This document shows, in pieces, positions 1 through 64,000 of a DNA stretch of 64,000 nucleotides. The number at the start of each line of letters is the position of its first letter. Within the stretch, counting starts at the first letter, position 1. Under the pieces are notes generated by a model that saw only the letters and a program-made list of their open reading frames with translations, did not search any database and was not told the DNA's origin. The DNA is taken from IMG/VR virus record IMGVR_UViG_3300045135_002615, positions 186,001-250,000 of that record; one strand, 5' to 3'. The position numbers and the translations under genes were made by a program.

Positions 1-545
1 CCGAAGGCGGAGAAGGTTTGATCTAATCTCTTATTACCCCATAGAGACATCCTCCATGAAGCTAACCACCATAACAACATAGTTATCACGGGCAACCACT
101 CCCACCAAGGTCCACCTGCGGTCTTTCCTTTTGAGAATGGGAGGAGAATGACCTTAAGGGGGTACGACAATACCTTTAGCACCAATTTGATGAGATAATA
201 GGTAACAATGATGGGGGTCGGGAGGACAAAAGGATTAGCGGTCTTACCCATAACTTCTGAAGGCAAGACTCCCTTCTTATATGCATCTAGACAGATGTCC
301 ACTTGCTCCTTATATCCATACTTCTCCATGTACATCTCAAACTTCATGAAGTAGGGTGTGTTAGAGACCCTCTTATATTGAGAGGCTGCCCTCACAGCGT
401 CATCGTAGCTCTTGAGAGACACCTCTTTTAGGATGACATCGGACACCTCTTTTGACCTGTAGATCTTAGGCACATACTTGTCTAAGAGTTCCTCAACTTT
501 ACGAGAGATCATACTCTTCTCTGCGGCTGTCAGTCTTCTGCTCAT
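1..545 (-). CDS. Hypothetical protein, 3' end outside window; putative virion cargo with hydrophobic segments
   Basis: Not in the ORF track; my translation MSRRLTAAEKSMISRKVEELL... stays open to the window edge; GGAGGAG RBS; GKTA motifs precede two hydrophobic stretches. Confidence 0.75.
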   Translation of the reverse strand, partial: MSRRLTAAEKSMISRKVEELLDKYVPKIYRSKEVSDVILKEVSLKSYDDAVRAASQYKRVSNTPYFMKFEMYMEKYGYKEQVDICLDAYKKGVLPSEVMGKTANPFVLPTPIIVTYYLIKLVLKVLSYPLKVILLPFSKGKTAGGPWWEWLPVITMLLWWLASWRMSLWGNKRLDQTFSAF

Positions 546-589
546 AACTACTCCTCCATAAATGTTTTTTATTTCGAGAGAGTAGCCTA

Positions 590-602
590 ATAAAAGCTTT
601 AT
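590..602. promoter_or_regulatory. Bidirectional copy of the ATA-N5-TTTAT element (putative late promoter)
   Basis: ATAAAAGCTTTAT matches the motif on both strands, between divergent starts at 545 and 640. Confidence 0.6.
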
Positions 603-639
603 TATCTTTTTTTTAGCGAACCACTACCGAGGAGCGTCT

Positions 640-1494
640 ATGTACAGACAATCAGAAATATGGGAGGACTTGAAGTCCACATTGAGAGATAAAAAAGAGT
701 CTTGGCTTCAGATGAGACTTGAACCCGCACTCAATAAGTTTATGGGTGAGAACTACACCCTCAAGGATAAAGGGTACTACCTCATATCCTGTAGGTTCGC
801 TCAGTTGTTCTTAAGTCATCCAAATGCTGTGAGGGCAGGGCTCTCCATAACAGGTAGTCACATCTTCTACTTTAAAGGTGATAAGTACGTCTTGGCTTCA
901 CCTGGATATGGGAGCTTCATCCCCCATAAAGAGATATGGAGCACTCAGACGGGGTTGGACATCTTGATCTTTATGAAGAAGTACGGCATCATCGTAGACC
1001 CACCTAATCAACGAGACCATATGGAGATCTCTAGGGTCTTCAATAGACGACTCGGTATCTACGGAGCTGAGCTCTTAAAGAAGGGTCTCTATAAAAATGC
1101 CTACTATGGTCAGGTATATGGCAATACCTATGTCGATGCTCTTAAGAAGATGAGCCGTGTGAAGGATGTAAGGTCTGGGCTCTATTTAGTCCCTTTATCC
1201 ACGTCCAAGTATAGTCTAAGAGAGGCGAAACTTGAATATGGGGATAGGAATATCTTCTACTACAAACTTCAAAAGTACGTCATATTGGTTGAGCACTCCC
1301 GTTACGAGCCTCACTTCCTTGCCGACCATCAAGATATTTATGACAGTGGTCGCCACAACCCTCTCCTTGACTTCATGTTAGATCATAAAATCAAGGTCAA
1401 GCCTAAAGGACGAGATTGGAGGGAGATCGAGCATATGATCATTCACACTAGACGTGGTCACCTCAGAGGGGTGGAGTTGATCCACTTCTTTTAA
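640..1494 (+). CDS. Hypothetical protein with internal domain duplication
   Basis: GAGGAG RBS; two halves share GxYL...IFY[FY]KxxKYV...FM..[YH]xI.V.P...D..EI. Confidence 0.75.
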   Translation: MYRQSEIWEDLKSTLRDKKESWLQMRLEPALNKFMGENYTLKDKGYYLISCRFAQLFLSHPNAVRAGLSITGSHIFYFKGDKYVLASPGYGSFIPHKEIWSTQTGLDILIFMKKYGIIVDPPNQRDHMEISRVFNRRLGIYGAELLKKGLYKNAYYGQVYGNTYVDALKKMSRVKDVRSGLYLVPLSTSKYSLREAKLEYGDRNIFYYKLQKYVILVEHSRYEPHFLADHQDIYDSGRHNPLLDFMLDHKIKVKPKGRDWREIEHMIIHTRRGHLRGVELIHFF

Positions 1495-2273
1495 GTCCCA
1501 AACTGACTGAACAGGTCATCAAGGTCAAGATCATCTACGTCTGTGTTGACCTCTTGAAGAGGGGTCTTCTCAAACTGAGTGATCACGTTGTTGACGCCCT
1601 CAATGGTATCCGTAAGGACATCCGTCTTAACAGGGGGTCTGTTAAGTGCCGCCTCAAGCTCTTTAGAAGCGGCATCATTCAACTGAGTCTCTACTGACTC
1701 ACGCTCTCGTGTAAAGTCCTCTACTAAGGACTCTGTAGTCACGCTAGGGTTAGATACCGTTGTACCCTCAAAGGTGTTCGCAGTATATGTCCTTGAACCC
1801 CAACGCTGACCTAAAGCAATCTGCTCCTGGCAAAGCTTGAGTTGATCCCTCAATCGACCTTGCAGGTCTTTGAGGTCAGTACGCTTCGCCTTGATCACAC
1901 TCATAAGGTCTTCAAGATCATGGACACTCAAGGTGAACTCATTGATCTTCCTTTGAATGTGAATCAAGCGGGTAGCCGCTAAAGCCTCTCTCTCCTTTTG
2001 AGAGCGACCTGAACGTACATGTGGGTCATTAGCGATTAAGCTGTCCTGCTCAATCTTGTACTCAGTCTGAGAGACCAATAAGTCCCTCTTGATCTTCTGA
2101 AGGTTATGGGACACCTCCATAAAGATCTTCTCTGTGCGACTAAGAAACCCTCGTACCTCAGAGGTCTTTTGATTTAACCGGCTAGGACCGAAAGCGATGG
2201 GGTCTGAGTCCAACTCAACATCCATCTCACCTAGTGTCTTATAGATACGATCAATGTAGTTCTGTTCAATCAT
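1491..2273 (-). CDS. Coiled-coil protein with acidic tail, possibly UvsY-like recombination mediator
   Basis: Long helical pattern; acidic DDLDLDDLF tail; function is inference. Confidence 0.5.
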   Translation of the reverse strand: MIEQNYIDRIYKTLGEMDVELDSDPIAFGPSRLNQKTSEVRGFLSRTEKIFMEVSHNLQKIKRDLLVSQTEYKIEQDSLIANDPHVRSGRSQKEREALAATRLIHIQRKINEFTLSVHDLEDLMSVIKAKRTDLKDLQGRLRDQLKLCQEQIALGQRWGSRTYTANTFEGTTVSNPSVTTESLVEDFTRERESVETQLNDAASKELEAALNRPPVKTDVLTDTIEGVNNVITQFEKTPLQEVNTDVDDLDLDDLFSQFGT

Positions 2274-2580
2274 CCTTAGACTCCATTGAAGTGATCAAAT
2301 GGGCGAAGTTACCCTTAGTTTTACTGATAGCCATGTTCATCTGACTCTCTGTTAAAAGCCCTGAAGCACCCGCTTGTTGGAAACCCAAAATGTTTACCTC
2401 AAGACTCAGTAGATGTGCAGCTAAACGACTCTCCTCAAGAGAGAGTGGCTCTGACTCATAGTTACCTGTTAAGGAGACAAACACATCTCCACCATTACGA
2501 GTCTTAACCACACGAGATACCATGATCTGTGATACCTGTGTTCCCTTACGAATCTTTGTGATCTTTTCTTTTAAACTCAT
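2266..2580 (-). CDS. Hypothetical protein
   Basis: GAAAGGA RBS before MSLKEK; overlaps the start of the next gene. Confidence 0.7.
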   Translation of the reverse strand: MSLKEKITKIRKGTQVSQIMVSRVVKTRNGGDVFVSLTGNYESEPLSLEESRLAAHLLSLEVNILGFQQAGASGLLTESQMNMAISKTKGNFAHLITSMESKDD

Positions 2581-2599
2581 TACGAGTCCTTTCAAGTGT

Positions 2600-3320
2600 T
2601 GTAGTTCTATGTCTCTATTATATTAACCTAAACCTACAACAACCCCCTATAGGGGGGTTAGACCACAAATATCCACTCTTAGTGGATGAACCTGAAGATA
2701 CTGAAGTATCTGTAGGTGTTGATGGTGTAGTTGAAGGAGTAGTTGTAGTTGTATTTGTAGCTGAAGCTGTAGGAGCTATAGTAGCAGTTGCTGTTGTAGT
2801 ACTAGTAGAAGTTGTATGAGTTGTTATTGGAGTAGAAGCTGTAGTTGTATGAGTAGATGTAGTTAGAGTAGATGTAGTTAGAGTAGATGCTGATGAAGTT
2901 CTAAGAGAAGTTCTCTTCTTCTTTTTAGTAGTAAACCTCAGACGATACTCTTTAGAGTCTCTATACTCTCTTAGACCTATACTCTAAGAGAGATTACTTT
3001 AAAGAGTAAGAAGATCCCCTAAGATAGTTTCTTATCAGTTACATCCAACGGAGTGATTGGACTAGGAGTCTTCCCATAGAGCATACCCTTCTCTTAAGAG
3101 GGAGGGTATATGTTAGCCCTTTTGCGTATGAACATTGTTTCTTGCTTCGCTAGATGCGTGCTAACTAGTAGCGTATCCCACCTAGTAGGTGTTACCTATC
3201 TCTCTACCCTCTTAAGAGGACTGAGGACATCTCCTTAGGGAGGAAGCAAAGTGGTTATACAAGTAGTTCAAGGTGAGTACAAGAAAAATCTATAACTCCT
3301 CTAACAAGACATAAGGAGAT
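2600..3320. other. Long intergenic region with strand skew, palindromes and CTCTTA(A)G repeats; candidate replication origin
   Basis: C-poor GTA/GTT triplet tract at about 2700-2900; CTCTTAAGAG at 3091 and 3209; inverted repeats at 2642-2658 and 2671-2687; lies between divergent genes. Confidence 0.4.
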
Positions 3321-3324
3321 AGAT

Positions 3325-3909
3325 ATGATCACGATACATCATGGTAGCGGAGTAGAGACCGCTATCGCGGAACTCTTAGAGGGTAAGACCCTCATCAAAC
3401 CACCATATGACGATTTGAAGGTAGACCCTGTAAAGGATTTAGTAGAGGCGTACTCTCAAGTATGGCCTCATAAGAACGCTTGTCTCTTAGCGGGTCCTTT
3501 AGATGCGGCTGATCCATCTACACTTGATATTCTCCTTAAGAGGATTGAAGAGCCCTTTGAGAACGCACCTGAGTTGATCTTATGGGCTCATGATTATGGA
3601 TCAGTTCCTGAGACGATCAGATCACGCTGTTCTGAGAGGTATCACTACCAACCTCAAGGTCAACATGAACTCTATATGCTCGGAGAGCAACTTTATAGTG
3701 CCGTAGAGAGCAGTTCTCTAGTAGACCTATCCAACACCCTTCGTAGGGTGGGTAAAGGTCAATACAGGGCTATTTTAGAGGCTTATGTGGAGGTGCTTGT
3801 AGAGAGAAAGGGTTGGGAGCATTACACAGAGGGTCTTAAGAAGCTCTTAGGGAGGAAGCATATGAGTGCTACCGCACTCTACGGGTTCTTTTTAGGGGAG
3901 GACTTATGA
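3325..3909 (+). CDS. Clamp-loader delta-prime (HolB-like), truncated AAA+ subunit
   Basis: LLKRIEEP and ETIRSRC motifs typical of DnaX/HolB; no Walker A. Confidence 0.75.
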   Translation: MITIHHGSGVETAIAELLEGKTLIKPPYDDLKVDPVKDLVEAYSQVWPHKNACLLAGPLDAADPSTLDILLKRIEEPFENAPELILWAHDYGSVPETIRSRCSERYHYQPQGQHELYMLGEQLYSAVESSSLVDLSNTLRRVGKGQYRAILEAYVEVLVERKGWEHYTEGLKKLLGRKHMSATALYGFFLGEDL

Positions 3910-4826
3910 GCGTTATGATAGTGTACGGAAACTGCCCTGAGTTGCTTTTGATAAGAGAGCAAGAAGTGGTTCAAGAGTATCGTGCTAACGGATATGAGGT
4001 TAGATACCTATCAGATAAAGAAGGGGTCTTAGAGGAGGTGTTCTCTAGTGGGCTCTTTGATGTAGACCCTGTACTCGTAGTTATCCATAACCCAACAAAG
4101 GTGAAAGGTCTTAAAGGCTACTTGTCAGACACGAGGGGTTGTGAGGTCTTAGTTGTACATGGCAATGAGCGTTTACCTAAGCTGTTAGAGGGACATCCTT
4201 ATCAGGAGCTCAACGAGCCTAAGTATGATGACCAAAAGGTGACATGGGCGGCGGAGTTTTTACACAACTACATCAAGCGTATGGGTAAGAAGATAGACCC
4301 TAAACTCTGTATTGCTGTCGTACAGAAGTCGGGTACTGATGTCGGTGTACTAAGATGGGAAGCTCACAAGTATGTGATGGCTGTCGGAGACTCAGAAGAG
4401 ATTCCTGCTAAGATCATAGCGGGTCTTTATTCTGAACTGAGTGATCGTTACGCTTCAGACTTGATCAACGCCGTAGCTTCTTGTGATCAGAAGTTCTTCC
4501 TTAAGGTCTGTGCTCGTATGGAGAAGTCCTCTTCAAAGGACTTGACCATGTCTGTCTGTAACGGGCTTTTGTTTTACAAGCTGAAGGAATGGGTAGACGT
4601 GGCAGTCCGCCTAGATGCCAAAGAGAGTTTAGATGACATTGCACACGATCTAGGTATCAACCCATGGAAGCTCACTAACATCTTAGTTCCTCAGATCAAG
4701 TCAATGGGTCTTAACAGAGTAAGGAAGCTCTTGAGGGCTCTCTACGAAGCTGAGGACTCCGTTTTAAAGGGTTCAAGGGGTCCATGGGAGAAGCTCAAGT
4801 CAGGGGTTTTGCTTGCTCTCCAATAG
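3906..4826 (+). CDS. Clamp-loader delta (HolA-like)
   Basis: IVYG start, SGLF, GTDVGVLRWEAHK, LGINPWK and C-terminal D..LKG pattern; translationally coupled to the HolB-like gene. Confidence 0.7.
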   Translation: MSVMIVYGNCPELLLIREQEVVQEYRANGYEVRYLSDKEGVLEEVFSSGLFDVDPVLVVIHNPTKVKGLKGYLSDTRGCEVLVVHGNERLPKLLEGHPYQELNEPKYDDQKVTWAAEFLHNYIKRMGKKIDPKLCIAVVQKSGTDVGVLRWEAHKYVMAVGDSEEIPAKIIAGLYSELSDRYASDLINAVASCDQKFFLKVCARMEKSSSKDLTMSVCNGLLFYKLKEWVDVAVRLDAKESLDDIAHDLGINPWKLTNILVPQIKSMGLNRVRKLLRALYEAEDSVLKGSRGPWEKLKSGVLLALQ

Positions 4827-4835
4827 TCTTTTTAT
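4823..4835 (+). promoter_or_regulatory. ATA-N5-TTTAT element
   Basis: ATAGTCTTTTTAT about 38 nt before the ATG at 4873. Confidence 0.65.
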
Positions 4836-4872
4836 CTGAGGTGCATGGGAGATATTCACATAGGTGGTCACC

Positions 4873-6492
4873 ATGAAGATAGCACATCAGATTTCAGACC
4901 TAGAGTTAAGACTCGCGAATCTTGAGAAAGAAGCGGGCATTGGATCATGGGTGGCAGAGTTCTTTGAAGACCGACCAACTTCAGCGGATTTGATACGGGG
5001 TAAGTACTTCTCTAAAGCTAACATCTCAGAGGTAAAGATAGATAACCTCATCTTGGACGGTAAAGACTTCAGGGGTGCTAACTTTCATCGCTCTTCAATG
5101 AAGTCCACCAAGGCAAAGGGAGCGTCTTTTAAGGGGGCGGGTATGTCGTGGGTAGACCTGAGTGGGTCTGTCTTTAATGGGTGTGACTTTACGGGCGTTG
5201 ATTTCAGGTTTGCCAACTTGAACAATGTCACGTTCAATGGGTGTTCCTTGAAAGGTGTGAAGCTCCACTCTTTAAGGGGTGCCGTCGGCGTTAAAATACT
5301 CAACAGCAATATAGAGGGCTTGACCATCATTGGAGGTGTTTTTAAGAGCCCTATACTCCCTCCCCTTAAGGGGGCATCCTTAAAGGGGGCTTCTTTTGAA
5401 GATTGTGCTCTTTCAGATGTAGAGAGTCCTGTCTCCTGTTCGTTTTACAATTGTGAGATAAATGGTCTGACGGGTGATGTCTTGAGTTCTAAGACGAATC
5501 GGTGTAAGGTTAAGGGTCTTAACCTTACCTCAGCCCAGAACACTCTATTTAAGGGTCTGATTGTGGAGGGTAAGGCTAAGATCAATAAGGGTGTTTCTCT
5601 TAGGTTCTCAGGTGTTCAGTTTATGGGTCCTAGTTTGACTCTAAATTTAATTAGTTCAGTGTTGTATGGTGTGACCTTTAGCAAGTGCTTCGTCTCCAAT
5701 ACCAACATCAAGGACTCAAAAGGAAAGATCGTTATCAGGAGTTGCGAGGGACTTGTTGATTTTAGAAACTGCTCTTTCCCGAACTCTCGGATCGAGAAGT
5801 GTAAAATATCAATGGGTGTCACTGACTTGGACTTGAGTGGTTCTCAGATTGTTAATAATGATCTGAGGTTCACAGGGGCTTCTGATTTAGATGTGACGGG
5901 TGCTGACCTTTCAGGCTCAGAGATTAGCGGGCTCATATACTCCGCAGAGATGAACCCCTCAGATTTTGATCAGGCTCTCATGTCTTTACGAGGTATTCTT
6001 GATGACCCAGGTACACTTAAGGGGTACATGGGTCTAGTCAAAACGATGCACCAAACAAAGGCGATCAAAGCAGAAGTCATTGAGAGAATGGAACGTCATT
6101 ATGACAAAAAGTTCACATCTCTCCGCCCTGAAAAGGAAGAGAAGCTCTTTGTGTTCATCTCTTATCTCAAGTATATAGACTCAGAGCTAAGCCTGATAAG
6201 AGAACTTAGTGGACCCCAACCCCATATTGAGAGCATTGAAAAAATGAATGACCTCCTTGAAGAGAGTACTTCAAACTCTCACAAGAAAGTAGACATTCTT
6301 TTAGGTATCTATCAAGACTATAGTGTACAAGAGCTCTCAGACCTCCTCACTGAAAGAGGGATGAGAAATAGATTACCCTCTGAAGGGCGATCTCTTGACC
6401 TCATATTCCTTAGAGTTGCTATGTTAGCTCTTAATGTTAATGAAAGAGAGCTCATCAAATATCTCAAGGAAGTCCGACCCCTATTTAAGTGA
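4873..6492 (+). CDS. Pentapeptide-repeat protein with N-terminal coiled-coil tag
   Basis: DFRGANF/SFKGA/DLSGS repeats; leader QISDLELRLANLEKEA. Confidence 0.8.
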   Translation: MKIAHQISDLELRLANLEKEAGIGSWVAEFFEDRPTSADLIRGKYFSKANISEVKIDNLILDGKDFRGANFHRSSMKSTKAKGASFKGAGMSWVDLSGSVFNGCDFTGVDFRFANLNNVTFNGCSLKGVKLHSLRGAVGVKILNSNIEGLTIIGGVFKSPILPPLKGASLKGASFEDCALSDVESPVSCSFYNCEINGLTGDVLSSKTNRCKVKGLNLTSAQNTLFKGLIVEGKAKINKGVSLRFSGVQFMGPSLTLNLISSVLYGVTFSKCFVSNTNIKDSKGKIVIRSCEGLVDFRNCSFPNSRIEKCKISMGVTDLDLSGSQIVNNDLRFTGASDLDVTGADLSGSEISGLIYSAEMNPSDFDQALMSLRGILDDPGTLKGYMGLVKTMHQTKAIKAEVIERMERHYDKKFTSLRPEKEEKLFVFISYLKYIDSELSLIRELSGPQPHIESIEKMNDLLEESTSNSHKKVDILLGIYQDYSVQELSDLLTERGMRNRLPSEGRSLDLIFLRVAMLALNVNERELIKYLKEVRPLFK

Positions 6493-6507
6493 GTCGGTAA
6501 AACTAAC

Positions 6508-6534
6508 GGGTGGGGTTGATAGTCAACCCCACCC
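6508..6534 (+). terminator. GC-rich hairpin after the pentapeptide gene
   Basis: GGGTGGGGTTGA-TAG-TCAACCCCACCC. Confidence 0.5.
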
Positions 6535-6580
6535 TTCTCAACCTAAGATTGCTCGTAAGAGCATACATGTCGAGAGTAAG

Positions 6581-9031
6581 ATGAACCAAGACGATTTTAA
6601 GTTTTCGGATCACGCCCTTTCCCTATTGTCTTCCTACTACATGGGTCAAGACGAACAAGACCCAACTGAGGCATTCCGTAGGGCGGCGTATTCTTTCACC
6701 CCTAATAAAGAGCTGGCAGAGAGGCTCTATGAGTATGTATGTAAGGGATGGTTTATGTTCTCCTCTCCTGTCCTCTCTAATGCAGGTCGTTCGGGACTAC
6801 CCATCTCTTGCTTTCTTAGCTATGTGGAGGACTCTATCACAGGTCTCATCTCACATACTGAGGAGCTGAGGTGGATGAGTGTTATGGGTGGCGGTGTAGG
6901 TGGTCACTGGGACGGTGTTCGCTCTGTATCAAACAAGTCACCTGGTCCAATCCCCTTCATCAAGACCGTTGATGCTGATATGGTTGCCTATCGTCAGGGT
7001 TTAACTCGTAAAGGATCTTATGCCGCGTACCTTGATGTTTCACACCCTGATCTTGTTGAGTTCTTAAATCTCCGCCTCCCCACAGGTGGTGACACCAACC
7101 GAAAAGCATTCAACATCAACAATGCACTCAACATCACAGATGCCTTCATGGAAGCTGTCCTTAAAGGAAAGCCATGGGACCTCATTGACCCTAATGATGG
7201 TGAAGTGAGAGACACCCTTGATGCCCGTGAACTATGGCAACGTATCCTTGAGGTTCGCTTCCGTACAGGTGAGCCCTACCTCAACTTCATTGATGAGGCG
7301 AATAGACACCTACCTCAACCCCTTAAGGACAAGGGGCTCAAGATCCATGGGTCTAATCTTTGTGTGAGAGGAGACACTCAAATCTTGACCGATAAGGGCT
7401 ACTACCCTATCCAATCACTCGCAGGTAAGCGTGTTAAAGTTTGGAACGGAAAGACATGGTCAACTTCCTTGGTGGCTAAGACAGGTGAAAATGAGAACCT
7501 ATTGAAGATCCGTCTTTCAAATGGGTCAGAACTCTACACCACCCCTTACCATAAGTTCTACACTGTAGAGGGTGTGGAGGTTCAAGCACAAAATCTTGAG
7601 AAGGGCTTAGCCCTCAAGCAGTTCAGCCTCCCTGTAGTGGCAGGTGAAGGCTCATGGGAGAACCCCTATAGCTTGGGGTTCTACCTCTATGATGCCACAG
7701 CCCCCGTTAATCTTGATCTTAAGACCCGTGTCTCATGGTTGAGTGGTTTCATTGACGCTAGAGGCTCAGTTGAGAAGCCCTTTACTCCCTTTATTCAGAT
7801 CAACCACTCTAACTATGACTTCATGCGTCAAGTGGCTCTTATGCTCAATACAATGGGCGTGGCCCCGATCTTAGAACAGAAGCCCACCCATACTGAAATC
7901 AAGATCAACCCCGTAGATGTACAACGACTAAAGGCTCTTGGGTTAGAGACACAGCGTCTTGTTGTCCGTTCAACTCACGTTGAAGGTTCTCACAAAGCTC
8001 AAGTTGAAGTCATGTCTGTTGAGCCATGTGGTGTGGCTGACACTTACTGCTTCAATGAACCCCAAAGACATATGGGCATCTTGAATGGTATCCTAACAGG
8101 CAACTGCAACGAGATCCATCTCCCTACCAGCCCTGAGAGATCCGCTGTCTGTTGTTTGAGCTCACTCAATCTAGAGCACTTTGACGAGTGGTGTGACACC
8201 ACCATCGTTGAGGACTTGATTGAGTTCCTCGATGATGTCCTCCAATACTTCATTGACAATGCACCCCATCAGCTCAGCAAGGCTATCTTCTCAGCCAAGT
8301 CAGAGCGGTCACTAGGTTTAGGGACTATGGGCTTCCACGCATATCTACAGCGAAAAGGTCTCCCCTTTGAGTCCGCCCTTGCTGTTGGTGTTAATCGCCG
8401 TATCTTCTCCACGATCAAGGAGAAGGCAGTACAAGCTACAGAGAGGCTCGCTAAGGAGAAGGGTGAATACCTTGATGGTATTGGCTCAGGTCGTAGGAAC
8501 TCACACTTGTTAGCTATAGCACCGAACGCCAACTCCGCTATCATCCTCGACACCTCCCCTAGTATCGAGCCTTGGAAGTCAAACGCCTTCACTCACCGCA
8601 CTCGTGCGGGCTCCTTCTTGCAGTTCAACAAGTACCTTGAAGAACTCCTTAAGACCAAAGAGGGTATCGACTTTGAGGAGGTCAAGCAGAGCATCATCTT
8701 GAGCCAAGGTTCTGTGCAACACCTTGAGTGCTTGACCGATTGGGAGAAGCAAATCTTTAAGACTGCATTTGAGCTTGATCAGATGTGGGTCGTTGAGCAC
8801 GCTTCTGTGAGACAAGAGTGGATCTGTCAAGGTCAGTCGGTCAACCTCTTCTTCCCTTCAGGCTCGGACATCAATTATGTCAGTAATGTTCACCTCTCAG
8901 CATGGAAGAAGAAGCTCAAGGGGCTTTACTATCTCCGCACCAATACTGGTGTAGTGGCGGATAAGGTCAGCGAGAAGGTGGAAAGACAAGCACTTAAAGA
9001 CTTTGATGAGTGCTTGAGCTGTCAAGGTTAA
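6581..9031 (+). CDS. nrdA: Ribonucleotide reductase class I alpha subunit, intein-containing
   Basis: SSPVLSN, PISCF, RKGSYAAYL, SNL/CNEI, AIAPNA, YY, C-terminal CLSC; start at MNQDDF preferred over the overlapping start at 6434. Confidence 0.95.
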   Translation: MNQDDFKFSDHALSLLSSYYMGQDEQDPTEAFRRAAYSFTPNKELAERLYEYVCKGWFMFSSPVLSNAGRSGLPISCFLSYVEDSITGLISHTEELRWMSVMGGGVGGHWDGVRSVSNKSPGPIPFIKTVDADMVAYRQGLTRKGSYAAYLDVSHPDLVEFLNLRLPTGGDTNRKAFNINNALNITDAFMEAVLKGKPWDLIDPNDGEVRDTLDARELWQRILEVRFRTGEPYLNFIDEANRHLPQPLKDKGLKIHGSNLCVRGDTQILTDKGYYPIQSLAGKRVKVWNGKTWSTSLVAKTGENENLLKIRLSNGSELYTTPYHKFYTVEGVEVQAQNLEKGLALKQFSLPVVAGEGSWENPYSLGFYLYDATAPVNLDLKTRVSWLSGFIDARGSVEKPFTPFIQINHSNYDFMRQVALMLNTMGVAPILEQKPTHTEIKINPVDVQRLKALGLETQRLVVRSTHVEGSHKAQVEVMSVEPCGVADTYCFNEPQRHMGILNGILTGNCNEIHLPTSPERSAVCCLSSLNLEHFDEWCDTTIVEDLIEFLDDVLQYFIDNAPHQLSKAIFSAKSERSLGLGTMGFHAYLQRKGLPFESALAVGVNRRIFSTIKEKAVQATERLAKEKGEYLDGIGSGRRNSHLLAIAPNANSAIILDTSPSIEPWKSNAFTHRTRAGSFLQFNKYLEELLKTKEGIDFEEVKQSIILSQGSVQHLECLTDWEKQIFKTAFELDQMWVVEHASVRQEWICQGQSVNLFFPSGSDINYVSNVHLSAWKKKLKGLYYLRTNTGVVADKVSEKVERQALKDFDECLSCQG
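7361..8104 (+). mobile_element. Intein in NrdA (248 aa) with partly deleted LAGLIDADG endonuclease
   Basis: NL|CVRGDT...ILTGN|CNEI; block B TTPYHKF; one intact motif LSGFIDARG. Confidence 0.92.
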
Positions 9032-9043
9032 TACTCTCTTTAT
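9031..9043 (+). promoter_or_regulatory. ATA-N5-TTTAT element
   Basis: ATACTCTCTTTAT upstream of the 9077-10670 gene trio. Confidence 0.65.
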
Positions 9044-9076
9044 AGAGTGGGTCCTCTTACATGAGGAGCCCGCCCT

Positions 9077-9553
9077 ATGCTAAACAGAGTCACTAATGCT
9101 TACTTGTCTAAGCTCTCGTCATATAAAGAGAACACCTACAGGGTGTCTACTCTAACCATCTTCGACACCCTCCCTAAGAAAAGAGTGAAGGTGAAGAGAA
9201 TGGATATGATTAAAGAGTCCGCTATCGGCGGGGATTGTTACAAAGCAAATGGTGACTACTTCATGGATAATGCTTACCATGAGCCTAACCTCCGCTTAGT
9301 GCATGGCGAGGTGAGGGGTCAAGGAGAGCTACAAGGCATCACCTATGGTCATTGTTGGTGTGAGCTAAACGGAGATGTCTTAGATTTCTCCAATGGGCGG
9401 AACATCAAGATAGACAAGAGGGTCTATTATGCACTCGGAGGTATCGACCATATAGATAACCTTCATGTGTACGACCTCAACACATTCAATCAAAACATCT
9501 CAAAACATGGTCATTGGGGTCCATGGGACCTCAAGACTAAATCAGGACTATAA
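9077..9553 (+). CDS. Papain/transglutaminase-fold-like protein
   Basis: GDCY...GHCWCE...VLD suggests a Cys-His-Asp triad. Confidence 0.5.
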   Translation: MLNRVTNAYLSKLSSYKENTYRVSTLTIFDTLPKKRVKVKRMDMIKESAIGGDCYKANGDYFMDNAYHEPNLRLVHGEVRGQGELQGITYGHCWCELNGDVLDFSNGRNIKIDKRVYYALGGIDHIDNLHVYDLNTFNQNISKHGHWGPWDLKTKSGL

Positions 9554-9565
9554 AGGAGGTCAACT

Positions 9566-10093
9566 ATGAGAGATAAGATTAGTCACCTAGAAGCCCGTAT
9601 TGCACTTCTTGAGCGTTCTTCTTCGGATCGCTTCCGTCCGAGTGATCCTGAGCCCGACCCTTCATGGCAACACACGTCCCCCAATGATATTGATGTACGC
9701 GGTCCCGCTGACCGCCCAAATGCGACACCTTCTGAACTGTGGGAGGAGATGAAAAACTACATGGTGGAGAATGGACTTGGTCGTGTTAAGGCTACGCCAG
9801 GCACTGTTTCCTTCTACCTCTTTTACTACCTAGACCCCGAACAATACCTAGACCCCGACCAAGCTAACTATTACCGAGGTCGCGAGCTTGCTGAAATCTT
9901 CGCCAGGATTGTCAGGAACAAAAGAGGATGGACTGACAGAGGATGGACTGCGAGGCAGCTTGGTGGGGACAAGGTACGGGTCACCAAAACCAAAGGTAGA
10001 GCTATTTACAGGGGTGAGCGTATCCATGTAGAAGGAGAAGCCATTTTCAGGGTCACTATCAAAAATGATTGGATCACCATCCACAAGCCTTAA
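9566..10093 (+). CDS. Hypothetical protein with coiled-coil tag
   Basis: MRDKISHLEARIALLER; AAGGAGG RBS. Confidence 0.8.
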   Translation: MRDKISHLEARIALLERSSSDRFRPSDPEPDPSWQHTSPNDIDVRGPADRPNATPSELWEEMKNYMVENGLGRVKATPGTVSFYLFYYLDPEQYLDPDQANYYRGRELAEIFARIVRNKRGWTDRGWTARQLGGDKVRVTKTKGRAIYRGERIHVEGEAIFRVTIKNDWITIHKP

Positions 10094-10103
10094 GGAGACA
10101 TTT

Positions 10104-10670
10104 ATGAGAGATAAGATTAGTCAACTAGAAGCCCGTATTGCACGTCTTGAGCGAGAGTCTAAGGAGAAGTATCCTTGGGACGATTGCATCAAAGATCAGA
10201 TGGAGCAGTACGGGGACAAAGAGACTGCTGAGAAGGTCTGTGGCAAGATCAAGGCACAGTCTCAGGGTAAGAAGGCATCAGATGCGGATCGAATGAATGT
10301 GTTCGTAGGCTCTCTCAAACAGCAGCTACCTCGTGACATCAAGATTGAGGTCTCTGTAGTTGACCGTGAGTCTCATGGCACTACTTATTCTGTTAGTATC
10401 TACCCTTTCAATCCGAATATCTATGATCGCATGGACCTTTTGCGTTTCAAGGGTGATCCAAGACGCTCCGCACCTGCCACCCCTGCGGCTAAGGCTTCCA
10501 ATCGTAAAGCTGCCAACGCTATTCGTAAGGCATTGAAGTTGTTCAATGATGACATTAGACTGCTCAATGACTATAGCTATGAAAAGCCAACTTTGAGGAG
10601 ACCAAGAGTTGGTCCAGCGTACTACGATGGTGTTGCACACGAGATTATCGTCCTCGCTTACAATGTCTAA
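10104..10670 (+). CDS. Hypothetical protein with coiled-coil tag
   Basis: MRDKISQLEARIARLER; small WDDCI...KVCG domain ending at KKAS; AAGGAG RBS. Confidence 0.8.
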   Translation: MRDKISQLEARIARLERESKEKYPWDDCIKDQMEQYGDKETAEKVCGKIKAQSQGKKASDADRMNVFVGSLKQQLPRDIKIEVSVVDRESHGTTYSVSIYPFNPNIYDRMDLLRFKGDPRRSAPATPAAKASNRKAANAIRKALKLFNDDIRLLNDYSYEKPTLRRPRVGPAYYDGVAHEIIVLAYNV

Positions 10671-10773
10671 TCCATTAGCGTTTCCTTAGTATAATAGGTT
10701 CAGAAGCCAAAGCCCATCACTTCCGATTGACTTGCTCCGGCTTCTATAACCCATTCAACATAGGAGATCGCAC

Positions 10774-11502
10774 ATGAGCGGTTTTGCAGATTTTAATCTC
10801 GGTTCATCGAACCAACTTCTTAACGCAGGCAAGACAAAGTGGAAGCCTGAGAACGGCAAGTATCGTGTGTCCTTCGTTGCCCTCCCCGGCATCGAAGAGG
10901 GCAAGCCTCAGTTTGAGGATGCTCAAGGCAACCCCACCAACCCTAACTTCAAGGGCGGTAGCACGATCTACATTGACAAGGTCGGTACAGTCCTCGACAA
11001 GGGTCCTGAGTTCCGTGCTCTCAGCAAGGATGGCAAGGCTCCCTCAACAAAGGTTGTGACCACCTTCGTGTTTTGGCCTACCGATTCAAATGGTGCTCTT
11101 GACAAGGATCGCTTTGCAAAGGGCGACTTTCAGGTACTCAACTACCCCATGAGCCTCGACAAGTACCGTCAGCTTGAGGGTATCAATGTTGAGTTCCCCC
11201 TCAGCAACCATGACCTCAACATCACGGTTGTTGACAAGCAGTTCCACAAGATGACGTTCTCCCCCTCACGCGACAGCCTCTTGAAGATTGTCTCTGAGAA
11301 GAACGCCTCTCTCTTTGAGAGTGTCATCGCCGCCGCTAAGCCCGTCCTTGACGCTCGTGAGTCAGACCTTGCAAACGCGGGTCACCTTACGATTGATCAG
11401 ATTCGTGAGAAGCTCAGTGGCAACATCGGCTCGCCTGTTGAGAGTAAGTCAAACAGCTTCGGCTCTAGTTTCGATGCTGATGACCTTCTCGATAACCTCT
11501 AA
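10774..11502 (+). CDS. Single-stranded DNA-binding protein (gp32-like)
   Basis: Beta-rich core, HDLNI, acidic tail FDADDLLDNL; strongly biased codons; TATAAT upstream. Confidence 0.6.
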   Translation: MSGFADFNLGSSNQLLNAGKTKWKPENGKYRVSFVALPGIEEGKPQFEDAQGNPTNPNFKGGSTIYIDKVGTVLDKGPEFRALSKDGKAPSTKVVTTFVFWPTDSNGALDKDRFAKGDFQVLNYPMSLDKYRQLEGINVEFPLSNHDLNITVVDKQFHKMTFSPSRDSLLKIVSEKNASLFESVIAAAKPVLDARESDLANAGHLTIDQIREKLSGNIGSPVESKSNSFGSSFDADDLLDNL

Positions 11503-11536
11503 GAAGGTTCGGTGACCTAGAGATAGGTCGAATGGC

Positions 11537-11592
11537 AAAAGCCCCCCTCTCCCAAGACTTCGGTCACTCAGGGAGAGGGGGGCTTTCTTTTT
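11537..11592. terminator. Bidirectional intrinsic terminator
   Basis: C-rich and G-rich inverted arms flanked by A and T runs, between convergent genes. Confidence 0.7.
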
Positions 11593-11771
11593 TCTACGAT
11601 CACATGAAGAGTACTGCCAATCATCTGAACAGAGATGACTCCACCTAAGTGGGTCTCTAGCTCTTTCAAGCCTTCTTCAGTTTGACGGCTTAATACGACC
11701 TTATCAAATCCCTTTGCCACTATGGGCTCAGGTCCTAATAGGATCACGGGGATTGTTTTATCTTCACTCAT
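11568..11771 (-). CDS. Small hypothetical protein
   Basis: AGGAGG RBS; ATA-N5-TTTAT at 11805-11817. Confidence 0.7.
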   Translation of the reverse strand: MSEDKTIPVILLGPEPIVAKGFDKVVLSRQTEEGLKELETHLGGVISVQMIGSTLHVIVEKRKPPSP

Positions 11772-11816
11772 AACTCACCTCCTGTCTCAGAGGTGGTCGT
11801 GACTATAAAAGCAGTA

Positions 11817-12155
11817 TCAGACCTTGACCCATGTGGTCAGGACTAACCAACCCCAATCTCTCAAGTCATCCTCAGTTGGGAGGATACCCCGCCTCGATTT
11901 GAGAGCAAGGTCAGAGGAGAGGTTCATCACCTTTTGGTCATTGTTCTTTACACCCCATCGGTACATCTCTTTTAGAGTCTCTAGGGGTAAGGGGGTCGAG
12001 CCACTATCTAAGGGCTTGATATGTCGCTCGTATTTGTCTTTAACAATCTGAGCCTCACCTGACCACACCTCTTCACCTGCTACGATTTTATTCCGAATAC
12101 GGGCGATGGTGTTGTCATTGTAAGGGAGGCTGTCGATCATCTCAAGTAGGGTCAT
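11817..12155 (-). CDS. Hypothetical protein
   Basis: Starts 1 nt after the stop of the 12157-12684 gene. Confidence 0.65.
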   Translation of the reverse strand: MTLLEMIDSLPYNDNTIARIRNKIVAGEEVWSGEAQIVKDKYERHIKPLDSGSTPLPLETLKEMYRWGVKNNDQKVMNLSSDLALKSRRGILPTEDDLRDWGWLVLTTWVKV

Positions 12156-12156
12156 G

Positions 12157-12684
12157 TTATACCTTTAGAGGATTACCATCCTCGTCAAAGAGACGCTCTA
12201 CATCGTATGAGCCATCATTAGAGACACTCACACTCCAGAGGTCTTTGGTTGCTTTATGGATTAGTGTTGTTTCGGAAGCTGCTGTGAGTGACAACCCGTC
12301 TAGTAGTGAGCTTGGTCCTGAGAGCACAATGAAGTGATCATCAAGGTTAGCTACTCTCATGGAAGCAACACGGAGGAACTCATTAGGTATCCTTTGTATC
12401 TTGTCGTTCCCGTCAAAACGGACAAAGGACTCGCCGTCTAGTTGAGTCACATCGCCGTTTGCGGTTCTTACAGATACAATAGTTCCCTTAGTCCCTGCGA
12501 GTGGTAGTTGACCTGGGATCACCACGCCATTATTTGTGTGTGCTACCACACGGGTTCCATCTTCAAAACTTCTCTCTCGTATAGCCTTACGACCTGAGTC
12601 AGTAAGGTCTGAGATTTTAGTGTTAAGCACGGAGTCCATGCTTGCTGTCTTGAAGTTTGAACCGAAGATGATGTCGTCACTCAT
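12157..12684 (-). CDS. Putative virion protein
   Basis: KTAS, RVAS, RVAN sites; LIHKATKDLW; motif at 12724-12736; AAGGAG RBS. Confidence 0.75.
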   Translation of the reverse strand: MSDDIIFGSNFKTASMDSVLNTKISDLTDSGRKAIRERSFEDGTRVVAHTNNGVVIPGQLPLAGTKGTIVSVRTANGDVTQLDGESFVRFDGNDKIQRIPNEFLRVASMRVANLDDHFIVLSGPSSLLDGLSLTAASETTLIHKATKDLWSVSVSNDGSYDVERLFDEDGNPLKV

Positions 12685-12739
12685 AACGCACTCCTTATTG
12701 TATGATTGACTAAGGAGTGCGTTATAAAAAGACTATTTT

Positions 12740-13402
12740 TTAGATGAACTTTGTGTTCAAGCCCTTCTTGAACTCCTTAATGGCTTTAAATCCATTTTCT
12801 GGGGAGTCTTGGTTAAGAATGGTGATCTCAATCGCTTTTTCGTTCACTACACGAACCGCGATGCCTTTGCTGAACTTGACAGTGTTAACCTCAACCTCCC
12901 ATCTTCCGTCATCATCTTTGTACCCATCGAAGAAATCAACATCAACCTTCACCACATAGCCGTAGAGGTCATCGCCGTGAAGTCCGTAGTGTGTAAACTC
13001 AACCGATAGATTTCGGTACTCCGCTATTTCGGGGCTATTCAGGAAACGCTTGACTTCCGCCACAACAGCTTTCTTCCCTTCAGCAATAGAGGTCTTGGGG
13101 TTGCTCTCCTTCTTCAAGAGTCTACGCACTTCGTCCTCAAACTTAACACCACCGGGTAGGGCGGGGACAAGGGACTTGTACTTAGGGTAGTTGCGGAAGA
13201 TAATCCTACGCAGGTTACGAGCTTGAGGCTCAGTCAAAGCATCACGAGGGGATGTCCGAACATTTTGGAGCCATACTTTAATGTCCATAAGGAAGCGAAG
13301 ATCACGACCTTTGACAGTATCACTGTTGATGATGATGTCGAGAAGGTGGGTCACTTTGACCATTTGCTGATAGGGGGTGTCATTGTAATAGGGATGGTTC
13401 AT
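12740..13402 (-). CDS. Hypothetical protein
   Basis: GGAGG RBS before MNHPYY; the longer start would overlap the RuvC-like gene. Confidence 0.7.
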   Translation of the reverse strand: MNHPYYNDTPYQQMVKVTHLLDIIINSDTVKGRDLRFLMDIKVWLQNVRTSPRDALTEPQARNLRRIIFRNYPKYKSLVPALPGGVKFEDEVRRLLKKESNPKTSIAEGKKAVVAEVKRFLNSPEIAEYRNLSVEFTHYGLHGDDLYGYVVKVDVDFFDGYKDDDGRWEVEVNTVKFSKGIAVRVVNEKAIEITILNQDSPENGFKAIKEFKKGLNTKFI

Positions 13403-13466
13403 ATCTGTATCCTCCGTTGTTAGTATAAGTCTATTATAGATATAAAAAGACTTACAGGAGACACTA

Positions 13467-14129
13467 ATGATACTAGGACTAGACCCCTCGCTCAGAAACT
13501 TTGGGTGGGTATTGATTGACGATGACGGCTCCTTTATGGACAAGGGTATGATGTCTACCTCAGCTAAGGAGGTCTTCATCGAGAGATACATATACCTCCG
13601 AGAAGGCTTAAGGGAGATCATTCAGAAGGTTCGGGCAGATCATCCTGATAACACACTCAAGGTCGGTATTGAGTCTCCGATCTTCAATGACCTGTACTCA
13701 GAGGGTATGTATGGACTATTCCTCTACTCTAATGAGGCTCTCATGCTTGAGAAGGTGGACACTGTCTACTTGACTCCCAACCAAGTGAAGGCTCATGCCC
13801 ATGCCTTCTTAGGTCGCCCAAAAGGTTGGAAGATGCTCAAAGCAGACATGGTGGATGCTGCGAAGCAAGCTACACAAGGTCAGACAGGTGCGAATAGGTG
13901 GAACCACCACCAAGCGGATGCCTTCTGGGTAGGTCGAACTGCGGCGAGGTTTTGGGCTCTCGTTGATGGTGACATAGAGTCCTCCGACCTTACCGACTTA
14001 GAGCGTAAGCACTTCTCAGACCTTGATCGCTATGTTAAGGGTAAGAAGGCAGGCAAGGTAAAGCGTATGGGTATTACACATAAAGAGAATGACCGCTTCT
14101 TCAGGTGGTCGGACGAGGGCAATAACTAA
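13467..14129 (+). CDS. RuvC-like Holliday junction resolvase
   Basis: ILGLDPSLRNFG, IESP, P.QVK, ADA. Confidence 0.8.
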   Translation: MILGLDPSLRNFGWVLIDDDGSFMDKGMMSTSAKEVFIERYIYLREGLREIIQKVRADHPDNTLKVGIESPIFNDLYSEGMYGLFLYSNEALMLEKVDTVYLTPNQVKAHAHAFLGRPKGWKMLKADMVDAAKQATQGQTGANRWNHHQADAFWVGRTAARFWALVDGDIESSDLTDLERKHFSDLDRYVKGKKAGKVKRMGITHKENDRFFRWSDEGNN

Positions 14130-14890
14130 TGGAGAACCAAATTTTTAATGAGTCCTGTTTAGACACCATGAGCCGTATGGGAGAGGGGACTATAGACTTA
14201 GTGGTTACAAGTCCCCCTTACTTTAACGCCCGCGAGTACAGCCAATACTCTGATGTCTCGTCTTATATGGAGACGATGAAAGAAATCTTTACAGAGGTTT
14301 ATCGGGTCTTGGGTGAGGCTAGGTTTCTAGCGGTCAATATATCCCCCGTCTTAGTCTCAAGAGAGAAGAGGAATGATGAGAGTAGGCGTATCCCTCTACC
14401 CTTCTACTATGTGCCTATGCTTGAGGAGATAGGTTTCTTATTTCTTGAGGACATTATATGGAAGAAGCCTGATGGGGCTGTGTACAACAGAACAGGGAAA
14501 TTCTCAACGCACCTCCGACCTCGTGCTTACAAGCCTAACTTGGTGACTGAGTATATCCTTGTGTTTCGTAAGCCGTCTGAGAAAATCTTAGACGCTTATC
14601 TCAAGGTGGGGTCACTTGTAGGGGAGAGTTATGAACGCACAAATGTGTGGGAGATGAACCCTGAGACACACAGCGACCACTCGGCTCCTTTTCCCGAAGC
14701 CCTGCCCTATAAGCTCATCGAGTACTACTCTTACGAGGGTGAGCTCGTATATGACCCCTTCTTAGGGTCAGGGACTACCGCTAAGGTGGCTAAGATGACC
14801 AAACGGAAGTACCTCGGCTCAGAGATCAATGGAGATTACTTCAAGATAGCCCAAAAGAGGATAGACCAAACACAGGAGTACTTCTTCTGA
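14129..14890 (+). CDS. DNA amino-methyltransferase, beta class (m4C/m6A)
   Basis: TSPPY, HSAPFP, DPFLGSGTT. Confidence 0.92.
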   Translation: MENQIFNESCLDTMSRMGEGTIDLVVTSPPYFNAREYSQYSDVSSYMETMKEIFTEVYRVLGEARFLAVNISPVLVSREKRNDESRRIPLPFYYVPMLEEIGFLFLEDIIWKKPDGAVYNRTGKFSTHLRPRAYKPNLVTEYILVFRKPSEKILDAYLKVGSLVGESYERTNVWEMNPETHSDHSAPFPEALPYKLIEYYSYEGELVYDPFLGSGTTAKVAKMTKRKYLGSEINGDYFKIAQKRIDQTQEYFF

Positions 14891-15690
14891 TGGAGAACCA
14901 TATTTTTAACGAGACTTGCTTAGATACCATGAGCCGTATGGGAGACAACTCCATAGACCTAGTGGTCACTAGCCCACCCTATGATAATCTCAGAACCTAT
15001 GATAACGACATAGATCAGACATGGGGTGAAACGGTTTGGAAGCCCATCATTTCTGAACTCTCTAGGGTAATCAAAGAAGGTGGTGTTATCGTTTGGGTTG
15101 TGAATGATGCCACCATTGATGGGGATGAGACAGGTACGAGCTTCAAACAGGCACTCTACTTTAAAGAGTGTGGTTTGAAGCTGTATGACACTATGATCTT
15201 TCAAAAGTCAGGGTGTGCCTCTCCTAGTAAGAAGAGGTATTACCCTTCTTTTGAGTATATGTTTGTATTCTCAAAAGGTCACCCTACTACATTTAACCCA
15301 ATCTTAGATCGGGAGAACAAGTGGAGAGAGAGATGGGGGAAGAAGCGAAAGAAGAGAAAAAAAGATGGTTCTTTCGGAGCAGACTATGACACCAAAGAAG
15401 CCCCTCAATTTGGTATGAGATATAACATATGGAAGTACCATCAGGGCTTCCAACGAAGCGGAGAGGATATCTTCGAGCATCCTGCCACATTTCCCGAAAA
15501 CCTAGCCCACGACCATATTATCTCTTGGTCTAACGAGGGAGATGTAGTTTACGACCCATTCTTAGGGTCTGGGACTACCGCTAAAATGGCTAAGATGACC
15601 AAACGTAAATATCTCGGTTCAGAGATCAACGCGGATTACTTCAGGTTAGCCCAAAAGAGGATAGATCAAACACAGGAGTACTTCTTCTAG
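14890..15690 (+). CDS. DNA amino-methyltransferase, beta class; tandem paralogue
   Basis: TSPPY, HPATFP, DPFLGSGTT; termini near-identical to the previous gene. Confidence 0.92.
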   Translation: MENHIFNETCLDTMSRMGDNSIDLVVTSPPYDNLRTYDNDIDQTWGETVWKPIISELSRVIKEGGVIVWVVNDATIDGDETGTSFKQALYFKECGLKLYDTMIFQKSGCASPSKKRYYPSFEYMFVFSKGHPTTFNPILDRENKWRERWGKKRKKRKKDGSFGADYDTKEAPQFGMRYNIWKYHQGFQRSGEDIFEHPATFPENLAHDHIISWSNEGDVVYDPFLGSGTTAKMAKMTKRKYLGSEINADYFRLAQKRIDQTQEYFF

Positions 15691-15754
15691 TGGTGGTTCG
15701 ATAACCCTTCTATCAACACGAGTTGTTCATAGACTAATCTATAGGAGATACTTT

Positions 15755-16510
15755 ATGCCTTACGGTCATATTTTTATGAGGTCCTCTTCCTCTAAGTTTA
15801 TGGGATACCTAAACAAAAACATCAAAGACTACTTTGATGATGTTATGAAAAGAGCAGCAATTTATGTAGTCCACAACCGCTCCCTCTCCGACAATCCAGC
15901 TACAGAGGGTAGTTGGTATGCTGACTTTGAACGTAGCATCAAGAAGTCCATGCTAGGCAAACTCGGTGCTAACTTCAATTCTCTCACCAAAGAAGAGAGC
16001 CTTGAGCTTATGGTGGGGTTCTTTGAGGATTTTCTTGGCAAGACAGGTCGCCAATACCGACCTGTGGTTCTACCTGTCATCAAGGAGATGGAAGCTCACA
16101 TTGAGTATATTCGTGAGCTCAGACGCAAACATGAAGAGGAGCTTGCGAGGGTTCGTGAGCTCAAACAAATCGAGCAGAGAAAGAGCCAAGAAGACCAAGC
16201 TATTAAGCCCGCTGTTGGGGATATACTCTATAGCTCTAGTGGGTACAGCATGACTCTTGTCTCGTACTACAAGGTCACTAAAGTCACACCAAGTGGTAAG
16301 TCTGTCACCTTACAGAAGCTAAACGATGAGAAGACAGGTGGCGGTTTTCATGGGTACATAGTGCCCTCAAAGACATTTGAGCAACCAGGTCTTGTCCACC
16401 GTAACAAGAGAGTGCTTCTCACTAGGGATGGCTACTCCGTGAAGATCAACAACTATGAGAGGGCATACCTGTGGGACGGTAAGCCTAAATACTACAATAC
16501 GATGGACTGA
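15755..16510 (+). CDS. Hypothetical protein (helical N-terminus, SH3-like C-terminus)
   Basis: AGGAG RBS; VGDILYSSSGY...YYKV; variant motif ATAACCCTTCTAT at 15701. Confidence 0.75.
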   Translation: MPYGHIFMRSSSSKFMGYLNKNIKDYFDDVMKRAAIYVVHNRSLSDNPATEGSWYADFERSIKKSMLGKLGANFNSLTKEESLELMVGFFEDFLGKTGRQYRPVVLPVIKEMEAHIEYIRELRRKHEEELARVRELKQIEQRKSQEDQAIKPAVGDILYSSSGYSMTLVSYYKVTKVTPSGKSVTLQKLNDEKTGGGFHGYIVPSKTFEQPGLVHRNKRVLLTRDGYSVKINNYERAYLWDGKPKYYNTMD

Positions 16511-16549
16511 TTGGGTATCATACTCCACAGACCAACACGGAGGTGTTAG

Positions 16550-17050
16550 ATGTGGAGGAATGGCAAGGGAGATAAAGTGACCCTTACAGATGTTCTCTCA
16601 TTTGTTGAGAAGGCTCATGCAGTAGGGTCACAGGTAGTAGTTGGTACAGATAGTCAGCCTTTCAATCATGGCACTTTCTCTGTGACCGTAATCGCATTCC
16701 TCTCTAGTGATCGCTCCGTGCATGGCAGGTACTTTTACTTAGAACACTCAGAGCTGACTAAACACCACAATCTTTTTGAGAGGATTTATCACGAGGTGAG
16801 CCTCACGATAAACCTACTACATGAGATCAAGCATTTGACCCCTATAGAGGACATAGAAGTCCATATAGACGTGAGCCCTGATAATGGGAAAACAAAGACC
16901 TCACGTTGGTCAAATACCCTTGTTTCGATGGTTAGAGGGTATGGCGTTCGTGAGGTCTGTGTGAAGCCTTCTTCTTGGTGTGCTTCTAAGTTAGCAGATG
17001 CTTACACCAAGAAGAGGAGTATTCGTGTACTGAGGAACAGGGCTCAATAG
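16550..17050 (+). CDS. RNase H-fold YkuK/DUF458-like protein
   Basis: VVGTDSQ, ERIYHEV, IEVHID, KP..W.AS..AD. Confidence 0.8.
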   Translation: MWRNGKGDKVTLTDVLSFVEKAHAVGSQVVVGTDSQPFNHGTFSVTVIAFLSSDRSVHGRYFYLEHSELTKHHNLFERIYHEVSLTINLLHEIKHLTPIEDIEVHIDVSPDNGKTKTSRWSNTLVSMVRGYGVREVCVKPSSWCASKLADAYTKKRSIRVLRNRAQ

Positions 17051-17460
17051 TCGAAGTCTAGGGAGATCTCCAAGAGCTTGATCTCATCCTCTTCGAGAGG
17101 CTCACCGAGTACACTGATCACCATCTCGTAACGGAAGGTCACATCGGGGTCTCCCTCTTCGGGGTAATCTTCACTGTACGCTTTGACTTCCATAGAGTCG
17201 TCATCAGCCCAGTTAACCCAACCAAGATCCTTTAATCTCTCCTTCTTGATAAAGGAGAGTAGGTCTTCAAGGCTCTTGAACTTCTGCTTACGGTACATGG
17301 TGGCATAATCCTGCTCATAGTCACCGCTACCATCAGGGGAGAACCTAGTCTCTACGGAATAGACTGAAACCTCGAACCTATCCTTAGCGGGTTTCCCCCT
17401 AAGAGTCTTTTTTTCAAGGCGGGCAATGCGGCTCTCTAGCTCACTTATCTTGTTGATCAT
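17044..17460 (-). CDS. Acidic hypothetical protein with coiled-coil tag
   Basis: MINKISELESRIARLEKK; motif at 17495-17507. Confidence 0.8.
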   Translation of the reverse strand: MINKISELESRIARLEKKTLRGKPAKDRFEVSVYSVETRFSPDGSGDYEQDYATMYRKQKFKSLEDLLSFIKKERLKDLGWVNWADDDSMEVKAYSEDYPEEGDPDVTFRYEMVISVLGEPLEEDEIKLLEISLDFDY

Positions 17461-17503
17461 TGATCAAATCCTTTCATTACATGTGTAAGGATTTATAAAT
17501 AAG

Positions 17504-17866
17504 TTATCGTTTCCTGTTAGGGTTTCTTGCTTCGTAGTCGATGCGTGCTTTTTGCTTACGGCACTTATCCGAGCAGTATCTTTTTCTGTCTTGAGCCACA
17601 ACTTCTGTGCAATCGTAGTTGTCACAGACCTTGATCGTGACTTCAACGATTTTTGAGATCTTTTCGTTTTGCTGTTGTTGCATCTCTTCTTGTGTGTGTG
17701 GGTATCCCGTCATGCTTCTACCTGGGCATGGGTGATACCAACAGCTCTCATTACTCTCAGGGTAACTTGGGGAGGTAAGTCGAGAGAGGCACTTCCACTT
17801 CTTTTTTCCATCGGAGTCGATAAACCAATGGACTCTGCATTTTCTTGAACCATCTAAAATAGCCAT
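17504..17866 (-). CDS. Cys-rich putative Zn-binding protein
   Basis: C..C...YCSDKCR plus N-terminal Cys/His residues. Confidence 0.65.
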   Translation of the reverse strand: MAILDGSRKCRVHWFIDSDGKKKWKCLSRLTSPSYPESNESCWYHPCPGRSMTGYPHTQEEMQQQQNEKISKIVEVTIKVCDNYDCTEVVAQDRKRYCSDKCRKQKARIDYEARNPNRKR

Positions 17867-17948
17867 ACTTGTGTTCCCACTTTAAGTTGTTTTAATCGTC
17901 CAATACCATACAATCGGTATAGTGGCACACTAACAGAAAGGCGGAAGA

Positions 17949-18692
17949 ATGTCACAGGATTTTAGGGAGAGACTTGTACCTCTATTCGGGGATAACATGG
18001 GCGGAGTAGCCTATGTTCAGCACATGGGAGATGACTTAACTCAAGTAAACGCAGCTCGTGCGTCACTAGGTAAAGTATCGACAGAGATGGGTGCTTCGGA
18101 ACTCCGTCTCTCTAACTTCTTAATCAGATCTGGTCACACAAGCACCTCTGAGCATAATACGCTCACCCTTTGGTTCAAAGTACCGATGTTCGTTGCTCGT
18201 CAACACATGCGACATAGAACCTTCTCATACAATGAGATCAGCCGTAGATACACCGCTGAATCTATTGAGTTCTACTTCCCTGAGAGTATGAGGCTTCAAG
18301 ACACCAAGAACCGCCAAGCAAGTCTTAACGAGCTAATAGATCCTCCTATGGACATCTATCCACAGATGCTTGAGTCCCGTAAATGTACTGAGGCTATCCG
18401 TTACCATACGATGCTCTCGGTACAGCTCTTTGAAGAGATGGTCGAGAAGGGTATAGCCCGCGAACAAGCTCGTATGGTGCTCCCTCAGAACCTCTATACA
18501 ACATATTGGTGTACGGGTAGCCTTCACAATTGGATTAATAGCTTCATAGCTAAGAGAGACCATGAGGATGCCCAATGGGAGATGAGGGTTGTCGCTAGAG
18601 AGGTGAGCCGTCAAATCTCAGAGGTTTGGCCTATCTTGCACGAGAACTTTGTCAAGCATGGGAAGATCCCCGCACTTGATTCTCCTATCTGA
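17949..18692 (+). CDS. thyX: Flavin-dependent thymidylate synthase
   Basis: RHRTFSYNEISRRY, REQARMVLP, AQWE. Confidence 0.96.
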   Translation: MSQDFRERLVPLFGDNMGGVAYVQHMGDDLTQVNAARASLGKVSTEMGASELRLSNFLIRSGHTSTSEHNTLTLWFKVPMFVARQHMRHRTFSYNEISRRYTAESIEFYFPESMRLQDTKNRQASLNELIDPPMDIYPQMLESRKCTEAIRYHTMLSVQLFEEMVEKGIAREQARMVLPQNLYTTYWCTGSLHNWINSFIAKRDHEDAQWEMRVVAREVSRQISEVWPILHENFVKHGKIPALDSPI

Positions 18693-18721
18693 TCTATAAG
18701 GGAGATGAAAGGAGATTACTA

Positions 18722-18907
18722 ATGAAAAGACATTTGACCCCACTCATCCTCAGCCACACCTCATCTCGCAGGTATGACCGACAGCGTCTCTTGAAGGCGA
18801 TTGATAAGCTGACCCCTGAAGAGCAAGCAGACCTATTTGCTATCCTCCAAGACAAGACCGAGGAAGCACAGAAGTACAAGACCTTATCCCGCAGACGCAT
18901 GTTCTAA
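18722..18907 (+). CDS. Small hypothetical protein
   Basis: AAAGGAG RBS; MKRHLT start resembles the MRHLT leaders. Confidence 0.6.
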   Translation: MKRHLTPLILSHTSSRRYDRQRLLKAIDKLTPEEQADLFAILQDKTEEAQKYKTLSRRRMF

Positions 18908-18959
18908 TAGGTCTTTTATCTCATAGACCTCTCTAACAGATGACAGAGAGGTCTATGAG

Positions 18960-19511
18960 ATGAGAAGAATAGCAAAAGCAAACGTAACACCGATCAGACA
19001 GAGGACACAGTTCTCTTGCGTGTCTACTTCAACGTGTATGGCACTCAATGCGGTCGGTGTTAAGTGTACCGAGGACGAGGTTAATGAGGTTATCGGTGCT
19101 CGTCCCATGCAAGGTGCAAGGTGGGAAGAGGTGCTCGCATGTGCTCAGTATTTCGGGTGTAGGGCAACGCTTACGACACCTGCAACTCTCACCCAAGTTA
19201 AGGCTTGGACTGACGCAGGTAAACCTGTTCTCATCGCATGGAACCCAGAGGGGCGGGATTGGAGCCATGCAAGTCTTATCTTTGATGTGACGGGTGAAAA
19301 GGGAAGCTATGTCGTCCATGTAGCTGATCCTAACATCCCTAACCCTGACAAGACAACCCGTGAGGTTAGTGAGGATGAGTTCTACTCAAAGTGGTACGAG
19401 AAGTGGCCTAACTATTTAGTACGTCGCCCCGCTCTCATGATTGAGCGAGAGGTCTGTGAGAATGGTAGGCAACTTATGGCGAGTAAGATCGCGTCTAAGT
19501 ACCTACGCTAA
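18960..19511 (+). CDS. C39-like cysteine peptidase
   Basis: Q...SC, H, ADP catalytic pattern; motif at 18907-18919; C-terminal KIASKYLR. Confidence 0.8.
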   Translation: MRRIAKANVTPIRQRTQFSCVSTSTCMALNAVGVKCTEDEVNEVIGARPMQGARWEEVLACAQYFGCRATLTTPATLTQVKAWTDAGKPVLIAWNPEGRDWSHASLIFDVTGEKGSYVVHVADPNIPNPDKTTREVSEDEFYSKWYEKWPNYLVRRPALMIEREVCENGRQLMASKIASKYLR

Positions 19512-19558
19512 TAGTTCATTTATCCATAGGCATATGCAACTAGATGCCACCGTGAGGT

Positions 19559-20671
19559 ATGACCATGTCAGACATCTTCGATAAGATTACAAAAGACTTT
19601 CTACGCTCAAAGAGAGCTAACTTTGCTCAACCCCTTCGTCTCCAACCTGACTACGGCGAGAGGCAGGCTGAGCTTGACATCCAAGCACGCTTCCATGAAG
19701 GACCTCAAGGTCGCAAGGAGTTTAAGGAATGGATGGGAGATCAACCTAAAGATTTCCAAGAGGAGTGGGAAGCGAACACTGAGGAGTATGGGGATAAGTT
19801 CAAGAAGGCACGCTTCCATGAAGGACCTCAAGGTCGTAAAGAGTTTAAGGAATGGATGGGAGATCAGCCTGAAGATTTCCAAGAGGAGTGGGAGGCGAAT
19901 ACAGAGGAGTATGGGGATAAGTTCAAGAACGCCTCCGACTTCTTTGCTGAAGATCACCTACCTGGCTCATACATGAGCCGTCAGAATCTAAGAGACATTA
20001 ATGACATGTCTGAATTCATCGAGGAGGACATTGGAGAGGAGGAGCTAGAGGATTGGGTTGAGGATAAGATTTCCCATGCTCATGCTGACCTTAATGATGT
20101 GGCTCGTTATAGGGGCTATCGTGACCGCCACACTGAAGAGACGTTCAAGCAAGCAGCTACCTTCTTGGGTGGAGGTATTGAGAGCGATCTTTATGACGAG
20201 TATGACTTCGATGAGTTTGAAGATATGCCCATGTCACGCACAGCGGCAGCTTCGGGTCTTTATGGGTACACCAAGAGAGTTCAAGGGGACGTTGAGTCTG
20301 CTATCCGTAAGCTACAGAAGAAGGTGGACAGCCTAGCTCGTTTCGTAGAGTCTAAGCACCCTGAAGCGGGCTCATACTTTTCTGCAAGAGCAGAGAACGC
20401 AACTTGCCCCGCTTCAAAAGCGTTGAGTAGAGCGTGCTTGATTAACAAGGCACCGAGTAGAGTGCTCAATGGTCCTTACGGCTTTAAGTCTTCTGTGGCT
20501 AAGGCTTCTCAGAAGGCGATCTCGGACTTGATCCTTTACTCAGGCGAGGTTGCACATGGTCTATACCTCAAGGATAGAGCACATGTACCTTTCTTGAAGG
20601 AGCACCTTCGTAGGAAGCGTTGCCCTCTGACACGGCTCATTATCGAAGCTCTCCCTTCCGATGCTATCTAA
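19559..20671 (+). CDS. Putative internal virion polyprotein
   Basis: Modules separated by KRA/KKA/KNA/KQA/RTA; LEDWVEDKI domain; motif at 19511-19523. Confidence 0.75.
   Translation: MTMSDIFDKITKDFLRSKRANFAQPLRLQPDYGERQAELDIQARFHEGPQGRKEFKEWMGDQPKDFQEEWEANTEEYGDKFKKARFHEGPQGRKEFKEWMGDQPEDFQEEWEANTEEYGDKFKNASDFFAEDHLPGSYMSRQNLRDINDMSEFIEEDIGEEELEDWVEDKISHAHADLNDVARYRGYRDRHTEETFKQAATFLGGGIESDLYDEYDFDEFEDMPMSRTAAASGLYGYTKRVQGDVESAIRKLQKKVDSLARFVESKHPEAGSYFSARAENATCPASKALSRACLINKAPSRVLNGPYGFKSSVAKASQKAISDLILYSGEVAHGLYLKDRAHVPFLKEHLRRKRCPLTRLIIEALPSDAI
19685..19930 (+). repeat. Two tandem 123-bp (41-aa) repeats
   Basis: ARFHEGPQGRKEFKEWMGDQPxDFQEEWEANTEEYGDKFK twice. Confidence 0.95.
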
Positions 20672-21389
20672 GATTTTTGGGCTCTTAGTCTTCTTCTTCC
20701 CTGTAGTCTGTCATGGGCAAGTGGTAGATGTTGAGACTAATAGAGAGACTACATCAGAGGGTCTACATGGCTCATTTGAGCTTGGTGCTTCTCTTCAGAA
20801 AGGCAACGTAGATGTCTTTCAGTATGCAACCGCCATACGGGTTGACTACTTGAAGGATGGGCATCACCTCTTTTTGATTGGCTCCACTCTGTATGGAGAG
20901 GATAAGGGTAAGGCTTTCCAAGATGAGTCTTATGGACACTTGAGATGGGCTCTGATGAACACACATGGTGTAGGTGGAGAGCTGTTCACTCAAGTGCAGG
21001 AGGCAAGGTTTAAGATGCTCTCCCTTCGCCAGCTTGTTGGAGGAGGTGCGAGAATGTCCTTCTTAAAGGGAAACTTCGCTATGGGTGTCGGCTGTATGTC
21101 TGACTATGAGCTCTTATCAAGTGGCTCTGATGGGCTTGTAGCTCGATGGAATACCTACTTGAGGGTGGCTACAGGAGGCGACCTTAAAATGGGTCTATTG
21201 GCTTATTTCCAGCCTCATATAACACAGCTTGAAGATTATCGAGTATTGAGCCAGGCATCAATAGAGTTCAAGATCGGTGAGGCTTTATCGGTTTCACAGG
21301 ATTTTGTTCACACCTACGACACTAGACCCCCTCAAGGTGTGGTTGTGTCTGATGTCCAAACCATCATTAAGCTAAAGGTCAAACTATGA
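20661..21389 (+). CDS. Outer-membrane beta-barrel, DUF481-like
   Basis: Signal peptide, GN motif, alternating beta strands to the C-terminus, YD..P. Confidence 0.65.
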   Translation: MLSKIFGLLVFFFPVVCHGQVVDVETNRETTSEGLHGSFELGASLQKGNVDVFQYATAIRVDYLKDGHHLFLIGSTLYGEDKGKAFQDESYGHLRWALMNTHGVGGELFTQVQEARFKMLSLRQLVGGGARMSFLKGNFAMGVGCMSDYELLSSGSDGLVARWNTYLRVATGGDLKMGLLAYFQPHITQLEDYRVLSQASIEFKIGEALSVSQDFVHTYDTRPPQGVVVSDVQTIIKLKVKL

Positions 21390-22894
21390 GTTATCGACAT
21401 CTAAATGGTTGCACCATTGGAGACCATCAGGGGATCTATATGGGTGTTAATCTAAGTGTCCCAAAAGCCATTAACCTCGTCAAGGCTAAGATCAGTGTTT
21501 TTAAGTTTTATGTAAGTCAGCATGGTTCCCTGCTCAACTCCATACCTGCTCCCCATCAGCGTGTAAGTAACGCTGATATAGTCACCGTTGTTCTTCTTGC
21601 GGATTTTCTGTATCACAAGATTGACTTCCCTAAAGGGAAGGCGAGGCGTGTGAGGGCGATTAAGAACAAGTTGAAAAAAGCTAGCTTGAGATCTAGGGCT
21701 AATGGGAACATTAAGTGGTACGTTGCACGCATGTCTCATATTGAAGATATGTTAGAGCTACTGAAGTACCCGCTCAAGCAAGCCTCCTCACATAAGACAC
21801 TCGGTCCGTTCACGCTAAAGAACCCTATACACTTGAGTGACGATAAAGTATTGAAACTTGAGGCAGCCTGCAAGGAAGCATTAAGGCTTTGCACGAACAG
21901 CTTAGCTCCTAACTTTACTTCCTGTCTTTATGGGGACGTGACACTCACAGAGAAGATAGGCAGATCAGATTGGCTCGCGTGGTATCACTCTGCGAAAGAC
22001 GATATTACTCTTAAGTACTTTGATCACGCGAAGCGTCTCTTTATCCGTACCTTCATTCATGAGCTTGGTCATAGATACTATCGTAAGGTACTCCCTGCGG
22101 ATAAGAAGGCATTGTGGGCTAAGTATCACATCCTAGCCACTACTACACGGGTGGATATAAGAGATTGGGTGCAAAATCCCTTCGCGGAATTTTATGTTGG
22201 GTACGCGAGGACTAGGGAACAAATCTCAAGTACTCTTGAACCTGGCTTGACGAGGGCTCTCATACATAGTTTTGACTACGAAGGTGTTCGTTTCCTAACG
22301 GATAATGGAACCCTATTCGGACCCTTCGATATTAAATGGGTCAAGTCTACACTCCGCTCTAAAATGGGTCACCTTCCTTCTCAGTATGCGTCTACTTCGG
22401 CAGAGGAACACTTCTGTGAAGCATTGGCTTACAAGGCTATTGGTGAGCTAAGTAAATCTGCACTAGAGTCTTTCAACTCCATTATCATTGATGGGGCTCC
22501 CTCATCTCCTTCTCCGAGCATGGTATCAGAAGTAGCACCTCCCGCTCCTGTAGCTCCAACCCCTGAGCCAAAGAAGCCCAACCTACTCCGCACAGATCAT
22601 CAACATCGTGCGTGTCTAGAGTTAGCTGAGAGACTAGGTATCACTTACAAGGGAGGGGGTAACAAGTACGGCATCTTCATCTATGAGAATGTGGGCACAG
22701 CAACGAAGCACGCCTATATGTTCCTTGAAAGAAGCACCAACAACCTATTCCTACCTAAGACAGCAACCTCACCAAACACAAAGGTAAATCTCGGCAACTT
22801 GTCAGATAGTGATCTTGATGATCTTGTAAGTTTTAAGCGTATGGATAAGCTCCGCCCTAAATGGAGAACACAAGCGAAGATTAAAGGTGTGTGA
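21386..22894 (+). CDS. Zincin-like metallopeptidase domain protein
   Basis: FIHELGH and PSQYA...EEHFCE; Pro-rich linker. Confidence 0.65.
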   Translation: MSYRHLNGCTIGDHQGIYMGVNLSVPKAINLVKAKISVFKFYVSQHGSLLNSIPAPHQRVSNADIVTVVLLADFLYHKIDFPKGKARRVRAIKNKLKKASLRSRANGNIKWYVARMSHIEDMLELLKYPLKQASSHKTLGPFTLKNPIHLSDDKVLKLEAACKEALRLCTNSLAPNFTSCLYGDVTLTEKIGRSDWLAWYHSAKDDITLKYFDHAKRLFIRTFIHELGHRYYRKVLPADKKALWAKYHILATTTRVDIRDWVQNPFAEFYVGYARTREQISSTLEPGLTRALIHSFDYEGVRFLTDNGTLFGPFDIKWVKSTLRSKMGHLPSQYASTSAEEHFCEALAYKAIGELSKSALESFNSIIIDGAPSSPSPSMVSEVAPPAPVAPTPEPKKPNLLRTDHQHRACLELAERLGITYKGGGNKYGIFIYENVGTATKHAYMFLERSTNNLFLPKTATSPNTKVNLGNLSDSDLDDLVSFKRMDKLRPKWRTQAKIKGV

Positions 22895-22897
22895 CAC

Positions 22898-23362
22898 ATG
22901 GATAACGTAACCAAGATAGACAGACTTGTGGCTTGTGTTGAAGACCCTTCAAAGGTTTTCTATGAGTGGGACACAATCCTTGAGGCACGACCTATTCCAA
23001 CTTATTGGAAGCGTAAAGGGACAACGGTCACGCTCAGGTCTTTTGGACCTCAAGGTAATGTGATTAGCCTTCAGCCTTACACTCATCTATTAGGTATGGA
23101 CTACAAGATCAAGATCAAGGGGTGGATACAGACCCCTAATGCCTTTGTCTTTGTGGTTGACCCCTGTGGTTTGCCTTCTGATGTCACCGACCCATATCTA
23201 GTGGTAGCGATGTCGAGTGACATCCTTGACTATGATAGAGCACTTCGTATGATCCGATCAAGTGAAGTACACCCTTGTAACTTTGAGGTCACAGCCACGA
23301 TTGGTTATCGTGATCGGCTCAGGAGACAGGTCAGGTTTGATATACCCTCTGATATGGTGTAG
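22898..23362 (+). CDS. Hypothetical protein
   Basis: Operon-packed ORF; only weak resemblance to 2H-phosphoesterases, without HxT motifs. Confidence 0.6.
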   Translation: MDNVTKIDRLVACVEDPSKVFYEWDTILEARPIPTYWKRKGTTVTLRSFGPQGNVISLQPYTHLLGMDYKIKIKGWIQTPNAFVFVVDPCGLPSDVTDPYLVVAMSSDILDYDRALRMIRSSEVHPCNFEVTATIGYRDRLRRQVRFDIPSDMV

Positions 23363-23403
23363 TTCTTTTATATTCTTCATGGTGTGTTCTAAGGAGAAGC
23401 ATT

Positions 23404-23811
23404 ATGAAGAAAAAAGCATCAAGTCAGGCAGGGTGGTCTTTACTGACCAGTGGGGTGTCACAAGCGAGGGTGGAAGCACACATTGTGAGGATAGCCCTCA
23501 ATCAGATGCTTGACGCTCTCTCTAACTCTCCACTTAAAGAGGAGTTCTATCGCCTCTGTGGAGACAACCTAGAGGCACTCCCCTTACATCTGAGTAAGAT
23601 GGAGCGTCAGTTAGACAAGACCAACTATGCATTGATCACTATGGGTGGGGATTACTACCGACAGAGGCTGACCCATGAGGATAGAGAGTCAGTGGACATG
23701 GCAGCCAAGTATAATCCGACACCTTCACCCACGCTTACCAAGTCTTCAAGTATAGATGATCTTGAGATGAGGATTGCTTATTTGGAGGATTTGAGGCGTA
23801 AGGCTAAGTGA
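23404..23811 (+). CDS. Putative virion protein with C-terminal coiled-coil tag
   Basis: KKAS start; IDDLEMRIAYLE; GTAGTTCTTTTAT at 23359. Confidence 0.75.
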   Translation: MKKKASSQAGWSLLTSGVSQARVEAHIVRIALNQMLDALSNSPLKEEFYRLCGDNLEALPLHLSKMERQLDKTNYALITMGGDYYRQRLTHEDRESVDMAAKYNPTPSPTLTKSSSIDDLEMRIAYLEDLRRKAK

Positions 23812-24775
23812 TAGACTCTAAATAAGCGAGAGCTTGCTCCTTCGCTCCATTAGATGCCTTCACCTGCATGACCCTCTCTTTGAGGGTCAATTCTGACCAA
23901 CCTTCAGTTGCCACCTCTTTCATCTTCTCTACAATCTCTTCCATACGCTCTTTGCTCTCCTTCTCACGGACAGCCTCTTCAATCTTGAAGACTTCCTCAG
24001 CGTCACGGCAAGGGACATTGTGTCGGATGAACTCAATCTTATCCTTAGAGGCTTGCACTTCAACCACACAAGGCTTACGATCAAGATCATCAAGGTGAAG
24101 CGACCCTCTAGTCAGCGACCCTACGTTGACCACTGTGCTTCCATTAGGTAATACAGTGACACCTTGATCTTTATGCCAATGCCCAAAGAACCACCCGTCA
24201 ACGTCTGTGATCGTATTGAGGAAGTCGTACCCAACGATGTCCTCACTCTCAAACATTGAACCTGTCTCCCCCTTTCGAGCAAGCAGGTGGCAAGCCACAA
24301 GTAAGTAGTCTTCATCACCCTTCTTCAGATCACGGAGCAAATCAAAGTTATACTCTGTGCCATGATAGGGGATGCCCACAAGACGGACCTTACACCCGTC
24401 TTGCTCTAAGATGACCTCTTGAGCACCACCAAACTCGGTGAACACTCCTGATGAGAAGAGAACAGAGAGGGGTTGCTCAGGGAGGTACTCATATTTGCCG
24501 TATTTAACATCATGGTTGCCTACAAGAGCGTATACAGGGCATGGGTAGTCTCGGTGTGCGTCTAAAGCTTTACGGACAAGAGCATGGGAGTTCTTGGTGG
24601 GTGACTTTACATCAAAGAAGTCTCCTCCATCTATCACTCCGTGAGCTTTGGTCTTTTCAGCCAGCTCACCGATCCATCTTAGTTTTGCACACACGTCAGC
24701 CGACCACGAGCCTTCACGCCTTCGTGGTGTTTTATCTGCCATGTGTACGTCTGTTCTCCATATCAGTTTGATCAT
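23804..24775 (-). CDS. Mre11/SbcD-like metallophosphoesterase nuclease
   Basis: DVH, GDFFD, GNHD, GHWH, GSL. Confidence 0.88.
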   Translation of the reverse strand: MIKLIWRTDVHMADKTPRRREGSWSADVCAKLRWIGELAEKTKAHGVIDGGDFFDVKSPTKNSHALVRKALDAHRDYPCPVYALVGNHDVKYGKYEYLPEQPLSVLFSSGVFTEFGGAQEVILEQDGCKVRLVGIPYHGTEYNFDLLRDLKKGDEDYLLVACHLLARKGETGSMFESEDIVGYDFLNTITDVDGWFFGHWHKDQGVTVLPNGSTVVNVGSLTRGSLHLDDLDRKPCVVEVQASKDKIEFIRHNVPCRDAEEVFKIEEAVREKESKERMEEIVEKMKEVATEGWSELTLKERVMQVKASNGAKEQALAYLESIT

Positions 24776-24868
24776 GTATTCACTCCTTGAGTGGGTTATA
24801 CAAGGCTTATGGTGTTAGTTTGTTTATGAGGGTCTTGCTCATAAAGGTTTGTTTTTTTGGAGATGACC

Positions 24869-27346
24869 ATGAGTATTAAGATAGCCCGTACTTTAAGGAT
24901 GGCTCTCAACAAGAGATTAGATGAGATAGATGAGATGATCCACATAGGTTCTCCTCAAGCCCGCCATCGTATCTTAGAGGCTAATCATATTCTCCACACT
25001 CTAGCGAACCAGCTCCATAGAGAAGCTACCAAGTCTAACGCAGAGAGAGAAGACGAAGGAGCAGAGAAGCTCATTCGTAAGGATCCCAAGAAGAGGGAGA
25101 GGAGAACAGACCTCCGCAAGAACAGGGTTGAGTTTGAAAAGGACCCTGACCTTCAAGGGTTAAACCGAGGAGATGGTGGCGACCCTGATCTTTCTAGGAG
25201 AGATCGTAAGATGGGGTCTGATTTAGATGTTGTTGAGAGACGGCTACTCTCTATTGCTAAGTCTGCTCTGAGCCATGAGTCTGTTTCACAACAAGCTCGT
25301 AAAAACCTAAGAAAAAATACTTATCAGGACAAGGACTCCAATAAGACAGTCTCTTTTGAGACTGCCTATACTAAGGGTAATCCCTCAGCGGTTGCTGACC
25401 TGAAGAAAGAAACCAGTAGGCTCAAGAAGGAACAAAAAGAGGAAGGTGGAGGGGGGCTCTTAAACCCCTTAGACTCACTGAAGCCCTCTCAAAAGCTATT
25501 ATTTTCTGAGATCGCTAAGGGTAAAGAGATATCGACATTGACTTTAGTTGAGGAACTCGTTCTTCAAGAGTCAATCTCTTCTCTAATTGAAGTTAAGGTT
25601 GAACTAGAGAAGAAGGGCGTTGTTGAACCTCCTCCTGAGAAGAAGAAAAGAAAGACACGGTCAGATAAGGGAGTACCTAGAGGACCATATACTAAGAGAG
25701 TTAAGGAAGAACTTGAGAAGATACTTCCTGATGAGATTGCTGGTGAAAATACTGCTGAATCGGTAGACTTAGATATACTCTCTTCCACTAGGTTGTTAGA
25801 TGCCAAGTCGTTAAACAACGCTCTATCGTCTATGGTTGAGACTTCCAAGAAAGAGGTTGCCAAGTCTGAAGCCCAATCCAAAAAGAAGCTCGTCGTAGAA
25901 AAAAAAGAGACAAAGAGAGATGTTGCCCAGCTCAAGTCCATCCTTGAATCTACGCCTGATAACACTAACGTAAAAAAACTTATGGAAGGCGTGTCAGAAC
26001 TTGATGAGAACCAACTTGAAGAGATGCAAGAGGCTAAGGAGAATAAAGAGGAAGATATCATAGCTGTTGTACTTGATGAGGGGGACTTAAATGAGTACAT
26101 CAAAGATGGGCAAGAGAAGGTGGACATCTCATCGCCCTCTGGGTTGGGCGAGGGTATTGCCTTAGAAAAGGCTAAAGAGGGATTGTTAAGAGATCCGATA
26201 TGGTCTTACCCATCCCCTCCTTCTGATCCAAAAGCATTAGAGGAGCATAACGACTACGTCTTATCAAGTGTCTTTGCAAGCTACTCCGGTATGGACCGTG
26301 AATTGCAGAGCGAGGTGTTGTCTTCATCACTTGAACGTAGAGAGAAGCTACTTGAAGAGATCAAGTCCAACACAGAGGGTAAGAAAGAAAAGGAAGATCA
26401 ACTCTCTAATCTTAATATGGCAATCTCTTCTATGAACATATTTTCAATACTTGAGGGTGATGAACCTTTAAAAGGCTTCAATGAAGTACCTAAAGACATT
26501 GTGTCACTTGCAGAGGTGAAACGCTCCGTCCCTATGCTTAAAATGATAGCACTCATGTCTGATCATGGTCAATCCAATATAGATATGAGAGAGGCGACAA
26601 AAACAGCTTTAGCTGAAGTGTCCGATGAAGACTTCATTGATTCTATGGGAGGGGATACGGGTCCTTACGGGGACTTACTAAAAATGTTAGACCCCTCTTT
26701 TTGCCCTCCTTCACTCAATAATAATGATGCCTCTGAGGGGGAGTGTCCGTCACCTATGACAGATGAAGATAGGAAAGTTATTCGTGACACGATAACCACT
26801 CTATTCCTGGACGGTCAGAGCTTAAAGAGGATTAATGAGGGGGCTTCAAAAAAGAAGTTTAAAACAAAGAAGAATGAAGACGAACAAAACTTTGATGCTC
26901 ACAGCGAGAGTGATGTCTCAGGTTTTGAAGAATATGAGAGCATCCTCTTTGAAGATGGTCCTCCTTCAAAAGAGAAGTTTGAAGAGTTTGGTGACATGGT
27001 TAGGGAGGAAAACTTGAGGAGGCTTGATCAAGAGCAAGGTCTGCCTAAAAATATACAAAATGCTGTTAGGGGACGAGGGAGACCCAAAAAGAAACCAGGT
27101 GACTCAAAGGGTAAATACACAAGACGTGAAAAGCCCGAAGGACCATTAGATGGGAGCTCCAAAGATGACACAGCACCCGCAAAGAATAAGGGCGGACGCC
27201 CAAGAAAGAAGCCTGGTGATCCAAAGGGTAAATATACAAGGCGGTTGGAGCCTCAAGAGGGTCAGGGCAGGGACAATGACCTGCTCGAAGAGATACGCAA
27301 GAGACATGAGGCTCTTTGGAATGAGCTAGAGAGAGACTTCGGTTAA
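24869..27346 (+). CDS. Large charged head-module protein with AT-hook-like repeats
   Basis: GRP[KR]KKPGD.KGKYTRR twice, RSDKG; lies upstream of the protease; motif variant at 24815. Confidence 0.75.
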   Translation: MSIKIARTLRMALNKRLDEIDEMIHIGSPQARHRILEANHILHTLANQLHREATKSNAEREDEGAEKLIRKDPKKRERRTDLRKNRVEFEKDPDLQGLNRGDGGDPDLSRRDRKMGSDLDVVERRLLSIAKSALSHESVSQQARKNLRKNTYQDKDSNKTVSFETAYTKGNPSAVADLKKETSRLKKEQKEEGGGGLLNPLDSLKPSQKLLFSEIAKGKEISTLTLVEELVLQESISSLIEVKVELEKKGVVEPPPEKKKRKTRSDKGVPRGPYTKRVKEELEKILPDEIAGENTAESVDLDILSSTRLLDAKSLNNALSSMVETSKKEVAKSEAQSKKKLVVEKKETKRDVAQLKSILESTPDNTNVKKLMEGVSELDENQLEEMQEAKENKEEDIIAVVLDEGDLNEYIKDGQEKVDISSPSGLGEGIALEKAKEGLLRDPIWSYPSPPSDPKALEEHNDYVLSSVFASYSGMDRELQSEVLSSSLERREKLLEEIKSNTEGKKEKEDQLSNLNMAISSMNIFSILEGDEPLKGFNEVPKDIVSLAEVKRSVPMLKMIALMSDHGQSNIDMREATKTALAEVSDEDFIDSMGGDTGPYGDLLKMLDPSFCPPSLNNNDASEGECPSPMTDEDRKVIRDTITTLFLDGQSLKRINEGASKKKFKTKKNEDEQNFDAHSESDVSGFEEYESILFEDGPPSKEKFEEFGDMVREENLRRLDQEQGLPKNIQNAVRGRGRPKKKPGDSKGKYTRREKPEGPLDGSSKDDTAPAKNKGGRPRKKPGDPKGKYTRRLEPQEGQGRDNDLLEEIRKRHEALWNELERDFG

Positions 27347-27397
27347 TTCCTTTTCAATAGTCCTTTTATGAGTGGGTGTAATAAAGTGGAGGTGTCT

Positions 27398-27910
27398 ATG
27401 CACAATAAGCGAGCCACGACTTATGTCGATTACCAAGAGAGAGCCAAAGGCTTCAATGTAGGGCAACGTGTGTTCCCTTACACTGAGGCTAAGCCTACTA
27501 AGGCGGGCGTTGTTCTTGCGGTATATCCTGCTATCGGGATGGTTGATGTGCAATTCCCACATGGCACTACACGCTTGCCCGTTGAGGACTTAGTGATCGA
27601 CACCTCTAACGATAGTGAGTCTTATCCCGTAGAAGAGAATAGCCTCCCTAGTGGAGATGCTGTTGTACCTGTGACAAGCAAGACAGCTAAGAGAGTTGCT
27701 TCACGTCACATGGAAGCTATGTATTGGGCTGCGGTAGATCGCAAGTATCGTCTCTGTAGGGGTGAAGACCCCACACGACCTTCTTGCCCCAAGTGTAAGG
27801 AGACTATGGGCACCTCCATCTACAAGAGAAGAGAAGGTGTCAGCGAGAAACTTCTTGTTTGTCCTTCTTGCCTCTTTGTCATTAAGAACACAGACTTGAT
27901 CGGAGGCTAA
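27398..27910 (+). CDS. Head-module protein with SH3-like and Zn-ribbon domains
   Basis: GGAGG RBS; CPKC...CPSC; KRVASRH; motif at 27357-27369. Confidence 0.75.
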   Translation: MHNKRATTYVDYQERAKGFNVGQRVFPYTEAKPTKAGVVLAVYPAIGMVDVQFPHGTTRLPVEDLVIDTSNDSESYPVEENSLPSGDAVVPVTSKTAKRVASRHMEAMYWAAVDRKYRLCRGEDPTRPSCPKCKETMGTSIYKRREGVSEKLLVCPSCLFVIKNTDLIGG

Positions 27911-27911
27911 A

Positions 27912-29354
27912 ATGGCATTCTTAAGATACGCTAAGGCTAATGTAGTGCGACCTGAACTACATGGTCTTGAATGGGATAAGGTCAGGGTCGCTTCGGGAGA
28001 CAAGAAGCTAAACAAGTCTCTCAAGAAGCAAGCTGAGGATATCCTTGGAGAGCCCTTCACACCCGAAAGATTCCTCCTTACTCACTCTACTATTGTTTGC
28101 TCCGTAGACGCAGTCTCTCCTCCCAATACCAAAACAGGTAATGTTGTTGAAGAAGGGGCTAAGGTAAATCGCAAGTATGCCGATTACAGAGTGTCCCCTG
28201 AGACGGATAAGTTTATCAACAACAACCTTGATTGTTGGTCACGGGGGGTCATCAAGAAGTCTTATCAGACTTTCATTGGGGCACATAACTTCGTGGAGCA
28301 CATCCAAGTTGAGGAACTCTCTAAAGGTCGCATTATTGATGCTGTTCTCCGAGATATTGGTGATAGCCTCTATGTGGATATACTTGTAGCCACAGACCGC
28401 AAGCACAAGGACCTCGTTGATCAAATCGTCTCAGGTAAGATGAACTCCATGAGTATGGGTTGTAGCGTCGAGTTTACGATTTGTACTAAATGCGGGCACG
28501 TTGCCGCTGATGAGACTGAGATGTGTCCCCATGTTAAGTATGAGAAGGGCAACACCTTCTTTGACGAACAGGGTAATAAGCATAGGGTTGCGGAGCTCTG
28601 TGGGCATGAAGATGTAGGAGGTACCGCAGGTGTGACCTTCATTGAAGCCTCATGGGTTGCCACGCCCGCATTCCCTGGTGCAGTAGCCCGCAACACCATT
28701 GAAATCCCATCAGATGAACCTGCTAAGGTTGCAAGCCTTAATGAAGTCCCTGAGAAGTGGATTGCCAAAGCCGCCTCTCTTGTTGACTCTCCTTGGTATG
28801 ACCCTAATGGAGTGCTTAGTAAGGTCGCAGGTCCCTTTGACGACATGGGTGGTGATGACGATAGTGACGGAGATAAAAAAGAAGAAAAGCCCGACCCCTC
28901 ACTACTCTCTCAACTTGAAGGTGTCTATGAAAAGGCGGTTATTGATCGTTTCCGTCAAAAGCTTGAGAATGAGATGAAGAAGGAGAAGGCTCAGGAAGCC
29001 ATGAACCCTCCTATCAGTAAGTCTACTGTCGAGCAAAATGACACCGTCATCAAAGAAGGTCATGTGAACGCAGCTCAGTATCTTAACGCTCTAGAGATCG
29101 CTGTTAAGACCGCCTCTTCAACTGAGGAAGCTGTGTTGAACCTTACTTTGGTCAACAATCACTATGGGGTTAATATCCCTCCTCATGTGTACAAGCTGGC
29201 TTCTAAGCTCGGCTCAACCTCAAACCATAAAGATGTAGATAGTTTCCTTAAGAAGGCTTCTACTCTACATGGTAAAATCTTGTCTAGTTCTGAAGCTCGC
29301 ATCCTAGTTAGGCTAGCTAAGATACTCTCAATCAACTCTTTCGGGCAGAGGTAA
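27912..29354 (+). CDS. Prohead (capsid maturation) protease
   Basis: FVEH, SMSMGC, Zn insert CTKC..C.H, FIEASWVATPA (HK97/assemblin-type pattern); position before scaffold and capsid. Confidence 0.8.
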   Translation: MAFLRYAKANVVRPELHGLEWDKVRVASGDKKLNKSLKKQAEDILGEPFTPERFLLTHSTIVCSVDAVSPPNTKTGNVVEEGAKVNRKYADYRVSPETDKFINNNLDCWSRGVIKKSYQTFIGAHNFVEHIQVEELSKGRIIDAVLRDIGDSLYVDILVATDRKHKDLVDQIVSGKMNSMSMGCSVEFTICTKCGHVAADETEMCPHVKYEKGNTFFDEQGNKHRVAELCGHEDVGGTAGVTFIEASWVATPAFPGAVARNTIEIPSDEPAKVASLNEVPEKWIAKAASLVDSPWYDPNGVLSKVAGPFDDMGGDDDSDGDKKEEKPDPSLLSQLEGVYEKAVIDRFRQKLENEMKKEKAQEAMNPPISKSTVEQNDTVIKEGHVNAAQYLNALEIAVKTASSTEEAVLNLTLVNNHYGVNIPPHVYKLASKLGSTSNHKDVDSFLKKASTLHGKILSSSEARILVRLAKILSINSFGQR

Positions 29355-29389
29355 AGTCCTGCCCCGTCATGTTAGAAAGGAATTGCCTT

Positions 29390-31036
29390 ATGTCTAGGTA
29401 TGACCGTTCAAATAAGTCTCGCAGGGCTATGGCTACACGTCGCCGTCGCTTTGCAAACTCTTCTATCCCTGGCTCAGACAACCTAGGTTGGGAGCACTTC
29501 GGACACCCCGCTGCTGGCGAGCAACCTGCTGTCGATGAGTATGGTTTTGATAGCGAGTTCGGTGAGGGCGTTCGCAAGGGTCCTTACAGCTCTGGTGCCG
29601 CTCCTGCCTCTTATGGTTGGTCTCCTGAGCACCCCGCTGCTTCAGACATGGTTCGTGAGGATTACGCCATGACTGAGACCCTCCGTAACGAGAACCTCAA
29701 GAAGGCTATGGAGCGTAAGGCAGCTAAGTGCATTGAGATTGCTGAGTCACGCCTCGGTAAATATGCGAGTGCCTCTGAGATTGAGGATCTTGCTCTTCGT
29801 TTCATGGATCTCCCCAACAGCGTTGTGAATGGTCGTGTCGCTTCTCTTCGTAATGCTGATAACGCTGTTCAGATGAACACAGGCTATGAGGGTCTTGACT
29901 TCACAGGTCCTGGTAACGCAGGTTCTGATCTTGAGGCAGACGAGTGGATGTCTGACGAGTTCGAGGCTGACATGGACATGATGGCTGATGAGCTTGAGGC
30001 AGACGAGTGGATGTCTGATGAGTTCGAGGCTGACATGGACATGATGGCTGATGAGTTCGAGGCTGATGAGCTTGAGGCTGACATGGACATGATGGCTGAG
30101 GACATTGAGGCACATGATCTCTTTGACGAGTATGACCTCGATGGTGATGACCTCATCTCCCGTGATGAGTGGGGCGGTAGCATGGGGGCGTTCGATGTAA
30201 TGGATCTTGATGAGGATGACTTCCTCTCTCGTGATGAGGTTGCTATGGGTCTAGGTGACTCTTTCGGCAACCCTTCACAGGCGGAGATGCTCGCTGAGGA
30301 GATTTCTAATCTTAAGCAAGCTAATGCCCGCCTCGCCCGTCAGGTTCGTAAGCTTGCCGATAACGCAGTTCAGCAAGCTACGGACTACACCGTAGAGGAC
30401 TTCAGCGATCCTATCGACACTACACCTGAGTCTGAGGAGGGTGAGGGCACTCCTACTCAGCGTCTTGCCCGTCTTGAGCGTCTCGCATCTGTACTCGCAG
30501 ATTACATGGGAGAGCTTGAGGCTGAGGAGGAGATGTCTGACATGAATGATCCTCACTACGGCTACTCAAAGGCAGCAGGTGATGAGCCCGAAGAGGAAGA
30601 GGGTGACGATGAGGATCTTGAGGAAGATGCCAAGAATGTTGCAGAGACCGCAGAAGATCCTAAGTCTGAGAAGAAGGCTTCTGAGGATCTTGAGGAAGAG
30701 GAGGCTGAGGAAGAGGAGACTGAGTCTGAGAAGAAGGCTTCTGACGACAACATGGGTCTCGATGTAGAGGACGGTGACATGGAGATTGATCCTCGTCTTG
30801 CTTCTATCTTCACCGCTTCTGACGAGGAAGAGGCTGAGGAAGAGGAGGCTGAGGAAGAGGAGACTGAGGGAGAGGAGCCTAAGTCTGAGAAGAAGGCTTC
30901 TTACAAGCCCGCTATCAATACTCGTCAGGCAAGTGTTAAGACCCTCGGTAACATCAGCCGTGAGGCTTCTGCTTCTTCTGATGAGCTCAGCAAGCTTTGG
31001 GCTTCAGCTCCTGACGTGAGCAAGTTCTTCGGTTAA
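29390..31036 (+). CDS. Capsid scaffolding protein with EF-hand pair
   Basis: Highly acidic, coiled coils, between protease and capsid genes; many [KR]xAS sites. Confidence 0.75.
   Translation: MSRYDRSNKSRRAMATRRRRFANSSIPGSDNLGWEHFGHPAAGEQPAVDEYGFDSEFGEGVRKGPYSSGAAPASYGWSPEHPAASDMVREDYAMTETLRNENLKKAMERKAAKCIEIAESRLGKYASASEIEDLALRFMDLPNSVVNGRVASLRNADNAVQMNTGYEGLDFTGPGNAGSDLEADEWMSDEFEADMDMMADELEADEWMSDEFEADMDMMADEFEADELEADMDMMAEDIEAHDLFDEYDLDGDDLISRDEWGGSMGAFDVMDLDEDDFLSRDEVAMGLGDSFGNPSQAEMLAEEISNLKQANARLARQVRKLADNAVQQATDYTVEDFSDPIDTTPESEEGEGTPTQRLARLERLASVLADYMGELEAEEEMSDMNDPHYGYSKAAGDEPEEEEGDDEDLEEDAKNVAETAEDPKSEKKASEDLEEEEAEEEETESEKKASDDNMGLDVEDGDMEIDPRLASIFTASDEEEAEEEEAEEEETEGEEPKSEKKASYKPAINTRQASVKTLGNISREASASSDELSKLWASAPDVSKFFG
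29933..30100 (+). repeat. 63-bp tandem repeats (EADEWMSDEFEADMDMMADEL)
   Basis: Units start at 29933 and 29996, plus a partial third. Confidence 0.9.
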
Positions 31037-31053
31037 TCTTGAAAGGGGCTTCA

Positions 31054-31066
31054 ATAGTCCTTTTAT
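31054..31066 (+). promoter_or_regulatory. ATA-N5-TTTAT element for the decoration/capsid operon
   Basis: TCAATAGTCCTTTTAT, identical to the copy at 27354. Confidence 0.7.
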
Positions 31067-31187
31067 AGTCTCACGCTATACTGATGGAAACATCCAACTC
31101 GGGGTTAGGGTCACAACCCACCTCAATCTAACAACAAACACACTACTCTCTTGAAAACAGAGAGTATGAGCACAATAGGAGATTACT

Positions 31188-31775
31188 ATGGCTCTACTTG
31201 GACAAGCTAGTGGTGGGTTCACTGAGAGCAGCTCTGCTCTGCGTATTCTGCACGTTGGTGTTCGTAACACCCTCGGTCAGCTCACCGCAGATAGCTTCAC
31301 TCAGTCTAACCCCAAGTTTACAACCGATGTTGACCGCATCTCAGCCGCACCTGGCCTTCTAACAGGCGTCTTCGGTGTCCTTAGCGGTTCTATCGCCTTC
31401 ACTCGCGGTGACGAGGGTGCGAGCTTCCACGGTGGTCCTACCGCCGCAGCAGGTCGTGCTCACACTGAGCGTGTTCTCGGCGTGTTCATCAACAACGCAA
31501 GCGGTAACGCTTTCGAGAACCAGCCTGGCGTTGCAAGCAACAAGGGTCCTTATGTCTCTGCACAGGGTAGCTACGCTAACCGCCTCTATGAGACATCTCA
31601 GACCGGTGCTGATGTTGCTCTTACCTATGCTTCAGGTGACAGCCTCTACGCTTCTATCAATGGTTTCCTTACCAATGACACCAACCAGCGTCACACGGAT
31701 ACCACTGAGATCGCCATCCTCAAGATTGCTCCCGACTCTACGTCTGACGAGCTAGTTTACGACCAGCGTATCTGA
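31188..31775 (+). CDS. Capsid decoration/cement protein
   Basis: Gly/Ala/Ser-rich, VLGVFIN...ASNK, immediately upstream of the capsid gene, biased codons. Confidence 0.7.
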   Translation: MALLGQASGGFTESSSALRILHVGVRNTLGQLTADSFTQSNPKFTTDVDRISAAPGLLTGVFGVLSGSIAFTRGDEGASFHGGPTAAAGRAHTERVLGVFINNASGNAFENQPGVASNKGPYVSAQGSYANRLYETSQTGADVALTYASGDSLYASINGFLTNDTNQRHTDTTEIAILKIAPDSTSDELVYDQRI

Positions 31776-31795
31776 TAGATAAAGGAGTATATATC

Positions 31796-32674
31796 ATGAG
31801 CAATACCGTAGATAACAGCGTTAAGAACAAGATCATCAGCGACTTCATCAAGACCCCTCAGGGTCGTGCTAAGCTCGCTGCTTCAATGACTCAGCCCCTC
31901 CGCCTCCGCCGTGACTATACATCAGTCGGCCGTAAGACCTTCCAGGTCGAGCAGCTTCCTGATGGAGCACTCCCCATCTACGACAAGGATCCCGATGTGA
32001 CCGCATTTGTCGTTGGTGAGGAAGGCGAGAACATCCTCGCTATCACCAAGCCACGCCGTGTGATCTTCCCTCTCTTCGAGATCGCATCTAACCCTGAGAT
32101 TCCCCTCACACAGATCAAGGAGCGTAGATTCGACCTCATCGAGCGTGCTCAGGATCTCGCTAGGGCTCAGATTCAGGCGGCTGAGGACGAGCGTGTGTTC
32201 GCTATACTCGATGCCGTTGCAGCTAACGGCTTCGACAGCGTTGCAGGTCAGACTAACGCTGACATCCCTGTCATCGCTCCTCTCAATGGTGCTGTCCTCG
32301 CTGACGCATTCGCACAGATCGAGCGTCACGACCTTCGCGTTGCCCGCGTATTCATGAACGCTCGTGACTACGCTGACATCCGTAAGTTCGGCCGTGATAT
32401 TCTCGACATCGAGAGCCAGGCTGCTCTCCTCAAGACTGGTCTTCAGGCTACTCTTTGGGGTGCTCAGATCATCACATCACGTCTCGTGCCTGTCGGTACG
32501 GTGTACGTCTGCTGTGAGCCTGAGATGTTCGGACGTATCCCCGTTCGTACTGAGCTCACCGTCCTCTCTGCTGACGATCCTAAGGCTCGTACAATTGGCT
32601 TCAGCGTCTTTGAGAATTTGGGCATTGGTGCCTACAACCCTCGCGGTCTAGTCCGCCTCACTGTTACTCGCTAA
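31796..32674 (+). CDS. Major capsid protein (HK97 fold)
   Basis: 292 aa; strongest codon bias; module position; GRAKLAASM..PLR...DY..VGRK, WGAQI, C-terminal NPRG; followed by a terminator. Confidence 0.88.
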   Translation: MSNTVDNSVKNKIISDFIKTPQGRAKLAASMTQPLRLRRDYTSVGRKTFQVEQLPDGALPIYDKDPDVTAFVVGEEGENILAITKPRRVIFPLFEIASNPEIPLTQIKERRFDLIERAQDLARAQIQAAEDERVFAILDAVAANGFDSVAGQTNADIPVIAPLNGAVLADAFAQIERHDLRVARVFMNARDYADIRKFGRDILDIESQAALLKTGLQATLWGAQIITSRLVPVGTVYVCCEPEMFGRIPVRTELTVLSADDPKARTIGFSVFENLGIGAYNPRGLVRLTVTR

Positions 32675-32715
32675 TAGCTTGTAACTAGCTGATTTAGTTC
32701 AGCTAAGAGGGTTTC

Positions 32716-32760
32716 AAAGCCCCCCCCCGATCTCCTTAGATGGAGGTCGGGGGGTTTTTC
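32716..32760 (+). terminator. Intrinsic terminator
   Basis: C-run-GATCTCC / GGAGGTC-G-run stem followed by a T tract. Confidence 0.8.
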
Positions 32761-32961
32761 GTTTGTATGTGGGGAGAACCTTAGTAGTTTCTATCAGTAA
32801 AAAACGCCCCCCCGATACAGCCATTGATAGAAGGAGCTGAATGACCCTTTAACATCATTAGAGTCACGGGCTACACGGTATGCCTCAAATATTTATAGTT
32901 TATCCATTACTGCTACTATAAGTAATTGTAGGTAAACTATTTCACAACAAAGGAGGACATC

Positions 32962-33216
32962 ATGTCTTTAGATAAAAGAAAACTAGAAGAAGTCTTTGGA
33001 GAAGCTGAGATGGCATTTTGGGATGCTGTCGCATCGTCTTTTCCTGAAATCAAAAGTGGAGATCTCTCTCCATCTGACTCTGCCAAACTTGAAAAAGCCA
33101 TGAAAGAGGCAATCCAATCTTGGTATGTGGGCAATCAGCCTGCGGGTGAATCAACCAGCCAGATTGTCCGTAATCTTGAGCGTAGGGTTGCCCGACTCGA
33201 AAAGTCATCAAGGTAA
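32962..33216 (+). CDS. Small protein with C-terminal coiled-coil tag
   Basis: AGGAGG RBS; IVRNLERRVARLEK. Confidence 0.75.
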   Translation: MSLDKRKLEEVFGEAEMAFWDAVASSFPEIKSGDLSPSDSAKLEKAMKEAIQSWYVGNQPAGESTSQIVRNLERRVARLEKSSR

Positions 33217-33301
33217 TCGGAAATACATTTGTTCTCTTTTGTGGTTTTTCGCCATCCACAGATGGTTGATAGAAACTACTAAGGAGAACCTTAGATCAAG
33301 C

Positions 33302-33348
33302 AAAAAAAAGCTCCTCCACTTCCCTTAGATGGAAGCGGAGGAGCTTTT
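33302..33348. terminator. Bidirectional terminator
   Basis: AAAAGCTCCTCC...GGAGGAGCTTTT. Confidence 0.8.
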
Positions 33349-33374
33349 AGCTCAAGGTTAAGAGTGTTGTTTTC

Positions 33375-33707
33375 TTAGCGGAGAGTGGTGTCGCGGATGA
33401 TTCGAGCCGTCAGCTCTGCATTCTCAGCCTCGTCAATAGCGATCTCCGCGAGGAGGAGGTCACTCTTGTCAATAGAGATGGTCTCGCAGTCACGAAGCTC
33501 AAGCTCATCCGCCTGAGCCTCGCTTGACTCGCTGAGGAGGATGATCTCCCTAGCGAGACGATCACTAGTGCAGATGGTGATCTCTTGTGTAGACTGCAAT
33601 GACTCAGTAATCTCAAGGCTGAGGGAGGTGAGCGAGCAGAGGAGGGCGGCGGTGGCGGTCAAAAGTAAGCGGAGAGCGATGTCGCTGATTAAGGAGATGA
33701 TGGTCAT
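33375..33707 (-). CDS. Small exported or membrane-anchored acidic protein
   Basis: Hydrophobic N-terminus; IC....LARE...LELxDCE shared with its neighbour; own leader and terminator. Confidence 0.75.
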   Translation of the reverse strand: MTIISLISDIALRLLLTATAALLCSLTSLSLEITESLQSTQEITICTSDRLAREIILLSESSEAQADELELRDCETISIDKSDLLLAEIAIDEAENAELTARIIRDTTLR

Positions 33708-33822
33708 AGTTGTTTCCCTTTACTTGTGGGTTGTTGTTGTTGTTACAATCATATATCAATGCCGATTGAGGGGGGTGTTTTCCACCCTAATTGGGTTTAA
33801 AATATCTTTACTGCTAGGTTAA

Positions 33823-33867
33823 TAAAAAAGCCCCTCACTTCTCAGATTAAGGAAGTGAGGGGCTTTT
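33823..33867 (-). terminator. Intrinsic terminator
   Basis: AAAAGCCCCTCACTT...AAGTGAGGGGCTTTT. Confidence 0.8.
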
Positions 33868-33895
33868 GGATCAGTAGAGAGGCCACTTAAGAAAA

Positions 33896-34177
33896 TCAGT
33901 AGAGGGTCTGAGAGTAGGCTCGGAGAAGTCCGAGCTTCTCCTCCGCCTCCAAAATGGCGAGCCAAGAATAAAATGCCTCATAACTGTCTTCCACTTCAAT
34001 GATCTCGCAATCAGTTAGCTCAAGGGCTTCCCTTGTGCTCTCGTCTGATCGCCCGCTCAGGCTTACTCGCTCCCTGGCGAGCTCGCCTGAGTAACAGATC
34101 TCGATGGTGGTGTCTTGGGCGGAGGCGACTGAGGAGAGGGCGGTGAGGGCGAGAAGTGTAGTTAGAATGGTACGCAT
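33896..34177 (-). CDS. Small secreted acidic protein, paralogue of 33375-33707
   Basis: Signal peptide ending ASA|Q; two conserved Cys. Confidence 0.78.
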   Translation of the reverse strand: MRTILTTLLALTALSSVASAQDTTIEICYSGELARERVSLSGRSDESTREALELTDCEIIEVEDSYEAFYSWLAILEAEEKLGLLRAYSQTLY

Positions 34178-34299
34178 TGTTGTTTCCCTTTTGTGTGTTG
34201 TTGTTGCTTACAGGTATCAATGCCATCAGGGGGGGGTGTTTTTTTGGTTATTTATATATATACATTTGCATTAACCACCCTCTATTGGAGCAAAAAAAT

Positions 34300-34815
34300 A
34301 TGAGACACTTAACAGCAAGTCAGAAGATCGCTCACCTTGAGCATCGCCTCGCTCGTCTTGAAAGAAGAGCTACGCATTGGACTGATGTCTACCATCCGAG
34401 TGAGATGGTAGACGGCTACGTTGATGATATGGGCTACGAGAAGTACCCACCCAGCTATAGCCAAGGACCGGTATGTGACTCTATAGCAAGAGAGATGAGT
34501 CGCCGCCTGAAAAGGAAGGGTTATAATATCCAACATATGCCTGATTGGGTTGGGTATAGGATTCACCTCCCTTTGAATGGGATCACTTATGAGATGATAA
34601 ACTCAGATACTGATCCAAGTCTACCTCTCTGTAAAGAGTTAGTTCTCCAGGTAATGAAGGACGCAGGTCTTAAGGGTCATGTGTACTACAGGAGAGGGTC
34701 TCACTACTACAGGAAAGAGCTTGCGGGGGGTCGCTGTCTCCTTAGTATTAGTTGCTCACAAGATGAGGGTCTGAGCTTTGATGTAGACAGGGTGATAACC
34801 CGACGTAGGAGATAA
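34300..34815 (+). CDS. Hypothetical protein with coiled-coil tag
   Basis: GGAG RBS; MRHLTASQKIAHLEHRLARLERRA. Confidence 0.8.
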   Translation: MRHLTASQKIAHLEHRLARLERRATHWTDVYHPSEMVDGYVDDMGYEKYPPSYSQGPVCDSIAREMSRRLKRKGYNIQHMPDWVGYRIHLPLNGITYEMINSDTDPSLPLCKELVLQVMKDAGLKGHVYYRRGSHYYRKELAGGRCLLSISCSQDEGLSFDVDRVITRRRR

Positions 34816-34868
34816 GGGGGTTATACTCCATTTATCACCACCACATCAGGCACCAACTAAAGGAGGAG

Positions 34869-35243
34869 ATGTCCATGAGACACTTAACAGCTAGTCAAAA
34901 AATCGCTCAACTTGAATCCCGTATCGCCCGTCTAGAGAAGCAAGCCTCTTTGAGAAGAGGTCTCGACAGGGAGGAGGAAACCGTCTTAGATGAAGTAATC
35001 CACCACTACAGACTCAGGCCACGAGACTATGAAGATGTCGAAATTAGTATTGAGGATCAGGTAGGGCGTGGGGAAGATAGGATCGTGCTCTATGAGGTGT
35101 CTCTTTTCAAAGAAGACGGGGATAGCTTTACTTGCTATGTCCTTTATGACGCTTACGAAGAATTGGTGGAAGGGTTTTACGATTACCAAGATGATTATGA
35201 AGCCCAAAGAGCCTTTGACTCACTAGTAGAGCGACACGCATAA
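34869..35243 (+). CDS. Acidic hypothetical protein with coiled-coil tag
   Basis: MRHLTASQKIAQLESRIARLEKQAS; motif at 34823-34835. Confidence 0.8.
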   Translation: MSMRHLTASQKIAQLESRIARLEKQASLRRGLDREEETVLDEVIHHYRLRPRDYEDVEISIEDQVGRGEDRIVLYEVSLFKEDGDSFTCYVLYDAYEELVEGFYDYQDDYEAQRAFDSLVERHA

Positions 35244-35420
35244 CCTAAAGGGTGAGACATACTCAACGAGTATGGGTATTTTTGATGGCGTTAACTCTCA
35301 GATATAGTTGCTGATAGCAACAGATACAGACACCCCTGATAGGGTTGGATGTAATAAAGACTCCGTAAGGGGTCTTTATCTATATAAGGGCTTTACACAC
35401 TTAACCTTTATGGAGACGAT

Positions 35421-36035
35421 ATGTCATTCACCTACTATGATGAGTACGCTGATTTTGAGCCTGCTCTTATCCCTGTTGATTTAGAGTTTTTCGCCACCGT
35501 ACAACGAGAGCTCACCTTGGACTTCCAAGTGTCCTCATTTTGCGACCTTTACAAGTCCGACCCCAATGATCAAAACCTGCCTTGCGTCTACCCTGCCCTC
35601 CGCCTGATTGGTGAGGATGTTGACTTTGAGAAGATCAAGCTCAACGTAGAGGGTGCTAACCTCGTGGCGACAGACTCCTATATGGAGGATGATTGTCGCG
35701 TGATGGTTTGGGTCTTTGCCCCGACCTCAACAGGCTATGCACAGATTCAGTATGGTGCAGCCTTAGAGGATAAGGCAAAGCTCACATGGTTCTCAACAGA
35801 CGACAACTCTTACTTGGTCTGCGACTTTGATGAGAACCCCGTAAGTGTCACGGATGCGAAGCTCGGTCTTTACCAAGAGATTTACACTCCTGAGAAGAAG
35901 GAGCTACGAGAGGACAACCGCAGGATTTTAGAGTTGCTGAAGAATACGGATAACGGTTTAGAGGTGTCCTCTTACCTTGAGTTGATTCAGCAAAATCTTG
36001 AGAAGATGAAAGAGTGTAACGGTTACACTTGCTGA
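35421..36035 (+). CDS. Acidic hypothetical protein
   Basis: GGAG RBS, 204 aa. Confidence 0.7.
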   Translation: MSFTYYDEYADFEPALIPVDLEFFATVQRELTLDFQVSSFCDLYKSDPNDQNLPCVYPALRLIGEDVDFEKIKLNVEGANLVATDSYMEDDCRVMVWVFAPTSTGYAQIQYGAALEDKAKLTWFSTDDNSYLVCDFDENPVSVTDAKLGLYQEIYTPEKKELREDNRRILELLKNTDNGLEVSSYLELIQQNLEKMKECNGYTC

Positions 36036-36418
36036 TCGGGTTCTGTACCCTCATCTTCAACAGAAGCCTCAGCTTCCTCAGAGGGAGTTGGGGCTTCTTC
36101 GTTTTCTGAGAACAGGGACGCCATCATCTCAGCCATCTTATCTTCGTCCATATCTTCCATTCCCTCGCCCCCAAAGAGACCCGCAAGGGGGTTATCTTGA
36201 CCTTGTAGCATCTCCTCGATGCCACCCTCTGTCTCGGCAGCCTTCATGAGCTTCTCCATATCAAGGTTTCCACCCATAAGGAGCTTCATCATCTCCATGA
36301 TGTCGTTCATGCCGAGTGGCTTCTCAAGCTCTTTACGCTCACGGGCTTTACGCTCCTTGCGGCGTTGCTTGATACGGATCTTCTTCTTGTGTGCGTTACG
36401 TTGTTTCTTGTTCATCAC
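36023..36418 (-). CDS. Hypothetical protein with basic N-terminus and Met/acid-rich C-terminus
   Basis: AAGGAGG RBS. Confidence 0.7.
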   Translation of the reverse strand: MMNKKQRNAHKKKIRIKQRRKERKARERKELEKPLGMNDIMEMMKLLMGGNLDMEKLMKAAETEGGIEEMLQGQDNPLAGLFGGEGMEDMDEDKMAEMMASLFSENEEAPTPSEEAEASVEDEGTEPDQQV

Positions 36419-36494
36419 ATACCTCCTTATCGGTGTCTTGTCTTATACCGATAGTATAAAGAGGTATATGGCAACACAGTACGGAGAGCGAACA

Positions 36495-37094
36495 ATGATA
36501 GAGATTAAGATAGGAGATTGCGTAGATCGCCTCAAAGACCTAGAGGACAACTCCGTTGACGCAATCATCTCAGACCCACCTTATGGTGTGAAGTATATGG
36601 AGAGTGGGTGGGACGATATAGGAGAAGGCTCGCAACAGAGAGAGTGGCACAGAGCTTGGTTGAAGGAAGCTCATAGGGTTCTTAAATGTGATGGTGTCCT
36701 CAAAGCGTTCTCTAGTGCTAAAACCCTGCATCATTTAACCTCTGCTATGGTCGAGGTAGGATTCGTAAACCTCTTAGTCGAGGCATGGGTTTACACAAGT
36801 GGTATGCCGACAGGAAACTACGATATGGCTAAAGGCATCGAGGCAACTATCCTGTTTGGAGACTCGAATAAATCAACATTCAAAAAACTTAAAGGGACTC
36901 GTAAAGAGGGCAAAACGGGGTATGCCAAACTTAGAGTAGAGCAAGGTACTAGAGCCACAGATTATGGTCTTTCATCTAGTGCATTTGACCTTGAGCCTCA
37001 AACTAAAGAGGGATCTCTTTACATGGGCTATGGTACTACCCTTAAGAAGTCATGGGAACCTATTTGTATCGGGGTTAAGAGATGTCACTCTTAA
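36495..37094 (+). CDS. Split methyltransferase, catalytic (DPPY) subunit copy A1
   Basis: SDPPY ... GYGTTLKKSWEPI; no FxGxG motif. Confidence 0.85.
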   Translation: MIEIKIGDCVDRLKDLEDNSVDAIISDPPYGVKYMESGWDDIGEGSQQREWHRAWLKEAHRVLKCDGVLKAFSSAKTLHHLTSAMVEVGFVNLLVEAWVYTSGMPTGNYDMAKGIEATILFGDSNKSTFKKLKGTRKEGKTGYAKLRVEQGTRATDYGLSSSAFDLEPQTKEGSLYMGYGTTLKKSWEPICIGVKRCHS

Positions 37095-37143
37095 CGATGA
37101 TGAAGGGGCTTCTCGGTTCTTTAAACAGTTCAAGAAAGAGTAA
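37093..37143 (+). pseudogene. Remnant 3' end of a middle (B) subunit
   Basis: Reads NDDEGASRFFKQFKKE*, matching the end of 37693-38301. Confidence 0.75.
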
Positions 37144-37146
37144 CTA

Positions 37147-37696
37147 ATGATAGAGATTAAGATAGGTGATTGTGTAGATCGCCTCAAAGACCTAGATGAC
37201 AACTCAGTTGATGCAATCATCTCTGACCCCCCTTATGGGCTCAAGTTTATGTCTAAAGGTTGGGATGACATAGGTGAGGGTAGTCAACAAAGGGAGTGGC
37301 ATAGGAAATGGTTAACCGAAGCTCATAGGGTTCTTAAACCTAATGGGGTACTCAAAGCCTTCTCAGGGTCGAGGACATTCCATCACCTGATAGGGATGAT
37401 GGAAGAGATAGGCTTCTCAGATTTATCCGTAGAGGCTTGGACATATGGTTCTGGCTTCCCCCAAATCACATAACGTGGCTCTTGGCATCGACAAGAAACG
37501 TGGTCACGGGAACAGGGGTCGGGCGATACCCACAGCGTCAAGGTATCAAGCCTCAGATAAAGAGGAGGAGAACAAGCTCACCTCAAACCCTGTGGAGGAG
37601 TACAGGGCTAAGACGGAAGCCTCCGCACCTTTTGAGGGATGGGGGACAGCTCTAAAACCCGCATGGGAGCCCATTTGCATAGGAGTTAAAAAATGA
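37147..37696 (+). CDS. Split methyltransferase, catalytic subunit copy A2; frameshift at a C5 run (37458-37462)
   Basis: SDPPY; YGSGFP|KSHN motif broken by one extra C; ends WGTALKPAWEPI. Confidence 0.8.
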
Positions 37697-38301
37697 TTAT
37701 CACGTTACTGAGAAAGCCCTTAGAGGGGAGCGTAGCAGATAACGCCCTTAAACATGGTTGTGGGGCTATCAACATAGATGGCACTAGGGTGGGTACAGAA
37801 GCTCGCTCTTACAAAGGTGCAGGTAAAACCGATAAGGTTTACTCTGAGAGTGGGGCAGGTATGTTAGACGGCAGAGGGAAAGATATGGAGTTCTCTGTAG
37901 AGGGTAGGTGGCCTGCTAACTTCATTCTTACTCACCTTGATGGCTGTGAAATAAAAGGCACTAAGAAAGTTAAATCGGGTACTGCTTATCAGGACAAGAG
38001 GGCGGGGATCAATCATGTATACAGTGCCAATTTGGGTCCAAATGTAAAGGGAAAAGCAGGGTATGCAGATGAGGAGGGGAAAGAGGAAGTGGCGGATTGG
38101 GCTTGTGTAGAGGGTTGCCCTGTCATAGAGCTTGACCAACAAAGTGGACATCTTAAAAGTACGACAAGAAAACCCACAGGAAATCCGATATACCCTACCT
38201 CAAACACCTCAGTCACATGGAACCCAAACAATGTGATGGACACATCACAACGAGGGTTCAATGATGAGGGCGGGGCTTCTCGGTTCTTCAAGCAGTTCTA
38301 A
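37693..38301 (+). CDS. Split methyltransferase, middle (variable, putative target-recognition) subunit B
   Basis: RKPL, GAINID, GRWPAN, GGASRFF. Confidence 0.8.
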   Translation: MIITLLRKPLEGSVADNALKHGCGAINIDGTRVGTEARSYKGAGKTDKVYSESGAGMLDGRGKDMEFSVEGRWPANFILTHLDGCEIKGTKKVKSGTAYQDKRAGINHVYSANLGPNVKGKAGYADEEGKEEVADWACVEGCPVIELDQQSGHLKSTTRKPTGNPIYPTSNTSVTWNPNNVMDTSQRGFNDEGGASRFFKQF

Positions 38302-38335
38302 TATCGCGGTATGCGATTACACTAAGGAGAGATAA

Positions 38336-40252
38336 ATGAAAGACATGATTGATTACTTTAAAACGATGATTACCCCACCTGTAGAGGATGCTCTTGTGCT
38401 CGTAGCTAAGCCTTCTGAGATTGCTTATGATGAGTATATTCAGGAGGTCTTAGAGGAGGGTGAACTCGCACCTACTAGGGAGCCTATGGTTCACGGAGTC
38501 ATCCTCTTGGAAGAGCCTACAGATGAAGAATCTAAGCAGCTACTTTCCATCTTGAAGCCAGGTGGACATGTTGTACTGATCCCTGTAGACCCGATTGGAT
38601 ACAAGGGGGTGGTCGCCCTTGAGGACACAGGGTTTGAGGTACGAGATGCAATCTTTGTAGCAGATGATCCATATACCTTTTACTACACATCTAAGGCGAG
38701 TAGAACTGAGAGAGAAGCAGGGCTTAAGTCTAAAGATGGTAGTAGAGCCAACACCCACCCTTGCCTCCACCCCAGAGCAGATGTGCTCACAGATAGAGGG
38801 TATCGTCCTATCGAAGACATTAAGATTGGCGATAATGTCTATACTTCATCGGGGACGTTCCATAAGGTAGAGTATGTCTCCCGTCATCCTTACACTAGCC
38901 CATGCCTATATGAGATCTCAGTGCAAGGAACTAACTACACAACGCTCAGTTCTGATAATCATCCTTTCTTAATCTACCGCCCCGTTCGTAAGTCTAATGC
39001 TATTGTAGGAGGCTCTGTGGGATGGGTACAAGGCTGTGATATTCGTAAGGGGGACTATACGATGACCCCTGTCTTTAAAGAGCCTGTCGAAGACTCTCCT
39101 CTATCTCAAGATTCTTATGAGGGTTGGTTTGTGTTTGGGCTATGGGTTGCTGAGGGGGTTCTCCATACTTCGGGAGGGGGGTCCAACAGATACCCTTCTT
39201 TCACAATCAACTCAGAAAAGATCGAGCTTATTGAAACGATCAAACGTGTGTATTCTTCTGTGAATGTCTCAGTCTACGAAAAGCAAGGGAACGCAGTTCA
39301 AGTGGTGGCTTTTTGTCGAGACAAGGGGGAGGAGTACTTCCGTCTAGCAGGTAAAGGGGCGGGCACTAAGTCTCTCGACCCAAGCATATGGAAACTGAGC
39401 CTTTCAGAGAGACAAGCAATCTTAGATGGTTATATGGCAGGAGATGGGTGTGTAATTCGCTCATATACTCAAGCCAAAACGGTATCGCCTGATTTGGCTA
39501 GTCAGATGAGATTACTAGCCCACTCTGTAGGTCTTAAAGCAAACCTGTTTCGTTATGAGGGGAGTGTCGGAAGGGGTATTGGAGATCGTAAGTTTAAAAG
39601 CACCCTTCCTGAACACCATCTTAGATTTTACTCTAAGAACTTGAAACAAGCGAGAGGGGGCGGTTCAAGGAAGCCGAGCCGACCCACTATTATAAACCAT
39701 GAGGGAGTTGATTTTGTACTCTCCTATATTAAGTCTGTGGTGGAAGTTCCTTATGTAGGAGATGTCGTGAACCTCTCTGTTGAAGGCGACCCTACCTTTC
39801 AGACTGCTGTAGGTATGAGTCACAATACAGTGAAGCCCATAGGGATTATGGAGTGGTGTGCTAGGGACCTTGAGCCTAACTCTAAAGTCGCAGAGCCCTT
39901 CATGGGTTCAGGTACTACGGGTATCGCCATGAGCCGTCTTGGGCACGACTTCGTGGGTATAGAGCTGAACAAAGAATATGCGGAACTCAGTGAATCTTGT
40001 ATAAGGCATTGGATGCCCATTGGCACAGAGATCAAATCTGAGGCAGATGTGGGCAAAGCAGAATCTGCTCAAGGAGGGCAGGTATCTATTTTGACATCTT
40101 CGGATAGGAGACAACAATATGACACGTTATTGTGTTGCAACAGGAGAGAGTGCCAAGAGAGCCTTCTTGAAGGCAAAGGAGGAGAACCCTTTCCTAGACC
40201 CTTACAAGGCTTACTTCATCGAGAACTCGCATTGTGTATACAGCTTCGCTGA
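38336..40252 (+). CDS. Split methyltransferase, SAM-binding subunit C with intein; true stop probably 40107
   Basis: KAS..ER, HP|TVKP, PFMGSGTT; probable 1-nt slip at T4 (40089-40092). Confidence 0.85.
   Translation: MKDMIDYFKTMITPPVEDALVLVAKPSEIAYDEYIQEVLEEGELAPTREPMVHGVILLEEPTDEESKQLLSILKPGGHVVLIPVDPIGYKGVVALEDTGFEVRDAIFVADDPYTFYYTSKASRTEREAGLKSKDGSRANTHPCLHPRADVLTDRGYRPIEDIKIGDNVYTSSGTFHKVEYVSRHPYTSPCLYEISVQGTNYTTLSSDNHPFLIYRPVRKSNAIVGGSVGWVQGCDIRKGDYTMTPVFKEPVEDSPLSQDSYEGWFVFGLWVAEGVLHTSGGGSNRYPSFTINSEKIELIETIKRVYSSVNVSVYEKQGNAVQVVAFCRDKGEEYFRLAGKGAGTKSLDPSIWKLSLSERQAILDGYMAGDGCVIRSYTQAKTVSPDLASQMRLLAHSVGLKANLFRYEGSVGRGIGDRKFKSTLPEHHLRFYSKNLKQARGGGSRKPSRPTIINHEGVDFVLSYIKSVVEVPYVGDVVNLSVEGDPTFQTAVGMSHNTVKPIGIMEWCARDLEPNSKVAEPFMGSGTTGIAMSRLGHDFVGIELNKEYAELSESCIRHWMPIGTEIKSEADVGKAESAQGGQVSILTSSDRRQQYDTLLCCNRRECQESLLEGKGGEPFPRPLQGLLHRELALCIQLR
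38762..39826 (+). mobile_element. Intein with LAGLIDADG homing endonuclease (355 aa)
   Basis: HP|CLHP...SHN|TVKP; NHPF; FGLWVAEG and LDGYMAGDG. Confidence 0.93.
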
Positions 40253-40523
40253 GGCGTTGTTTAGCAAAGACAAGTTCTTAGGGCACACCCGTAACAAGTC
40301 CTGTAGGGCGTTAGTTCTAGAGGGTGGTGTCGGGTACTTCTTCTTCATCGACCCACCTGAGAGGACTCTTGAAGATATAGAGTCTTGTGTGGACCACTTG
40401 AATGAGAAGGATACCCCGATTACGGATCGTATCCTCAAGGGTCTAGAAGATGAGTTAGTCAAGTGTGGTATGACCCAAGAGGATGCTCTCATCAAGATTG
40501 ACGAGTTGCTCCATGATCTTTGA
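40119..40523 (+). CDS. Hypothetical protein
   Basis: AGGAG RBS. Confidence 0.65.
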   Translation: MTRYCVATGESAKRAFLKAKEENPFLDPYKAYFIENSHCVYSFAEALFSKDKFLGHTRNKSCRALVLEGGVGYFFFIDPPERTLEDIESCVDHLNEKDTPITDRILKGLEDELVKCGMTQEDALIKIDELLHDL

Positions 40524-41277
40524 GAACTCAAGGACGAGGCTACATCTTGGTGACTGCACTCAAGATAACTTTTTCACAGAGCCTTTCATCGACCTGACAG
40601 TCACATCACCTCCGTACAATCTCAGCATAGAGTATGAAGACCATGATGATGGTGGTTCTTATGGGGACTACTTGGACTTCTGCACTCAGTGGATGACCAA
40701 CTTGTACAGATGGTCTAAGCCTAACGCTAGGTTCTGTTTGAACATCCCTTTGGACATCCAGCTGGATGGTTCTCGCTTCATTAGTGGTGATTTAACACGA
40801 GTGGCACTTGAGTGTGGTTGGCATTACAGGACTTCTATCATATGGCATAAAAACCAAGTGACTTCGAGGACTGCATGGGGTAGTTGGATGTCTCCAAGTG
40901 CTCCAATGGTGATTGCTCCTGTTGAGATGATCCTTGTGTTCTACAGAGATGATTGGAAGAAGCCCGATTTAAACGGATTGGGTACTGATCTCAGCAAGGA
41001 AGAGTTCATTAAATGGACAAGTGGGATGTGGTCTATGGCTACGGAGTCTGCGAAGCGTATAGGACACCCTGTACCCTACCCCATAGAGCTACCCCATCGT
41101 TGTATCAAAATGTTCAGTTGGATCGGGGATACTGTATTTGACCCATTTGCGGGGTCTGGGACGACCCTCATCGCCGCCCACAATTCTAAGCGAGACGCAG
41201 TAGGCGTTGAGCTTTCCAAAACTTATTTTGATCTTGCTGTGGAGCGTTTCTCTAAAGAGTGCTTCACGTTGCTTTAA
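40513..41277 (+). CDS. DNA amino-methyltransferase, beta class
   Basis: TSPPY, TAWGSWMSPSAP, HPVPYP, DPFAGSGTT. Confidence 0.92.
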   Translation: MIFENSRTRLHLGDCTQDNFFTEPFIDLTVTSPPYNLSIEYEDHDDGGSYGDYLDFCTQWMTNLYRWSKPNARFCLNIPLDIQLDGSRFISGDLTRVALECGWHYRTSIIWHKNQVTSRTAWGSWMSPSAPMVIAPVEMILVFYRDDWKKPDLNGLGTDLSKEEFIKWTSGMWSMATESAKRIGHPVPYPIELPHRCIKMFSWIGDTVFDPFAGSGTTLIAAHNSKRDAVGVELSKTYFDLAVERFSKECFTLL

Positions 41278-41324
41278 TACCTTTTTTATGAGTCTCTCCT
41301 GTTAAAGTTGAGGAGGTTTCTGAC

Positions 41325-43325
41325 ATGGACTTTTTAGTACACCCATATAGGTTTAGACGGGTTAGGTTGGCATCGGCTCACTTGAGCCATGCTCATTTGG
41401 TGAAGATAGCCAAGTACCAGTACAAGGTCGCTGAGAAGATGGACCTTGAGACCAAGTTTGAGGAGACAGACCCTTACACGGGAGAAGTCCCGACAAGCAA
41501 GAAATTCTTTAACCGTCTGACATGGCTCAACAACATTGCACAAATGGGAGCTTATGCGTTCATCTCGGATCTTACAGGTCCTATCAGCAGGTTGCTCAAT
41601 AGCTTAGTGAACATGTTATTTAGGTCACCTGTACTCAACTACTTCCTCGCGGGTCACTTTCAAGATGTCAAGGACAGGGCGGTTATCCTTGCTATCAAAA
41701 GTTTTAAGAGGGGTATGGCGTATCGAGATAATGCTGAAAAGTATGATCGCATGGAGTTTGATTACTTCAAAGAGCAAGGGTTTGATGCAAAGGTTGTCAG
41801 TAATCCTGTTCCATACACTCCCTCTCTATACAAGCGAACTAGAGACATCATTAAAACATATAGTCCGCCTAAAGAGAAGGTTGTCCCATTCTTCAGGATG
41901 GAGGTTAAGATTAAACCCAAGCAGAAGTCTTATAAGGACTTACCTCCACTTCCTGGTTTCGACAGGGGTAAGCTCCCGCCGACTTTCTCTGCTAAGAAGG
42001 GCGTTATGTATGAGTTCTTTTTATTGGGGTATTGGAGAGCCCATGAAAAGAGATCAAGGCAATACGAAGAGGAACTTAAGAAGAATGGTTTAGATGGTGC
42101 GAGGATTCAATTTGAAGACTCTAAGATGTCTGAGGCGGATCGTAATCTGGTTGTTGATCGCGTTAATCTTGAGATTGATTCAAAGCTCACATTACACTTC
42201 TTCAAGGATACTTTATTTGGTCTTGTGACCGACCCGTTGTATCTTCGTTCTATTGCTGTGAAAACGTGGAAGGCTGTCTATGGGGGTCTTCCTAGGAAGA
42301 CACTATGGCAGAAGATAAAAGACGGGGTGAAAGGGGCTCTTACTGCTTTCCTCTCTTATGGCATCACTGCTATTGTTAAATGGAAGATCGGCGGTGCATT
42401 TGTAGGCTTTTACGCGGCGACCTCTTTATTCGGGTATTCAGGTAAGGCGTTGGCGTTTTGGCTACTAGGGGGTATTCCTTTCACCTATCTTGCAACTAAA
42501 GCAGCGTACCTCTTTAGGGAGTTCGCATCTAAGCATATACTCAAGGATTATGATGCTCTTTTAACTCTCCTTGCAGAAGAGATCACAGATGCTGATGTGG
42601 ATGTGAGGCAAGGACTTGAGCGTATCCGTGCTCTTAACAGGAACAAGTTGGTTGCAGAGAGAGACCGAAAAAGAGATCAAGCTCGCTTCAAGGCTATCAT
42701 AGAAAAGAAGGAGGAGGGGCTTAAGAAGAAACCTGTAAATCTTCGTGATTTCACCTTGCGTACCATGACTACAGAGGAGAAGCGTGAATATAATGGGTTG
42801 GTGGGTACACAAAAAGAAGAGTACCTACAAGCACTCATGGACAAAGTACATCGTGAGCTTTTAAACCAAAAAGAGTTTGAGGAGTCCTCTTTAGAGGAGG
42901 ACTATATAGAATACAGGGAAAGGGTCCTCAATCAAAAGAGGGAGGTGGGGATGTATGTTGAGGAAGAGATTGAAAAAGCTCGTGGTAAGTACTATGGTAA
43001 GTTGCAGAGACAGTTGAATAAGCAGTTGCTAAAACTAGAGCAGCTTGAGAACAGCCCTAAAAAGTTGACCTCAGAGGTAGCTAAAAGAAGACGTGAGAAA
43101 CGCATAGCTCAGCTCAAGGCAGATATTGAAGAGACTCGTAACGAGCTTCTTAGGTTCGAGAGAGAGCAGACTCTTCCCCCAAGTGTTGTTGGGAAAATAT
43201 GGGACAAAGTAAAGAGCTCGGTAGGTGAGGTTCTCCCTGATGCCCTAAAACCCACTGAGCTAGAGGATCTCATACACAAAGGCGACACTGTCTATGAGTT
43301 TAAAGACACAGACAGGAACTCTTGA
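41325..43325 (+). CDS. Putative virion protein with central hydrophobic helices and C-terminal coiled coil
   Basis: RLAS/KIA/KVA leader; motif at 41277-41289; paralogue of 43884. Confidence 0.75.
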   Translation: MDFLVHPYRFRRVRLASAHLSHAHLVKIAKYQYKVAEKMDLETKFEETDPYTGEVPTSKKFFNRLTWLNNIAQMGAYAFISDLTGPISRLLNSLVNMLFRSPVLNYFLAGHFQDVKDRAVILAIKSFKRGMAYRDNAEKYDRMEFDYFKEQGFDAKVVSNPVPYTPSLYKRTRDIIKTYSPPKEKVVPFFRMEVKIKPKQKSYKDLPPLPGFDRGKLPPTFSAKKGVMYEFFLLGYWRAHEKRSRQYEEELKKNGLDGARIQFEDSKMSEADRNLVVDRVNLEIDSKLTLHFFKDTLFGLVTDPLYLRSIAVKTWKAVYGGLPRKTLWQKIKDGVKGALTAFLSYGITAIVKWKIGGAFVGFYAATSLFGYSGKALAFWLLGGIPFTYLATKAAYLFREFASKHILKDYDALLTLLAEEITDADVDVRQGLERIRALNRNKLVAERDRKRDQARFKAIIEKKEEGLKKKPVNLRDFTLRTMTTEEKREYNGLVGTQKEEYLQALMDKVHRELLNQKEFEESSLEEDYIEYRERVLNQKREVGMYVEEEIEKARGKYYGKLQRQLNKQLLKLEQLENSPKKLTSEVAKRRREKRIAQLKADIEETRNELLRFEREQTLPPSVVGKIWDKVKSSVGEVLPDALKPTELEDLIHKGDTVYEFKDTDRNS

Positions 43326-43813
43326 ATCTTCTCTTTAGAGACAGATTTATTATTCTTGATCAGTTCAAGCACCTGCCCTCTAAACACAAGGAGAGGTGAG
43401 AAGGTGTCTTCAAGCACGGATGCCCGGAGCCCGTGCTTTTTTATTAGCTCAGTGGCAATCTGCACCGCCATCCTCGCTTCAAGTGTCTTTAACATCTCTG
43501 TGACACTGGTTGTCACAGAGAAAAGACCATCCCCCCATACGATTTTCGCGTCTTGCCCATATACGACTTCTAGCGTCTCAGGGTTGAGTTCTCCTTCGAG
43601 TAAAAAGTTTTGCTCCTTGAACAAGACCCAAGATTCGACCTTGAAGTCATCATATATCTTGGACTCGACATAGTCCACTCTAGGGATACGAGATAAGCTC
43701 TTTGACAGGAGACCTTCTAGGTCAAGCCCTATCGCTTGAAGGACTCTTGCCTTAAGCCCCCCGCAAACTAGTGAGGGTGTGCCATTCTTTTTTGTGATGT
43801 ATTTAGCTTTCAT
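43292..43813 (-). CDS. Hypothetical protein, paralogue of 44998-45642
   Basis: GGAGG RBS before MKAKYI; shared VL[FY]K...LL.G, EA..A, HG..VLE..F.P. Confidence 0.7.
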   Translation of the reverse strand: MKAKYITKKNGTPSLVCGGLKARVLQAIGLDLEGLLSKSLSRIPRVDYVESKIYDDFKVESWVLFKEQNFLLEGELNPETLEVVYGQDAKIVWGDGLFSVTTSVTEMLKTLEARMAVQIATELIKKHGLRASVLEDTFSPLLVFRGQVLELIKNNKSVSKEKIQEFLSVSLNS

Positions 43814-43883
43814 GTGACCTCCATATTTTTTAGTTCTCTTATACACTGAATCTTGTTAATGGGGTCTAACAAGGAGTATTAAC

Positions 43884-44993
43884 ATGAACTTTCTACTACC
43901 ACACTCTGAGTATGTTAAGAGAAGGTATGCCTCAAAGCATATGCCAACTAGACAGATGTCCTTAATCGCTGTAGCTCAACTTAAGGGTCTAGACCGTCAA
44001 GCATCTATTATAGATGACCTGAAACAGTTTAATCTAGGTGCTTGGTGGGATAAAAAGTACGAAGAACTCTCAGAGAAGAAAAAGAGATGGCTCGAAAACG
44101 TATCGTTTGAAGGCATTGAGTTCATAGAGACAATCAAGAAGCCCTTTGTGACGACTTTGATTAAGACGATATCCTCTTTTATGACGGGACCTGCGTTGAA
44201 CTGGGTTTGGAAGGGAGTTTATGAGGCAGTCGCAACAAGATTGTTCCCCATTTGTCAAGATAGCTTTAGGGCAGGGGCCGTCTATAGAATAGAGATGGGG
44301 ACTACTATAAGGGTGAACGCATCTGAGTTAAGATCTCAAAAAATAGCCTACGACTATTGGAAGATGGGTTGGGACGACGCAAATAAAGTCCTATCCAAAG
44401 GTCACCCTATGAGAGCTTCTCAATATGATAAACTCTCAAAGAGACAAGTGCGAGATATTGAGTCAAGGCTCATCAGGGAGATCAAGGAACTCTTCCTAGT
44501 ACACTTCGTTAACAACATAAAGTACAACTTCGTTGATAACCCTCTTGGTGTTTGGAAGATGGTTAAGCACAACTGGCTCAAGGAGAAAGCTAAAGGGAGG
44601 GGTTTCTTTTCAAAAGTGATCGGGGTGCTACCAGGTATCGTTTTTGGTCTTTTTAAACTTGCAGCATGGTTTATCTTCTCTAAGGTGCTCGCCGCAACAG
44701 GAGGTGTACTAGGCGTTATTCTCTTGATAGGTAAGACCGTCACAAGTTTCTTGATCCCAACTATCCTACACTATATTACGGACGCTTGGTCTAAGTTCAG
44801 GTATGGTGAAGCTGTCTCTGAAGATATTAAGAAAGAGAAGTTTGACTCCGAGAGTAAAATGAAGCTTCAAAAGAAGATCGAGGAGAAGGCACTAGAAGAA
44901 AGAGGTCAGTTGTTTGACAAGGTGAAATCAAAAGCAGTTGGCTTTTGGAGTGGTGAAGAAGTTCACCCTAATGCCCCACTTAACGAAGATTAA
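43884..44993 (+). CDS. Putative virion protein with hydrophobic helices, paralogue of 41325
   Basis: M[ND]FL leader, RYAS, RQAS, SF..G, G[YW]W/YW..GW, hydrophobic block. Confidence 0.75.
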   Translation: MNFLLPHSEYVKRRYASKHMPTRQMSLIAVAQLKGLDRQASIIDDLKQFNLGAWWDKKYEELSEKKKRWLENVSFEGIEFIETIKKPFVTTLIKTISSFMTGPALNWVWKGVYEAVATRLFPICQDSFRAGAVYRIEMGTTIRVNASELRSQKIAYDYWKMGWDDANKVLSKGHPMRASQYDKLSKRQVRDIESRLIREIKELFLVHFVNNIKYNFVDNPLGVWKMVKHNWLKEKAKGRGFFSKVIGVLPGIVFGLFKLAAWFIFSKVLAATGGVLGVILLIGKTVTSFLIPTILHYITDAWSKFRYGEAVSEDIKKEKFDSESKMKLQKKIEEKALEERGQLFDKVKSKAVGFWSGEEVHPNAPLNED

Positions 44994-44997
44994 AACT

Positions 44998-45642
44998 TTA
45001 GGAAGCTAAGAGCTCTTTTACAATTTGGTCGCAGGTAAGAGATCCTCTCTTCATGTCTACAAGGCTAATCTCAACCATGCGACCGTCCAAGAAAACTCTC
45101 AATCTAGGTCGGAATGGATGCTCAAGTACCATCTCACCACCTACTGCCACACCATGTCTTTCTAAGCGGCTCTTTATTTTATTAAACTGACTACTTGCTC
45201 TCTCCATAGCTATTTGAGCTTCAAAGTGTAATGTAAACAGTTTTTGTGTTCTACTTAAAGTCAAAGACCCTGAATCTAATGTGTGGGTGAGTACCATGCC
45301 CTTCACTCCGAAATCGACATGGACATCACCTCCTTCATTGGGTTGGCACACCTTACCTGCCAAAAGTATCGTGTGTCCCTTGTACAGCACTTTAGCGGAC
45401 AGGTGAAAGTTCTTGTCGTTCACTTTCACCTTTGCTGAATACACATCTCTTAGTGATTCCAATGTGGCTTCCACGTCACTTGCTATATCATCCCCTTTAA
45501 GAAAAAGGGGTATGTTTACAATCCCTCCCCTGTAGACTTTAAGTTCACCTTCAACATCTTTAATGTATAAGGCTGCCTTCTTCTCAAGGTGGCTGATCCT
45601 TTTTTCTAAATCATAGATTCGTTCCACAGCTGTCTTTCTCAT
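44998..45642 (-). CDS. Hypothetical protein with coiled-coil tag
   Basis: MRKTAVERIYDLEKRISHLEKKAA; AGGAG RBS; motif variant at 45680-45692. Confidence 0.78.
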   Translation of the reverse strand: MRKTAVERIYDLEKRISHLEKKAALYIKDVEGELKVYRGGIVNIPLFLKGDDIASDVEATLESLRDVYSAKVKVNDKNFHLSAKVLYKGHTILLAGKVCQPNEGGDVHVDFGVKGMVLTHTLDSGSLTLSRTQKLFTLHFEAQIAMERASSQFNKIKSRLERHGVAVGGEMVLEHPFRPRLRVFLDGRMVEISLVDMKRGSLTCDQIVKELLAS

Positions 45643-45754
45643 AGTTAACTCCTGTCTCCTATTCACTACAAGAGACCCTATAGATAATCTATCGTAAATT
45701 GGTCACCCCACCTCCGCATTGATATAAGTCCTTAAGATTACGAAAGGATATACA

Positions 45755-46372
45755 ATGCTTACACCCCAAGAGATTCTCTTTATCATCCTGTCCCTACTTG
45801 GGGCAGACAACGCTAAGGTCGATGATACAGCTAAAACCCGCATGGCTGAGCTGAGCCAAGCAATCTCTGACCATCAATCTGAGACAGTATCAGCACACAC
45901 GCTAATCGCGGTTAGCTTCGTTGAAGACCGCTTCTCCTATGACGGAGATCAAGGAGCAAACCACAAGGGTGCTTGTGGTCCTTATCAGCAGATCCCGAAG
46001 TGGGCTGCTGAGGAGGTCACTTGCTCCGACCTTGCAGACCCTCAAACTGCTACCCGTGTAGCAGTCAAGAGCATCAAATGGTTCTACAAGACCTTTGGTG
46101 AGAAGCTCGACACCCTCTGCCACTACAACGGTGGCATGGAGTGTGTTGGGGGTGCGGTTGACTACGCGGAGGATGTCAAGAAGACATACCGCAAGAGCAA
46201 GAGCCTTCTTAAGAGGTATCGCTCAAAGACACCCTCCCTCAAGACGACTATCAAGAAGGTTAAGACACGCAAAAAGAAGCGTGTCCACACCCCACCTCCA
46301 CCTACACTAGACTACGTTGGTCCCCCTCCTACCATCTATGGGGACTATGTTGGACCCCCTGACTCTATCTAA
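45755..46372 (+). CDS. Lytic transglycosylase-like exported protein
   Basis: A...VE.RF, GACGPYQ, HYNGG; basic and Pro-rich tail. Confidence 0.6.
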   Translation: MLTPQEILFIILSLLGADNAKVDDTAKTRMAELSQAISDHQSETVSAHTLIAVSFVEDRFSYDGDQGANHKGACGPYQQIPKWAAEEVTCSDLADPQTATRVAVKSIKWFYKTFGEKLDTLCHYNGGMECVGGAVDYAEDVKKTYRKSKSLLKRYRSKTPSLKTTIKKVKTRKKKRVHTPPPPTLDYVGPPPTIYGDYVGPPDSI

Positions 46373-46382
46373 GGAGCCCCCC

Positions 46383-46541
46383 ATGAAGTTCAAAATCTGC
46401 TTAGTCCTCATTCTCATCATCAAAGCGGTACTCCTCATTACCACTCTCTCACAGCCAGTGGTTTTCTCTGCTGACCTCTCAAGTGAGAAGTTCCCAGAGC
46501 CTTGCGTTGAGTTCATCCCTCAAGACCGCAAGTGTCCATAG
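46383..46541 (+). CDS. Small membrane or secreted peptide
   Basis: AAGGAG RBS; hydrophobic N-terminus. Confidence 0.5.
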   Translation: MKFKICLVLILIIKAVLLITTLSQPVVFSADLSSEKFPEPCVEFIPQDRKCP

Positions 46542-46589
46542 AAAAAAAAACTCCCCCCCCCCCTCCACTCATTAATATAAAGTAGTAAG

Positions 46590-46780
46590 AGGTAGTGGGT
46601 GAGGTTCCCTGAACCACCTTCAACTAGATGTAACATTCCTAGTTGAAGGTGGAGGGTAGAGCCCCCCCACGAGTTGACCCACCCAACTAAGTGGTCAGCA
46701 TAGAGCGTCAAGCTCACAACTTGAAACATCATAGGAGTTAATACTCCACACTAAAGGGCTCCCAATATGGGAGCTTTTAG
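46590..46780 (+). ncRNA. Candidate structured ncRNA
   Basis: Perfect 14-bp stem 46614-27/46639-52 with outer pairings, further hairpins, promoter-like motif upstream, terminator at 46751-46780. Confidence 0.5.
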
Positions 46781-46919
46781 TTTATTTAGGGTAGGGCATC
46801 CACAATGGATAAACTCATCTACCTATATGCGTCAGCGATCATTATTTCTGCTCTCGCTACTCACTACCTGCTAATCTCCCTCTTAATAAAAATCTTCTAC
46901 TGAAATCTTAAGGAAAAAA

Positions 46920-47210
46920 ATGATTTACTTTATTATTCTTGGGCTAGTCACGCTCGGCGTAGGTCTTTACCACGATGATATTCGCATCTTCTTTGGTATC
47001 TTCATCATCGGCATGACTGCGATGGCTCATCGAGCAGAGGAGGTGGTGACCTTCTCTGTGTGTGAGACCGAGGCTCAGAAGTTCGCACCTGTGGAGCGAC
47101 ACGGTCTTGAGGCTCTTAAGAAGGCTTACCCCTCACTTCAGTGTGAGGAGGTGAAACTGAGCCGAAGTGAGGCTGCCCGAATCCGCGAGGCGATCATTAA
47201 AACTCGTTGA
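46920..47210 (+). CDS. Small membrane protein
   Basis: Two N-terminal hydrophobic helices; AAGGA RBS. Confidence 0.7.
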   Translation: MIYFIILGLVTLGVGLYHDDIRIFFGIFIIGMTAMAHRAEEVVTFSVCETEAQKFAPVERHGLEALKKAYPSLQCEEVKLSRSEAARIREAIIKTR

Positions 47211-47234
47211 CAGAGGTGTGCTCCTTAGTATAAT
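47207..47234 (+). promoter_or_regulatory. Sigma70-type promoter for the tRNA region
   Basis: TTGACA-N16-TATAAT. Confidence 0.8.
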
Positions 47235-47275
47235 AGAGGTGCAGATAACGCCACCTCAAAAGAGGAACACATTCA

Positions 47276-47347
47276 GGTCCCATCGTCTAGTGGTCAGGAC
47301 ATCGGCCTTTCACGCCGAGAACACGGGTTCAAATCCCGTTGGGATCA
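47276..47347 (+). tRNA. tRNA-Glu (UUC)
   Basis: Cloverleaf; anticodon arm TCGGC-CTTTCAC-GCCGA; GGTTCAAATCC; CCA not encoded. Confidence 0.95.
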
Positions 47348-47715
47348 TTCTAACAAGCCCCTCAGCGGGCTTCTTTTTTTGGATTCACTAATGAACAAAG
47401 ATATTCGATCCCTCTCCTCCATCTTCGGAGGTCTTCCTAACTACCTCCAAAGGACAAAAGACTTCTCATGGACATGTATTGATAAGAGGGGGTATAAGGT
47501 TTCACTGTACTACACCCCTACAAAGCCAGGTGTGGTAGAGGTGTACGAGCCCCCCCTCATGGATGGGTATTAAGGTCGATTCCTTTGGGATTGGCTTTAT
47601 AGATATCTCCGATCTCCATCTTTTCTTTGAGAACAAAAACTACTAACTCTTGGAAGTGAGAGTCTGTAATAATCACTCACTTAGGGTGATTATTACTATA
47701 ACCTTTTCACATAGA

Positions 47716-47788
47716 GGGTTGTTAGCTCAATAGGTAGAGCAGCGGACTTTTAATCCGTTGGTTCAGGGTTCGAGTCCCTGACGACCCA
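47716..47788 (+). tRNA. tRNA-Lys (UUU)
   Basis: Cloverleaf; GCGGA-CTTTTAA-TCCGT; GGTTCGAGTCC; CCA not encoded. Confidence 0.95.
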
Positions 47789-47869
47789 TTACCCCATAGG
47801 CTCCGTAGCTAGGAGCATACGTTTTCAGCCACCCATTAGTAGGTGGCTTTTGTTTAGGAGAACAAACAA

Positions 47870-48124
47870 ATGCAGATCAAGAATCTTACACGCAGTTTCT
47901 TTTACTTTGACGGCAACATCACCGAGGCACTTGAGGAGTATGTTGTCAAGCATCACGGTCTTACCTTTGATGGTGACCTCATCATTGAGGACGAGCAGGG
48001 TCTGTGGTTCATCAGCCCAGGTGAGTACATCGTCAAGAGTGATGATGTGATCATTGGTGCATGTGACGCAAGCGGTTTCGCAGAGTACTCACTCTACGCC
48101 TCACAGATCGAGGTGGCACGATGA
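47870..48124 (+). CDS. Small hypothetical protein
   Basis: AGGAG RBS; PGEYIVK. Confidence 0.7.
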   Translation: MQIKNLTRSFFYFDGNITEALEEYVVKHHGLTFDGDLIIEDEQGLWFISPGEYIVKSDDVIIGACDASGFAEYSLYASQIEVAR

Positions 48125-48402
48125 AGAAGCTCCTCGCTGTACTCGCTCTCACCGCTCTTGCCACAGGTTGCACCGATGCCACAATCGGTGCTTATGGGTC
48201 TTACGGCTCACGGGGTCACGCCACTTGCTACTCAGGCGGCAAGGTCACTTTCAACGCGATCTCAACGGGTCGCGTGAAAGACCAAGAGAACTCAGACGGG
48301 TTCTCAGCCAAGTGGCAGGACGTGGGGTCTGATGGGAAACCTCAAGGACCTGTCTACTACGCCACGGTAAGTGGGCAGTGCATCATCAAGTACCTCGACT
48401 GA
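48121..48402 (+). CDS. Lipoprotein
   Basis: MKK, hydrophobic stretch, LATG|C lipobox. Confidence 0.75.
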   Translation: MKKLLAVLALTALATGCTDATIGAYGSYGSRGHATCYSGGKVTFNAISTGRVKDQENSDGFSAKWQDVGSDGKPQGPVYYATVSGQCIIKYLD

Positions 48403-49768
48403 TGATCACTTCAACACTAGCCAAGCTAGTGGCAACGCTGGTCGACTTGCGTAAAATACTCGCAAGACGACCCGCAGGGAAAGGCTGATAGAGTTCCTCT
48501 CTACTTAAGAGTTGGTCTTCAGTCAAATCCGCATTCCTAGCTACGGCTCTTAAGGGCTCTTTAAGAGCTTCATTAAGGGTTGGGGAGCTAGTCTCTATCT
48601 TGTATAGAGTTGGCAAAGCCCCCTCTACATATCCGTTCTTTAAAGCATCGGACATGGAGAGGAGGGCTTTTTCTGTTTGTACTCTCCTCACTCTACCCTC
48701 TGCTTCCGTATGACCACCTACTTTGAGCCTGATCAGTGAACCCGTTAGAGCATTAGCCCTCTGCCTCCACAAATCTTGTGTGTGGGTATGAGGGCTTTCT
48801 TGTGCTTCCTTTAAGAGCATCTCAGCTCTCTCTGCTGTCTTTTCAGCGTGTTCATCATAAGGGTATGTGATCATCTCATTGAAGTTAAGAACGCACTCAA
48901 AAGCGGATCCAAAGAACTCGGCTTTGAACTCACCATCAAGGTTAGGTTGGTGGACATGTCCTCCTGTAAATGCGGCGAAATCCTCCATCCACCCCATTCC
49001 CCATATGACTCTAGGGGCTTCTACGGCATGACAGTCGAGTACTCCCTTGTGCCTGTTTAGTTGGATTGTCTTGAGAGCCTGACCGCTAATGAAAGGGGCG
49101 ACGAGGACTAGTGGTCTGCCCTCAAATCCACCCATGAGCTCCATGATCGGCACGACCTGCTTCAAGTCTTTGAGGGGTTGGCTTGATAGGGCAAACATAG
49201 GTCCTTCTAGGTATGCCTCTTTATCTGTATGTATTCTTACTGATGAGTGTAGTGCCTCTGACTCAATGACCTCACACCCGACACCGATACCCTTCTCTAG
49301 CGTGATGTGTGTGGCTAGACCTCCACTCAGGTTGAGTGCCTCAGCGACCTTCTCAACACTTTCCCTATCTAAAGAACTCTCCATACCTATCTTGATAAGG
49401 GTATGTTCACTTGAGGGTAATGGTTTGATGTCTTTGATAGCCTCTAATACCGCATTATCGACTTGGTTAGTGTATGTCGGGTGTGGTGAGTCATACATGC
49501 GTGAGAAGCTCTTTAAAAGCCCCGTAGAGAGCAGGCAAGCAGTTTTAGCACCATCACCATTACCACATACCTCCAGGAGGTTGTATTGGACTATTTTTTG
49601 TATGATTGGGTTAGGGTAGTGCCATGCATTGAGTATGGACTTAGCGGAGGGGTTGTTCCATATTGAACCCCCTCTTTGCATCAATACGGTAGTCCCCTTT
49701 GCTTTGTGGGCGGCGAGCAAGATTTGTTCTACCTGTTTGATCGCGGGTATAAGATTATGGAACGACAT
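48386..49768 (-). CDS. Divergent GroEL-like chaperonin
   Basis: KGTTV, GDGAKT, RPLVLVA, AVEAP, D.A..TGG, LKVGG.TE.E, G.V.G, EPLR. Confidence 0.8.
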   Translation of the reverse strand: MSFHNLIPAIKQVEQILLAAHKAKGTTVLMQRGGSIWNNPSAKSILNAWHYPNPIIQKIVQYNLLEVCGNGDGAKTACLLSTGLLKSFSRMYDSPHPTYTNQVDNAVLEAIKDIKPLPSSEHTLIKIGMESSLDRESVEKVAEALNLSGGLATHITLEKGIGVGCEVIESEALHSSVRIHTDKEAYLEGPMFALSSQPLKDLKQVVPIMELMGGFEGRPLVLVAPFISGQALKTIQLNRHKGVLDCHAVEAPRVIWGMGWMEDFAAFTGGHVHQPNLDGEFKAEFFGSAFECVLNFNEMITYPYDEHAEKTAERAEMLLKEAQESPHTHTQDLWRQRANALTGSLIRLKVGGHTEAEGRVRRVQTEKALLSMSDALKNGYVEGALPTLYKIETSSPTLNEALKEPLRAVARNADLTEDQLLSREELYQPFPAGRLASILRKSTSVATSLASVEVIISRGT

Positions 49769-49799
49769 CGAGGATCTCCATGTGAAAGGACTATGAAAC

Positions 49800-50744
49800 A
49801 TGTCTTCATCCGTTATACAGACTAGATCATCAGCGATCAGCTATAATACACGAGCCGCTAATTCAGTAGGTTGGGGTGGGTCTATCCCCCCCGCAGCAAT
49901 AGAGGCTTTCCCAGGTCTTGCTAAAGACCCTTCAACCAATGACTTTGCATTAGCTGTGGAGGCCTTCCAAGAGAAGACTTTTGGTGCGGGTGCTTCAGTA
50001 GATGGGAAGATGGGGCGTGGTACATGGTCCGCTCTCCTGAAGCAGTATGATCGAGTAGATGATACACAGCCCTTTTGGACTATTAACGACAGGCGTGTCA
50101 ACGTGGAGATTGACCCCTCTGTGGAGGTTGTAAACTTTGATCAGCCAGGTGGTCTTGATCTACACCGATTTGGTCACTTCTCATCTCGTAAGCGACCCCC
50201 ACGCTTTATTGTGGTACATTGGGGCGGTCTTGACCCTCATCATTGTTACAGGGTATTCTCAAGCCCTGATCGTCAAGTGAGCTCTCATGCGGGTATTGGG
50301 GTCTCACCTGAAGGCACCGCTACGATCTATCAGTACCTCGACCTCAACCATAAGTCATGGCACGCAGGTTGGGCAAACTCATATTCTGTAGGTATTGATA
50401 TTTGTCAGCAACCTTCTCTTAGGTGGAAGGATCATTACATCAAGAATGGTTACAACGTCCAAGAGATGAAGAACATGACGGGCAGGGGCGATGCTAATGT
50501 TTTGACCCTTGATCCTAGAGTAGCAATCGCTACTCGTGAAGCCGTTAAGAGCCTCTGTAAGGTTCTTAACATCCCTTATCAGTTCCCATGTGGTTCAGAT
50601 GGTCAGAGCTATGAGGGTGGTTTTTATCATGGGGTAGTGGATAAGGATTATCTCACTAACTCCTTCACAGGTGTGATTGGGCATCATCATATCACACAGA
50701 AGAAGTGGGATTGTGCCTGTTGGTGGGACACTCTCTTTGGTTGA
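49800..50744 (+). CDS. N-acetylmuramoyl-L-alanine amidase with peptidoglycan-binding domain (endolysin-like)
   Basis: AFQ...VDGKMG..TW; IVVH, SSH, WHAG..N..SVGI, GHH...K.DC. Confidence 0.85.
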   Translation: MSSSVIQTRSSAISYNTRAANSVGWGGSIPPAAIEAFPGLAKDPSTNDFALAVEAFQEKTFGAGASVDGKMGRGTWSALLKQYDRVDDTQPFWTINDRRVNVEIDPSVEVVNFDQPGGLDLHRFGHFSSRKRPPRFIVVHWGGLDPHHCYRVFSSPDRQVSSHAGIGVSPEGTATIYQYLDLNHKSWHAGWANSYSVGIDICQQPSLRWKDHYIKNGYNVQEMKNMTGRGDANVLTLDPRVAIATREAVKSLCKVLNIPYQFPCGSDGQSYEGGFYHGVVDKDYLTNSFTGVIGHHHITQKKWDCACWWDTLFG

Positions 50745-50751
50745 TTGATAC

Positions 50752-51057
50752 ATGGCTTCTCTCTTCATTAGTAATGATCTGACGAAGGCACTCAAACTAA
50801 AGGTTAGTCTTGGGTGCCCCCACATACACTTTGTAGCTGAAGAGGATTGTGACTCCTTCACTTCAGAGATTGTTTGGGGAGAGGTCTTATTTAATGGTCT
50901 TCAAGTTGCCCTGAATATGGGGGCGTGTATCGTTTCGTATGTAGACCATCACAGGAGGTCTACATTTATCGACCCTGACGACCTTGACCTATTGCTATCA
51001 CAACAGAAGAACTTGGAATCATACTTGAGAGAAGTAGATGTCTATCACGTTAGATGA
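50752..51057 (+). CDS. Hypothetical protein
   Basis: Operon-packed ORF. Confidence 0.55.
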   Translation: MASLFISNDLTKALKLKVSLGCPHIHFVAEEDCDSFTSEIVWGEVLFNGLQVALNMGACIVSYVDHHRRSTFIDPDDLDLLLSQQKNLESYLREVDVYHVR

Positions 51058-51610
51058 AGCCTACCAGATGTACATGATGGGTATTGGATACAGAGACATC
51101 TGTCAGCATATGGGTCTTGACATGGACCAAGCTAGATGGAAGGTCAAGAGTTATGCTTTGAAGAACAATCTCTTGTATCCTCGCCCCCCTCAAGATCATA
51201 CTCTCCTCTACAATCTATACTTGAACAAGATGCCCCCAAAAGACATTGCCAGGTATCTAGGGATACGCAGCAATAAGATATGGGAACGCCTTGACAAGTA
51301 TTGTAGGGAGAACTATCTGCCGATGCCAACAAAAAAGCCCTACGAGAGGGCTCAGGTGGCTTATGCTCTTAGGCAACGTGGTTTGAGCTATAGTAAGGTA
51401 GCCAAGATGGTAGGCTACTACGACAGGTCAAACTGCTTCAATGCGATTAAGGCTTATTGTCGTACTTACGGGGTTGGTGATAGTTCCCATACTGAGGGGG
51501 CTGACCATACTGATGACCATACTGAGGAGGTTGTCCATAGTGATGTCCATAGTGAGGAGGGGGAGGGGGATACCCATAAGGGGGGTATTGGTGATGATGG
51601 CGGGGAGTAG
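51038..51610 (+). CDS. Triple-HTH DNA-binding protein
   Basis: Three repeats: YRDIC..MG, PKDIARYLG, YSKVAKMVG. Confidence 0.65.
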   Translation: MSITLDEAYQMYMMGIGYRDICQHMGLDMDQARWKVKSYALKNNLLYPRPPQDHTLLYNLYLNKMPPKDIARYLGIRSNKIWERLDKYCRENYLPMPTKKPYERAQVAYALRQRGLSYSKVAKMVGYYDRSNCFNAIKAYCRTYGVGDSSHTEGADHTDDHTEEVVHSDVHSEEGEGDTHKGGIGDDGGE

Positions 51611-52043
51611 ACTCACGGAAGATGTCTCTCTCCCAACGCTTCCTTTGACGGCTGATGGTAGAGGGGCTTACTTGGTGGACGCATCTCTCTGAGAGTTCTT
51701 TATCGTTGAGACCCGCGTCATAGAGATTGATGACATGGATCATGTATCCAAACTTTGTACCCATCTCGATGTAAGGGTCTACTTCCCACTTGCGTGAGAA
51801 GGTGTTGTGGACAACAACGGCATGCCAGTCATCTTCGAGGAGATCTCGTGTCGATTCTTTACACCACTCATGTGCTTCTTTGAGCTTCTCGACATCAAAG
51901 TGGTACTCGCCTTTATCGTTGATGAAAAACTCGTCAACGCAGATCTCGGTGCGTGTGCTTACATCGCCGCAAATAAGATTCGCCAGCTCTGTCTTACCAG
52001 ATCCTGATAGTCCTCGGATTAAGATCAGTTTTTTATTCTTCAA
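51447..52043 (-). CDS. P-loop kinase (AAA_33/N4BP2-like) with Tyr/Gly/Gln/Pro tail
   Basis: RGLSGSGKT, AHEWC, VVHNTF, R.VH.V. Confidence 0.85.
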   Translation of the reverse strand: MKNKKLILIRGLSGSGKTELANLICGDVSTRTEICVDEFFINDKGEYHFDVEKLKEAHEWCKESTRDLLEDDWHAVVVHNTFSRKWEVDPYIEMGTKFGYMIHVINLYDAGLNDKELSERCVHQVSPSTISRQRKRWERDIFRESTPRHHHQYPPYGYPPPPPHYGHHYGQPPQYGHQYGQPPQYGNYHQPRKYDNKP

Positions 52044-52054
52044 TGTCGTAGCTC

Positions 52055-52240
52055 CTAAAGCTGTATCTCGATCACCCTCTTGGGCTCTTCTTTTTTTCGC
52101 TCAACAATCGGGCGATCTTGAAAAGGGTTGTCTTCTAAGGGTAGGGGTAGTTGAATCCCCCTGTCCCAATCTTCTTGCCACTCCTTAACGCTTGGGGGTG
52201 GCTTACGTTCTTTTATATTGATCCAAGTCATGTTTGTCAA
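52055..52240 (-). CDS. Small hypothetical protein
   Basis: GAAGGAG RBS; QLPLPL; VIEIQL end. Confidence 0.55.
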   Translation of the reverse strand: MTNMTWINIKERKPPPSVKEWQEDWDRGIQLPLPLEDNPFQDRPIVERKKEEPKRVIEIQL

Positions 52241-52305
52241 CTCCTTCCGTGTTCATATCTTATAATAAGAGTATGCCATGCAACACACACAAAGGATATT
52301 CACAC

Positions 52306-52650
52306 ATGGACAAAGACGCAATCGCAACACGTTTACTTACTCTCCGCTCACTCATCCTCCAACTCAAGGAGGAGGAGAACGTCCTTCGCTCTCAGCTTGA
52401 GGTAGGGGACAGCATTGAAGTTCCTATGGGTAAGGTCACTTTCTACACTCAGGTTCGTACCACTTACAATGAGACCGAGCTCTACAGCCATCTTATGGAG
52501 GAAGGTATTGACATCGACCTCGTTGGTGAAGCTCGTGTTCGGGTCAGTCGTGAGAAGGCGGAGTCCGTAAATGAGGACATCGCTACGATCTTGACACAGC
52601 ATCGCGAGGTTACTGAGGTTCCCTCTCTCAAGGTTACGCCTAAGAAGTGA
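52306..52650 (+). CDS. Hypothetical protein
   Basis: AAGGA RBS; TATAAT upstream. Confidence 0.7.
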   Translation: MDKDAIATRLLTLRSLILQLKEEENVLRSQLEVGDSIEVPMGKVTFYTQVRTTYNETELYSHLMEEGIDIDLVGEARVRVSREKAESVNEDIATILTQHREVTEVPSLKVTPKK

Positions 52651-52708
52651 TAGTCTGTTTATGGGGGGGCTGATTTATCACAAGCCAACCATGAAGGGTG
52701 TTCCCCAT

Positions 52709-53194
52709 ATGAGATACTTGACTTCAAATATGAGCAGGTCTGTACCGCACATGCCCAATCTTTCCGTAGCACAGAGGAAAGATCTCTTCCGATTAGAGTC
52801 GATGCTCTCTTCTACTCAAGAGTATACACAGCTGCCCTCCGCTTACTCCAAGATGACTCACATATTAAAAAGTAAGGTCTTCACAGACCGGAGTAGCGTA
52901 GATGATGCCAGTAACCATATCGAGTCTCTAGGCGTATTAAAAGATGTCTTTGACAGGGTCAGGAATCACCTCAAAAAAGAGATGGTGAGAGAGTATAAAG
53001 AGCTTCTTGCGGATCGTAGGTCTGCGGAGGTGCGTGGTGACATTGCACTAGTAGAAGACCTCGAAGATGAGATCTACTTTCATCAGCGGGATTTTAATAA
53101 GACTACGGATCGACTCAAACTTATTGATCGTCAATACCGCACAGAGATCAATGTACTCGTCAAGCACAAGGTCAGCCTGACCCGTATACGTTGA
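52709..53194 (+). CDS. Helical hypothetical protein, putative virion cargo
   Basis: MRYLTS start; motif at 52650-52662. Confidence 0.7.
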   Translation: MRYLTSNMSRSVPHMPNLSVAQRKDLFRLESMLSSTQEYTQLPSAYSKMTHILKSKVFTDRSSVDDASNHIESLGVLKDVFDRVRNHLKKEMVREYKELLADRRSAEVRGDIALVEDLEDEIYFHQRDFNKTTDRLKLIDRQYRTEINVLVKHKVSLTRIR

Positions 53195-53245
53195 TAGTCT
53201 TTTTATAGGTACTCTCTCCTATCAATCCACGATAGGAGAATACCT

Positions 53246-54856
53246 ATGTATCCACGTCGCCGTAGGCTGTCTCGCACAGCTTCATTTAATCGCGTTCGCA
53301 CCGCTTCAACTTCATTACTTCGTCAGCTTCACAAGATTGCGAGTCCTCAAGAGATTCATCGCAAGTACAAGGGCATCGTCTCTCAGTTCATGTCTGATAA
53401 GTATACTGCGATGGACGATGCTATCCATGATACAATCTTTGATCCTAATGAAAAGAAGCTAGGGACTCTCAGCCTTCGTGACCTCGTAGAGCTAAAGACT
53501 GAGCTCTCAGATGCGGTTGCCGAGCTTAATGATGCTTGGAACTCAGCTAAAGCTAATGCTCCTAAGATCAAGGCGATGCTTCAGAGGGAGATGGGTAGTG
53601 CCTCCGAGGATGACCTTGAGGTTCTTGAGGGGTACTATGACGAAATCCAAAGTTTCCTTCGTAATGGACACCCTCTTGCAACATACAACCCTTATGCTGA
53701 CTTCCTTGTGAAGATTGATGAGGAGATTGAGGAGAGGCGTACCGAGGGTGAGGACGATGCTAGGTGGAGACGTGAGCTCACCGAACTAATTGCTGACTTT
53801 GAGGATAGCTTGGCAGAGCTTGAGGTCATGGATAGAGAGGTTCGTAGCTATGCCGATCTTCGCCCTCTTAAGATGGTGAAGGTTGATGTTGATATGCTCC
53901 TTGACACTACGGGACTCGGATCAAGTTTCCCTGATCGCTATTCACGGGGCATACTATCAAGTATAAATATGGACGCCGCTCGTGCTTCAATCGCAAAGAA
54001 GAGGCACGAGCTGCTCAACCTCCAAAAGGCACTTCCAAGTGTCAAGGTCGTAGAGCGTAAGCTCAAGGAGTTTGAGAGCGGTGTTCGTGAGAGACATGAT
54101 CTCATCCGCCGTGCGAAAGAGGTTGATGCTCACACATGGCAGATGAACATTGGTCCTGATGCAGAGAAACTCAAGGGGAAGACCGAACTACTAGAGGCTC
54201 GTTCATCAGCTGTCAGAGCTGCAATTACGCTCTATCTGAGAGACCTCAAGATTTTCTCCATTACCCTAGCGGGTCAGATTACACGTCTTGAGAAGGTTTA
54301 TGAGTCATCTCGTGATGTTGAGATCAATGCGAACCTTGCTTCTGAGAGGAAGATTAAGTATTTGAAGTCTTCTCTCAGAGACATTCAAACTGTCCTCAAT
54401 CGTGGAGTAAAGTCCTCACGAGACCTTAAGGCTCTTACTGAGCGGTTTGAAAAGTTAGAGGCTCAGGCACAAGCAGGTGGGTCATCCGTGGTTCGTGAGA
54501 TTGCACATCAGCTTCGTGATACAAAGGCAGCTCTCAAGTCCGTTGTGGTCGATGAGGGACTCATGGGTAAGTTTAGAGGTCTCTTCTCTCGCAAGGCTTC
54601 TTATGAGTACATGGCAGAGATGGATCGTGTAGCCTCTGATATGGGTTACATGGGTTCAGACATAGACATGATGGCAGACGAGTGGATGTCTGACGATCTT
54701 GAGGCTGAATTCATGGGAGAGGATCTTGAGGCCGACTTCATGGCTGAGATGTATGTCGAAGGTGATGACTTCGAGGCTATGGAGGTGATGGCACCTCGCA
54801 GGGCTTCAATGAACCGTAGGGCTTCACGCCTCGCCCGTAGACATCTTAGGGGCTAA
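53246..54856 (+). CDS. Coiled-coil putative inner-head protein with scaffold-like acidic tail
   Basis: RTAS twice, KIAS, RKAS, RVAS, RRAS twice; DMMADEWMSD; motif at 53194-53206. Confidence 0.8.
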   Translation: MYPRRRRLSRTASFNRVRTASTSLLRQLHKIASPQEIHRKYKGIVSQFMSDKYTAMDDAIHDTIFDPNEKKLGTLSLRDLVELKTELSDAVAELNDAWNSAKANAPKIKAMLQREMGSASEDDLEVLEGYYDEIQSFLRNGHPLATYNPYADFLVKIDEEIEERRTEGEDDARWRRELTELIADFEDSLAELEVMDREVRSYADLRPLKMVKVDVDMLLDTTGLGSSFPDRYSRGILSSINMDAARASIAKKRHELLNLQKALPSVKVVERKLKEFESGVRERHDLIRRAKEVDAHTWQMNIGPDAEKLKGKTELLEARSSAVRAAITLYLRDLKIFSITLAGQITRLEKVYESSRDVEINANLASERKIKYLKSSLRDIQTVLNRGVKSSRDLKALTERFEKLEAQAQAGGSSVVREIAHQLRDTKAALKSVVVDEGLMGKFRGLFSRKASYEYMAEMDRVASDMGYMGSDIDMMADEWMSDDLEAEFMGEDLEADFMAEMYVEGDDFEAMEVMAPRRASMNRRASRLARRHLRG

Positions 54857-55427
54857 GCCCAAACTCCCTTCGAGATACAGGCAGGTAGTCAAAGCCAGGT
54901 GACACGCTCTCCCCATCGGAGATCTTCTTGCCCTCTTGATCTACCTTCATGTTAAAGGTCGCCTTTTCAGCACATGGGCTGAATGTGGCGACCTCTTCTA
55001 TATTGTCCGCCCACGCCATGAGGTAGGTACTCCCCTCAAATGGATTACCCTTAAAGTCTGTGCGTAATCCATAAGCAAACACGGGGACTCCGAGTTCATC
55101 CGCAACCCGTGTTAAGTCATACACCTGTAGCTTATTCAAGAACTGAGACTCATCTACGAATATGACCTTGAGCTCTCTTCGTGCATGCTCTTCAGACACT
55201 ATCTCAAACAAAGAGCTGTGCTCTTTAAGGGGGGTGGCCTCATGCTTAAAGCCCACCCTTGAAGCCACCTGAGCGACACCATCCCTTTTAGCTGCTATAG
55301 ATGGTATGAGCATCATGAAAGGGATTGATCTCTCATTACAAGAGTGAGCCCTCATAAGGAGGTTTGCGGTCTTACCCGCATTGACTGTTGAGTAGATAAA
55401 GTTTAACAAGGTGACATCTCTCTCCAT
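54846..55427 (-). CDS. tdk: Thymidine kinase
   Basis: NAGKT, ASRVG, VDESQF, YGLRTDF...FEGS. Confidence 0.93.
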   Translation of the reverse strand: MERDVTLLNFIYSTVNAGKTANLLMRAHSCNERSIPFMMLIPSIAAKRDGVAQVASRVGFKHEATPLKEHSSLFEIVSEEHARRELKVIFVDESQFLNKLQVYDLTRVADELGVPVFAYGLRTDFKGNPFEGSTYLMAWADNIEEVATFSPCAEKATFNMKVDQEGKKISDGESVSPGFDYLPVSRREFGLSP

Positions 55428-56029
55428 CCAAAATAGGATGATACTTTGTGGCGAACCTCTTGCACGAGGTTTTTTACTTTTTTACTATCCCACCCATATG
55501 TCCTAGCAATGTGTGAAGACTTCATCCCACCCATCATCGCGTCATACACTTTAAGGGCATCATCGGTGAAGCGACTTCTTACCTCTTCCATGATCATGTC
55601 ATCCGAGGGGTCTTGGTCATAAGACAAGTCCATAGAGTGTGAGTGAGAGCTTGAGATGTCCTCCTCAACACCCAACATGGCTTTAGAGCTGTCTTTACGG
55701 TGTTTATTGATGACGTTCATTACGATGCAGTTCATCACCATGACCACATAGGTTGAGAAAGCTGACTTCTCAGGGTCATAGGGACAAGAACCCTCATTAC
55801 GGATCATAATCCCTTTGTAGACTTCTTGTAGGACATCTTCCGGATCAAGTCCTTCCTTAGATACGGAGTGGGCTTGTCTCTTATAGAAGATAAGGCGAAC
55901 GTCTTGACTTCTTGTATCAAGGTCAATCCCTAGTTTGCGGGGTTTGACTTGATCAAAACTGAAGGATGCGATAGGAGTGATCCCGATTTGCCATTGACGT
56001 GTGGCTTCAATCCCTGAATAACTCGACAT
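55403..56029 (-). CDS. Sigma70-family sigma factor
   Basis: Region 2 EDVLQEV...YDPEKSAFSTY; C-terminal HTH. Confidence 0.75.
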   Translation of the reverse strand: MSSYSGIEATRQWQIGITPIASFSFDQVKPRKLGIDLDTRSQDVRLIFYKRQAHSVSKEGLDPEDVLQEVYKGIMIRNEGSCPYDPEKSAFSTYVVMVMNCIVMNVINKHRKDSSKAMLGVEEDISSSHSHSMDLSYDQDPSDDMIMEEVRSRFTDDALKVYDAMMGGMKSSHIARTYGWDSKKVKNLVQEVRHKVSSYFGWREMSPC

Positions 56030-56125
56030 GAGAGTCCTTTCGATTGGTTCATATTGTCAGCTTCACTCAAGAGCAAGGATTTAGTTGACTTCGAGAACTC
56101 GCCTTAAGTGAAAAGCTAGTTGTAA

Positions 56126-56153
56126 ACTATAGTGAATGTATAAGTGCTGTCAA
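56126..56153 (-). promoter_or_regulatory. Sigma70-type promoter for the sigma-tdk operon
   Basis: TTGACA-N16-TATAGT on the minus strand. Confidence 0.7.
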
Positions 56154-56178
56154 GTCACAACAAAGATAAAGGATTCTA

Positions 56179-56931
56179 ATGAACTTACTATTGATCGCAA
56201 CCTTGTCCCTACAATGCATGATCCCTTACGTCCAAGAAGCCTCAAGGACTGAGATACTTAAGGGGTGGAAGTATTACAGAGGTCGAGCTACCTCATCTTC
56301 ACGAGCTCTCCGTCTTTTGAGGTATATGGAGGAGGGTGGCGACATTGACACCCGTTTACTTGCCCTGTCATGGATTGAAGGGAGACTTCGTACAGGGGTT
56401 AAAAGAGGAGACCGAGGACGTGCCTGTGGGATATTCCAAATCCATGCACGACACTCTTACCCCATGTTCTCTCGTAAGAGGGGCTATGTGGATTGGGATG
56501 AAAAGGAGTCTAAGCATCTCATTGAAAGAGAATGCCGTCAGCTTGAACACACTAAGTATTCTATAACCACCATGAATAGGTACTTAGACTATATGGATAG
56601 AAGAGACTTGCACCCCTGCCATCACAACAGCGGACCAAAAGGCAAGTGCAACACATGGTATAAACAAAGACTCGATTTTTGGATCGGGTTCTTCGAGATC
56701 GCTAAGATAGCGTGCGACCCAGAAAGAAGAGAGAACATTATGGCAATGATGAGAACAGGAAACCCTATCCCTACCGCTCCCGCTCCCTTGATGCAAGGGT
56801 ACATGGATGCTATCTCTGGTAAGGATGTACAAAGCGAAGACCCTGTTTACAAGTCAGGTTATGATCTAGCTTTGCTTGTTAAGGAGGGTAAGGCAGAGGC
56901 ACCCACTTGGGCGGCAGAGGGGAATGGATGA
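56179..56931 (+). CDS. Lytic transglycosylase-like protein
   Basis: ALSWIEGR, GRACGIFQ, CHHNSG; resembles 45755. Confidence 0.55.
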   Translation: MNLLLIATLSLQCMIPYVQEASRTEILKGWKYYRGRATSSSRALRLLRYMEEGGDIDTRLLALSWIEGRLRTGVKRGDRGRACGIFQIHARHSYPMFSRKRGYVDWDEKESKHLIERECRQLEHTKYSITTMNRYLDYMDRRDLHPCHHNSGPKGKCNTWYKQRLDFWIGFFEIAKIACDPERRENIMAMMRTGNPIPTAPAPLMQGYMDAISGKDVQSEDPVYKSGYDLALLVKEGKAEAPTWAAEGNG

Positions 56932-57596
56932 AGGACTTATGGCTCAGGAAAGGGCTAGGTCCACCCTTACCTGAATACCAAAAGTACCTTGATTCACGAG
57001 GAGTCACAGATCAGTGCTCCGTATCTTTCCACTCATGGATGCCACATGATGAAGTTCAATGCCCTAAGTTCAAAGCACACTATGGTGCTCAAGGTGAACG
57101 TATCTCACAACACCTTATCGTCCCCGTCACTTCACCAAGAGGTGAGATACTTGGACTAGAGTGTCGCAAGATCATAGACGGAGAAAAGAAGGTAACCCAA
57201 TACCGAACCGTCAGTTCACAATGGAACCCGTATATACTCGGTGCAGAGAAGGCATTTGAAGCACTATGGTCAGGGGGTGACGTATGGGTCGTTGAGGGTA
57301 TGTTTGATAAAGTAGCCCTTGACAGGATCTTACCCAAGACAGATGCAGTTATAGCTACTCTTAGAGCGGGTATGGATGCGATCACCTTAGAGATGCTCAC
57401 TCAGTTCTATACACCTGCTTCTACTATCTATGTCTGTTATGACAATGATGAGACAGGTAGGAAGAAGGCTAAGTGGTTGCATAAGTCGTTTATTGACAGA
57501 GGTGTGAGGGCTGTCGTGTGGTCATATAGAGGTAAAGACCCTAATGATGTATGGACACATGGTGGAGACAAACAACTAATGAGAATGTTCCTATAG
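56928..57596 (+). CDS. DnaG-like TOPRIM primase (no Zn finger)
   Basis: YL.SRG, VVEGMFD, YDND.TG, KDPND. Confidence 0.85.
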   Translation: MKDLWLRKGLGPPLPEYQKYLDSRGVTDQCSVSFHSWMPHDEVQCPKFKAHYGAQGERISQHLIVPVTSPRGEILGLECRKIIDGEKKVTQYRTVSSQWNPYILGAEKAFEALWSGGDVWVVEGMFDKVALDRILPKTDAVIATLRAGMDAITLEMLTQFYTPASTIYVCYDNDETGRKKAKWLHKSFIDRGVRAVVWSYRGKDPNDVWTHGGDKQLMRMFL

Positions 57597-57605
57597 GAGG
57601 GCATC

Positions 57606-58613
57606 ATGATCGCTGAATATATATGGGTAGATGGTAGTGAACCTACGGCTCGTTTGAGATCAAAGACCAAGATTTTTCACGAGGAGGTCGAAGAGTGGCC
57701 TCTGTGGTCTTTTGATGGTTCTTCCACTAACCAAGCCACAGGAGATCGTTCGGATTGTATCCTTCAACCCGCCGCGATCATTAATGACCCTCTCAGGGGA
57801 GGAGACAATGTCCTCATTCTCTGTGAGGTGTTTAATGCCGATGGGACACCCCACCCAACCAACAACAGAGCTAGGCTTCGTGAAGCCCTTAAAGGGCATG
57901 AGGACTTAGACGCATGGGTGGGCTTTGAGCAAGAGTATACTTTGTTCTCAGGTTCTCGCCCATTAGGGTTTCCTTCTGAACGTAGGTTCCCACCTGCTCA
58001 AGGTCCTTATTACTGTGGTGTGGGGTCAGATGAGGTAGCAGGTAGGGCTCTAGTAGAGAAGCACCTTGATATGTGTCTAAAGGCAAAGATACCTCTTACG
58101 GGTATTAATGCTGAGGTCATGCCTGGTCAATGGGAGTACCAAGTGGGTGGTCCCAATGTAGACCCTCTAGCAGGTTCTGACTTTGTGTGGTTGTCTAGGT
58201 GGTTGCTTTACCGCTTAGGTGAACACTATGAGTTAACCGCGACCCTCGATCCTAAGCCTGTGCCAGGTGATTGGAATGGTGCGGGTATGCACACAAACTT
58301 CTCAACTAGGGCGATGCGTGAAGAGGGTGGTATTGAGGAGATATACAAGGCGGTGGAAACCATTGGCACTCACATCAAGAACCACTTGGATCGCTATGGT
58401 AATGGGATTGAGTCTCGTCTAACAGGCTTGCATGAGACATGTAGATATGACGTATTCAAGTACGGGGTTTCAGACCGTACAGCTTCTATCCGCATCCCTC
58501 TTGAGACTGTCAGGAATGGTTGTGGTTACTTTGAGGATCGCAGACCTAATGCGAATGCTGATCCTTATCTTGTCAGTGAGGCACTTATCCGTAGCATCAC
58601 GGGGACGTGGTAA
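57606..58613 (+). CDS. glnII: Glutamine synthetase type II
   Basis: AEYIWVDG, FDGSST.QA, GFEQEY, NAEVMPGQWE, DWNGAG.HTNFS, RLTGLHET, EDRRP. Confidence 0.95.
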   Translation: MIAEYIWVDGSEPTARLRSKTKIFHEEVEEWPLWSFDGSSTNQATGDRSDCILQPAAIINDPLRGGDNVLILCEVFNADGTPHPTNNRARLREALKGHEDLDAWVGFEQEYTLFSGSRPLGFPSERRFPPAQGPYYCGVGSDEVAGRALVEKHLDMCLKAKIPLTGINAEVMPGQWEYQVGGPNVDPLAGSDFVWLSRWLLYRLGEHYELTATLDPKPVPGDWNGAGMHTNFSTRAMREEGGIEEIYKAVETIGTHIKNHLDRYGNGIESRLTGLHETCRYDVFKYGVSDRTASIRIPLETVRNGCGYFEDRRPNANADPYLVSEALIRSITGTW

Positions 58614-59199
58614 GTCGGTATTGTTTTAAATCCTCAATGGAAAAGTGAGGGTTCAACATAGAGAACTTATGGAAGGCAGACTTCTCCCCACGTCTAAGGA
58701 CGCCCGAAGCCTTCACTAGATCATCTCGATAGCTCTTTGCCTCATTGAGTGCCTCTAGGGGTGCTAACCCCGCAATAGTGAATACACCCTCCCCTTCGTG
58801 AACCACTACAATCTGACCTTCAGAGATGTAGCACGAAGGGGAGGGTTTTTTCATGAGAGGGAAGTCGGGTGCGTTTACAGTCTTCACACCTACTCTAAAT
58901 CCTAGAGGTGACAAGTCAGGTACGTTGTAGTCTTTAGACGCACCTATGCTACGATCAGAGAACCTAACACCTAAATGCTTCTCTACTGCTAACTCCCCTG
59001 CCCATCCAGTCACCCACCTTTTGAGTACCGATTTAGGGTCCTCGATGTAGTGTCCTTCACGCTCTTTAACCTCAGCGAGCTTGATCGCCACCTCTGCGAT
59101 CTCTTTTAGTTCGCTACGTTCTAGAGTAATCTTGGTACACATACTTAGGTGGGGTTCGACAATAGCTTTGTAGCTTGCTTCAATGTCTCCGTATATCAT
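58597..59199 (-). CDS. PD-(D/E)xK-like protein
   Basis: G..GELAV, PDL, VGVKT. Confidence 0.5.
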   Translation of the reverse strand: MIYGDIEASYKAIVEPHLSMCTKITLERSELKEIAEVAIKLAEVKEREGHYIEDPKSVLKRWVTGWAGELAVEKHLGVRFSDRSIGASKDYNVPDLSPLGFRVGVKTVNAPDFPLMKKPSPSCYISEGQIVVVHEGEGVFTIAGLAPLEALNEAKSYRDDLVKASGVLRRGEKSAFHKFSMLNPHFSIEDLKQYRLTTSP

Positions 59200-59260
59200 G
59201 TTACCTCCTCCTTGTTAGATGTTCTATACTAAGTTATATGAGAGAAAGGGTGGTGTCTAC

Positions 59261-59563
59261 ATGGAAGAAGATTTAGACCTCTTTGGCACGATTGAGATGC
59301 TGTTGACATCTTTGTCTTACCACCTTCAGTCTAAAGAAGAAATACTGAAGGTGTGGGTTCACTTGGGTGAGAAGATTGGAGTGCAAGACATCTTCCCCCA
59401 TTCTCAAGTCGTTATCACACAAGACGAAGATGGGAACTATCAACCCGTGATGATGGTCTCTTCTCCAACTAAAGAGCTCGTGGACTATATCACCGACTCT
59501 GAGTTCTTGACTGATGGTGTGGTAGCCATTTGTCTAGATGACATCAAGAAGCTAGGTCACTAA
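59261..59563 (+). CDS. Hypothetical protein
   Basis: First gene of a packed + strand run. Confidence 0.65.
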   Translation: MEEDLDLFGTIEMLLTSLSYHLQSKEEILKVWVHLGEKIGVQDIFPHSQVVITQDEDGNYQPVMMVSSPTKELVDYITDSEFLTDGVVAICLDDIKKLGH

Positions 59564-59982
59564 TGATCTACAGGAGAGACGGCTTGATCTTCATGTCCAT
59601 TAAGGACACCTATACGGGCTATTTGAAAGTAGCTAAGATACTCCCCACTGAGACCTCTTGGGGTGTCTTTGAACCCGCTATAGATGTGATTGAACCTTTG
59701 ATACCTGAAGCCTCCCCAGAGGCACTGGATCGACTTTTACGAGGAGACCCGACCCCTTTTAGGAATACAAAGGGGTTGAGAGAGCCTCAAGGGTGTCTCA
59801 AGCTAATAGACACTGATCGCTATTGTGATGAGCAAGACACCTGTCTCTCTTACAACAAAACCTATTGCACTTTAGGACATCGTAAGATGCCTGATTGCTT
59901 CTCACCTGTTGCAGGTGATCAAATCCGCCCTCTTATCCTTGCTTGGAAAGAGGGTTTTTTCATTGTCAGGGAAAGGACATGA
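59563..59982 (+). CDS. Cys-containing hypothetical protein
   Basis: TAATG coupling with the upstream gene. Confidence 0.65.
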   Translation: MIYRRDGLIFMSIKDTYTGYLKVAKILPTETSWGVFEPAIDVIEPLIPEASPEALDRLLRGDPTPFRNTKGLREPQGCLKLIDTDRYCDEQDTCLSYNKTYCTLGHRKMPDCFSPVAGDQIRPLILAWKEGFFIVRERT

Positions 59983-60638
59983 ACATGTTTAAGAGTGCTT
60001 CAAAGACCCCTCGTACCATGCGTAGAATTTATGAGGAGGTAGACTCTCCTATGGGTGGTCCAGCTAATGAGAATGCGGACTACTTTGGTGAGATCACTGT
60101 CAGTGATAACCACATCTACCTCTATCGAGGGATCACACCTAAGTCTGTTATGGAGATGGGGATTGCCATCAAAACCATTAGTCAACAGATCGTCAACATG
60201 GTGACTGACCTTGACCTACCTTCAGCTCCACCTATCCATCTCCATATCAACTCAGGAGGTGGGTGTGCTTTCAGTGGACTTGCGGGTGCAAGTCATATTT
60301 TAGGTTCAGACATCCCTGTGTTCACTTATGTTGAGGGTTCTGCTGCATCAGCGGCGACCATTATGTCTTGTGTTGGAGCAAAGCGTTTCATCACCGAGCA
60401 TAGCTTTATGTTGATCCATCAGATCAGCACTGGTGTGTGGGGTACATATGAGAACCTGAAGGACGAGAAGGAGTCTATGGATGCACTCATGGCTCAACTT
60501 GAGGGGATCTACTTGAAGAACACGAAACTCAAGAAGAAGGACCTGAAAGAGCTGTTGAAGCGTGACCTATGGCTCAATGCAGATCAATGTTTAGAGAAGG
60601 GTCTGGTAGACGAGGTCATCAAGTACGAGAGGGTTTAA
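59979..60638 (+). CDS. clpP: ClpP-like protease
   Basis: INSGGG, AASAAT, MLIHQ, RDLWLNA...GLVD. Confidence 0.85.
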   Translation: MNMFKSASKTPRTMRRIYEEVDSPMGGPANENADYFGEITVSDNHIYLYRGITPKSVMEMGIAIKTISQQIVNMVTDLDLPSAPPIHLHINSGGGCAFSGLAGASHILGSDIPVFTYVEGSAASAATIMSCVGAKRFITEHSFMLIHQISTGVWGTYENLKDEKESMDALMAQLEGIYLKNTKLKKKDLKELLKRDLWLNADQCLEKGLVDEVIKYERV

Positions 60639-61177
60639 AGAGGACACGCCTCATGTGAGGGGTCTTTCTCACCTGCGTAATAGACGGTGACCACATTAAC
60701 CATAGACCCTTCAACTTCAAATACCACAATCAAGTCACCGAGTGCTTCTGCTCTCCACTTGAGTCTTTGTCCCATAAAGATACGCTCTTTGATCTGCTCG
60801 ATGACCCTTGATCTCTTGTTGTAGTTCTGTCGAAGGTATCTACCAAACAGGTTGAAGTAAGTCTTTAGGTCACCTATAGTCACACCTCTCTGATCCATAC
60901 GGAACTGAGCGTGTGTGGTGATCTTCATCCTCTTGAATGTCTTATCCCCAACTCGTTCAAACTCTAGGTCATAGATATTATGAGTGTACGAGTCAGGGAT
61001 GGCTTGTCCTTCTTGAACGATTCTCACAAGTTGCCTCTTTAGTTTAGGGTTTCGGATATTATCCTCGATCCTCCTCTTAGTGTGGCATACTCCGCCTGGG
61101 TATCCGAGTGGAGGGTTCAAGTCCGAGATACGCTCAAGTCGAGCGACCCTCATGATTAGTCGGTCTATCTTGTTCAT
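60635..61177 (-). CDS. Tagged protein with DUF4258/RelE-like putative RNase domain
   Basis: MNKIDRLIMRVARLER; TTHAQFRMDQRG...VVF...VVTVY. Confidence 0.6.
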   Translation of the reverse strand: MNKIDRLIMRVARLERISDLNPPLGYPGGVCHTKRRIEDNIRNPKLKRQLVRIVQEGQAIPDSYTHNIYDLEFERVGDKTFKRMKITTHAQFRMDQRGVTIGDLKTYFNLFGRYLRQNYNKRSRVIEQIKERIFMGQRLKWRAEALGDLIVVFEVEGSMVNVVTVYYAGEKDPSHEACPL

Positions 61178-61229
61178 TTTTTAGCTCCTTTATGTACTTA
61201 ATGTGATGAATTCATAAAGGAGCTATGAC

Positions 61230-62930
61230 ATGGACCCTATCGACCGACTAATCTCAAGCCTCAACAAGAAGGTTATCCGTAAACTCGCCGCTGAAGACCT
61301 CCCTACCTTTGAGGAAGCGATCAAGGGAAAGACCTTCAAGAACCCTAATACGGGTAATGACGTTCAGTTTGGATCACTCCCTGCCGAAGAGCAGAAGAAG
61401 ATCCGTGCTGAATATGACAAGAAGGTGGAGGAGCTTGAAGGAGAGGGTAAGGGTAAGGGAGAGAAGAAGCCTCTCAAAAAGATGACCAAGGTTCAATTGC
61501 TTGATCAGCTTGAAGGGGATAAGGACTTCTCAGGGGTTGATCTCACTAAGTTTAAAGACTTTGATTGGTCAAGTGTGGATTTGAGGGGTGCTAACTTCTC
61601 AGGTTCAGACCTGACAGGTGCGTACTTTGGTGTTGGTTCTAGACTCGAAGGAGCGAACTTTGAGGGTGCTAATCTTTCAGGTGTCGAGTTCAGAGGGAAA
61701 AAGGGTTATGGCGTGAGCCCGTACAGCGATACTCCAGATACTGTCCATAAAAACGTCAACTTCAAGGGTGCTAATCTTGAAGGTGCGGAGATGTCTTTTC
61801 TTCGTTTTGAAAATTCAGATTTAAGCGGTGCTAATCTAAAGGGTGCTGAGCTTGACGCGGTGATGATAGATAGAAAATGCACCGTAAGAGGTGCTGACTT
61901 TGAGGGTGCAACCTTTCATGCCTCCCAATTCAATGGCGTCAATCTGAAGGGTGTGAACTTTGCGGGAGCAACCATAAAGTCTGGGGGTGGATATAATAAC
62001 AGTAGAAGAACCTTCGACAGAGCGAACATCTCAGGTGCAGACTTCTCAGGTGCAAACTTCGCCTTCGGTGACGCTTTTAGGTTTGGTGGTAACTTTGGGA
62101 AACCCGCCAAAATAAATGGAGCTAAGTTTAGATTTGATGTTCTAGAAAGTGTGGGAACTAAAGAATTTAAAGCATTTGGCTTTGATAAAGACAATCCTCC
62201 TGAAGGCTTGTCCGATAAGGTTCTACATAAAATGGTTGGTGGTAGGGAGTACCTAGAGTATAGGGAGGCTGAAGAAGATAAAGCTGAAGAAGCTAAAGCT
62301 AAGGCTGATGCGGAAGCCAAAGCTAAAGCTGATGAGGAAGCCAAAGCCAAAGCTAAAGCTGATGAGGAAGCCAAAGCCAAAGCTAAGGCTGATGAGGAAG
62401 CTAAAGCTAAGGCTGATGCTGAAGCCAAAGCTAAGGCTGATGCTGAAGCCAAAGCTAAGGCTAAAGCTGAAGCCAAAGCTAAGGCTGATGCTGAAGCCAA
62501 GGCTAAGGCTGATGAGGAAGCCAAAGCTAAAGCTAAGGCTGATGAGGAAGCCAAAGCCAAGGCTAAGGCTGATGAGGAAGCCAAAGCTAAAGCTGAGGAA
62601 GAAGAGAAGATCAAAGAGAACTCAAAACGTCTTAAAGACCTTGAGTCTAAGATTAAAGCCGTTAAGAAGAAAGATGATCTCATTGACCTTGTGTCTGAGC
62701 TAGGTAGGATGAAGGGTCAACTCTCAAACGCTAAGTTTAAGGACAAACTAGAGTCTGAGATGAAGGCTGTCGATAAAGCTGTACAAAACGCGAAAGAGAA
62801 CACGTCTTTCACGGGTAGGATTAAGAGCTTCTTCGGTCTAGGTAAAAAGGCAAGGCTCAAGGAAGCCCGACTCTTGCTCAATGGACTTCAGGATGAGATC
62901 GAGCATCTCAAGAGGGACATCAACCGCTGA
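61230..62930 (+). CDS. Pentapeptide-repeat protein with TolA-like Ala/Lys/Glu helix
   Basis: GANF/GANL/GADF repeats; KAKADEEA repeats; RKLAA and KKAR sites. Confidence 0.85.
   Translation: MDPIDRLISSLNKKVIRKLAAEDLPTFEEAIKGKTFKNPNTGNDVQFGSLPAEEQKKIRAEYDKKVEELEGEGKGKGEKKPLKKMTKVQLLDQLEGDKDFSGVDLTKFKDFDWSSVDLRGANFSGSDLTGAYFGVGSRLEGANFEGANLSGVEFRGKKGYGVSPYSDTPDTVHKNVNFKGANLEGAEMSFLRFENSDLSGANLKGAELDAVMIDRKCTVRGADFEGATFHASQFNGVNLKGVNFAGATIKSGGGYNNSRRTFDRANISGADFSGANFAFGDAFRFGGNFGKPAKINGAKFRFDVLESVGTKEFKAFGFDKDNPPEGLSDKVLHKMVGGREYLEYREAEEDKAEEAKAKADAEAKAKADEEAKAKAKADEEAKAKAKADEEAKAKADAEAKAKADAEAKAKAKAEAKAKADAEAKAKADEEAKAKAKADEEAKAKAKADEEAKAKAEEEEKIKENSKRLKDLESKIKAVKKKDDLIDLVSELGRMKGQLSNAKFKDKLESEMKAVDKAVQNAKENTSFTGRIKSFFGLGKKARLKEARLLLNGLQDEIEHLKRDINR
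62280..62600 (+). repeat. AKAKAD(E/A)E low-complexity tandem repeats
   Basis: Repeated GCTAAGGCTGATGAGGAAGCCAAA units. Confidence 0.95.
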
Positions 62931-62996
62931 CAATCCTCCCTCGTTAGTCTTTTAATAGAAGCACCACTCTGAGAGACTAATGAAAGAGGGTGCTCT

Positions 62997-64000
62997 ATGG
63001 CAGACGTTATTAGCAAGAATTATGAGGTCGTTACCACATTCGGTATCTATACCTTTACCGTCACCTCAGATGAGAATGGCTATACCTCTGTAGGTAATAT
63101 CCGTAGGAACGGCTCCGTATGGACAAGCGACTATCCCGCAGAAGTCCATGCCGCCATCCAAGATGCTATCCTAGAGGTAGAGTCCCTTAACGGCTCAAAC
63201 CCTCAGAACTACCTCATCGCGGATAACTTCCTATCCGAGATTGCAGAACTCGGTGCTCAAGCTCAATTCGCAGCCCGCACCAACCTCGGGTTCTCAAATA
63301 TCTCTATCGGTGATCTCTCCGATGTAGAACTCGGAGGTAACCTCGAAGAGAATAAGATACTCAAGGTAGTTAATGGTGTCTTTACTCAAGCCGATCTCCC
63401 CGCAGGTGTTGGTGGAGGCTTCACGCAAGAAGAGATTGAAGACTTCGTAGGGGCTATGCTCACCGATGGTGGTGGGATCACATGGACATACGATGACAAT
63501 AACTCTCAGATCAGTGGTGCGGTTACAATCTCACACCTGTCTGTAGGTGGACTCTCAGATGTGTCTCTCAATAATCCTGTAGATGGTCATGTACTCCGCC
63601 ATAATGGTGCAGGTCAGTTCGTAAACGTACAGCTCTCATATAACGATCTCGCAAACCTTCCCACACTAGGAACCGCATCCTCAAAAAATGCAGGTACCGG
63701 AGCAGATGAAGTCCTCCTATTGACACAGGCAGGTATTCTCCCCGCCCTTGATGGTTCAAACTTGACATCTCTACCCGCCATCACAATCGGTAGCCTCTCA
63801 GATGTGGATCCTAATGGAGTAGTTAATGGGCAGGTGCTTGTCTATGATAACGGCTCTTGGGTACCTGGTAACCCTGGTGTCGTCTATTCAGATGAGCAAG
63901 CTCAAGATGCCATCAATGACATGCTCAACAATAATGGAGCTGTCCATAGTGGTATCAACTTCGTCTATGATGACGTAGCTAACTCCATGACAGCCTCCAT
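62997..64000 (+). CDS. Fibre-like structural protein, 3' end outside window
   Basis: Not in the ORF track; my translation MADVISKNYEV... is open to the edge; ARTNLG, three LSDV repeats, GQVLVYD...W, E.[IA].D...ML. Confidence 0.8.
   Translation, partial: MADVISKNYEVVTTFGIYTFTVTSDENGYTSVGNIRRNGSVWTSDYPAEVHAAIQDAILEVESLNGSNPQNYLIADNFLSEIAELGAQAQFAARTNLGFSNISIGDLSDVELGGNLEENKILKVVNGVFTQADLPAGVGGGFTQEEIEDFVGAMLTDGGGITWTYDDNNSQISGAVTISHLSVGGLSDVSLNNPVDGHVLRHNGAGQFVNVQLSYNDLANLPTLGTASSKNAGTGADEVLLLTQAGILPALDGSNLTSLPAITIGSLSDVDPNGVVNGQVLVYDNGSWVPGNPGVVYSDEQAQDAINDMLNNNGAVHSGINFVYDDVANSMTAS

What the first reader, a model, noticed from the sequence alone, without database searches (positions are those of the whole stretch)
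590..62956. Compact late-promoter motif ATA-N5-TTTAT defines a scattered regulon
Exact copies lie at 590 (both strands), 4823, 9031, 11805(-), 12724(-), 17495(-), 18907, 19511, 27357, 31054, 34823, 41277, 52650, 53194 and 61214(-). Variants lie at 13442(-), 15701, 23359, 24815, 45680(-), 61181 and 62944. Most are about 30-50 nt before a start and often overlap the previous stop codon. They precede head genes and tagged genes, not replication enzymes. I saw no -35 box. The sigma factor at 55403-56029, itself behind a sigma70 promoter, is one candidate reader.
Basis: partly seen in the sequence, partly recalled or inferred. Interest (0 to 1): 0.7.

Follow-up and report, generated by a model that had tools for sequence, protein, structure and literature searches.

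The report
Compact phage promoter motif without -35
A 13-15 base signal (TA-N5-TTTAT) sits about 40 bases before roughly a quarter of the genes of an uncultured 297-kb marine phage and its relatives; it is most likely a phage-specific promoter for virion genes.

Summary
ATA-N5-TTTAT occurs 17 times in the window against 1.7 expected. It occurs 53 times in the whole 296,642-bp phage genome, and 45 of those lie 27-50 nt before a start codon on the same strand. The 8 other copies are about what chance gives.

An unseeded-flank search gives the consensus yTnaTAgtYYnTTTATa, with no -35 element, at roughly 95 sites. Relatives with 38% and 31% G+C carry the same motif. It is kept at orthologous head-gene positions, while internal operon genes lack it.

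Twenty-three sites lie in short divergent gaps with no room for another promoter, so the motif is a core promoter rather than an RNA processing site. It heads head, baseplate, tail-fibre and terminase units. Helicase, methylase and sigma genes use TATAA-type promoters instead. The large ribonucleotide reductase subunit also sits in a motif-led unit, so "late only" is approximate.

The genome has no detectable RNA polymerase gene. It has one true sigma-70-family protein (55403-56029, minus strand) behind TTGACA-16-TATAGT. The link between that sigma and the motif is plausible but untested.

This is a new member of a known kind, comparable to T4 gp55 and phiEco32 gp36 promoters.

The parts
590..602 (.). 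Near-palindromic copy read on both strands. It lies in the 94-nt gap between the divergent genes ...-545(-) and 640-1494(+).
4823..4835 (+). Exact copy before the pentapeptide-repeat gene (4864-6492). The large ribonucleotide reductase subunit (6434-9031) follows in the same unit.
9031..9043 (+). Exact copy overlapping the reductase stop codon. It precedes 9077-9553 and the two tagged genes 9566-10093 and 10104-10670.
11805..11817 (-). Exact copy before 11568-11771(-).
12724..12736 (-). Exact copy before 12157-12684(-). The leader forms a 13-bp hairpin that holds the ribosome-binding site.
13442..13454 (-). Variant (TA-N6-TTTAT) about 41 nt before an ATG of the 12740-13591(-) ORF.
15701..15713 (+). 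Variant (TTCTAT) before 15755-16510.
17495..17507 (-). Exact copy before 17044-17460(-).
18907..18919 (+). Exact copy before 18960-19511. The gap is divergent, with only 4 nt between the motif and the neighbour's start.
19511..19523 (+). Exact copy before the unit 19565-23362.
23359..23371 (+). Variant (GTA) before 23404-23811. The motif is kept in 13 of 15 distinct orthologous upstream regions.
24815..24827 (+). Variant (TTA) before the 825-aa gene 24869-27346, the first gene of the head module.
27357..27369 (+). Exact copy before 27398-27910, the prohead protease 27912-29354 and 29390-31036. The motif is kept in 20 of 22 orthologous upstream regions.
31054..31066 (+). Exact copy 121 nt before 31188-31775 and the major head protein 31796-32674. 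It is a conserved island in an alignment of 16 relatives.
34823..34835 (+). Exact copy before the tagged gene 34875-35243.
41277..41289 (+). Exact copy before 41325-43325 (666 aa, unknown function).
45680..45692 (-). Variant (TCTAT) before 44998-45642(-).
52650..52662 (+). Exact copy before 52709-53194.
53194..53206 (+). Exact copy before 53246-54856 (536 aa, unknown function).
57481..57493 (+). Exact copy inside gene 56928-57596, 112 nt before the next start. It is probably a chance copy.
61181..61193 (+). Variant (TTA) before 61230-62930. It crosses the 61214(-) copy within a 52-nt divergent gap.
61214..61226 (-). Exact copy before 60635-61177(-).
62944..62956 (+). Two-mismatch variant before the 3139-aa tail-fibre gene that starts at 62997.
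55403..56029 (-). Sigma-70-family protein (208 aa) with region 2 and region 4 domains joined by a disordered linker. It is the candidate reader of the motif.
56126..56153 (-). TTGACA-16-TATAGT, an 11/12 match to a host-type promoter, about 95 nt before the sigma start codon.

Best explanation
The motif is the core promoter of a phage-specific transcription class. The phage has no RNA polymerase of its own, so the host core enzyme must read the motif after being redirected by a phage protein. The most likely such protein is the sigma-70-family protein at 55403-56029(-), which is itself made from a host-type TTGACA/TATAGT promoter.

The promoter is a single compact element, TA-N5-TTTAT (fuller form yTnaTAgtYYnTTTATa), with no -35 partner. 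It resembles the T4 late promoters and the phiEco32 gp36 promoters in this respect. It heads the units for head, baseplate, tail-fibre, packaging and tagged internal proteins, plus a few others such as the ribonucleotide reductase unit. Helicase, methylase and regulator genes use TATAA-type promoters.

Transcripts probably start at or within a few bases after TTTAT. That would place the invariant TA at about -12/-11. The leaders are 30-45 nt long, and about two thirds fold into a hairpin that starts right after the motif and carries the ribosome-binding site in its 3' arm.

Shown here: the motif, its placement, its conservation and the gene classes it precedes. Inferred: that it is a promoter, who reads it, its timing and its start site.
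For: - Enrichment and placement.
- Strand asymmetry within the same upstream windows: 45 sense against 13 antisense, with 0.9 expected from shuffles.
- Expectation-maximisation seeded only with TTTAT recovers the same motif in this genome and in a 38% G+C relative. With a seven-position seed (TA and TTTAT) it also holds in a 31% G+C relative. That gives roughly 80-97 sites per genome.
- Orthologous upstream regions keep the motif at a fixed distance: 20/22, 36/39 and 13/15. Internal operon genes do not: 0-1/29, 0/9 and 0/44. The motif is a conserved island in an otherwise variable spacer.
- Twenty-three of 64 sites lie in divergent gaps, and most of those (18) leave about 40 nt or less between the motif and the opposite gene's start. 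No other promoter fits there.
- Gene content of motif-led units: major head protein, protease, virion structural protein, baseplate wedge. The terminase and a 14-kb tail-like cluster lie downstream of motif copies with no other promoter in between.
- Helicases, primase and methylases are in the non-motif set and sit behind TATAA-type promoters.
- No beta or beta-prime polymerase domains were found, with controls positive.
- There is one sigma-family gene. Its fold matches only sigma factors. It is conserved in all five relatives tested. Its invariant residues are concentrated in region 2, with one in region 4, which fits a conserved -10-type element and no conserved -35.
- A host-type promoter precedes the sigma gene.
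- Precedent for single-element sigma promoters: PMC8948821.
Against: - No transcription start is mapped. The metatranscriptome contigs were short, came from 95-97% relatives, and one runs across the 31054 copy.
- The sigma has a region-4-like helix-turn-helix, which normally reads a -35 element. In phiEco32 the missing -35 was attributed to a missing region 4 (PMC8948821).
- A second protein with a sigma region 4 match above Pfam's cut-off, and a NusG-like protein, are also conserved. The region-4 protein is more conserved than the sigma.
- The large ribonucleotide reductase subunit is in a motif-led unit, and a motif copy lies 90 nt before the small-subunit gene.
- Most motif-led genes have no recognisable function, so "late" rests on a minority of annotated genes.
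- Gene calls and starts came from my own simple caller.
Confidence: 0.55

Rival explanations
1. The motif is a phage promoter, but the sigma at 55403-56029 does not read it. Another phage factor does, for example the sigma-region-4 protein with the NusG-like protein at genome 127325-128413, or an unrecognised protein. The two-domain sigma would then serve a bipartite class, such as the C-run-N13-TATAAg promoters.
For: - The sigma has both region 2 and region 4, while the motif has no -35.
- A bipartite class, C-run then 12-15 nt then TATAA, exists before 13 genes.
- The region-4 protein and the NusG-like protein are conserved in relatives at 72%/49% and 58%/38% identity.
Against: - The C-run class is not conserved in the two relatives that keep the sigma: 2 genes in one and 0 in the other.
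- The TA-N5-TTTAT motif is conserved in both.
- A protein made only of region-4-like domains has no known way to melt a -10 region.
Confidence: 0.25
2. The motif acts in RNA, not DNA. It would be a cleavage or processing site followed by a protective 5' hairpin, or a translation signal, on long read-through transcripts.
For: - The motif often overlaps the upstream stop codon with no terminator in between.
- It is U/A-rich and single-stranded, and a stable hairpin follows directly: in 23 of 39 structured leaders the first paired base is 0-1 nt after TTTAT.
- One RNA contig runs across a copy.
Against: - Twenty-three sites are in divergent gaps, and most leave about 40 nt or less upstream. No upstream transcript could exist there unless it starts inside the opposite gene.
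- Two near-palindromic or overlapping copies serve both directions (590, and genome 1027/1031).
- Thirteen positions of fixed sequence is far more specific than known RNase E-type sites.
Confidence: 0.08
3. The motif is the binding site of a phage transcription activator or repressor that sits over a weak host-type promoter, rather than the core promoter itself.
For: - It has a fixed position before genes.
- A/T-rich sequence around it (TTTATa) could be a poor -10 element.
- The phage encodes helix-turn-helix proteins.
Against: - The motif is asymmetric and strand-specific, and nothing else is conserved within 25 nt on either side.
- TtTATa lacks the A at -11 of a host -10 hexamer.
- Operators are usually palindromic and variable in position.
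Confidence: 0.07
4. The pattern is a by-product of A/T-rich spacers and tandem stop codons (TAATAG), with no function of its own.
For: The 5' half contains TAA/TGA and TAG, and these are the real stop codons in 23 of 41 co-directional sites.
Against: - Shuffling the upstream windows themselves gives 0.9 copies against 45 observed.
- Divergent sites, which have no stop codon, keep the same bases.
- The motif is conserved at orthologous sites but absent before internal genes.
Confidence: 0.01

Closest known systems
Phage T4 late promoters (TATAAATA), read by host core polymerase with gp55, gp33 and the gp45 clamp
   Same: Both are a single short A/T-rich element near -10 with no -35. Both sit before virion genes and are read by host polymerase redirected by a phage sigma-like protein. 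In both, short leaders carry hairpins that involve the ribosome-binding site.
   Different: The sequence differs: TA-N5-TTTAT over 13-15 bp against 8 bp. The candidate sigma here has a region-4-like domain, which gp55 lacks. tblastn against the phage collection at E <= 1e-3 matched only one uncultured relative, so no similarity to any cultured phage's sigma, gp55 included, was detected. The clamp dependence of T4 late transcription cannot be assessed here.
phiEco32 gp36 middle/late promoters (tAATGTAtA, start 6-8 bp downstream; PMC8948821)
   Same: Both are single conserved elements without a -35, read by a phage-encoded sigma-70-family protein with host core polymerase. The sigma gene itself is expressed earlier.
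   Different: The consensus differs and the element here is longer. gp36 lacks region 4, and that was the published explanation for the missing -35. The sigma here keeps a region-4-like domain. The host and phage type are unrelated.
Salmonella phage 7-11 gp47 late promoters (GTAAtg-16-aCTA; PMC8948821)
   Same: A phage sigma with regions 2 and 4 drives late genes.
   Different: Those promoters are bipartite with a 16-bp spacer. Here no second element exists within 25 bp upstream.
Late promoters of phages with their own multisubunit polymerases (phiKZ, AR9; PMC7598289, PMC5449584)
   Same: Both are jumbo phages with short late-promoter motifs next to the start site and no -35.
   Different: Those motifs are read by phage-encoded polymerases. 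No beta or beta-prime domains were found in this genome, with controls positive.

Membership tests
Canonical bacterial sigma-70 promoter (-35/-10) | A -35 hexamer 16-18 bp upstream of the -10 hexamer | tested here: not met
   Information content is at most 0.13 bit at every position from -25 to -3 relative to the motif, across 45 sites. Expectation-maximisation gave the same result.
Canonical bacterial sigma-70 promoter (-35/-10) | A -10 hexamer of TAnnnT type, 6-8 bp before the start site | tested here: inconclusive
   The invariant TA followed by gtYY could be -12 to -7 if the start is the first base after TTTAT. The last position is C or T, not always T. No start site is mapped.
T4-type late promoter system | TATAAATA consensus | tested here: not met
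   The consensus here is yTnaTAgtYYnTTTATa.
T4-type late promoter system | A gp55-like sigma that has region 2 only | tested here: not met
   The sigma here has region 2 and a C-terminal helix-turn-helix domain. tblastn against 50,697 phage records at E <= 1e-3 matched only the uncultured relative LR745208.1, so no cultured phage's sigma, gp55 included, was matched.
T4-type late promoter system | Activation through the sliding clamp and gp33 | not testable with these tools
   A clamp-loader-like gene exists at 3325-3909. This says nothing about coupling to transcription.
phiEco32 gp36-type single-element promoter | One conserved element, no -35, upstream of middle/late genes | tested here: met
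phiEco32 gp36-type single-element promoter | Consensus tAATGTAtA and a sigma without region 4 | tested here: not met
   The consensus differs, and a region-4-like domain is present (PMC8948821).
Sigma-70 protein family (for ORF 55403-56029) | Region 2 domain | tested here: met
   Pfam Sigma70_r2 scores 19 bits, below the 24-bit cut-off. phrog_1740 (sigma factor) matches at E 1.8e-6. The AlphaFold2 model has pLDDT 82, and the Foldseek hits listed (ranks 1-50) are all sigma factors or sigma-containing polymerase complexes (SigH, ECF sigmas, sigma-E, sigma-32), with probability 0.72-1.0.
Sigma-70 protein family (for ORF 55403-56029) | Region 4 helix-turn-helix | tested here: inconclusive
   No Pfam region 4 hit was found for this ORF. 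The model has four C-terminal helices (140-199) after a disordered linker, and the Foldseek alignments span both domains of ECF sigmas.
Promoters of phage-encoded RNA polymerases (T7, N4, phiKZ/AR9 types) | A phage polymerase gene in the genome | tested here: not met
   No match to RNA_pol_Rpb2_6 or RNA_pol_Rpb1_2, with controls positive. The T7-type search had no valid control and is uninformative. A DxDGD-like motif in a 1364-aa protein is not conserved in this genome, where it reads DFDGN. The genome is about 95% complete, and a novel polymerase cannot be excluded.
RNase processing site with protective hairpin | Monophosphate 5' ends generated from longer transcripts | not testable with these tools
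   Only assembled RNA contigs of relatives were available.

The most novel reading that the evidence does not exclude
An abundant, uncultured clade of aquatic jumbo phages (over 500 relatives of the head protein in IMG/VR, G+C 31-47%) uses one previously undescribed single-element promoter, TA-N5-TTTAT. It is read by a phage sigma that keeps a region-4 domain but needs no -35 element. The promoter is coupled directly to leader hairpins that begin at the transcript's first base and sequester the ribosome-binding site. Together these would form a combined transcription and translation or stability module for virion genes.
Probability: 0.35. Interest if true: 0.55.

Novelty: new member of a known kind. 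Interest (0 to 1): 0.45.

Why it matters
- The motif gives a usable transcription map of about 95 units for a widespread phage lineage that has no cultured member and few recognisable genes. Motif-led ORFs of unknown function can be provisionally classed as virion or late genes.
- It pairs a testable promoter with a testable sigma. That would add a third, independent example of -35-independent phage sigma promoters, this one from a sigma that retains region 4.
- The tight coupling of the promoter to hairpins that hold the ribosome-binding site could show how late mRNAs are stabilised or gated.
- A promoter of about 15 bp and a sigma of about 200 aa could serve as an orthogonal expression pair.

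Tried and rejected
- **RNA evidence.** Five metatranscriptome runs hold relatives, but only as short assembled contigs at 85-97% identity. No 5'-end information could be drawn from them, and one contig spans the 31054 copy. The second read-laying run was not used for that reason.
- **Complex prediction.** The sigma with single-stranded motif DNA was not folded by the tool. This is no evidence either way.
- **Atlas searches.** Three large motif-led ORFs (24869, 41325, 53246) gave no usable lead.
- **PHROGs.** Scans of 20 motif-led or motif-unit window ORFs gave almost nothing.
- **Solved structures.** phmmer against solved structures gave nothing for the sigma, for two tagged genes or for three giant ORFs.
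- **Nearest phage records.** megablast, and tblastn of an 825-aa protein, found no phage record.
- **Distant sigma homologues.** Those in 61-65% G+C phages had no motif in about 20 kb around the sigma gene. That is uninformative, because those are early regions of different composition.
- **Other relatives.** Tunturi_5 and LR745208.1, relatives by head protein, lack the exact motif around their head genes. The motif is therefore limited to the lower-G+C clade. LR745208.1 keeps TAGTY-like 5' halves at two orthologous spots, which is too few to interpret.
- **Hidden polymerase.** This was rejected after the DxDGD check.
- **Bacteroidota-type promoters.** The TAnnTTTG type was rejected. The spacing differs, and these genes carry strong Shine-Dalgarno sites, which by general knowledge (not tested here) are uncommon in that phylum.

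Full report
**Context**

The window is bases 186001-250000 of a single 296,642-bp contig. It is an IMG/VR virus record judged about 95% complete, has 47% G+C, and was found in a seawater metagenome. It is a jumbo phage.

Its major head protein (31796-32674) has 573 relatives in IMG/VR, the 80 kept being 90-97% identical. Among named phages, the head protein is 88% identical to that of the uncultured 485-kb record LR745208.1, 47% to Tunturiibacter phage Tunturi_5 and 38% to Bacillus phage G. No cultured close relative exists.

**The observation**

*Counts and placement.* ATA-N5-TTTAT occurs 17 times in the window against 1.69 expected, and 0 of 100 shuffles reached that number.

The seven variants are real one- or two-mismatch copies, each 35-55 nt before a start. 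In the whole genome there are 53 copies against about 5 expected from a first-order Markov model. Forty-five of the 53 lie 27-50 nt before a start codon on the same strand, a zone that covers 3% of positions. The remaining 8 are about what chance gives.

*Strand asymmetry.* Within the same upstream windows the sense strand holds 45 copies and the antisense strand 13. Shuffling those windows gives 0.9.

*Extent of the motif.* Aligning the sites adds a pyrimidine at -2 and a weak A/G at -1. Nothing else is conserved from -25 to -3, so there is no -35 box.

An expectation-maximisation search seeded only with TTTAT converges on yTnaTAgtYYnTTTATa. T1, A2, T8, T10, A11 and T12 are nearly invariant, and the search estimates about 95 sites, or roughly 30% of genes.

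**Conservation**

I fetched two complete relatives: G002 (312 kb, 38% G+C) and G004 (316 kb, 31% G+C). Their sigma homologues are 49% and 35% identical to this one.

- Both show the sense-strand excess: 36 against 2.7 expected, and 46 against 7.6.
- Both give the same consensus, with about 81 and 97 sites. G004 needed a stronger seed.

In an alignment of 16 relatives (71-78% DNA identity) of the spacer before gene 31188, the motif is an island of invariant columns in otherwise variable sequence.

Across the IMG/VR loci, distinct orthologous upstream regions keep the motif at a fixed distance:

| Gene | Upstream regions with motif | Role |
|---|---|---|
| 27398 | 20/22 | motif-led |
| 31188 | 36/39 | motif-led |
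| 23404 | 13/15 | motif-led |
| protease (27912) | 0-1/29 | internal gene of unit |
| 29390 | 0/9 | internal gene of unit |
| major head protein (31796) | 0/44 | internal gene of unit |

(All.)

The motif is limited to this lower-G+C clade. Forty-one-kb stretches around the head genes of LR745208.1 (55% G+C) and Tunturi_5 (59% G+C) have no exact copy.

**Promoter or RNA signal?**

Twenty-three of 64 well-scoring sites lie between divergently transcribed genes. In most of them (18) only about 40 nt or less separate the motif from the opposite gene's start. Three cases are especially tight:

- The near-palindromic copy at 590 serves both directions within a 94-nt gap.
- At 61181/61214 two copies cross each other in a 52-nt gap.
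- At 18907 only 4 nt remain between the motif and the neighbour's start.

No other promoter fits in these gaps, and no upstream transcript exists to be processed. This is the main argument that the motif is the core promoter. It remains an inference, because no start site could be mapped. The available RNA data are short assembled contigs of relatives.

**Which genes**

In the window the motif heads:

- the head module (24815 variant; 27357 for the protease unit; 31054 for the major head protein unit);
- the 3139-aa tail-fibre gene (62944 variant);
- 61230-62930;
- many ORFs of unknown function.

Genome-wide, motif-led units include a baseplate wedge protein and a virion structural protein. 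The terminase, and a 14-kb cluster of very large proteins (no family match; one shares a YEFYQDxDG segment with its homologues in both relatives), lie downstream of strong copies with no other promoter between.

The non-motif set holds DNA helicases, primase and methylases. The three large helicase genes identified sit behind TATAA-type promoters, one of them with a C-run. In the window, five methylases, the clamp-loader-like gene, thymidine kinase, the sigma gene, and the transglycosylase and amidase genes lack the motif.

Two exceptions stand out. The large ribonucleotide reductase subunit follows the pentapeptide-repeat gene in the unit headed by 4823. The small subunit lies 90 nt after a copy just outside the window.

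Three of the seven have an exact copy and one has a variant. Related tags occur in other motif-led units.

The picture is therefore "mainly virion genes". Timing is inferred from gene content only.

**Who reads it**

No beta or beta-prime polymerase domain is detectable, with controls positive. The T7-type search had no valid control. A DxDGD-like motif in a 1364-aa protein is not conserved. Host polymerase is therefore implied.

The only region-2 match in the genome is the ORF at 55403-56029 on the minus strand. The evidence that it is a sigma factor:

- It scores below Pfam's cut-off but matches the PHROG sigma family.
- It has 81 metagenomic homologues, some labelled sigma-24 by JGI.
- Its model has pLDDT 82 and shows two helical domains joined by a disordered linker.
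- Its listed Foldseek matches (ranks 1-50) are all sigma factors or sigma-containing polymerase complexes.

Thirteen of its 15 invariant residues lie between residues 33 and 108, and one lies in the C-terminal domain. This fits a conserved -10-type element and no conserved -35.

The gene is preceded by TTGACA-16-TATAGT, an 11/12 match, so it can be made by unmodified host polymerase.

Against a simple assignment:

- The region-4-like domain has no DNA partner in the motif.
- An operon outside the window (genome 127325-128413) encodes a NusG-like protein and a protein with a region 4 match above Pfam's cut-off. The region-4 protein is more conserved than the sigma.
- A bipartite C-run/TATAAg class exists before 13 genes here. 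It is nearly absent from the two relatives, which argues that it is host-specific rather than the conserved sigma's target.

**Leaders and start site**

Leaders after the motif are more structured than other upstream regions:

| Genome | Mean z, motif leaders | Mean z, other upstream regions | p |
|---|---|---|---|
| this genome | -2.3 | -0.7 | 3e-4 |
| G002 | -1.6 | -0.1 | 2e-8 |
| G004 | -1.3 | -0.6 | 0.01 |

In 33 of 55 leaders the ribosome-binding site lies in the 3' arm of the hairpin. In 23 of 39 structured leaders the first paired base is 0-1 nt after TTTAT.

This favours a start at the first base after the motif. That would put the invariant TA at -12/-11 and TTTAT at -5 to -1, and the hairpin would be a 5'-terminal stabiliser.

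The alternative is a start 6-9 nt further on, as in T4 and phiEco32 (PMC8948821). That would remove part of the 5' arm, and the mean folding energy would fall from -12.9 to about -6 kcal/mol. Transcripts from the motif would then be more translatable than read-through transcripts, which is the T4 lysozyme-type arrangement (from my own knowledge of that literature).

The long leader of gene 31188 has two hairpins with some compensatory changes.

**Comparison with known systems and novelty**

The system works like the T4 gp55 late promoters and the phiEco32 gp36 promoters. All three are a single element with no -35, read by a phage sigma-like protein on host core polymerase, ahead of virion genes. 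It is not a member of either set, because both the consensus and the sigma architecture differ.

I found no description of this motif in the papers searched. The phage G multi-omics paper reports only generic promoter predictions (PMC12484599). I rate the finding a new member of a known kind.

**Caveats**

Gene calls and start sites came from my own simple caller. The number of sites depends on the score threshold (64 at the stricter cut, about 95 by expectation-maximisation). Functional classes rest on the minority of genes that have any annotation.

Noticed in passing
window 45723-45754 (before 45755-46372); genome 4029, 9805, 12263, 109215/109252, 169659, 183678, 232553, 282965: A second promoter-like class: a run of 4-11 C, then 12-15 nt, then TATAAg, often after an A/T tract. 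It precedes 13 genes, including a helicase and a transglycosylase. It is almost absent from two relatives, so it may be host-specific.
   Followed up: partly
window 34300-34815, 34875-35243, 9566-10093, 10104-10670; genome 5004, 75691, 81282, 83007, 103698, 147725-150665: A shared N-terminal peptide of about 22 aa (MRHLTASQKIAxLExRIAxLEK, plus two related forms) occurs on at least 12 otherwise different proteins. It may be a capsid-targeting or protease-removed propeptide.
   Followed up: partly
window 6434-9031 and 38336-40252: The large ribonucleotide reductase subunit and a DNA methylase each carry an intein with a LAGLIDADG endonuclease domain.
   Followed up: no
window 14129-15690, 36297-37094, 38336-41277: At least five N6/N4 DNA methylase genes lie in 64 kb, none of them behind the motif.
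   Followed up: no
window 31067-31187: The 121-nt leader before gene 31188 (upstream of the major head protein) has two hairpins and a highly conserved block (ACACACTACTCTCTTGAAAACAGAGAGTATGAG). A few compensatory changes occur across 16 relatives.
   Followed up: partly
window 61178-61229: Two motif copies on opposite strands cross within a 52-nt divergent gap. The spacer of each copy is complementary to the ribosome-binding site of the other gene, so the two transcripts would overlap antisense at their 5' ends.
   Followed up: partly
genome 127325-128413 (outside the window; L120:326-1414): An operon encodes a NusG-like protein (170 aa, weak NusG N-terminal match and a KOW-like motif) and a 190-aa protein with two sigma region-4-like helix-turn-helix domains. 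Both are conserved in relatives. They may act in antitermination or as a co-activator.
   Followed up: partly
genome 185077-185180 (just left of the window): A motif copy is followed by a terminator-like hairpin and a T run, 90 nt before the small ribonucleotide reductase subunit gene. This may be an attenuator.
   Followed up: no
window 62997-64000 and beyond (genome 248997-258416): A 3139-aa protein carries many repeated tail-fibre domains.
   Followed up: partly
window 56164-56177 (-): A TA-N6-TTTAT variant lies upstream of the host-type promoter of the sigma gene. This could allow autoregulation or could be chance.
   Followed up: no
genome 23-988(-) and 296453-296632(-): ORFs at the two contig ends share an identical 30-aa C-terminus. 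This suggests terminal redundancy or a circularly permuted assembly.
   Followed up: no
L136 (Tunturi_5, PP885688.1 261069-301968): The virion-gene spacers of this distant relative share a different recurring pattern, GACTAC then about 8-10 nt then TTAGAG/TATAG. This may be its own late promoter.
   Followed up: no
window 47276-47347, 47716-47788: Two tRNA genes (Glu-TTC and Lys-TTT) lie in a stretch with few ORFs.
   Followed up: no

What the first reader, a model, noticed from the sequence alone, without database searches (positions are those of the whole stretch)
4823..62930. Dispersed 'tag, package and cleave' capsid-cargo system
Seen in the sequence: ten unrelated proteins share a 13-20 aa amphipathic tag, consensus [KQR]IxxLExR[IVL]AxLE. 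It is N-terminal at 4873, 9566, 10104, 17460(-), 34300, 34869, 45642(-) and 61177(-), and C-terminal at 23404 and 32962. In several it is followed at once by a [KR]xA site (EKEAG, ERRAT, EKQAS, EKKAA). The scaffold has similar helices (EISNLKQANARLARQVRKLA, QRLARLERLAS). Most of these genes follow the same ATA-N5-TTTAT element as the head genes. Established: T4 internal proteins use a capsid-targeting leader that the prohead protease removes. Inference: here a portable coiled coil docks any passenger on the scaffold core, the protease frees it, and it is ejected at infection. Tagged passengers include a pentapeptide-repeat protein, a putative RNase and small acidic proteins; untagged genes with the same promoter encode peptidases and membrane-like proteins. 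This would be a modular, engineerable protein-delivery system.
Basis: partly seen in the sequence, partly recalled or inferred. Interest (0 to 1): 0.92.

Follow-up and report, generated by a model that had tools for sequence, protein, structure and literature searches.

The report
Shared address tag on phage proteins
An uncultured giant phage puts the same short helical tag on the ends of many unrelated small proteins, most likely to load them into the virus head as phage T4 does, but that role has not been tested.

Summary
Ten ORFs in the window carry a [K]I[SA]xLExR[ILV]AxLE[KR] peptide, eight at the N-terminus and two at the C-terminus. Each held-out tag ranks in the top 10 of 56,698 six-frame positions. 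The ten passenger parts are mutually unrelated.

The window belongs to a 297-kb uncultured jumbo phage distantly related to Bacillus phage G. In close relatives the tag is a fixed 24-residue leader, MRRSASEIIRNLExRIARLE[KR]Q[AS]S. It matches 1,135 protein clusters among 1.84 billion and is absent from 185,579 bacterial and archaeal genomes. Almost all passengers are ORFans. A sister lineage uses a different leader (LRSKLIRLAHxNPxLRPxLLPLLK) in the same way.

Many tagged genes share a promoter-like box with the head genes. The second half of the tag recurs between domains of some tagged proteins. Its best non-tag match in the window is a helix in the putative scaffold.

The best explanation is a T4-like capsid-targeting leader that a prohead protease removes (confidence about 0.5). 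Docking, cleavage and ejection are all untested inferences. I rate it a new variant of a known kind.

The parts
4873..4938 (+). N-terminal tag (MKIAHQISDLELRLANLEKEAG) of a 539-aa pentapeptide-repeat protein (gene 4873-6492)
9566..9625 (+). N-terminal tag of a 175-aa ORFan (gene 9566-10093)
10104..10163 (+). N-terminal tag of a 188-aa ORFan (gene 10104-10670)
17401..17460 (-). N-terminal tag (MINKISELESRIARLEKKTL) of a 138-aa ORFan (gene 17044-17460)
34300..34374 (+). N-terminal tag of a 171-aa ORFan (gene 34300-34815)
34869..34949 (+). N-terminal tag of a 124-aa ORFan (gene 34869-35243). AlphaFold2 models the tag as helix 8-29 ahead of an alpha/beta domain.
45571..45642 (-). N-terminal tag (MRKTAVERIYDLEKRISHLEKKAA) of a 214-aa ORFan (gene 44998-45642)
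61124..61177 (-). N-terminal variant tag (MNKIDRLIMRVARLERIS) of a 180-aa protein with a weak DUF4258 hit (gene 60635-61177)
23743..23808 (+). C-terminal tag of a 135-aa protein (gene 23404-23811). Orthologues in relatives lack it.
33154..33213 (+). C-terminal tag of an 84-aa ORFan just downstream of the capsid gene (gene 32962-33216)
27912..29354 (+). Prohead (head maturation) protease, 480 aa. Its C-terminal helix (29277-29327, SSEARILVRLAKILS) is conserved across the clade.
29390..31036 (+). Putative scaffolding protein: acidic, repetitive, and placed between the protease and capsid genes. It has five E[KR]xA[SGTA] sites.
30461..30490 (+). Scaffold helix RLARLERLAS, the best non-tag match to the second half of the tag in the window proteome
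31796..32674 (+). Major capsid protein (HK97-type, 292 aa)
4823..4835 (+). Promoter-like box ATAGTCTTTTTAT upstream of tagged gene 4873
17495..17507 (-). Promoter-like box upstream of tagged gene 17460
34823..34835 (+). Promoter-like box upstream of tagged gene 34869
61214..61226 (-). Promoter-like box upstream of tagged gene 61177
27357..27369 (+). The same box ahead of the p180-protease-scaffold gene string
31054..31066 (+). The same box ahead of the p195-capsid gene pair

Best explanation
The tag is a portable prohead-targeting leader, the functional counterpart of the T4 capsid targeting sequence. Its two heptads (I at position a, L at d, E at e, R/K at g) form an amphipathic helix. This helix would attach whatever protein carries it to the assembling head core. 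The likely partner is the fast-evolving scaffold and not the almost invariant capsid protein. The prohead protease would then cut at or near the conserved end of the tag (R-[IV]-A-R-L-E-[KR]-x-[AS]-[SAG]) and leave the passenger free inside the head. The passengers are hypervariable ORFans, so they are plausibly injected host-takeover or anti-defence proteins.

Shown: the tag, its portability, its position at protein ends, selection at the protein level, its abundance, a promoter box shared with head genes, internal copies of the half-tag, and a second leader type in a sister lineage.

Inferred: the destination (the head), the partner (the scaffold), the cleavage and the ejection.
For: (1) The same leader sits on unrelated passengers. 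The 10 window passengers are unrelated. In relatives, 122 unique tagged proteins fall into 94 passenger clusters. A leader profile finds 1,135 cluster representatives among 1.84e9 proteins, and in nearly all of the top 150 the match starts at residue 1.
(2) Conservation stops abruptly after [KR]-Q-[AS]-[SAG], as expected of a removable propeptide.
(3) The second half alone (R[IV]ARLE[KR][QS][AS]S) recurs internally or at the C-terminus in 11 of the top 150 proteins, often between two domains. This behaviour fits a linear processing or docking site.
(4) A second-half PSSM built only from relatives places scaffold RLARLERLAS as the best non-tag hit of 18,707 window positions (14.7 bits; next 7.1). 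The window scaffold holds 5 E[KR]xA[SGTA] sites against 0.30 expected.
(5) A prohead protease and a putative scaffold are encoded next to the capsid gene.
(6) The box ATA-N5-TTTAT (17 against 1.7 expected) precedes both head operons and tagged genes. In relatives, 45 of 119 tagged genes have it 34-58 nt upstream, against 84 of 758 control ORFs.
(7) Selection acts on the peptide. The core arginines use both AGR and CGN codons, and C-terminal copies exist.
(8) LR745208.1 (capsid 88% identical, scaffold about 37%) has no such tag in its 485 kb. It has another leader on 8 unrelated proteins, and IMG/VR holds 19 more on 19 unrelated passengers. The leader therefore varies while the capsid protein does not.
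(9) No recognisable replication or metabolic enzyme carries the tag; 4 of 94 and 3 of 150 passengers have any Pfam hit.
(10) T4 precedent (PMC9026906): N-terminal CTS propeptides of 10-19 residues sit on divergent internal proteins, are cut by gp21, and can carry foreign proteins into the head.
Against: There is no physical evidence: no cultured relative carries the tag, and no virion proteome or interaction test is available. The scaffold resemblance is weak in relatives (5-7 bits), and their scaffolds are not enriched in E[KR]xA[SGTA]. The tag does not contain the cleavage motifs known for T4 (L/I-x-E) or SPN3US proteases, and the specificity of this protease is unknown. The promoter box also precedes genes that are unlikely to be structural. 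In the C-terminal tags a cut after the tag would remove almost nothing. At least 13-14 different tagged proteins per genome is many for one head, though SPN3US has about 50 head proteins (PMC10052503).
Confidence: 0.5

Rival explanations
1. The tag is a shared docking or oligomerisation helix for some other destination. Candidates are the outside of the capsid, the tail or fibre network, or a hub protein in the infected cell. On this reading it is not cleaved.
For: The heptad pattern with I at a, L at d and E/R at e/g fits a parallel coiled coil. It works at either end of a protein. AlphaFold2 models it as a long exposed helix. Generic coiled coils with the same core occur at tail-fibre C-termini and in IS3 OrfA.
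Against: Two heptads are too few for a stable free coiled coil (established knowledge of coiled coils). The strict position at residue 1-8, the sharp conservation boundary and the internal half-tags between domains fit a processed propeptide better. No candidate hub was identified.
Confidence: 0.2
2. The conserved unit is mainly an expression cassette (promoter, 5' UTR and first codons) that spreads by recombination. The peptide itself would then have no sorting role.
For: In the MRRSASE lineage the promoter box, a 5' UTR (TAAGTGATCTC..TTAACC..AATGGAGAA) and strongly biased first codons (AGA AGA, GAA) are conserved together.
Against: The core arginines switch between AGR and CGN codons while the residue is invariant. 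The window phage keeps the peptide without the conserved UTR. C-terminal and internal copies exist. Rfam finds no RNA family there.
Confidence: 0.1
3. The tag is a recognition signal for a chaperonin or for a regulated protease (a degron), not a capsid address.
For: The window encodes a GroEL-like chaperonin (48386-49801-, PHROG 4e-24). The reference list of PMC10052503 cites a paper reporting that the T4 head-protein N-terminus directs proteins to GroEL.
Against: Nothing links the chaperonin gene to tagged genes. Degrons and chaperonin signals are not known as 24-residue coiled-coil leaders. The second-half copies between domains and the scaffold match are not explained.
Confidence: 0.08

Closest known systems
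T4 capsid targeting sequence (CTS) of internal proteins IPI/IPII/IPIII and Alt, removed by prohead protease gp21 (PMC9026906)
   Same: A short terminal propeptide is shared by otherwise unrelated, fast-evolving small proteins. The genes are dispersed through the genome. The phage encodes a prohead protease and a scaffolding core. C-terminal propeptides also exist in T4 (gp21, Alt). The precedent shows that such a leader can carry foreign proteins into the head.
   Different: There is no sequence similarity. This leader is 24 residues against 10-19, is an explicit two-heptad coiled coil, and lacks the L/I-x-E cleavage motif. The scale is far larger (at least 13-14 per genome, 1,135 clusters overall). 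Sister lineages use a different leader. Incorporation and cleavage are unproven here.
N-terminal propeptides of head and ejection proteins of giant phages SPN3US and phiKZ, cut by gp245/gp175 (PMC10052503, PMC5694885)
   Same: A jumbo-phage head holds many internal proteins. Some propeptides are short (20 and 24 residues). The protease has a C-terminal propeptide.
   Different: Those propeptides are not one shared portable sequence, and the cleavage motif and capsid protein lineage differ. The capsid protein here is a 292-aa phage-G-type protein (38% identical to gp27).
Encapsulin cargo-loading peptides and the HK97 protease C-terminal targeting tail
   Same: A short terminal peptide addresses cargo to the inside of an HK97-fold shell. 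The protease here also has a conserved C-terminal helix.
   Different: Those peptides bind the shell protein. Here the leader changes between lineages while the shell protein stays 88-100% identical, which points to another partner. There is no sequence resemblance. The context is a tailed jumbo phage with scaffold and protease.
Bacillus phage G and Tunturiibacter phage Tunturi_5 (nearest cultured relatives by capsid protein)
   Same: Homologous capsid protein (38% and 47% identical) and protease (31% and 44%), with the same order of head genes.
   Different: No tag was found within 20 kb either side of their capsid genes. The p195 and p829 proteins show no BLASTP similarity to their positional counterparts.

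Membership tests
T4-type capsid targeting sequence system | One short terminal propeptide shared by otherwise unrelated proteins of the same phage | tested here: met
   10 unrelated passengers in the window; 94 clusters from 122 proteins; 1,135 clusters globally
T4-type capsid targeting sequence system | The phage encodes a prohead protease and a scaffolding core | tested here: met
   Protease: phrog_18299 at 5.8e-15, and 44% identity to Tunturi_5 gp331, which is annotated as head maturation protease. The scaffold is assigned only by position, acidity and repeats; it has no family hit.
T4-type capsid targeting sequence system | The propeptide ends in the protease's cleavage motif, which also occurs in the scaffold and other substrates | tested here: inconclusive
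   In the window, E[KR]xA[SGTA] occurs 11 times against 3.9 expected, with 9 of the 11 in tags and scaffold. The scaffold alone has 5 against 0.30, but the scaffolds of relatives are not enriched. Internal half-tags occur in 11 of 150 proteins. The protease's specificity is unknown.
T4-type capsid targeting sequence system | Tagged proteins are physically in the prohead or virion and are processed | not testable with these tools
   No cultured tag-bearing phage and no proteome are available.
T4-type capsid targeting sequence system | Sequence relationship to the T4 CTS and the L/I-x-E site | tested here: not met
   The leader logo has no L/I-x-E at its boundary; P1-P3 before the boundary are [AS], Q, [KR]. 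This is an analogue, not a homologue.
Encapsulin cargo-loading peptide | The shell lacks phage morphogenesis genes, and the cargo peptide binds the shell protein | tested here: not met
   The contigs are jumbo-phage contigs of 200-375 kb with protease, scaffold and tRNAs. The leader type differs between lineages that share an 88-100% identical capsid protein.
Autonomous leucine-zipper oligomerisation domain | A heptad a/d hydrophobic core long enough (three to four or more heptads) to fold alone | tested here: not met
   The a/d pattern I-L-I-L is present but covers only two heptads, and conservation ends after it.
Sec/Tat signal peptide | A hydrophobic h-region after a basic n-region | tested here: not met
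   MRRSASE is followed by an amphipathic, charged helix with no hydrophobic stretch.

The most novel reading that the evidence does not exclude
Phage-G-related jumbo phages of environmental metagenomes use interchangeable, lineage-specific 'address labels' (at least two types). These load a very large and fast-turning arsenal of ORFan effector proteins (more than 1,000 families) into the head for co-injection with the DNA. Internal half-tags would act as processing sites that release several effectors from one precursor. This would be the largest natural protein-delivery repertoire described for any phage group, and a ready-made list of candidate injected anti-defence proteins.
Probability: 0.35. 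Interest if true: 0.85.

Novelty: new variant of a known kind. Interest (0 to 1): 0.7.

Why it matters
How giant phages choose which proteins go inside the head is poorly understood. The only well-defined address signal is the 10-residue T4 CTS. A sequence-defined leader found on more than a thousand unrelated protein families would make the question testable by proteomics or by co-expression of four genes. It would also mark out a large set of candidate injected host-takeover or anti-defence proteins in abundant uncultured phages. If the function holds, it offers a second, longer and possibly orthogonal packaging tag. If the destination turns out not to be the head, it is still an undescribed protein-sorting label.

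Tried and rejected
1. Megablast of the head region against cultured phages found no match. A 25-aa tag query by tblastn also found nothing, because it is too short or was filtered.
2. Literature searches for the two motifs and for related concepts found nothing relevant. The phage G multi-omics paper mentions no leader.
3. The protease gave no sequence match in the PDB. AlphaFold2 on a 14-sequence alignment gave pLDDT 45 for the catalytic part, so no fold search was run on it.
4. The 34869 passenger was modelled at pLDDT 87.6, but Foldseek against the PDB gave no hit with E<0.03.
5. Homology of p195 to the phage G decoration protein gp26, and of p829 to the Tunturi_5 'DNA ejection protein', was tested and not found; only their positions correspond.
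6. The idea that a scaffold cleavage motif E[KR]xA[S] is general to the clade was rejected; it holds only in this phage.
7. The idea that the protease C-terminal helix co-varies with leader type was rejected; it is conserved in both lineages. Its match to the first half of the tag is only 4.6 bits.
8. Passenger pI is bimodal like the rest of the proteome and is not informative.
9. A de novo search for other leader classes in the 80 capsid-anchored loci found only spurious off-frame ORFs.
Full report
**Observation.** Nine match the strict pattern [ILV]..LE.R[ILV][AS].LE, and the tenth (61177-) is a variant. Eight lie at the start of their ORF. Two lie at the very end of theirs (genes 23404-23811 and 32962-33216).

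A 15-column PSSM finds nothing else of at least 12 bits in the six-frame translation. Residue shuffles give 0.14 such hits per shuffle and never exceed 16 bits, against 33-45 bits for the tags. In leave-one-out tests that also drop the neighbouring near-identical tag, each held-out tag still ranks in the top 10 of 56,698 positions. With the tags removed, no two of the ten proteins are similar (no BLASTP E<0.1). This includes the adjacent pairs 9566/10104 and 34300/34869.

**What the window is.** It is part of a jumbo phage.
- A head maturation protease lies at 27912-29354 (phrog_18299, 5.8e-15) and a major head protein at 31796-32674 (phrog_2522, 1e-51). The window also holds a ribonucleotide reductase, methyltransferases, a GroEL-like chaperonin, lysis enzymes and two tRNAs.
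- Between the protease and the capsid gene lies a 548-aa, very acidic, repetitive protein with no family hit. I take it to be the scaffold from its position and composition.
- The capsid protein is 100% identical to that of IMG/VR contig 3300045135_002615 (296,642 bp). It is 92-97% identical in hundreds of other IMG/VR contigs of up to 375 kb.
- It is 88% identical in the 485-kb uncultured phage LR745208.1, 47% in Tunturiibacter phage Tunturi_5 and 38% in Bacillus phage G gp27.
- The order of the head genes matches Tunturi_5 and phage G. However, p195 and p829 show no sequence similarity to their positional counterparts there.

**The tag beyond the window.** In close relatives the tag is longer and almost fixed: M-R-R-[ST]-A-S-E-[IV]-I-R-N-L-E-x-R-[IV]-A-R-L-E-[KR]-Q-[AS]-[SAG]. 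Conservation stops abruptly after it.
- The more specific pattern found only three chance matches in the representative genomes of 185,579 bacterial and archaeal species.
- In all fetched loci the PSSM gave 217 N-terminal hits, 22 C-terminal hits and 14 others. The hits outside the clade are ordinary coiled coils, at tail-fibre C-termini and in the IS3 OrfA zipper.
- The 122 unique complete N-tagged proteins fall into 94 passenger clusters, with a median length of 153 aa.
- Single genomes hold at least 13-14 distinct tagged genes. This is a lower bound from partial coverage.
- A profile of the first 32 residues was searched against 1.84 billion cluster representatives. It found 1,135 proteins at E<=1e-3 and 182 at E<=1e-10. 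In nearly all of the top 150 the match starts at residue 1.
- Almost all passengers are ORFans. Only 4 of 94 and 3 of 150 have any Pfam hit: pentapeptide repeats, a JmjC/cupin domain, WGR and an OB fold. PHROGs adds nothing. No recognisable replication or metabolic enzyme is tagged.

**Protein or nucleic acid?** The two invariant core arginines use both AGR and CGN codons, and other columns use several codons. Copies also exist at C-termini and inside proteins. Selection therefore acts on the peptide. The first codons are strongly biased (AGA AGA, GAA). In the MRRSASE lineage the promoter box, a 5' UTR and the ribosome-binding region are conserved together with the leader, so the whole 5' cassette probably spreads by recombination. 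The window phage keeps the peptide without that UTR. Rfam finds nothing but the two tRNAs.

**Promoter box.** ATA-N5-TTTAT occurs 17 times against 1.7 expected.
- It precedes tagged genes 4873, 17460, 34869 and 61177. It also precedes the 9077/9566/10104 gene string and, in a variant form, 23404.
- It precedes the head gene strings that start at p180 and p195, and in a variant form p829.
- It also precedes an untagged pentapeptide protein, a C39-like peptidase and several ORFans. A further box lies within the gene upstream of a glutamine-synthetase-like gene, about 113 nt before its start.
- In relatives, 45 of 119 tagged genes have it 34-58 nt before the ATG, against 84 of 758 control ORFs. 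There it also precedes the head operons and lipoprotein-like genes.
- It most likely marks a transcription class that includes the head genes. It does not mark virion membership as such.

**Links to head assembly.**
1. A PSSM of the second half of the tag, built only from relatives, ranks the nine window tags that have a canonical second half first. Next comes scaffold RLARLERLAS, the best of all non-tag positions (14.7 bits, with the next at 7.1; 18,707 positions). The helix is conserved in the scaffolds of relatives as QRLA[KR][IL]ERLA but scores low there.
2. E[KR]xA[SGTA], the ending of four window tags, occurs 11 times in the window proteome against 3.9 expected. Five are in the scaffold, against 0.30 expected. 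This enrichment does not hold in the scaffolds of relatives.
3. Of the top 150 global hits, 11 carry an extra copy of only the second half (x-R[IV]ARLE[KR][QS][AS]S), often between two domains or at the C-terminus. By my rough residue-frequency estimate, about 0.06 would be expected by chance. This is how a linear processing or docking site would behave.
4. The protease has a clade-wide conserved C-terminal helix, RL[VI]RLAKLLS. Its likeness to the tag is weak.

AlphaFold2 on a single sequence (pLDDT 87.6) models the 34869 tag as a helix spanning residues 8-29 ahead of a compact alpha/beta domain.

**A second leader.** LR745208.1 has no RIARLE-type tag anywhere in its 485 kb. A de novo search for shared N-termini recovered the window's eight N-terminal tags as a positive control. 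In LR745208.1 it found a different leader, M(x)TLRSKLIRLAHxNPxLRPxLLPLLK[ET]A, on eight mutually unrelated proteins, two of them beside the capsid gene. A DNA scan found this leader on 19 unique proteins with 19 unrelated passengers, from at least 15 IMG/VR contigs. The architecture is therefore general, and the sequence is specific to each lineage. The capsid protein is nearly the same in both lineages while the scaffold is about 37% identical. The partner of the leader is thus more likely the scaffold than the capsid protein. This last step is inference.

**Mechanism.** The best-supported reading is a T4-like capsid targeting leader (PMC9026906). An amphipathic two-heptad helix docks the passenger on the prohead core, and the protease cuts near the conserved boundary. 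The freed passengers stay in the head and may be ejected. I give this a confidence of about 0.5, because destination, partner, cleavage and ejection are all inferred.

The rivals are:
- a docking helix for another destination, such as the capsid surface, the tail or an intracellular hub (0.2);
- an expression cassette whose peptide is incidental (0.1; contradicted by codon switching and by the C-terminal and internal copies);
- a chaperonin or degron signal (0.08).

**Comparison with known systems.** It works like the T4 CTS but is not homologous to it. The sequence and length differ, the L/I-x-E site is absent, the scale is far larger, and the leader types can be exchanged between lineages. 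It is not an encapsulin loading peptide or a secretion signal, and it is too short to be an autonomous zipper. I found no description of either leader in the searchable literature.

**Verdict.** It is a new variant of a known kind, with interest 0.7.

Noticed in passing
LR745208.1 (loci L083, L204-L213); IMG/VR loci L281-L304: A second, unrelated N-terminal leader, M(x)TLRSKLIRLAHxNPxLRPxLLPLLK[ET]A. It sits on 8 unrelated proteins of a 485-kb sister phage and on 19 unrelated proteins in IMG/VR contigs.
   Followed up: yes
L012:12466-12530, 13552-13614, 14722-14786, 16961-17025 and similar sites in L004, L088, L112: Tagged genes of the MRRSASE lineage share a whole 5' cassette: the promoter box TAGTTTNTTTAT, then TAAGTGATCTC..TTAACC..AATGGAGAA, then the leader. 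Head genes share only the box.
   Followed up: partly
L005 and L201 (27-aa ORF); P0044, P0049 and others: ORFs that consist of little more than the leader (27-46 aa). They may be decayed genes, contig-end fragments or free tags.
   Followed up: no
window 61182-61226 with genes 60635-61177(-) and 61230-62930(+): Two promoter-like boxes face apart between a tagged gene and an untagged 566-aa pentapeptide-repeat protein. That protein's C-terminal part resembles tape-measure families (PHROG 6e-7).
   Followed up: partly
window 29390-31036: The putative scaffold has tandem acidic repeats (DE[LF]EADEWMSDEFEADMDMMA) and three SEKKAS sites. Its last 40 residues are nearly invariant across the clade.
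   Followed up: partly
window 48386-49801(-), 57606-58613(+), 20661-21389(+): A GroEL-like chaperonin, a glutamine-synthetase-like protein and a DUF481 protein are encoded by the phage.
   Followed up: no
window 14129-15690, 36219-37473, 38336-40252: There are several DNA methyltransferase-like genes. The one at 38336-40252 combines a methyltransferase part with a stretch resembling anaerobic ribonucleotide reductase families.
   Followed up: no
window 23404-23811 compared with L042, L006, L060: The conserved 113-aa domain that carries a C-terminal tag in this phage is untagged in relatives. In some relatives the same reading frame stays open for about 550 codons and ends in a hydrophobic tail.
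   Followed up: partly

What the first reader, a model, noticed from the sequence alone, without database searches (positions are those of the whole stretch)
9566..10155. The tag is a recently shuffled DNA module
The first 50 nt of the genes at 9566 and 10104 match at 48/50 positions by my count (ATGAGAGATAAGATTAGTCA[C/A]CTAGAAGCCCGTATTGCAC[T/G]TCTTGAGCG), then the sequences diverge completely. The pair at 34300 and 34875 likewise share MRHLTASQKIAxLExRxARLE with unrelated bodies. This suggests new payloads are recruited by recombination behind the leader.
Basis: seen in the sequence. Interest (0 to 1): 0.75.

Follow-up and report, generated by a model that had tools for sequence, protein, structure and literature searches.

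The report
Recombining address tag on phage genes
Two neighbouring genes of a 297-kb marine jumbo phage start with the same 50-base leader. It is one of about 23 copies of a short coiled-coil "address tag" in the genome, and close relatives show that a gene cassette was removed, exchanged or copied over exactly at this leader.

Summary
Window 9566-9615 and 10104-10153 match at 48/50 bases, with no similarity upstream or downstream and none expected by chance.

The leader encodes the start of a roughly 23-residue N-terminal tag, consensus MRR[ST]AS[EQ]xIxxLExR[IV]ARLE[KR][QE][AS]. It is a basic helix of about two and a half heptads. The tag heads 23 otherwise mostly unrelated small proteins in this phage G-like genome and 7-33 in four large relatives.

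Most leader copies differ at many synonymous sites, so the peptide is old and selected as a protein. That includes the pair at 34300/34875, which a relative keeps as a pair.

The 9566/10104 pair is different. Among close relatives the site has three states:
- cassette present with two near-identical leaders (window);
- a cassette only 45% identical, with two different leaders (SRR21201124);
- no cassette (L016, L017).

L016 reads as the cassette's leader fused to the downstream gene's body, joined at the last bases of the leader.

The function is inferred: most likely a capsid or scaffold targeting propeptide like the T4 CTS. That is unproven.

The parts
9566..9615 (+). Leader copy 1: first 50 nt of the cassette gene, encoding MRDKISHLEARIALLE(R)
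   Evidence: 48/50 identical to 10104-10153. It carries the same allele (ATTGCAC) as copy 2, unlike the cassette leader in relative L174.
9566..10093 (+). Cassette gene, 175 aa: tag, then a Pro/Ser/Asp-rich linker, then a small body with two internal short duplications
   Evidence: Open frame with genome-typical codon use (0.28 against a mean of 0.27). Absent from L016 and L017. A 45%-identical allele lies at the same site in L173. No Pfam or PHROG hit.
9566..10103 (+). 538-nt indel unit (leader, body and ribosome site), bounded by the two leader copies
   Evidence: Contigs of two other metagenomes skip 9552 to 10092. With this unit removed, the window is 95% identical to L016 over 1.9 kb.
10104..10153 (+). 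Leader copy 2: first 50 nt of the downstream gene
   Evidence: It is only 82% identical to the leader of the L016 orthologue, while the next 121 nt are 99% identical.
10104..10670 (+). Downstream gene, 188 aa: tag, a cysteine-pair mini-domain (about aa 20-57, roughly nt 10158-10270), then the body
   Evidence: Orthologues P0001 (94%), P0002 (78%) and P0034. The mini-domain occurs in many unrelated metagenome proteins.
9077..9553 (+). Conserved left flank gene (158 aa)
   Evidence: Present directly upstream of the site in L016, L017 and L174. 92-94% nt identity.
10774..11502 (+). Conserved right flank gene (242 aa)
   Evidence: 96% nt identity to L016 and L017.
34300..34815 (+). Tagged gene (171 aa), first of the second pair
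   Evidence: Orthologue P0028 (89%) carries the same leader type. Distant homologues carry MRKTASE or MRRTASE leaders, and one (P0031) has none.
34875..35243 (+). Tagged gene (122 aa), second of the second pair
   Evidence: Orthologue P0026 (72%) has the leader. In L172 the leader is frameshifted by one A.
4873..6492 (+). Tagged pentapeptide-repeat protein (539 aa)
   Evidence: Tag found. Pfam PF00805, E 6e-21.
17044..17460 (-). Tagged gene (138 aa), leader MINKISELESRIARLEK
23404..23811 (+). Gene (135 aa) with the tag at its C-terminus (nt 23749-23793)
   Evidence: Homologues in G001 and G002 have a different C-terminus without the tag.
32962..33216 (+). Gene (84 aa) just downstream of the capsid gene, with a full tag at its C-terminus (nt 33163-33207)
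44998..45642 (-). Tagged gene (214 aa), leader MRKTAVERIYDLEKRISHLEKK
60635..61177 (-). Gene (180 aa) with a degenerate tag and a weak DUF4258 match
   Evidence: The G001 orthologue keeps a tag. In G002 the payload is fused to another N-terminal region.
27912..29354 (+). Head maturation protease (480 aa)
   Evidence: phrog_18299, E 6e-15. 44% identical to the annotated protease of Tunturi_5.
29369..31036 (+). Acidic scaffold-like protein (555 aa) with tag-like helices (QRLARLERLA and ANARLARQVRKLA)
   Evidence: Both blocks are conserved in 8 tag-bearing relatives and are absent from the LR745208 homologue, whose genome has no tags.
31796..32674 (+). Major capsid protein (292 aa)
   Evidence: 38% identical to Bacillus phage G gp27 and 47% to Tunturi_5. 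573 relatives in IMG/VR.

Best explanation
The 50-nt match is two copies of the coding leader for a short N-terminal address tag. The tag is carried by about 23 unrelated small proteins of this phage G-like jumbo phage.

Two processes act on it. First, selection on the peptide keeps a basic amphipathic helix of about 23 residues (a/d positions I/L/V, e/g positions E/R/K) at a fixed distance from the initiator Met, followed by small residues. I infer that it docks cargo onto the scaffolding core of the procapsid and is probably clipped off by the head protease. This would work like the T4 capsid targeting sequence, so the payloads would be packaged and ejected with the DNA.

Second, because the leader is a 50-75-nt repeat present many times per genome, homologous recombination and gene conversion act on it. 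At 9566-10155 this produced a leader-flanked 538-nt cassette that is present, replaced by a very divergent allele, or precisely excised in close relatives. In the window genome the two leaders have been homogenised.

Shown here: the repeat, the tag family, the indel and chimera structure, and selection at peptide level. Inferred: the targeting function, the cleavage, and the direction of the event.
For: Genetic part:
- 48/50 identity confined to the leader.
- 0 synonymous changes in 16 codons. Other same-type leader pairs in this genome average about 6.3 synonymous codon differences per 22 codons. By my arithmetic that gives P of about 0.003-0.02.
- The cassette is absent in L016 and L017.
- The leader is the most divergent 50-nt window against L016 (82%), and the following 121 nt are 99% identical.
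- L016 equals L174 (ribosome site and leader) up to CTTGAG, then equals L173 (body).
- The cassette alleles are 45% identical between flanks that are about 97% identical.
- The same pattern recurs in relatives: G002 155773/156717 share 59/60 nt after the ATG and then fall to random, and two G001 loci 332 kb apart do likewise.

Tag as a peptide:
- 23 copies, with an HMM score gap (members score 17.6-30 bits and one degenerate N-terminal copy, at window 60635-61177, 8.0; the next match scores 4.5).
- 7-33 copies in four relatives.
- In the consensus of 76 tags the Met is fixed at -11 and conservation stops after +12.
- Two full copies sit at C-termini.
- Payloads occur with and without the tag.
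- The leader RNAs fold no better than shuffles (z +0.5 to +2.1).

Targeting inference:
- Tagged genes cluster 1-7 kb downstream of the capsid gene in relatives and around the head module here.
- The scaffold carries tag-like helices only in tag-bearing genomes.
- A TTTTAT box stands about 40 nt upstream of 10/23 tagged genes, 46/317 genes overall and 1.8% of random sites. A matching box precedes the decoration-capsid operon.
- Payload types (pentapeptide-repeat proteins, a toxin-like domain, ORFans) resemble known ejected proteins.
- The T4 precedent is described in PMC7411985 and PMC3012670.
Against: - There is no direct evidence that any tagged protein is in the virion. No cultured relative carries the tag: phage G, Tunturi_5 and LR745208 have none.
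- LR745208 shares 88% capsid protein identity yet lacks tags, so the capsid protein itself is not the receptor.
- The tag does not fit the T4 (L/I-x-E) or SPN3US (A-x-E) cleavage motifs at its end, and the protease family is unresolved.
- The extended promoter-like motif is not significantly enriched among tagged genes (3/23, p = 0.10).
- The direction of the event (insertion or excision) cannot be fixed with four relatives.
- That L174 and L173 adjoin rests on a 14-nt overlap of two contigs from one sample.
Confidence: 0.55

Rival explanations
1. Plain tandem gene duplication followed by divergence of the bodies, with the N-terminus kept by selection.
For: The two genes are adjacent and on the same strand. 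True tandem paralogues with tags exist elsewhere in the genome (147725/148676/149700).
Against: The bodies show no similarity (z = -0.27), while the leader is 96% identical with no synonymous change. Uniform divergence cannot give both. The downstream gene has orthologues without the upstream one. The upstream gene has its own allele series.
Confidence: 0.03
2. The nucleotide identity reflects a DNA- or RNA-level element inside the leader, such as a translational operator, a regulatory RNA structure or a protein binding site, rather than recombination.
For: The match starts at the ATG, where translation signals lie. Leaders are unusually unstructured (z up to +2.1), as good initiation regions are.
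Against: Other leaders of the same peptide type differ at 4-10 synonymous codons. Orthologous leaders drift like their genes. Full tags occur at C-termini. There is no Rfam hit. The L016 chimera shows a recombination junction regardless.
Confidence: 0.07
3. The tag is real and recombines as described, but its job is not capsid targeting. It might be a generic oligomerisation zipper, a handle for a phage chaperone or protease (timed degradation), or an anchor to another virion or cell structure.
For: The core is a canonical zipper heptad: the string RIARLE occurs in a v-Jun paper and RVARLE in papers on synthetic peptide networks. That these strings belong to the Jun leucine zipper and to designed coiled-coil peptides is from my own knowledge. 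g/e charges allow self-pairing. The window encodes a GroEL-like protein. The tags have an RRxS-like start. The capsid protein is nearly unchanged in a tag-less relative.
Against: Two and a half heptads are short for stable self-assembly. The fixed N-terminal position and the abrupt end at small residues look like a propeptide. Tagged genes cluster beside the head genes. Tag-like helices occur in scaffolds of tag-bearing genomes only.
Confidence: 0.3
4. Assembly artefact: the repeat, or the chimera in the relatives, was made by an assembler collapsing or joining repeats.
For: Short-read contigs of SRR21201124 break close to the leader.
Against: An independent Logan contig of 30.5 kb spans the whole stretch with 0 differences. 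The longest exact run shared by the two copies is 20 nt, below typical k. The cassette-less form appears in two different samples and two assemblers (L016 Logan, L017 JGI). Leader A and leader B share no run long enough to mis-join at the observed junction.
Confidence: 0.02

Closest known systems
Capsid targeting sequence (CTS) of phage T4 internal proteins IPI-III and Alt
   Same: A short N-terminal peptide shared by otherwise unrelated, fast-evolving small proteins. In T4 it binds the scaffolding core and is removed by the prohead protease, and the cargo is ejected with the DNA (PMC7411985, PMC3012670). Here too a head protease and an acidic scaffold are encoded beside many of the tagged genes.
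   Different: There is no sequence similarity. The tag is about 23 residues and coiled-coil in character, against about 10. It lacks the T4 L/I-x-E end. There are about 23 carriers per genome against 4. Some copies are C-terminal. Packaging and cleavage are not shown here.
PeSL-mediated modular shuffling in T4-type phages (Arbiol et al. 2010, PMC2839356)
   Same: Short repeats dispersed among nonessential ORFan genes act as recombination patches. They cause insertion, deletion and replacement of single-gene cassettes between close relatives.
   Different: PeSLs are intergenic promoter-terminator cassettes. Here the repeat lies inside the coding sequence and encodes the protein's address tag, so recombination stays in frame and hands the tag to whatever follows. 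Mini-circles were not tested.
N-terminal propeptides of ejection and inner-body proteins in giant phages SPN3US and phiKZ
   Same: Jumbo phages with many head-internal proteins processed by the prohead protease (PMC7411985, PMC5694885).
   Different: Those propeptides are long, not a shared short motif, and end in A-x-E. They come from a different phage lineage (not phage G-like).
Encapsulin cargo-loading peptides
   Same: A short terminal peptide directs diverse cargo into an HK97-fold shell and works as a portable module (from my own knowledge).
   Different: These peptides are mostly C-terminal, have a different motif, and bind the shell protein directly. Here the shell protein is almost unchanged in a tag-less relative.

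Membership tests
T4-type capsid targeting sequence | A short N-terminal peptide conserved among otherwise unrelated proteins of one phage | tested here: met
   23 carriers. Most bodies are mutually unrelated. Consensus from 76 tags.
T4-type capsid targeting sequence | The peptide ends at a prohead-protease site (T4: L/I-x-E, cut after E) | tested here: not met
   The tag ends ...A-R-L-E-[KR]-[QE]-[AS]-[GSA]. P3 relative to E is R/H/Q, not L/I. A different site, for example after the small residues, is possible but untested.
T4-type capsid targeting sequence | Sequence homology to the T4 CTS | tested here: not met
   No Pfam, PHROG or NCBIfam match covers the tag. By eye it is unlike the T4 CTS, which I recall from memory.
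T4-type capsid targeting sequence | Directs the protein into the prohead core and is removed on maturation | not testable with these tools
   Needs virion proteomics or co-assembly assays.
PeSL-type recombination cassettes | Indel or replacement junctions between close relatives coincide with a dispersed short repeat | tested here: met
   Junctions lie at the leader.
PeSL-type recombination cassettes | The repeat is an intergenic promoter plus stem-loop terminator | tested here: not met
   The repeat is coding and starts at the ATG. Its RNA is less folded than shuffles.
PeSL-type recombination cassettes | Circular excision products | not tested
   Only assembled contigs were available. Raw-read junction searches were not possible.
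Coiled-coil (leucine-zipper type) heptad peptide | Hydrophobic a/d positions with charged e/g positions over consecutive heptads | tested here: met
   I at -3 (90%), L at 0 (97%), I/V at 4 (87%), L at 7 (100%). E at 1 and 8. R at 3, and R at 6 in 68%.
Phage G-like jumbo phages | Capsid protein and head-module synteny shared with Bacillus phage G | tested here: met
   38% capsid protein identity. The same decoration-then-capsid gene order as in phage G, and the fuller head-module order as in Tunturi_5.

The most novel reading that the evidence does not exclude
A widespread group of aquatic phage G-like jumbo phages runs an in-frame cassette system. A coding leader serves both as the protein's loading address for the capsid interior and as the DNA homology patch that lets any payload be swapped, deleted or captured behind it. 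Each genome then carries a rapidly turning-over arsenal of 20-30 co-injected effectors, and the tag could be used as a portable cargo-loading peptide for very large capsids.
Probability: 0.3. Interest if true: 0.8.

Novelty: new variant of a known kind. Interest (0 to 1): 0.68.

Why it matters
If the tag is a loading address, it marks the whole set of proteins that these uncultured jumbo phages deliver into their hosts. There are 573 capsid-gene relatives in IMG/VR. Almost all the payloads are ORFans and good candidates for counter-defence functions. The locus at 9566-10155 also captures how such arsenals turn over: a coding repeat keeps exchanges in frame, so a new body acquires the address at the moment it is joined. 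This links two T4 themes (CTS-tagged internal proteins and repeat-mediated modular shuffling) in one element, in an unrelated lineage. It also gives simple sequence rules for finding tagged cargo in metagenomes. Gene callers often start these genes downstream of the leader, so the tags are easily missed.

Tried and rejected
- Complex prediction, scaffold residues 296-400 with the 122-aa tagged protein: no verdict (score 0.01). It counts neither for nor against binding.
- AlphaFold2 of the 175-aa cassette protein without an alignment: mean pLDDT 38.7, unusable. A structural comparison of the two bodies could therefore not be made.
- Pfam, PHROGs and NCBIfam on the payloads and head proteins gave almost nothing.
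- PDB sequence search with the protease gave nothing useful.
- The ESM Atlas gave no credible look-alike for either payload tried.
- blastn of the locus against GenBank phages found no match.
- An exact search of IMG/VR for the window's leader allele found no other contig.
- Scans of IMG/VR and JGI metagenomes with the 242-aa flank gene found only distant relatives (55% identity or less), useless for the indel.
- The large relatives G001-G005 are too mosaic at this site.
- The region downstream of the capsid gene has no homologue of the second pair in 80 related loci.
- Full-text searches found no description of the tag or of the cysteine mini-domain. One literature search was unfocused.
- Considered and dropped: the tag as a signal peptide (it is charged, not hydrophobic), and another genetic code (none is needed; all frames are open under table 11).

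Full report
**Context.** The window is bases 186001-250000 of a 296,642-bp IMG/VR virus record (47% GC, CheckV completeness 95%). Its major capsid protein (31796-32674) is 38% identical to Bacillus phage G gp27, 47% to Tunturiibacter phage Tunturi_5 and 88% to the uncultured huge phage LR745208. The gene order is protease, acidic scaffold-like protein, decoration protein, capsid protein. The decoration-then-capsid order matches phage G and the fuller order matches Tunturi_5. IMG/VR holds 573 contigs with this capsid protein, and the 80 best loci kept are at least 90% identical, so this is a common aquatic jumbo-phage group. The runs that hold the locus are seawater and estuary metagenomes.

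**The observation.** Bases 9566-9615 and 10104-10153 agree at 48 of 50 positions. Nothing matches before the ATG or after base 50, and shuffles give no such match. Within the window this is repeat family D7. Both copies follow an AGGAG-type ribosome site. The proteins behind them (175 and 188 aa) are unrelated by BLASTP, by Smith-Waterman against shuffles (z = -0.27) and at DNA level. The 175-aa frame has normal codon usage for this genome over its whole length. The pair at 34300/34875 shares a 22-residue leader with unrelated bodies (z = 0.16), but only 51/66 bases.

**The tag family.** A regular expression and then an HMM of the core find 23 carriers in the genome. Members score 17.6-30 bits, apart from one degenerate N-terminal copy (window 60635-61177) at 8.0; the next match scores 4.5. 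Twenty-one carry the tag at the extreme N-terminus, one of them 22 residues in. Two carry a full copy at the extreme C-terminus (23404-23811 and 32962-33216). Four large relatives carry 33, 28, 15 and 7 copies (30 and 27 on my own rescan of two of them).

Phage G, Tunturi_5 and LR745208 have none. The same degenerate DNA pattern gives 20 hits in the window's genome and 0 when read backwards.

Seventy-six N-terminal tags from three genomes give the consensus M-R-R-[ST]-A-S-[EQ]-x-I-x-x-L-E-x-R-[IV]-A-R-L-E-[KR]-[QE]-[AS]-[GSA]. The Met lies 11 residues before the first LE in 60% of them, and conservation collapses after position +12. The a/d positions are I/L/V and the flanking positions E/R/K, as in a canonical zipper heptad. 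The strings RIARLE and RVARLE turn up in a v-Jun paper and in papers on synthetic peptide networks; that they lie in the Jun zipper and in designed coiled-coil peptides is from my own knowledge.

**The payloads.** Apart from three small paralogue groups they are mutually unrelated. Two are pentapeptide-repeat proteins, one has a weak DUF4258 match, and the rest are ORFans. Thirteen of the 23 have no homologue in two complete relatives.

**Peptide or DNA?** Seven MRHLTASQ-type leaders differ pairwise at 0-10 (mean 6.3) synonymous codons out of 22. Orthologous leaders in relative L171 have drifted about 20% along with their genes. Homologues of the 34300 payload at 35-46% identity carry leaders of another subtype, and one has none. 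C-terminal copies keep the peptide. The homologues of one of them, in G001 and G002, end differently, without the tag. Leader RNAs fold worse than shuffles, and Rfam finds nothing there. The tag is therefore an old, portable protein module under purifying selection, and the second pair is an old arrangement.

**The first pair is the exception.** It has no synonymous change in 16 codons. By my arithmetic, P is about 0.003 for 0 of 13 informative codons at a background rate of 0.36.

Four close relatives define the site.
- In L016 (Logan, ERR14949490) and L017 (JGI), the 158-aa left flank gene is followed directly by the 188-aa gene. The 175-aa gene is missing, and contigs of two further runs skip 9552 to 10092.
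- With the 538-nt unit removed, the window is 95% identical to L016 over 1.9 kb. The leader is the worst 50-nt window (82%) and the next 121 nt are 99% identical.
- Sample SRR21201124 gives contig L174. It ends with the left flank gene, a leader of another allele (leader A) and the first codons of a cassette.
- The same sample gives contig L173. It begins 14 nt before L174 ends and continues through a cassette protein 45% identical to the window's. Leader B and a roughly 97% identical orthologue of the 188-aa gene follow.

The six-row alignment shows that L016 is identical to L174 from the ribosome site through the last CTTGAG of the leader, and identical to L173 from the next base on. That is the product expected from recombination between leader A and leader B. 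It is equally the substrate into which 'body plus ribosome site plus leader B' was inserted.

In the window both leaders are of type B. One has therefore been copied over the other, or the cassette arrived with its own pair. The cassette body differs far more than its flanks (45% aa against about 97% nt), which points to allele replacement or very fast evolution between fixed junctions.

**Generality.** In relative G002, nearby tagged genes share 59/60 and 58/60 bases after the ATG and then fall to random identity. In G001, two loci 332 kb apart do the same. Leaders are more alike within a genome than between genomes (41 against 36 of 72 bases). In the tandem paralogue trio of this genome, leaders carry fewer synonymous differences than bodies (4/27 against 51/131, p = 0.025). 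Leader homogenisation is therefore recurrent.

**Function (inferred).**
- In relatives, tagged genes form arrays 1-7 kb downstream of the capsid gene. In the window four of them flank the head module.
- The scaffold-like protein of all eight tag-bearing relatives examined has two conserved tag-like helices. The LR745208 homologue lacks both, and that genome lacks tags.
- A TTTTAT box about 40 nt upstream marks 10 of 23 tagged genes and 46 of 317 genes. A matching box precedes the decoration-capsid operon. A stricter motif is not significantly enriched.
- The fixed N-terminal position and the abrupt end at small residues suit a cleaved propeptide.

Together with the T4 precedent (PMC7411985, PMC3012670), this makes a scaffold-directed loading tag the best guess, at roughly 40%. 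An oligomerisation or turnover handle remains a serious rival.

**Comparison and novelty.** In function the nearest analogue is the T4 CTS. In genome dynamics it is PeSL-mediated modular shuffling (PMC2839356). The element is a member of neither family: the sequence, the cleavage motif and its coding rather than intergenic nature all differ. I found no description of the tag in the searchable literature. I rate it a new variant of a known kind, and of good interest because the address and the recombination site are the same element.

Noticed in passing
window 10158-10270: A mini-domain of about 37 residues with two cysteines (KYPWDxCIxDQMxxYGDxETAxKVCGxIK) follows the tag in the 188-aa gene. 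The same module sits at N-terminal, internal or C-terminal positions of many unrelated metagenome proteins, including the C-terminus of PF14550 (XkdF-type) prohead proteases. There is only one copy in this genome. It has no Pfam entry and I found no description of it in the literature.
   Followed up: partly
window 54664-54726 and 20186-20213, compared with 29926-30143: The scaffold's acidic repeat (DMMADEWMSD...) recurs at the C-terminal end of the 536-aa protein (53246-54856). Its DLFDEYDLD (EF-hand-like) stretch recurs in the 370-aa protein (19559-20671). These may be further shared docking modules.
   Followed up: no
genome-wide, e.g. window 31060-31072, 4830-4842, 53200-53215: A promoter-like box (AGTC)TTTTAT(A) lies about 35-45 nt upstream of 46 of 317 starts, against 1.8% of random sites. 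It also lies 122 nt upstream of the decoration-capsid operon, so it may be the late promoter.
   Followed up: partly
L172:426-470 against window 34875-34920: In one relative the leader of the 122-aa gene has lost one A from an A6 run. That puts the tag out of frame, and the gene was called from a downstream TTG. It could be a real on/off slip or a homopolymer error.
   Followed up: no
window 9566 and 34300: Automatic gene calls start downstream of the leader: the 175-aa gene is on record as 114 aa starting at M62 (P0024), and the 171-aa gene starts at residue 36 in the ESM Atlas. Tags are therefore under-annotated in databases.
   Followed up: partly
window 9830-9870 and 9925-9960: The cassette gene contains two short in-frame tandem duplications (YLDPEQ/YLDPDQ and RGWTD/RGWTA). 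Both are absent from the allele in L173, a sign of fast local change.
   Followed up: partly
window 33375-33707 (-) and 33896-34177 (-), with repeats 33705-33781 / 34175-34242: Two small minus-strand genes with hydrophobic N-termini and near-duplicate upstream regions lie between the capsid gene and the second pair. Together with the 84-aa C-tagged gene, they are absent from relative L171, where the 171-aa gene follows the capsid gene directly.
   Followed up: no
window 47276-47347 and 47716-47788: Two tRNA genes on the + strand.
   Followed up: no
window 48386-49801 (-): A GroEL-like chaperonin gene (phrog_5725, E 4e-24).
   Followed up: no
window 6434-9031: The 865-aa ribonucleotide-reductase-like ORF seems to carry an intein-like insert (a Cys-led block after NLCV and a ...GNC junction). 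This was read from the translation only and was not tested.
   Followed up: no
window 61230-62930 and 62997 to beyond 64000: The 566-aa protein has pentapeptide-like tandem repeats: 17 copies in register at 62235-62658, with PHROG hits shared with the tagged pentapeptide protein. It is followed by a 3139-aa ORF that runs past the window end.
   Followed up: no
genome 147725-150665 (outside the window); G002 151814-156717: A tagged family of about 320 aa is present as 3 tandem copies here, as 7 copies in G002 and not at all in G001. Many tags in this and other families continue with a second short motif (A-G-L/F-x-D/E-I/F-F).
   Followed up: partly
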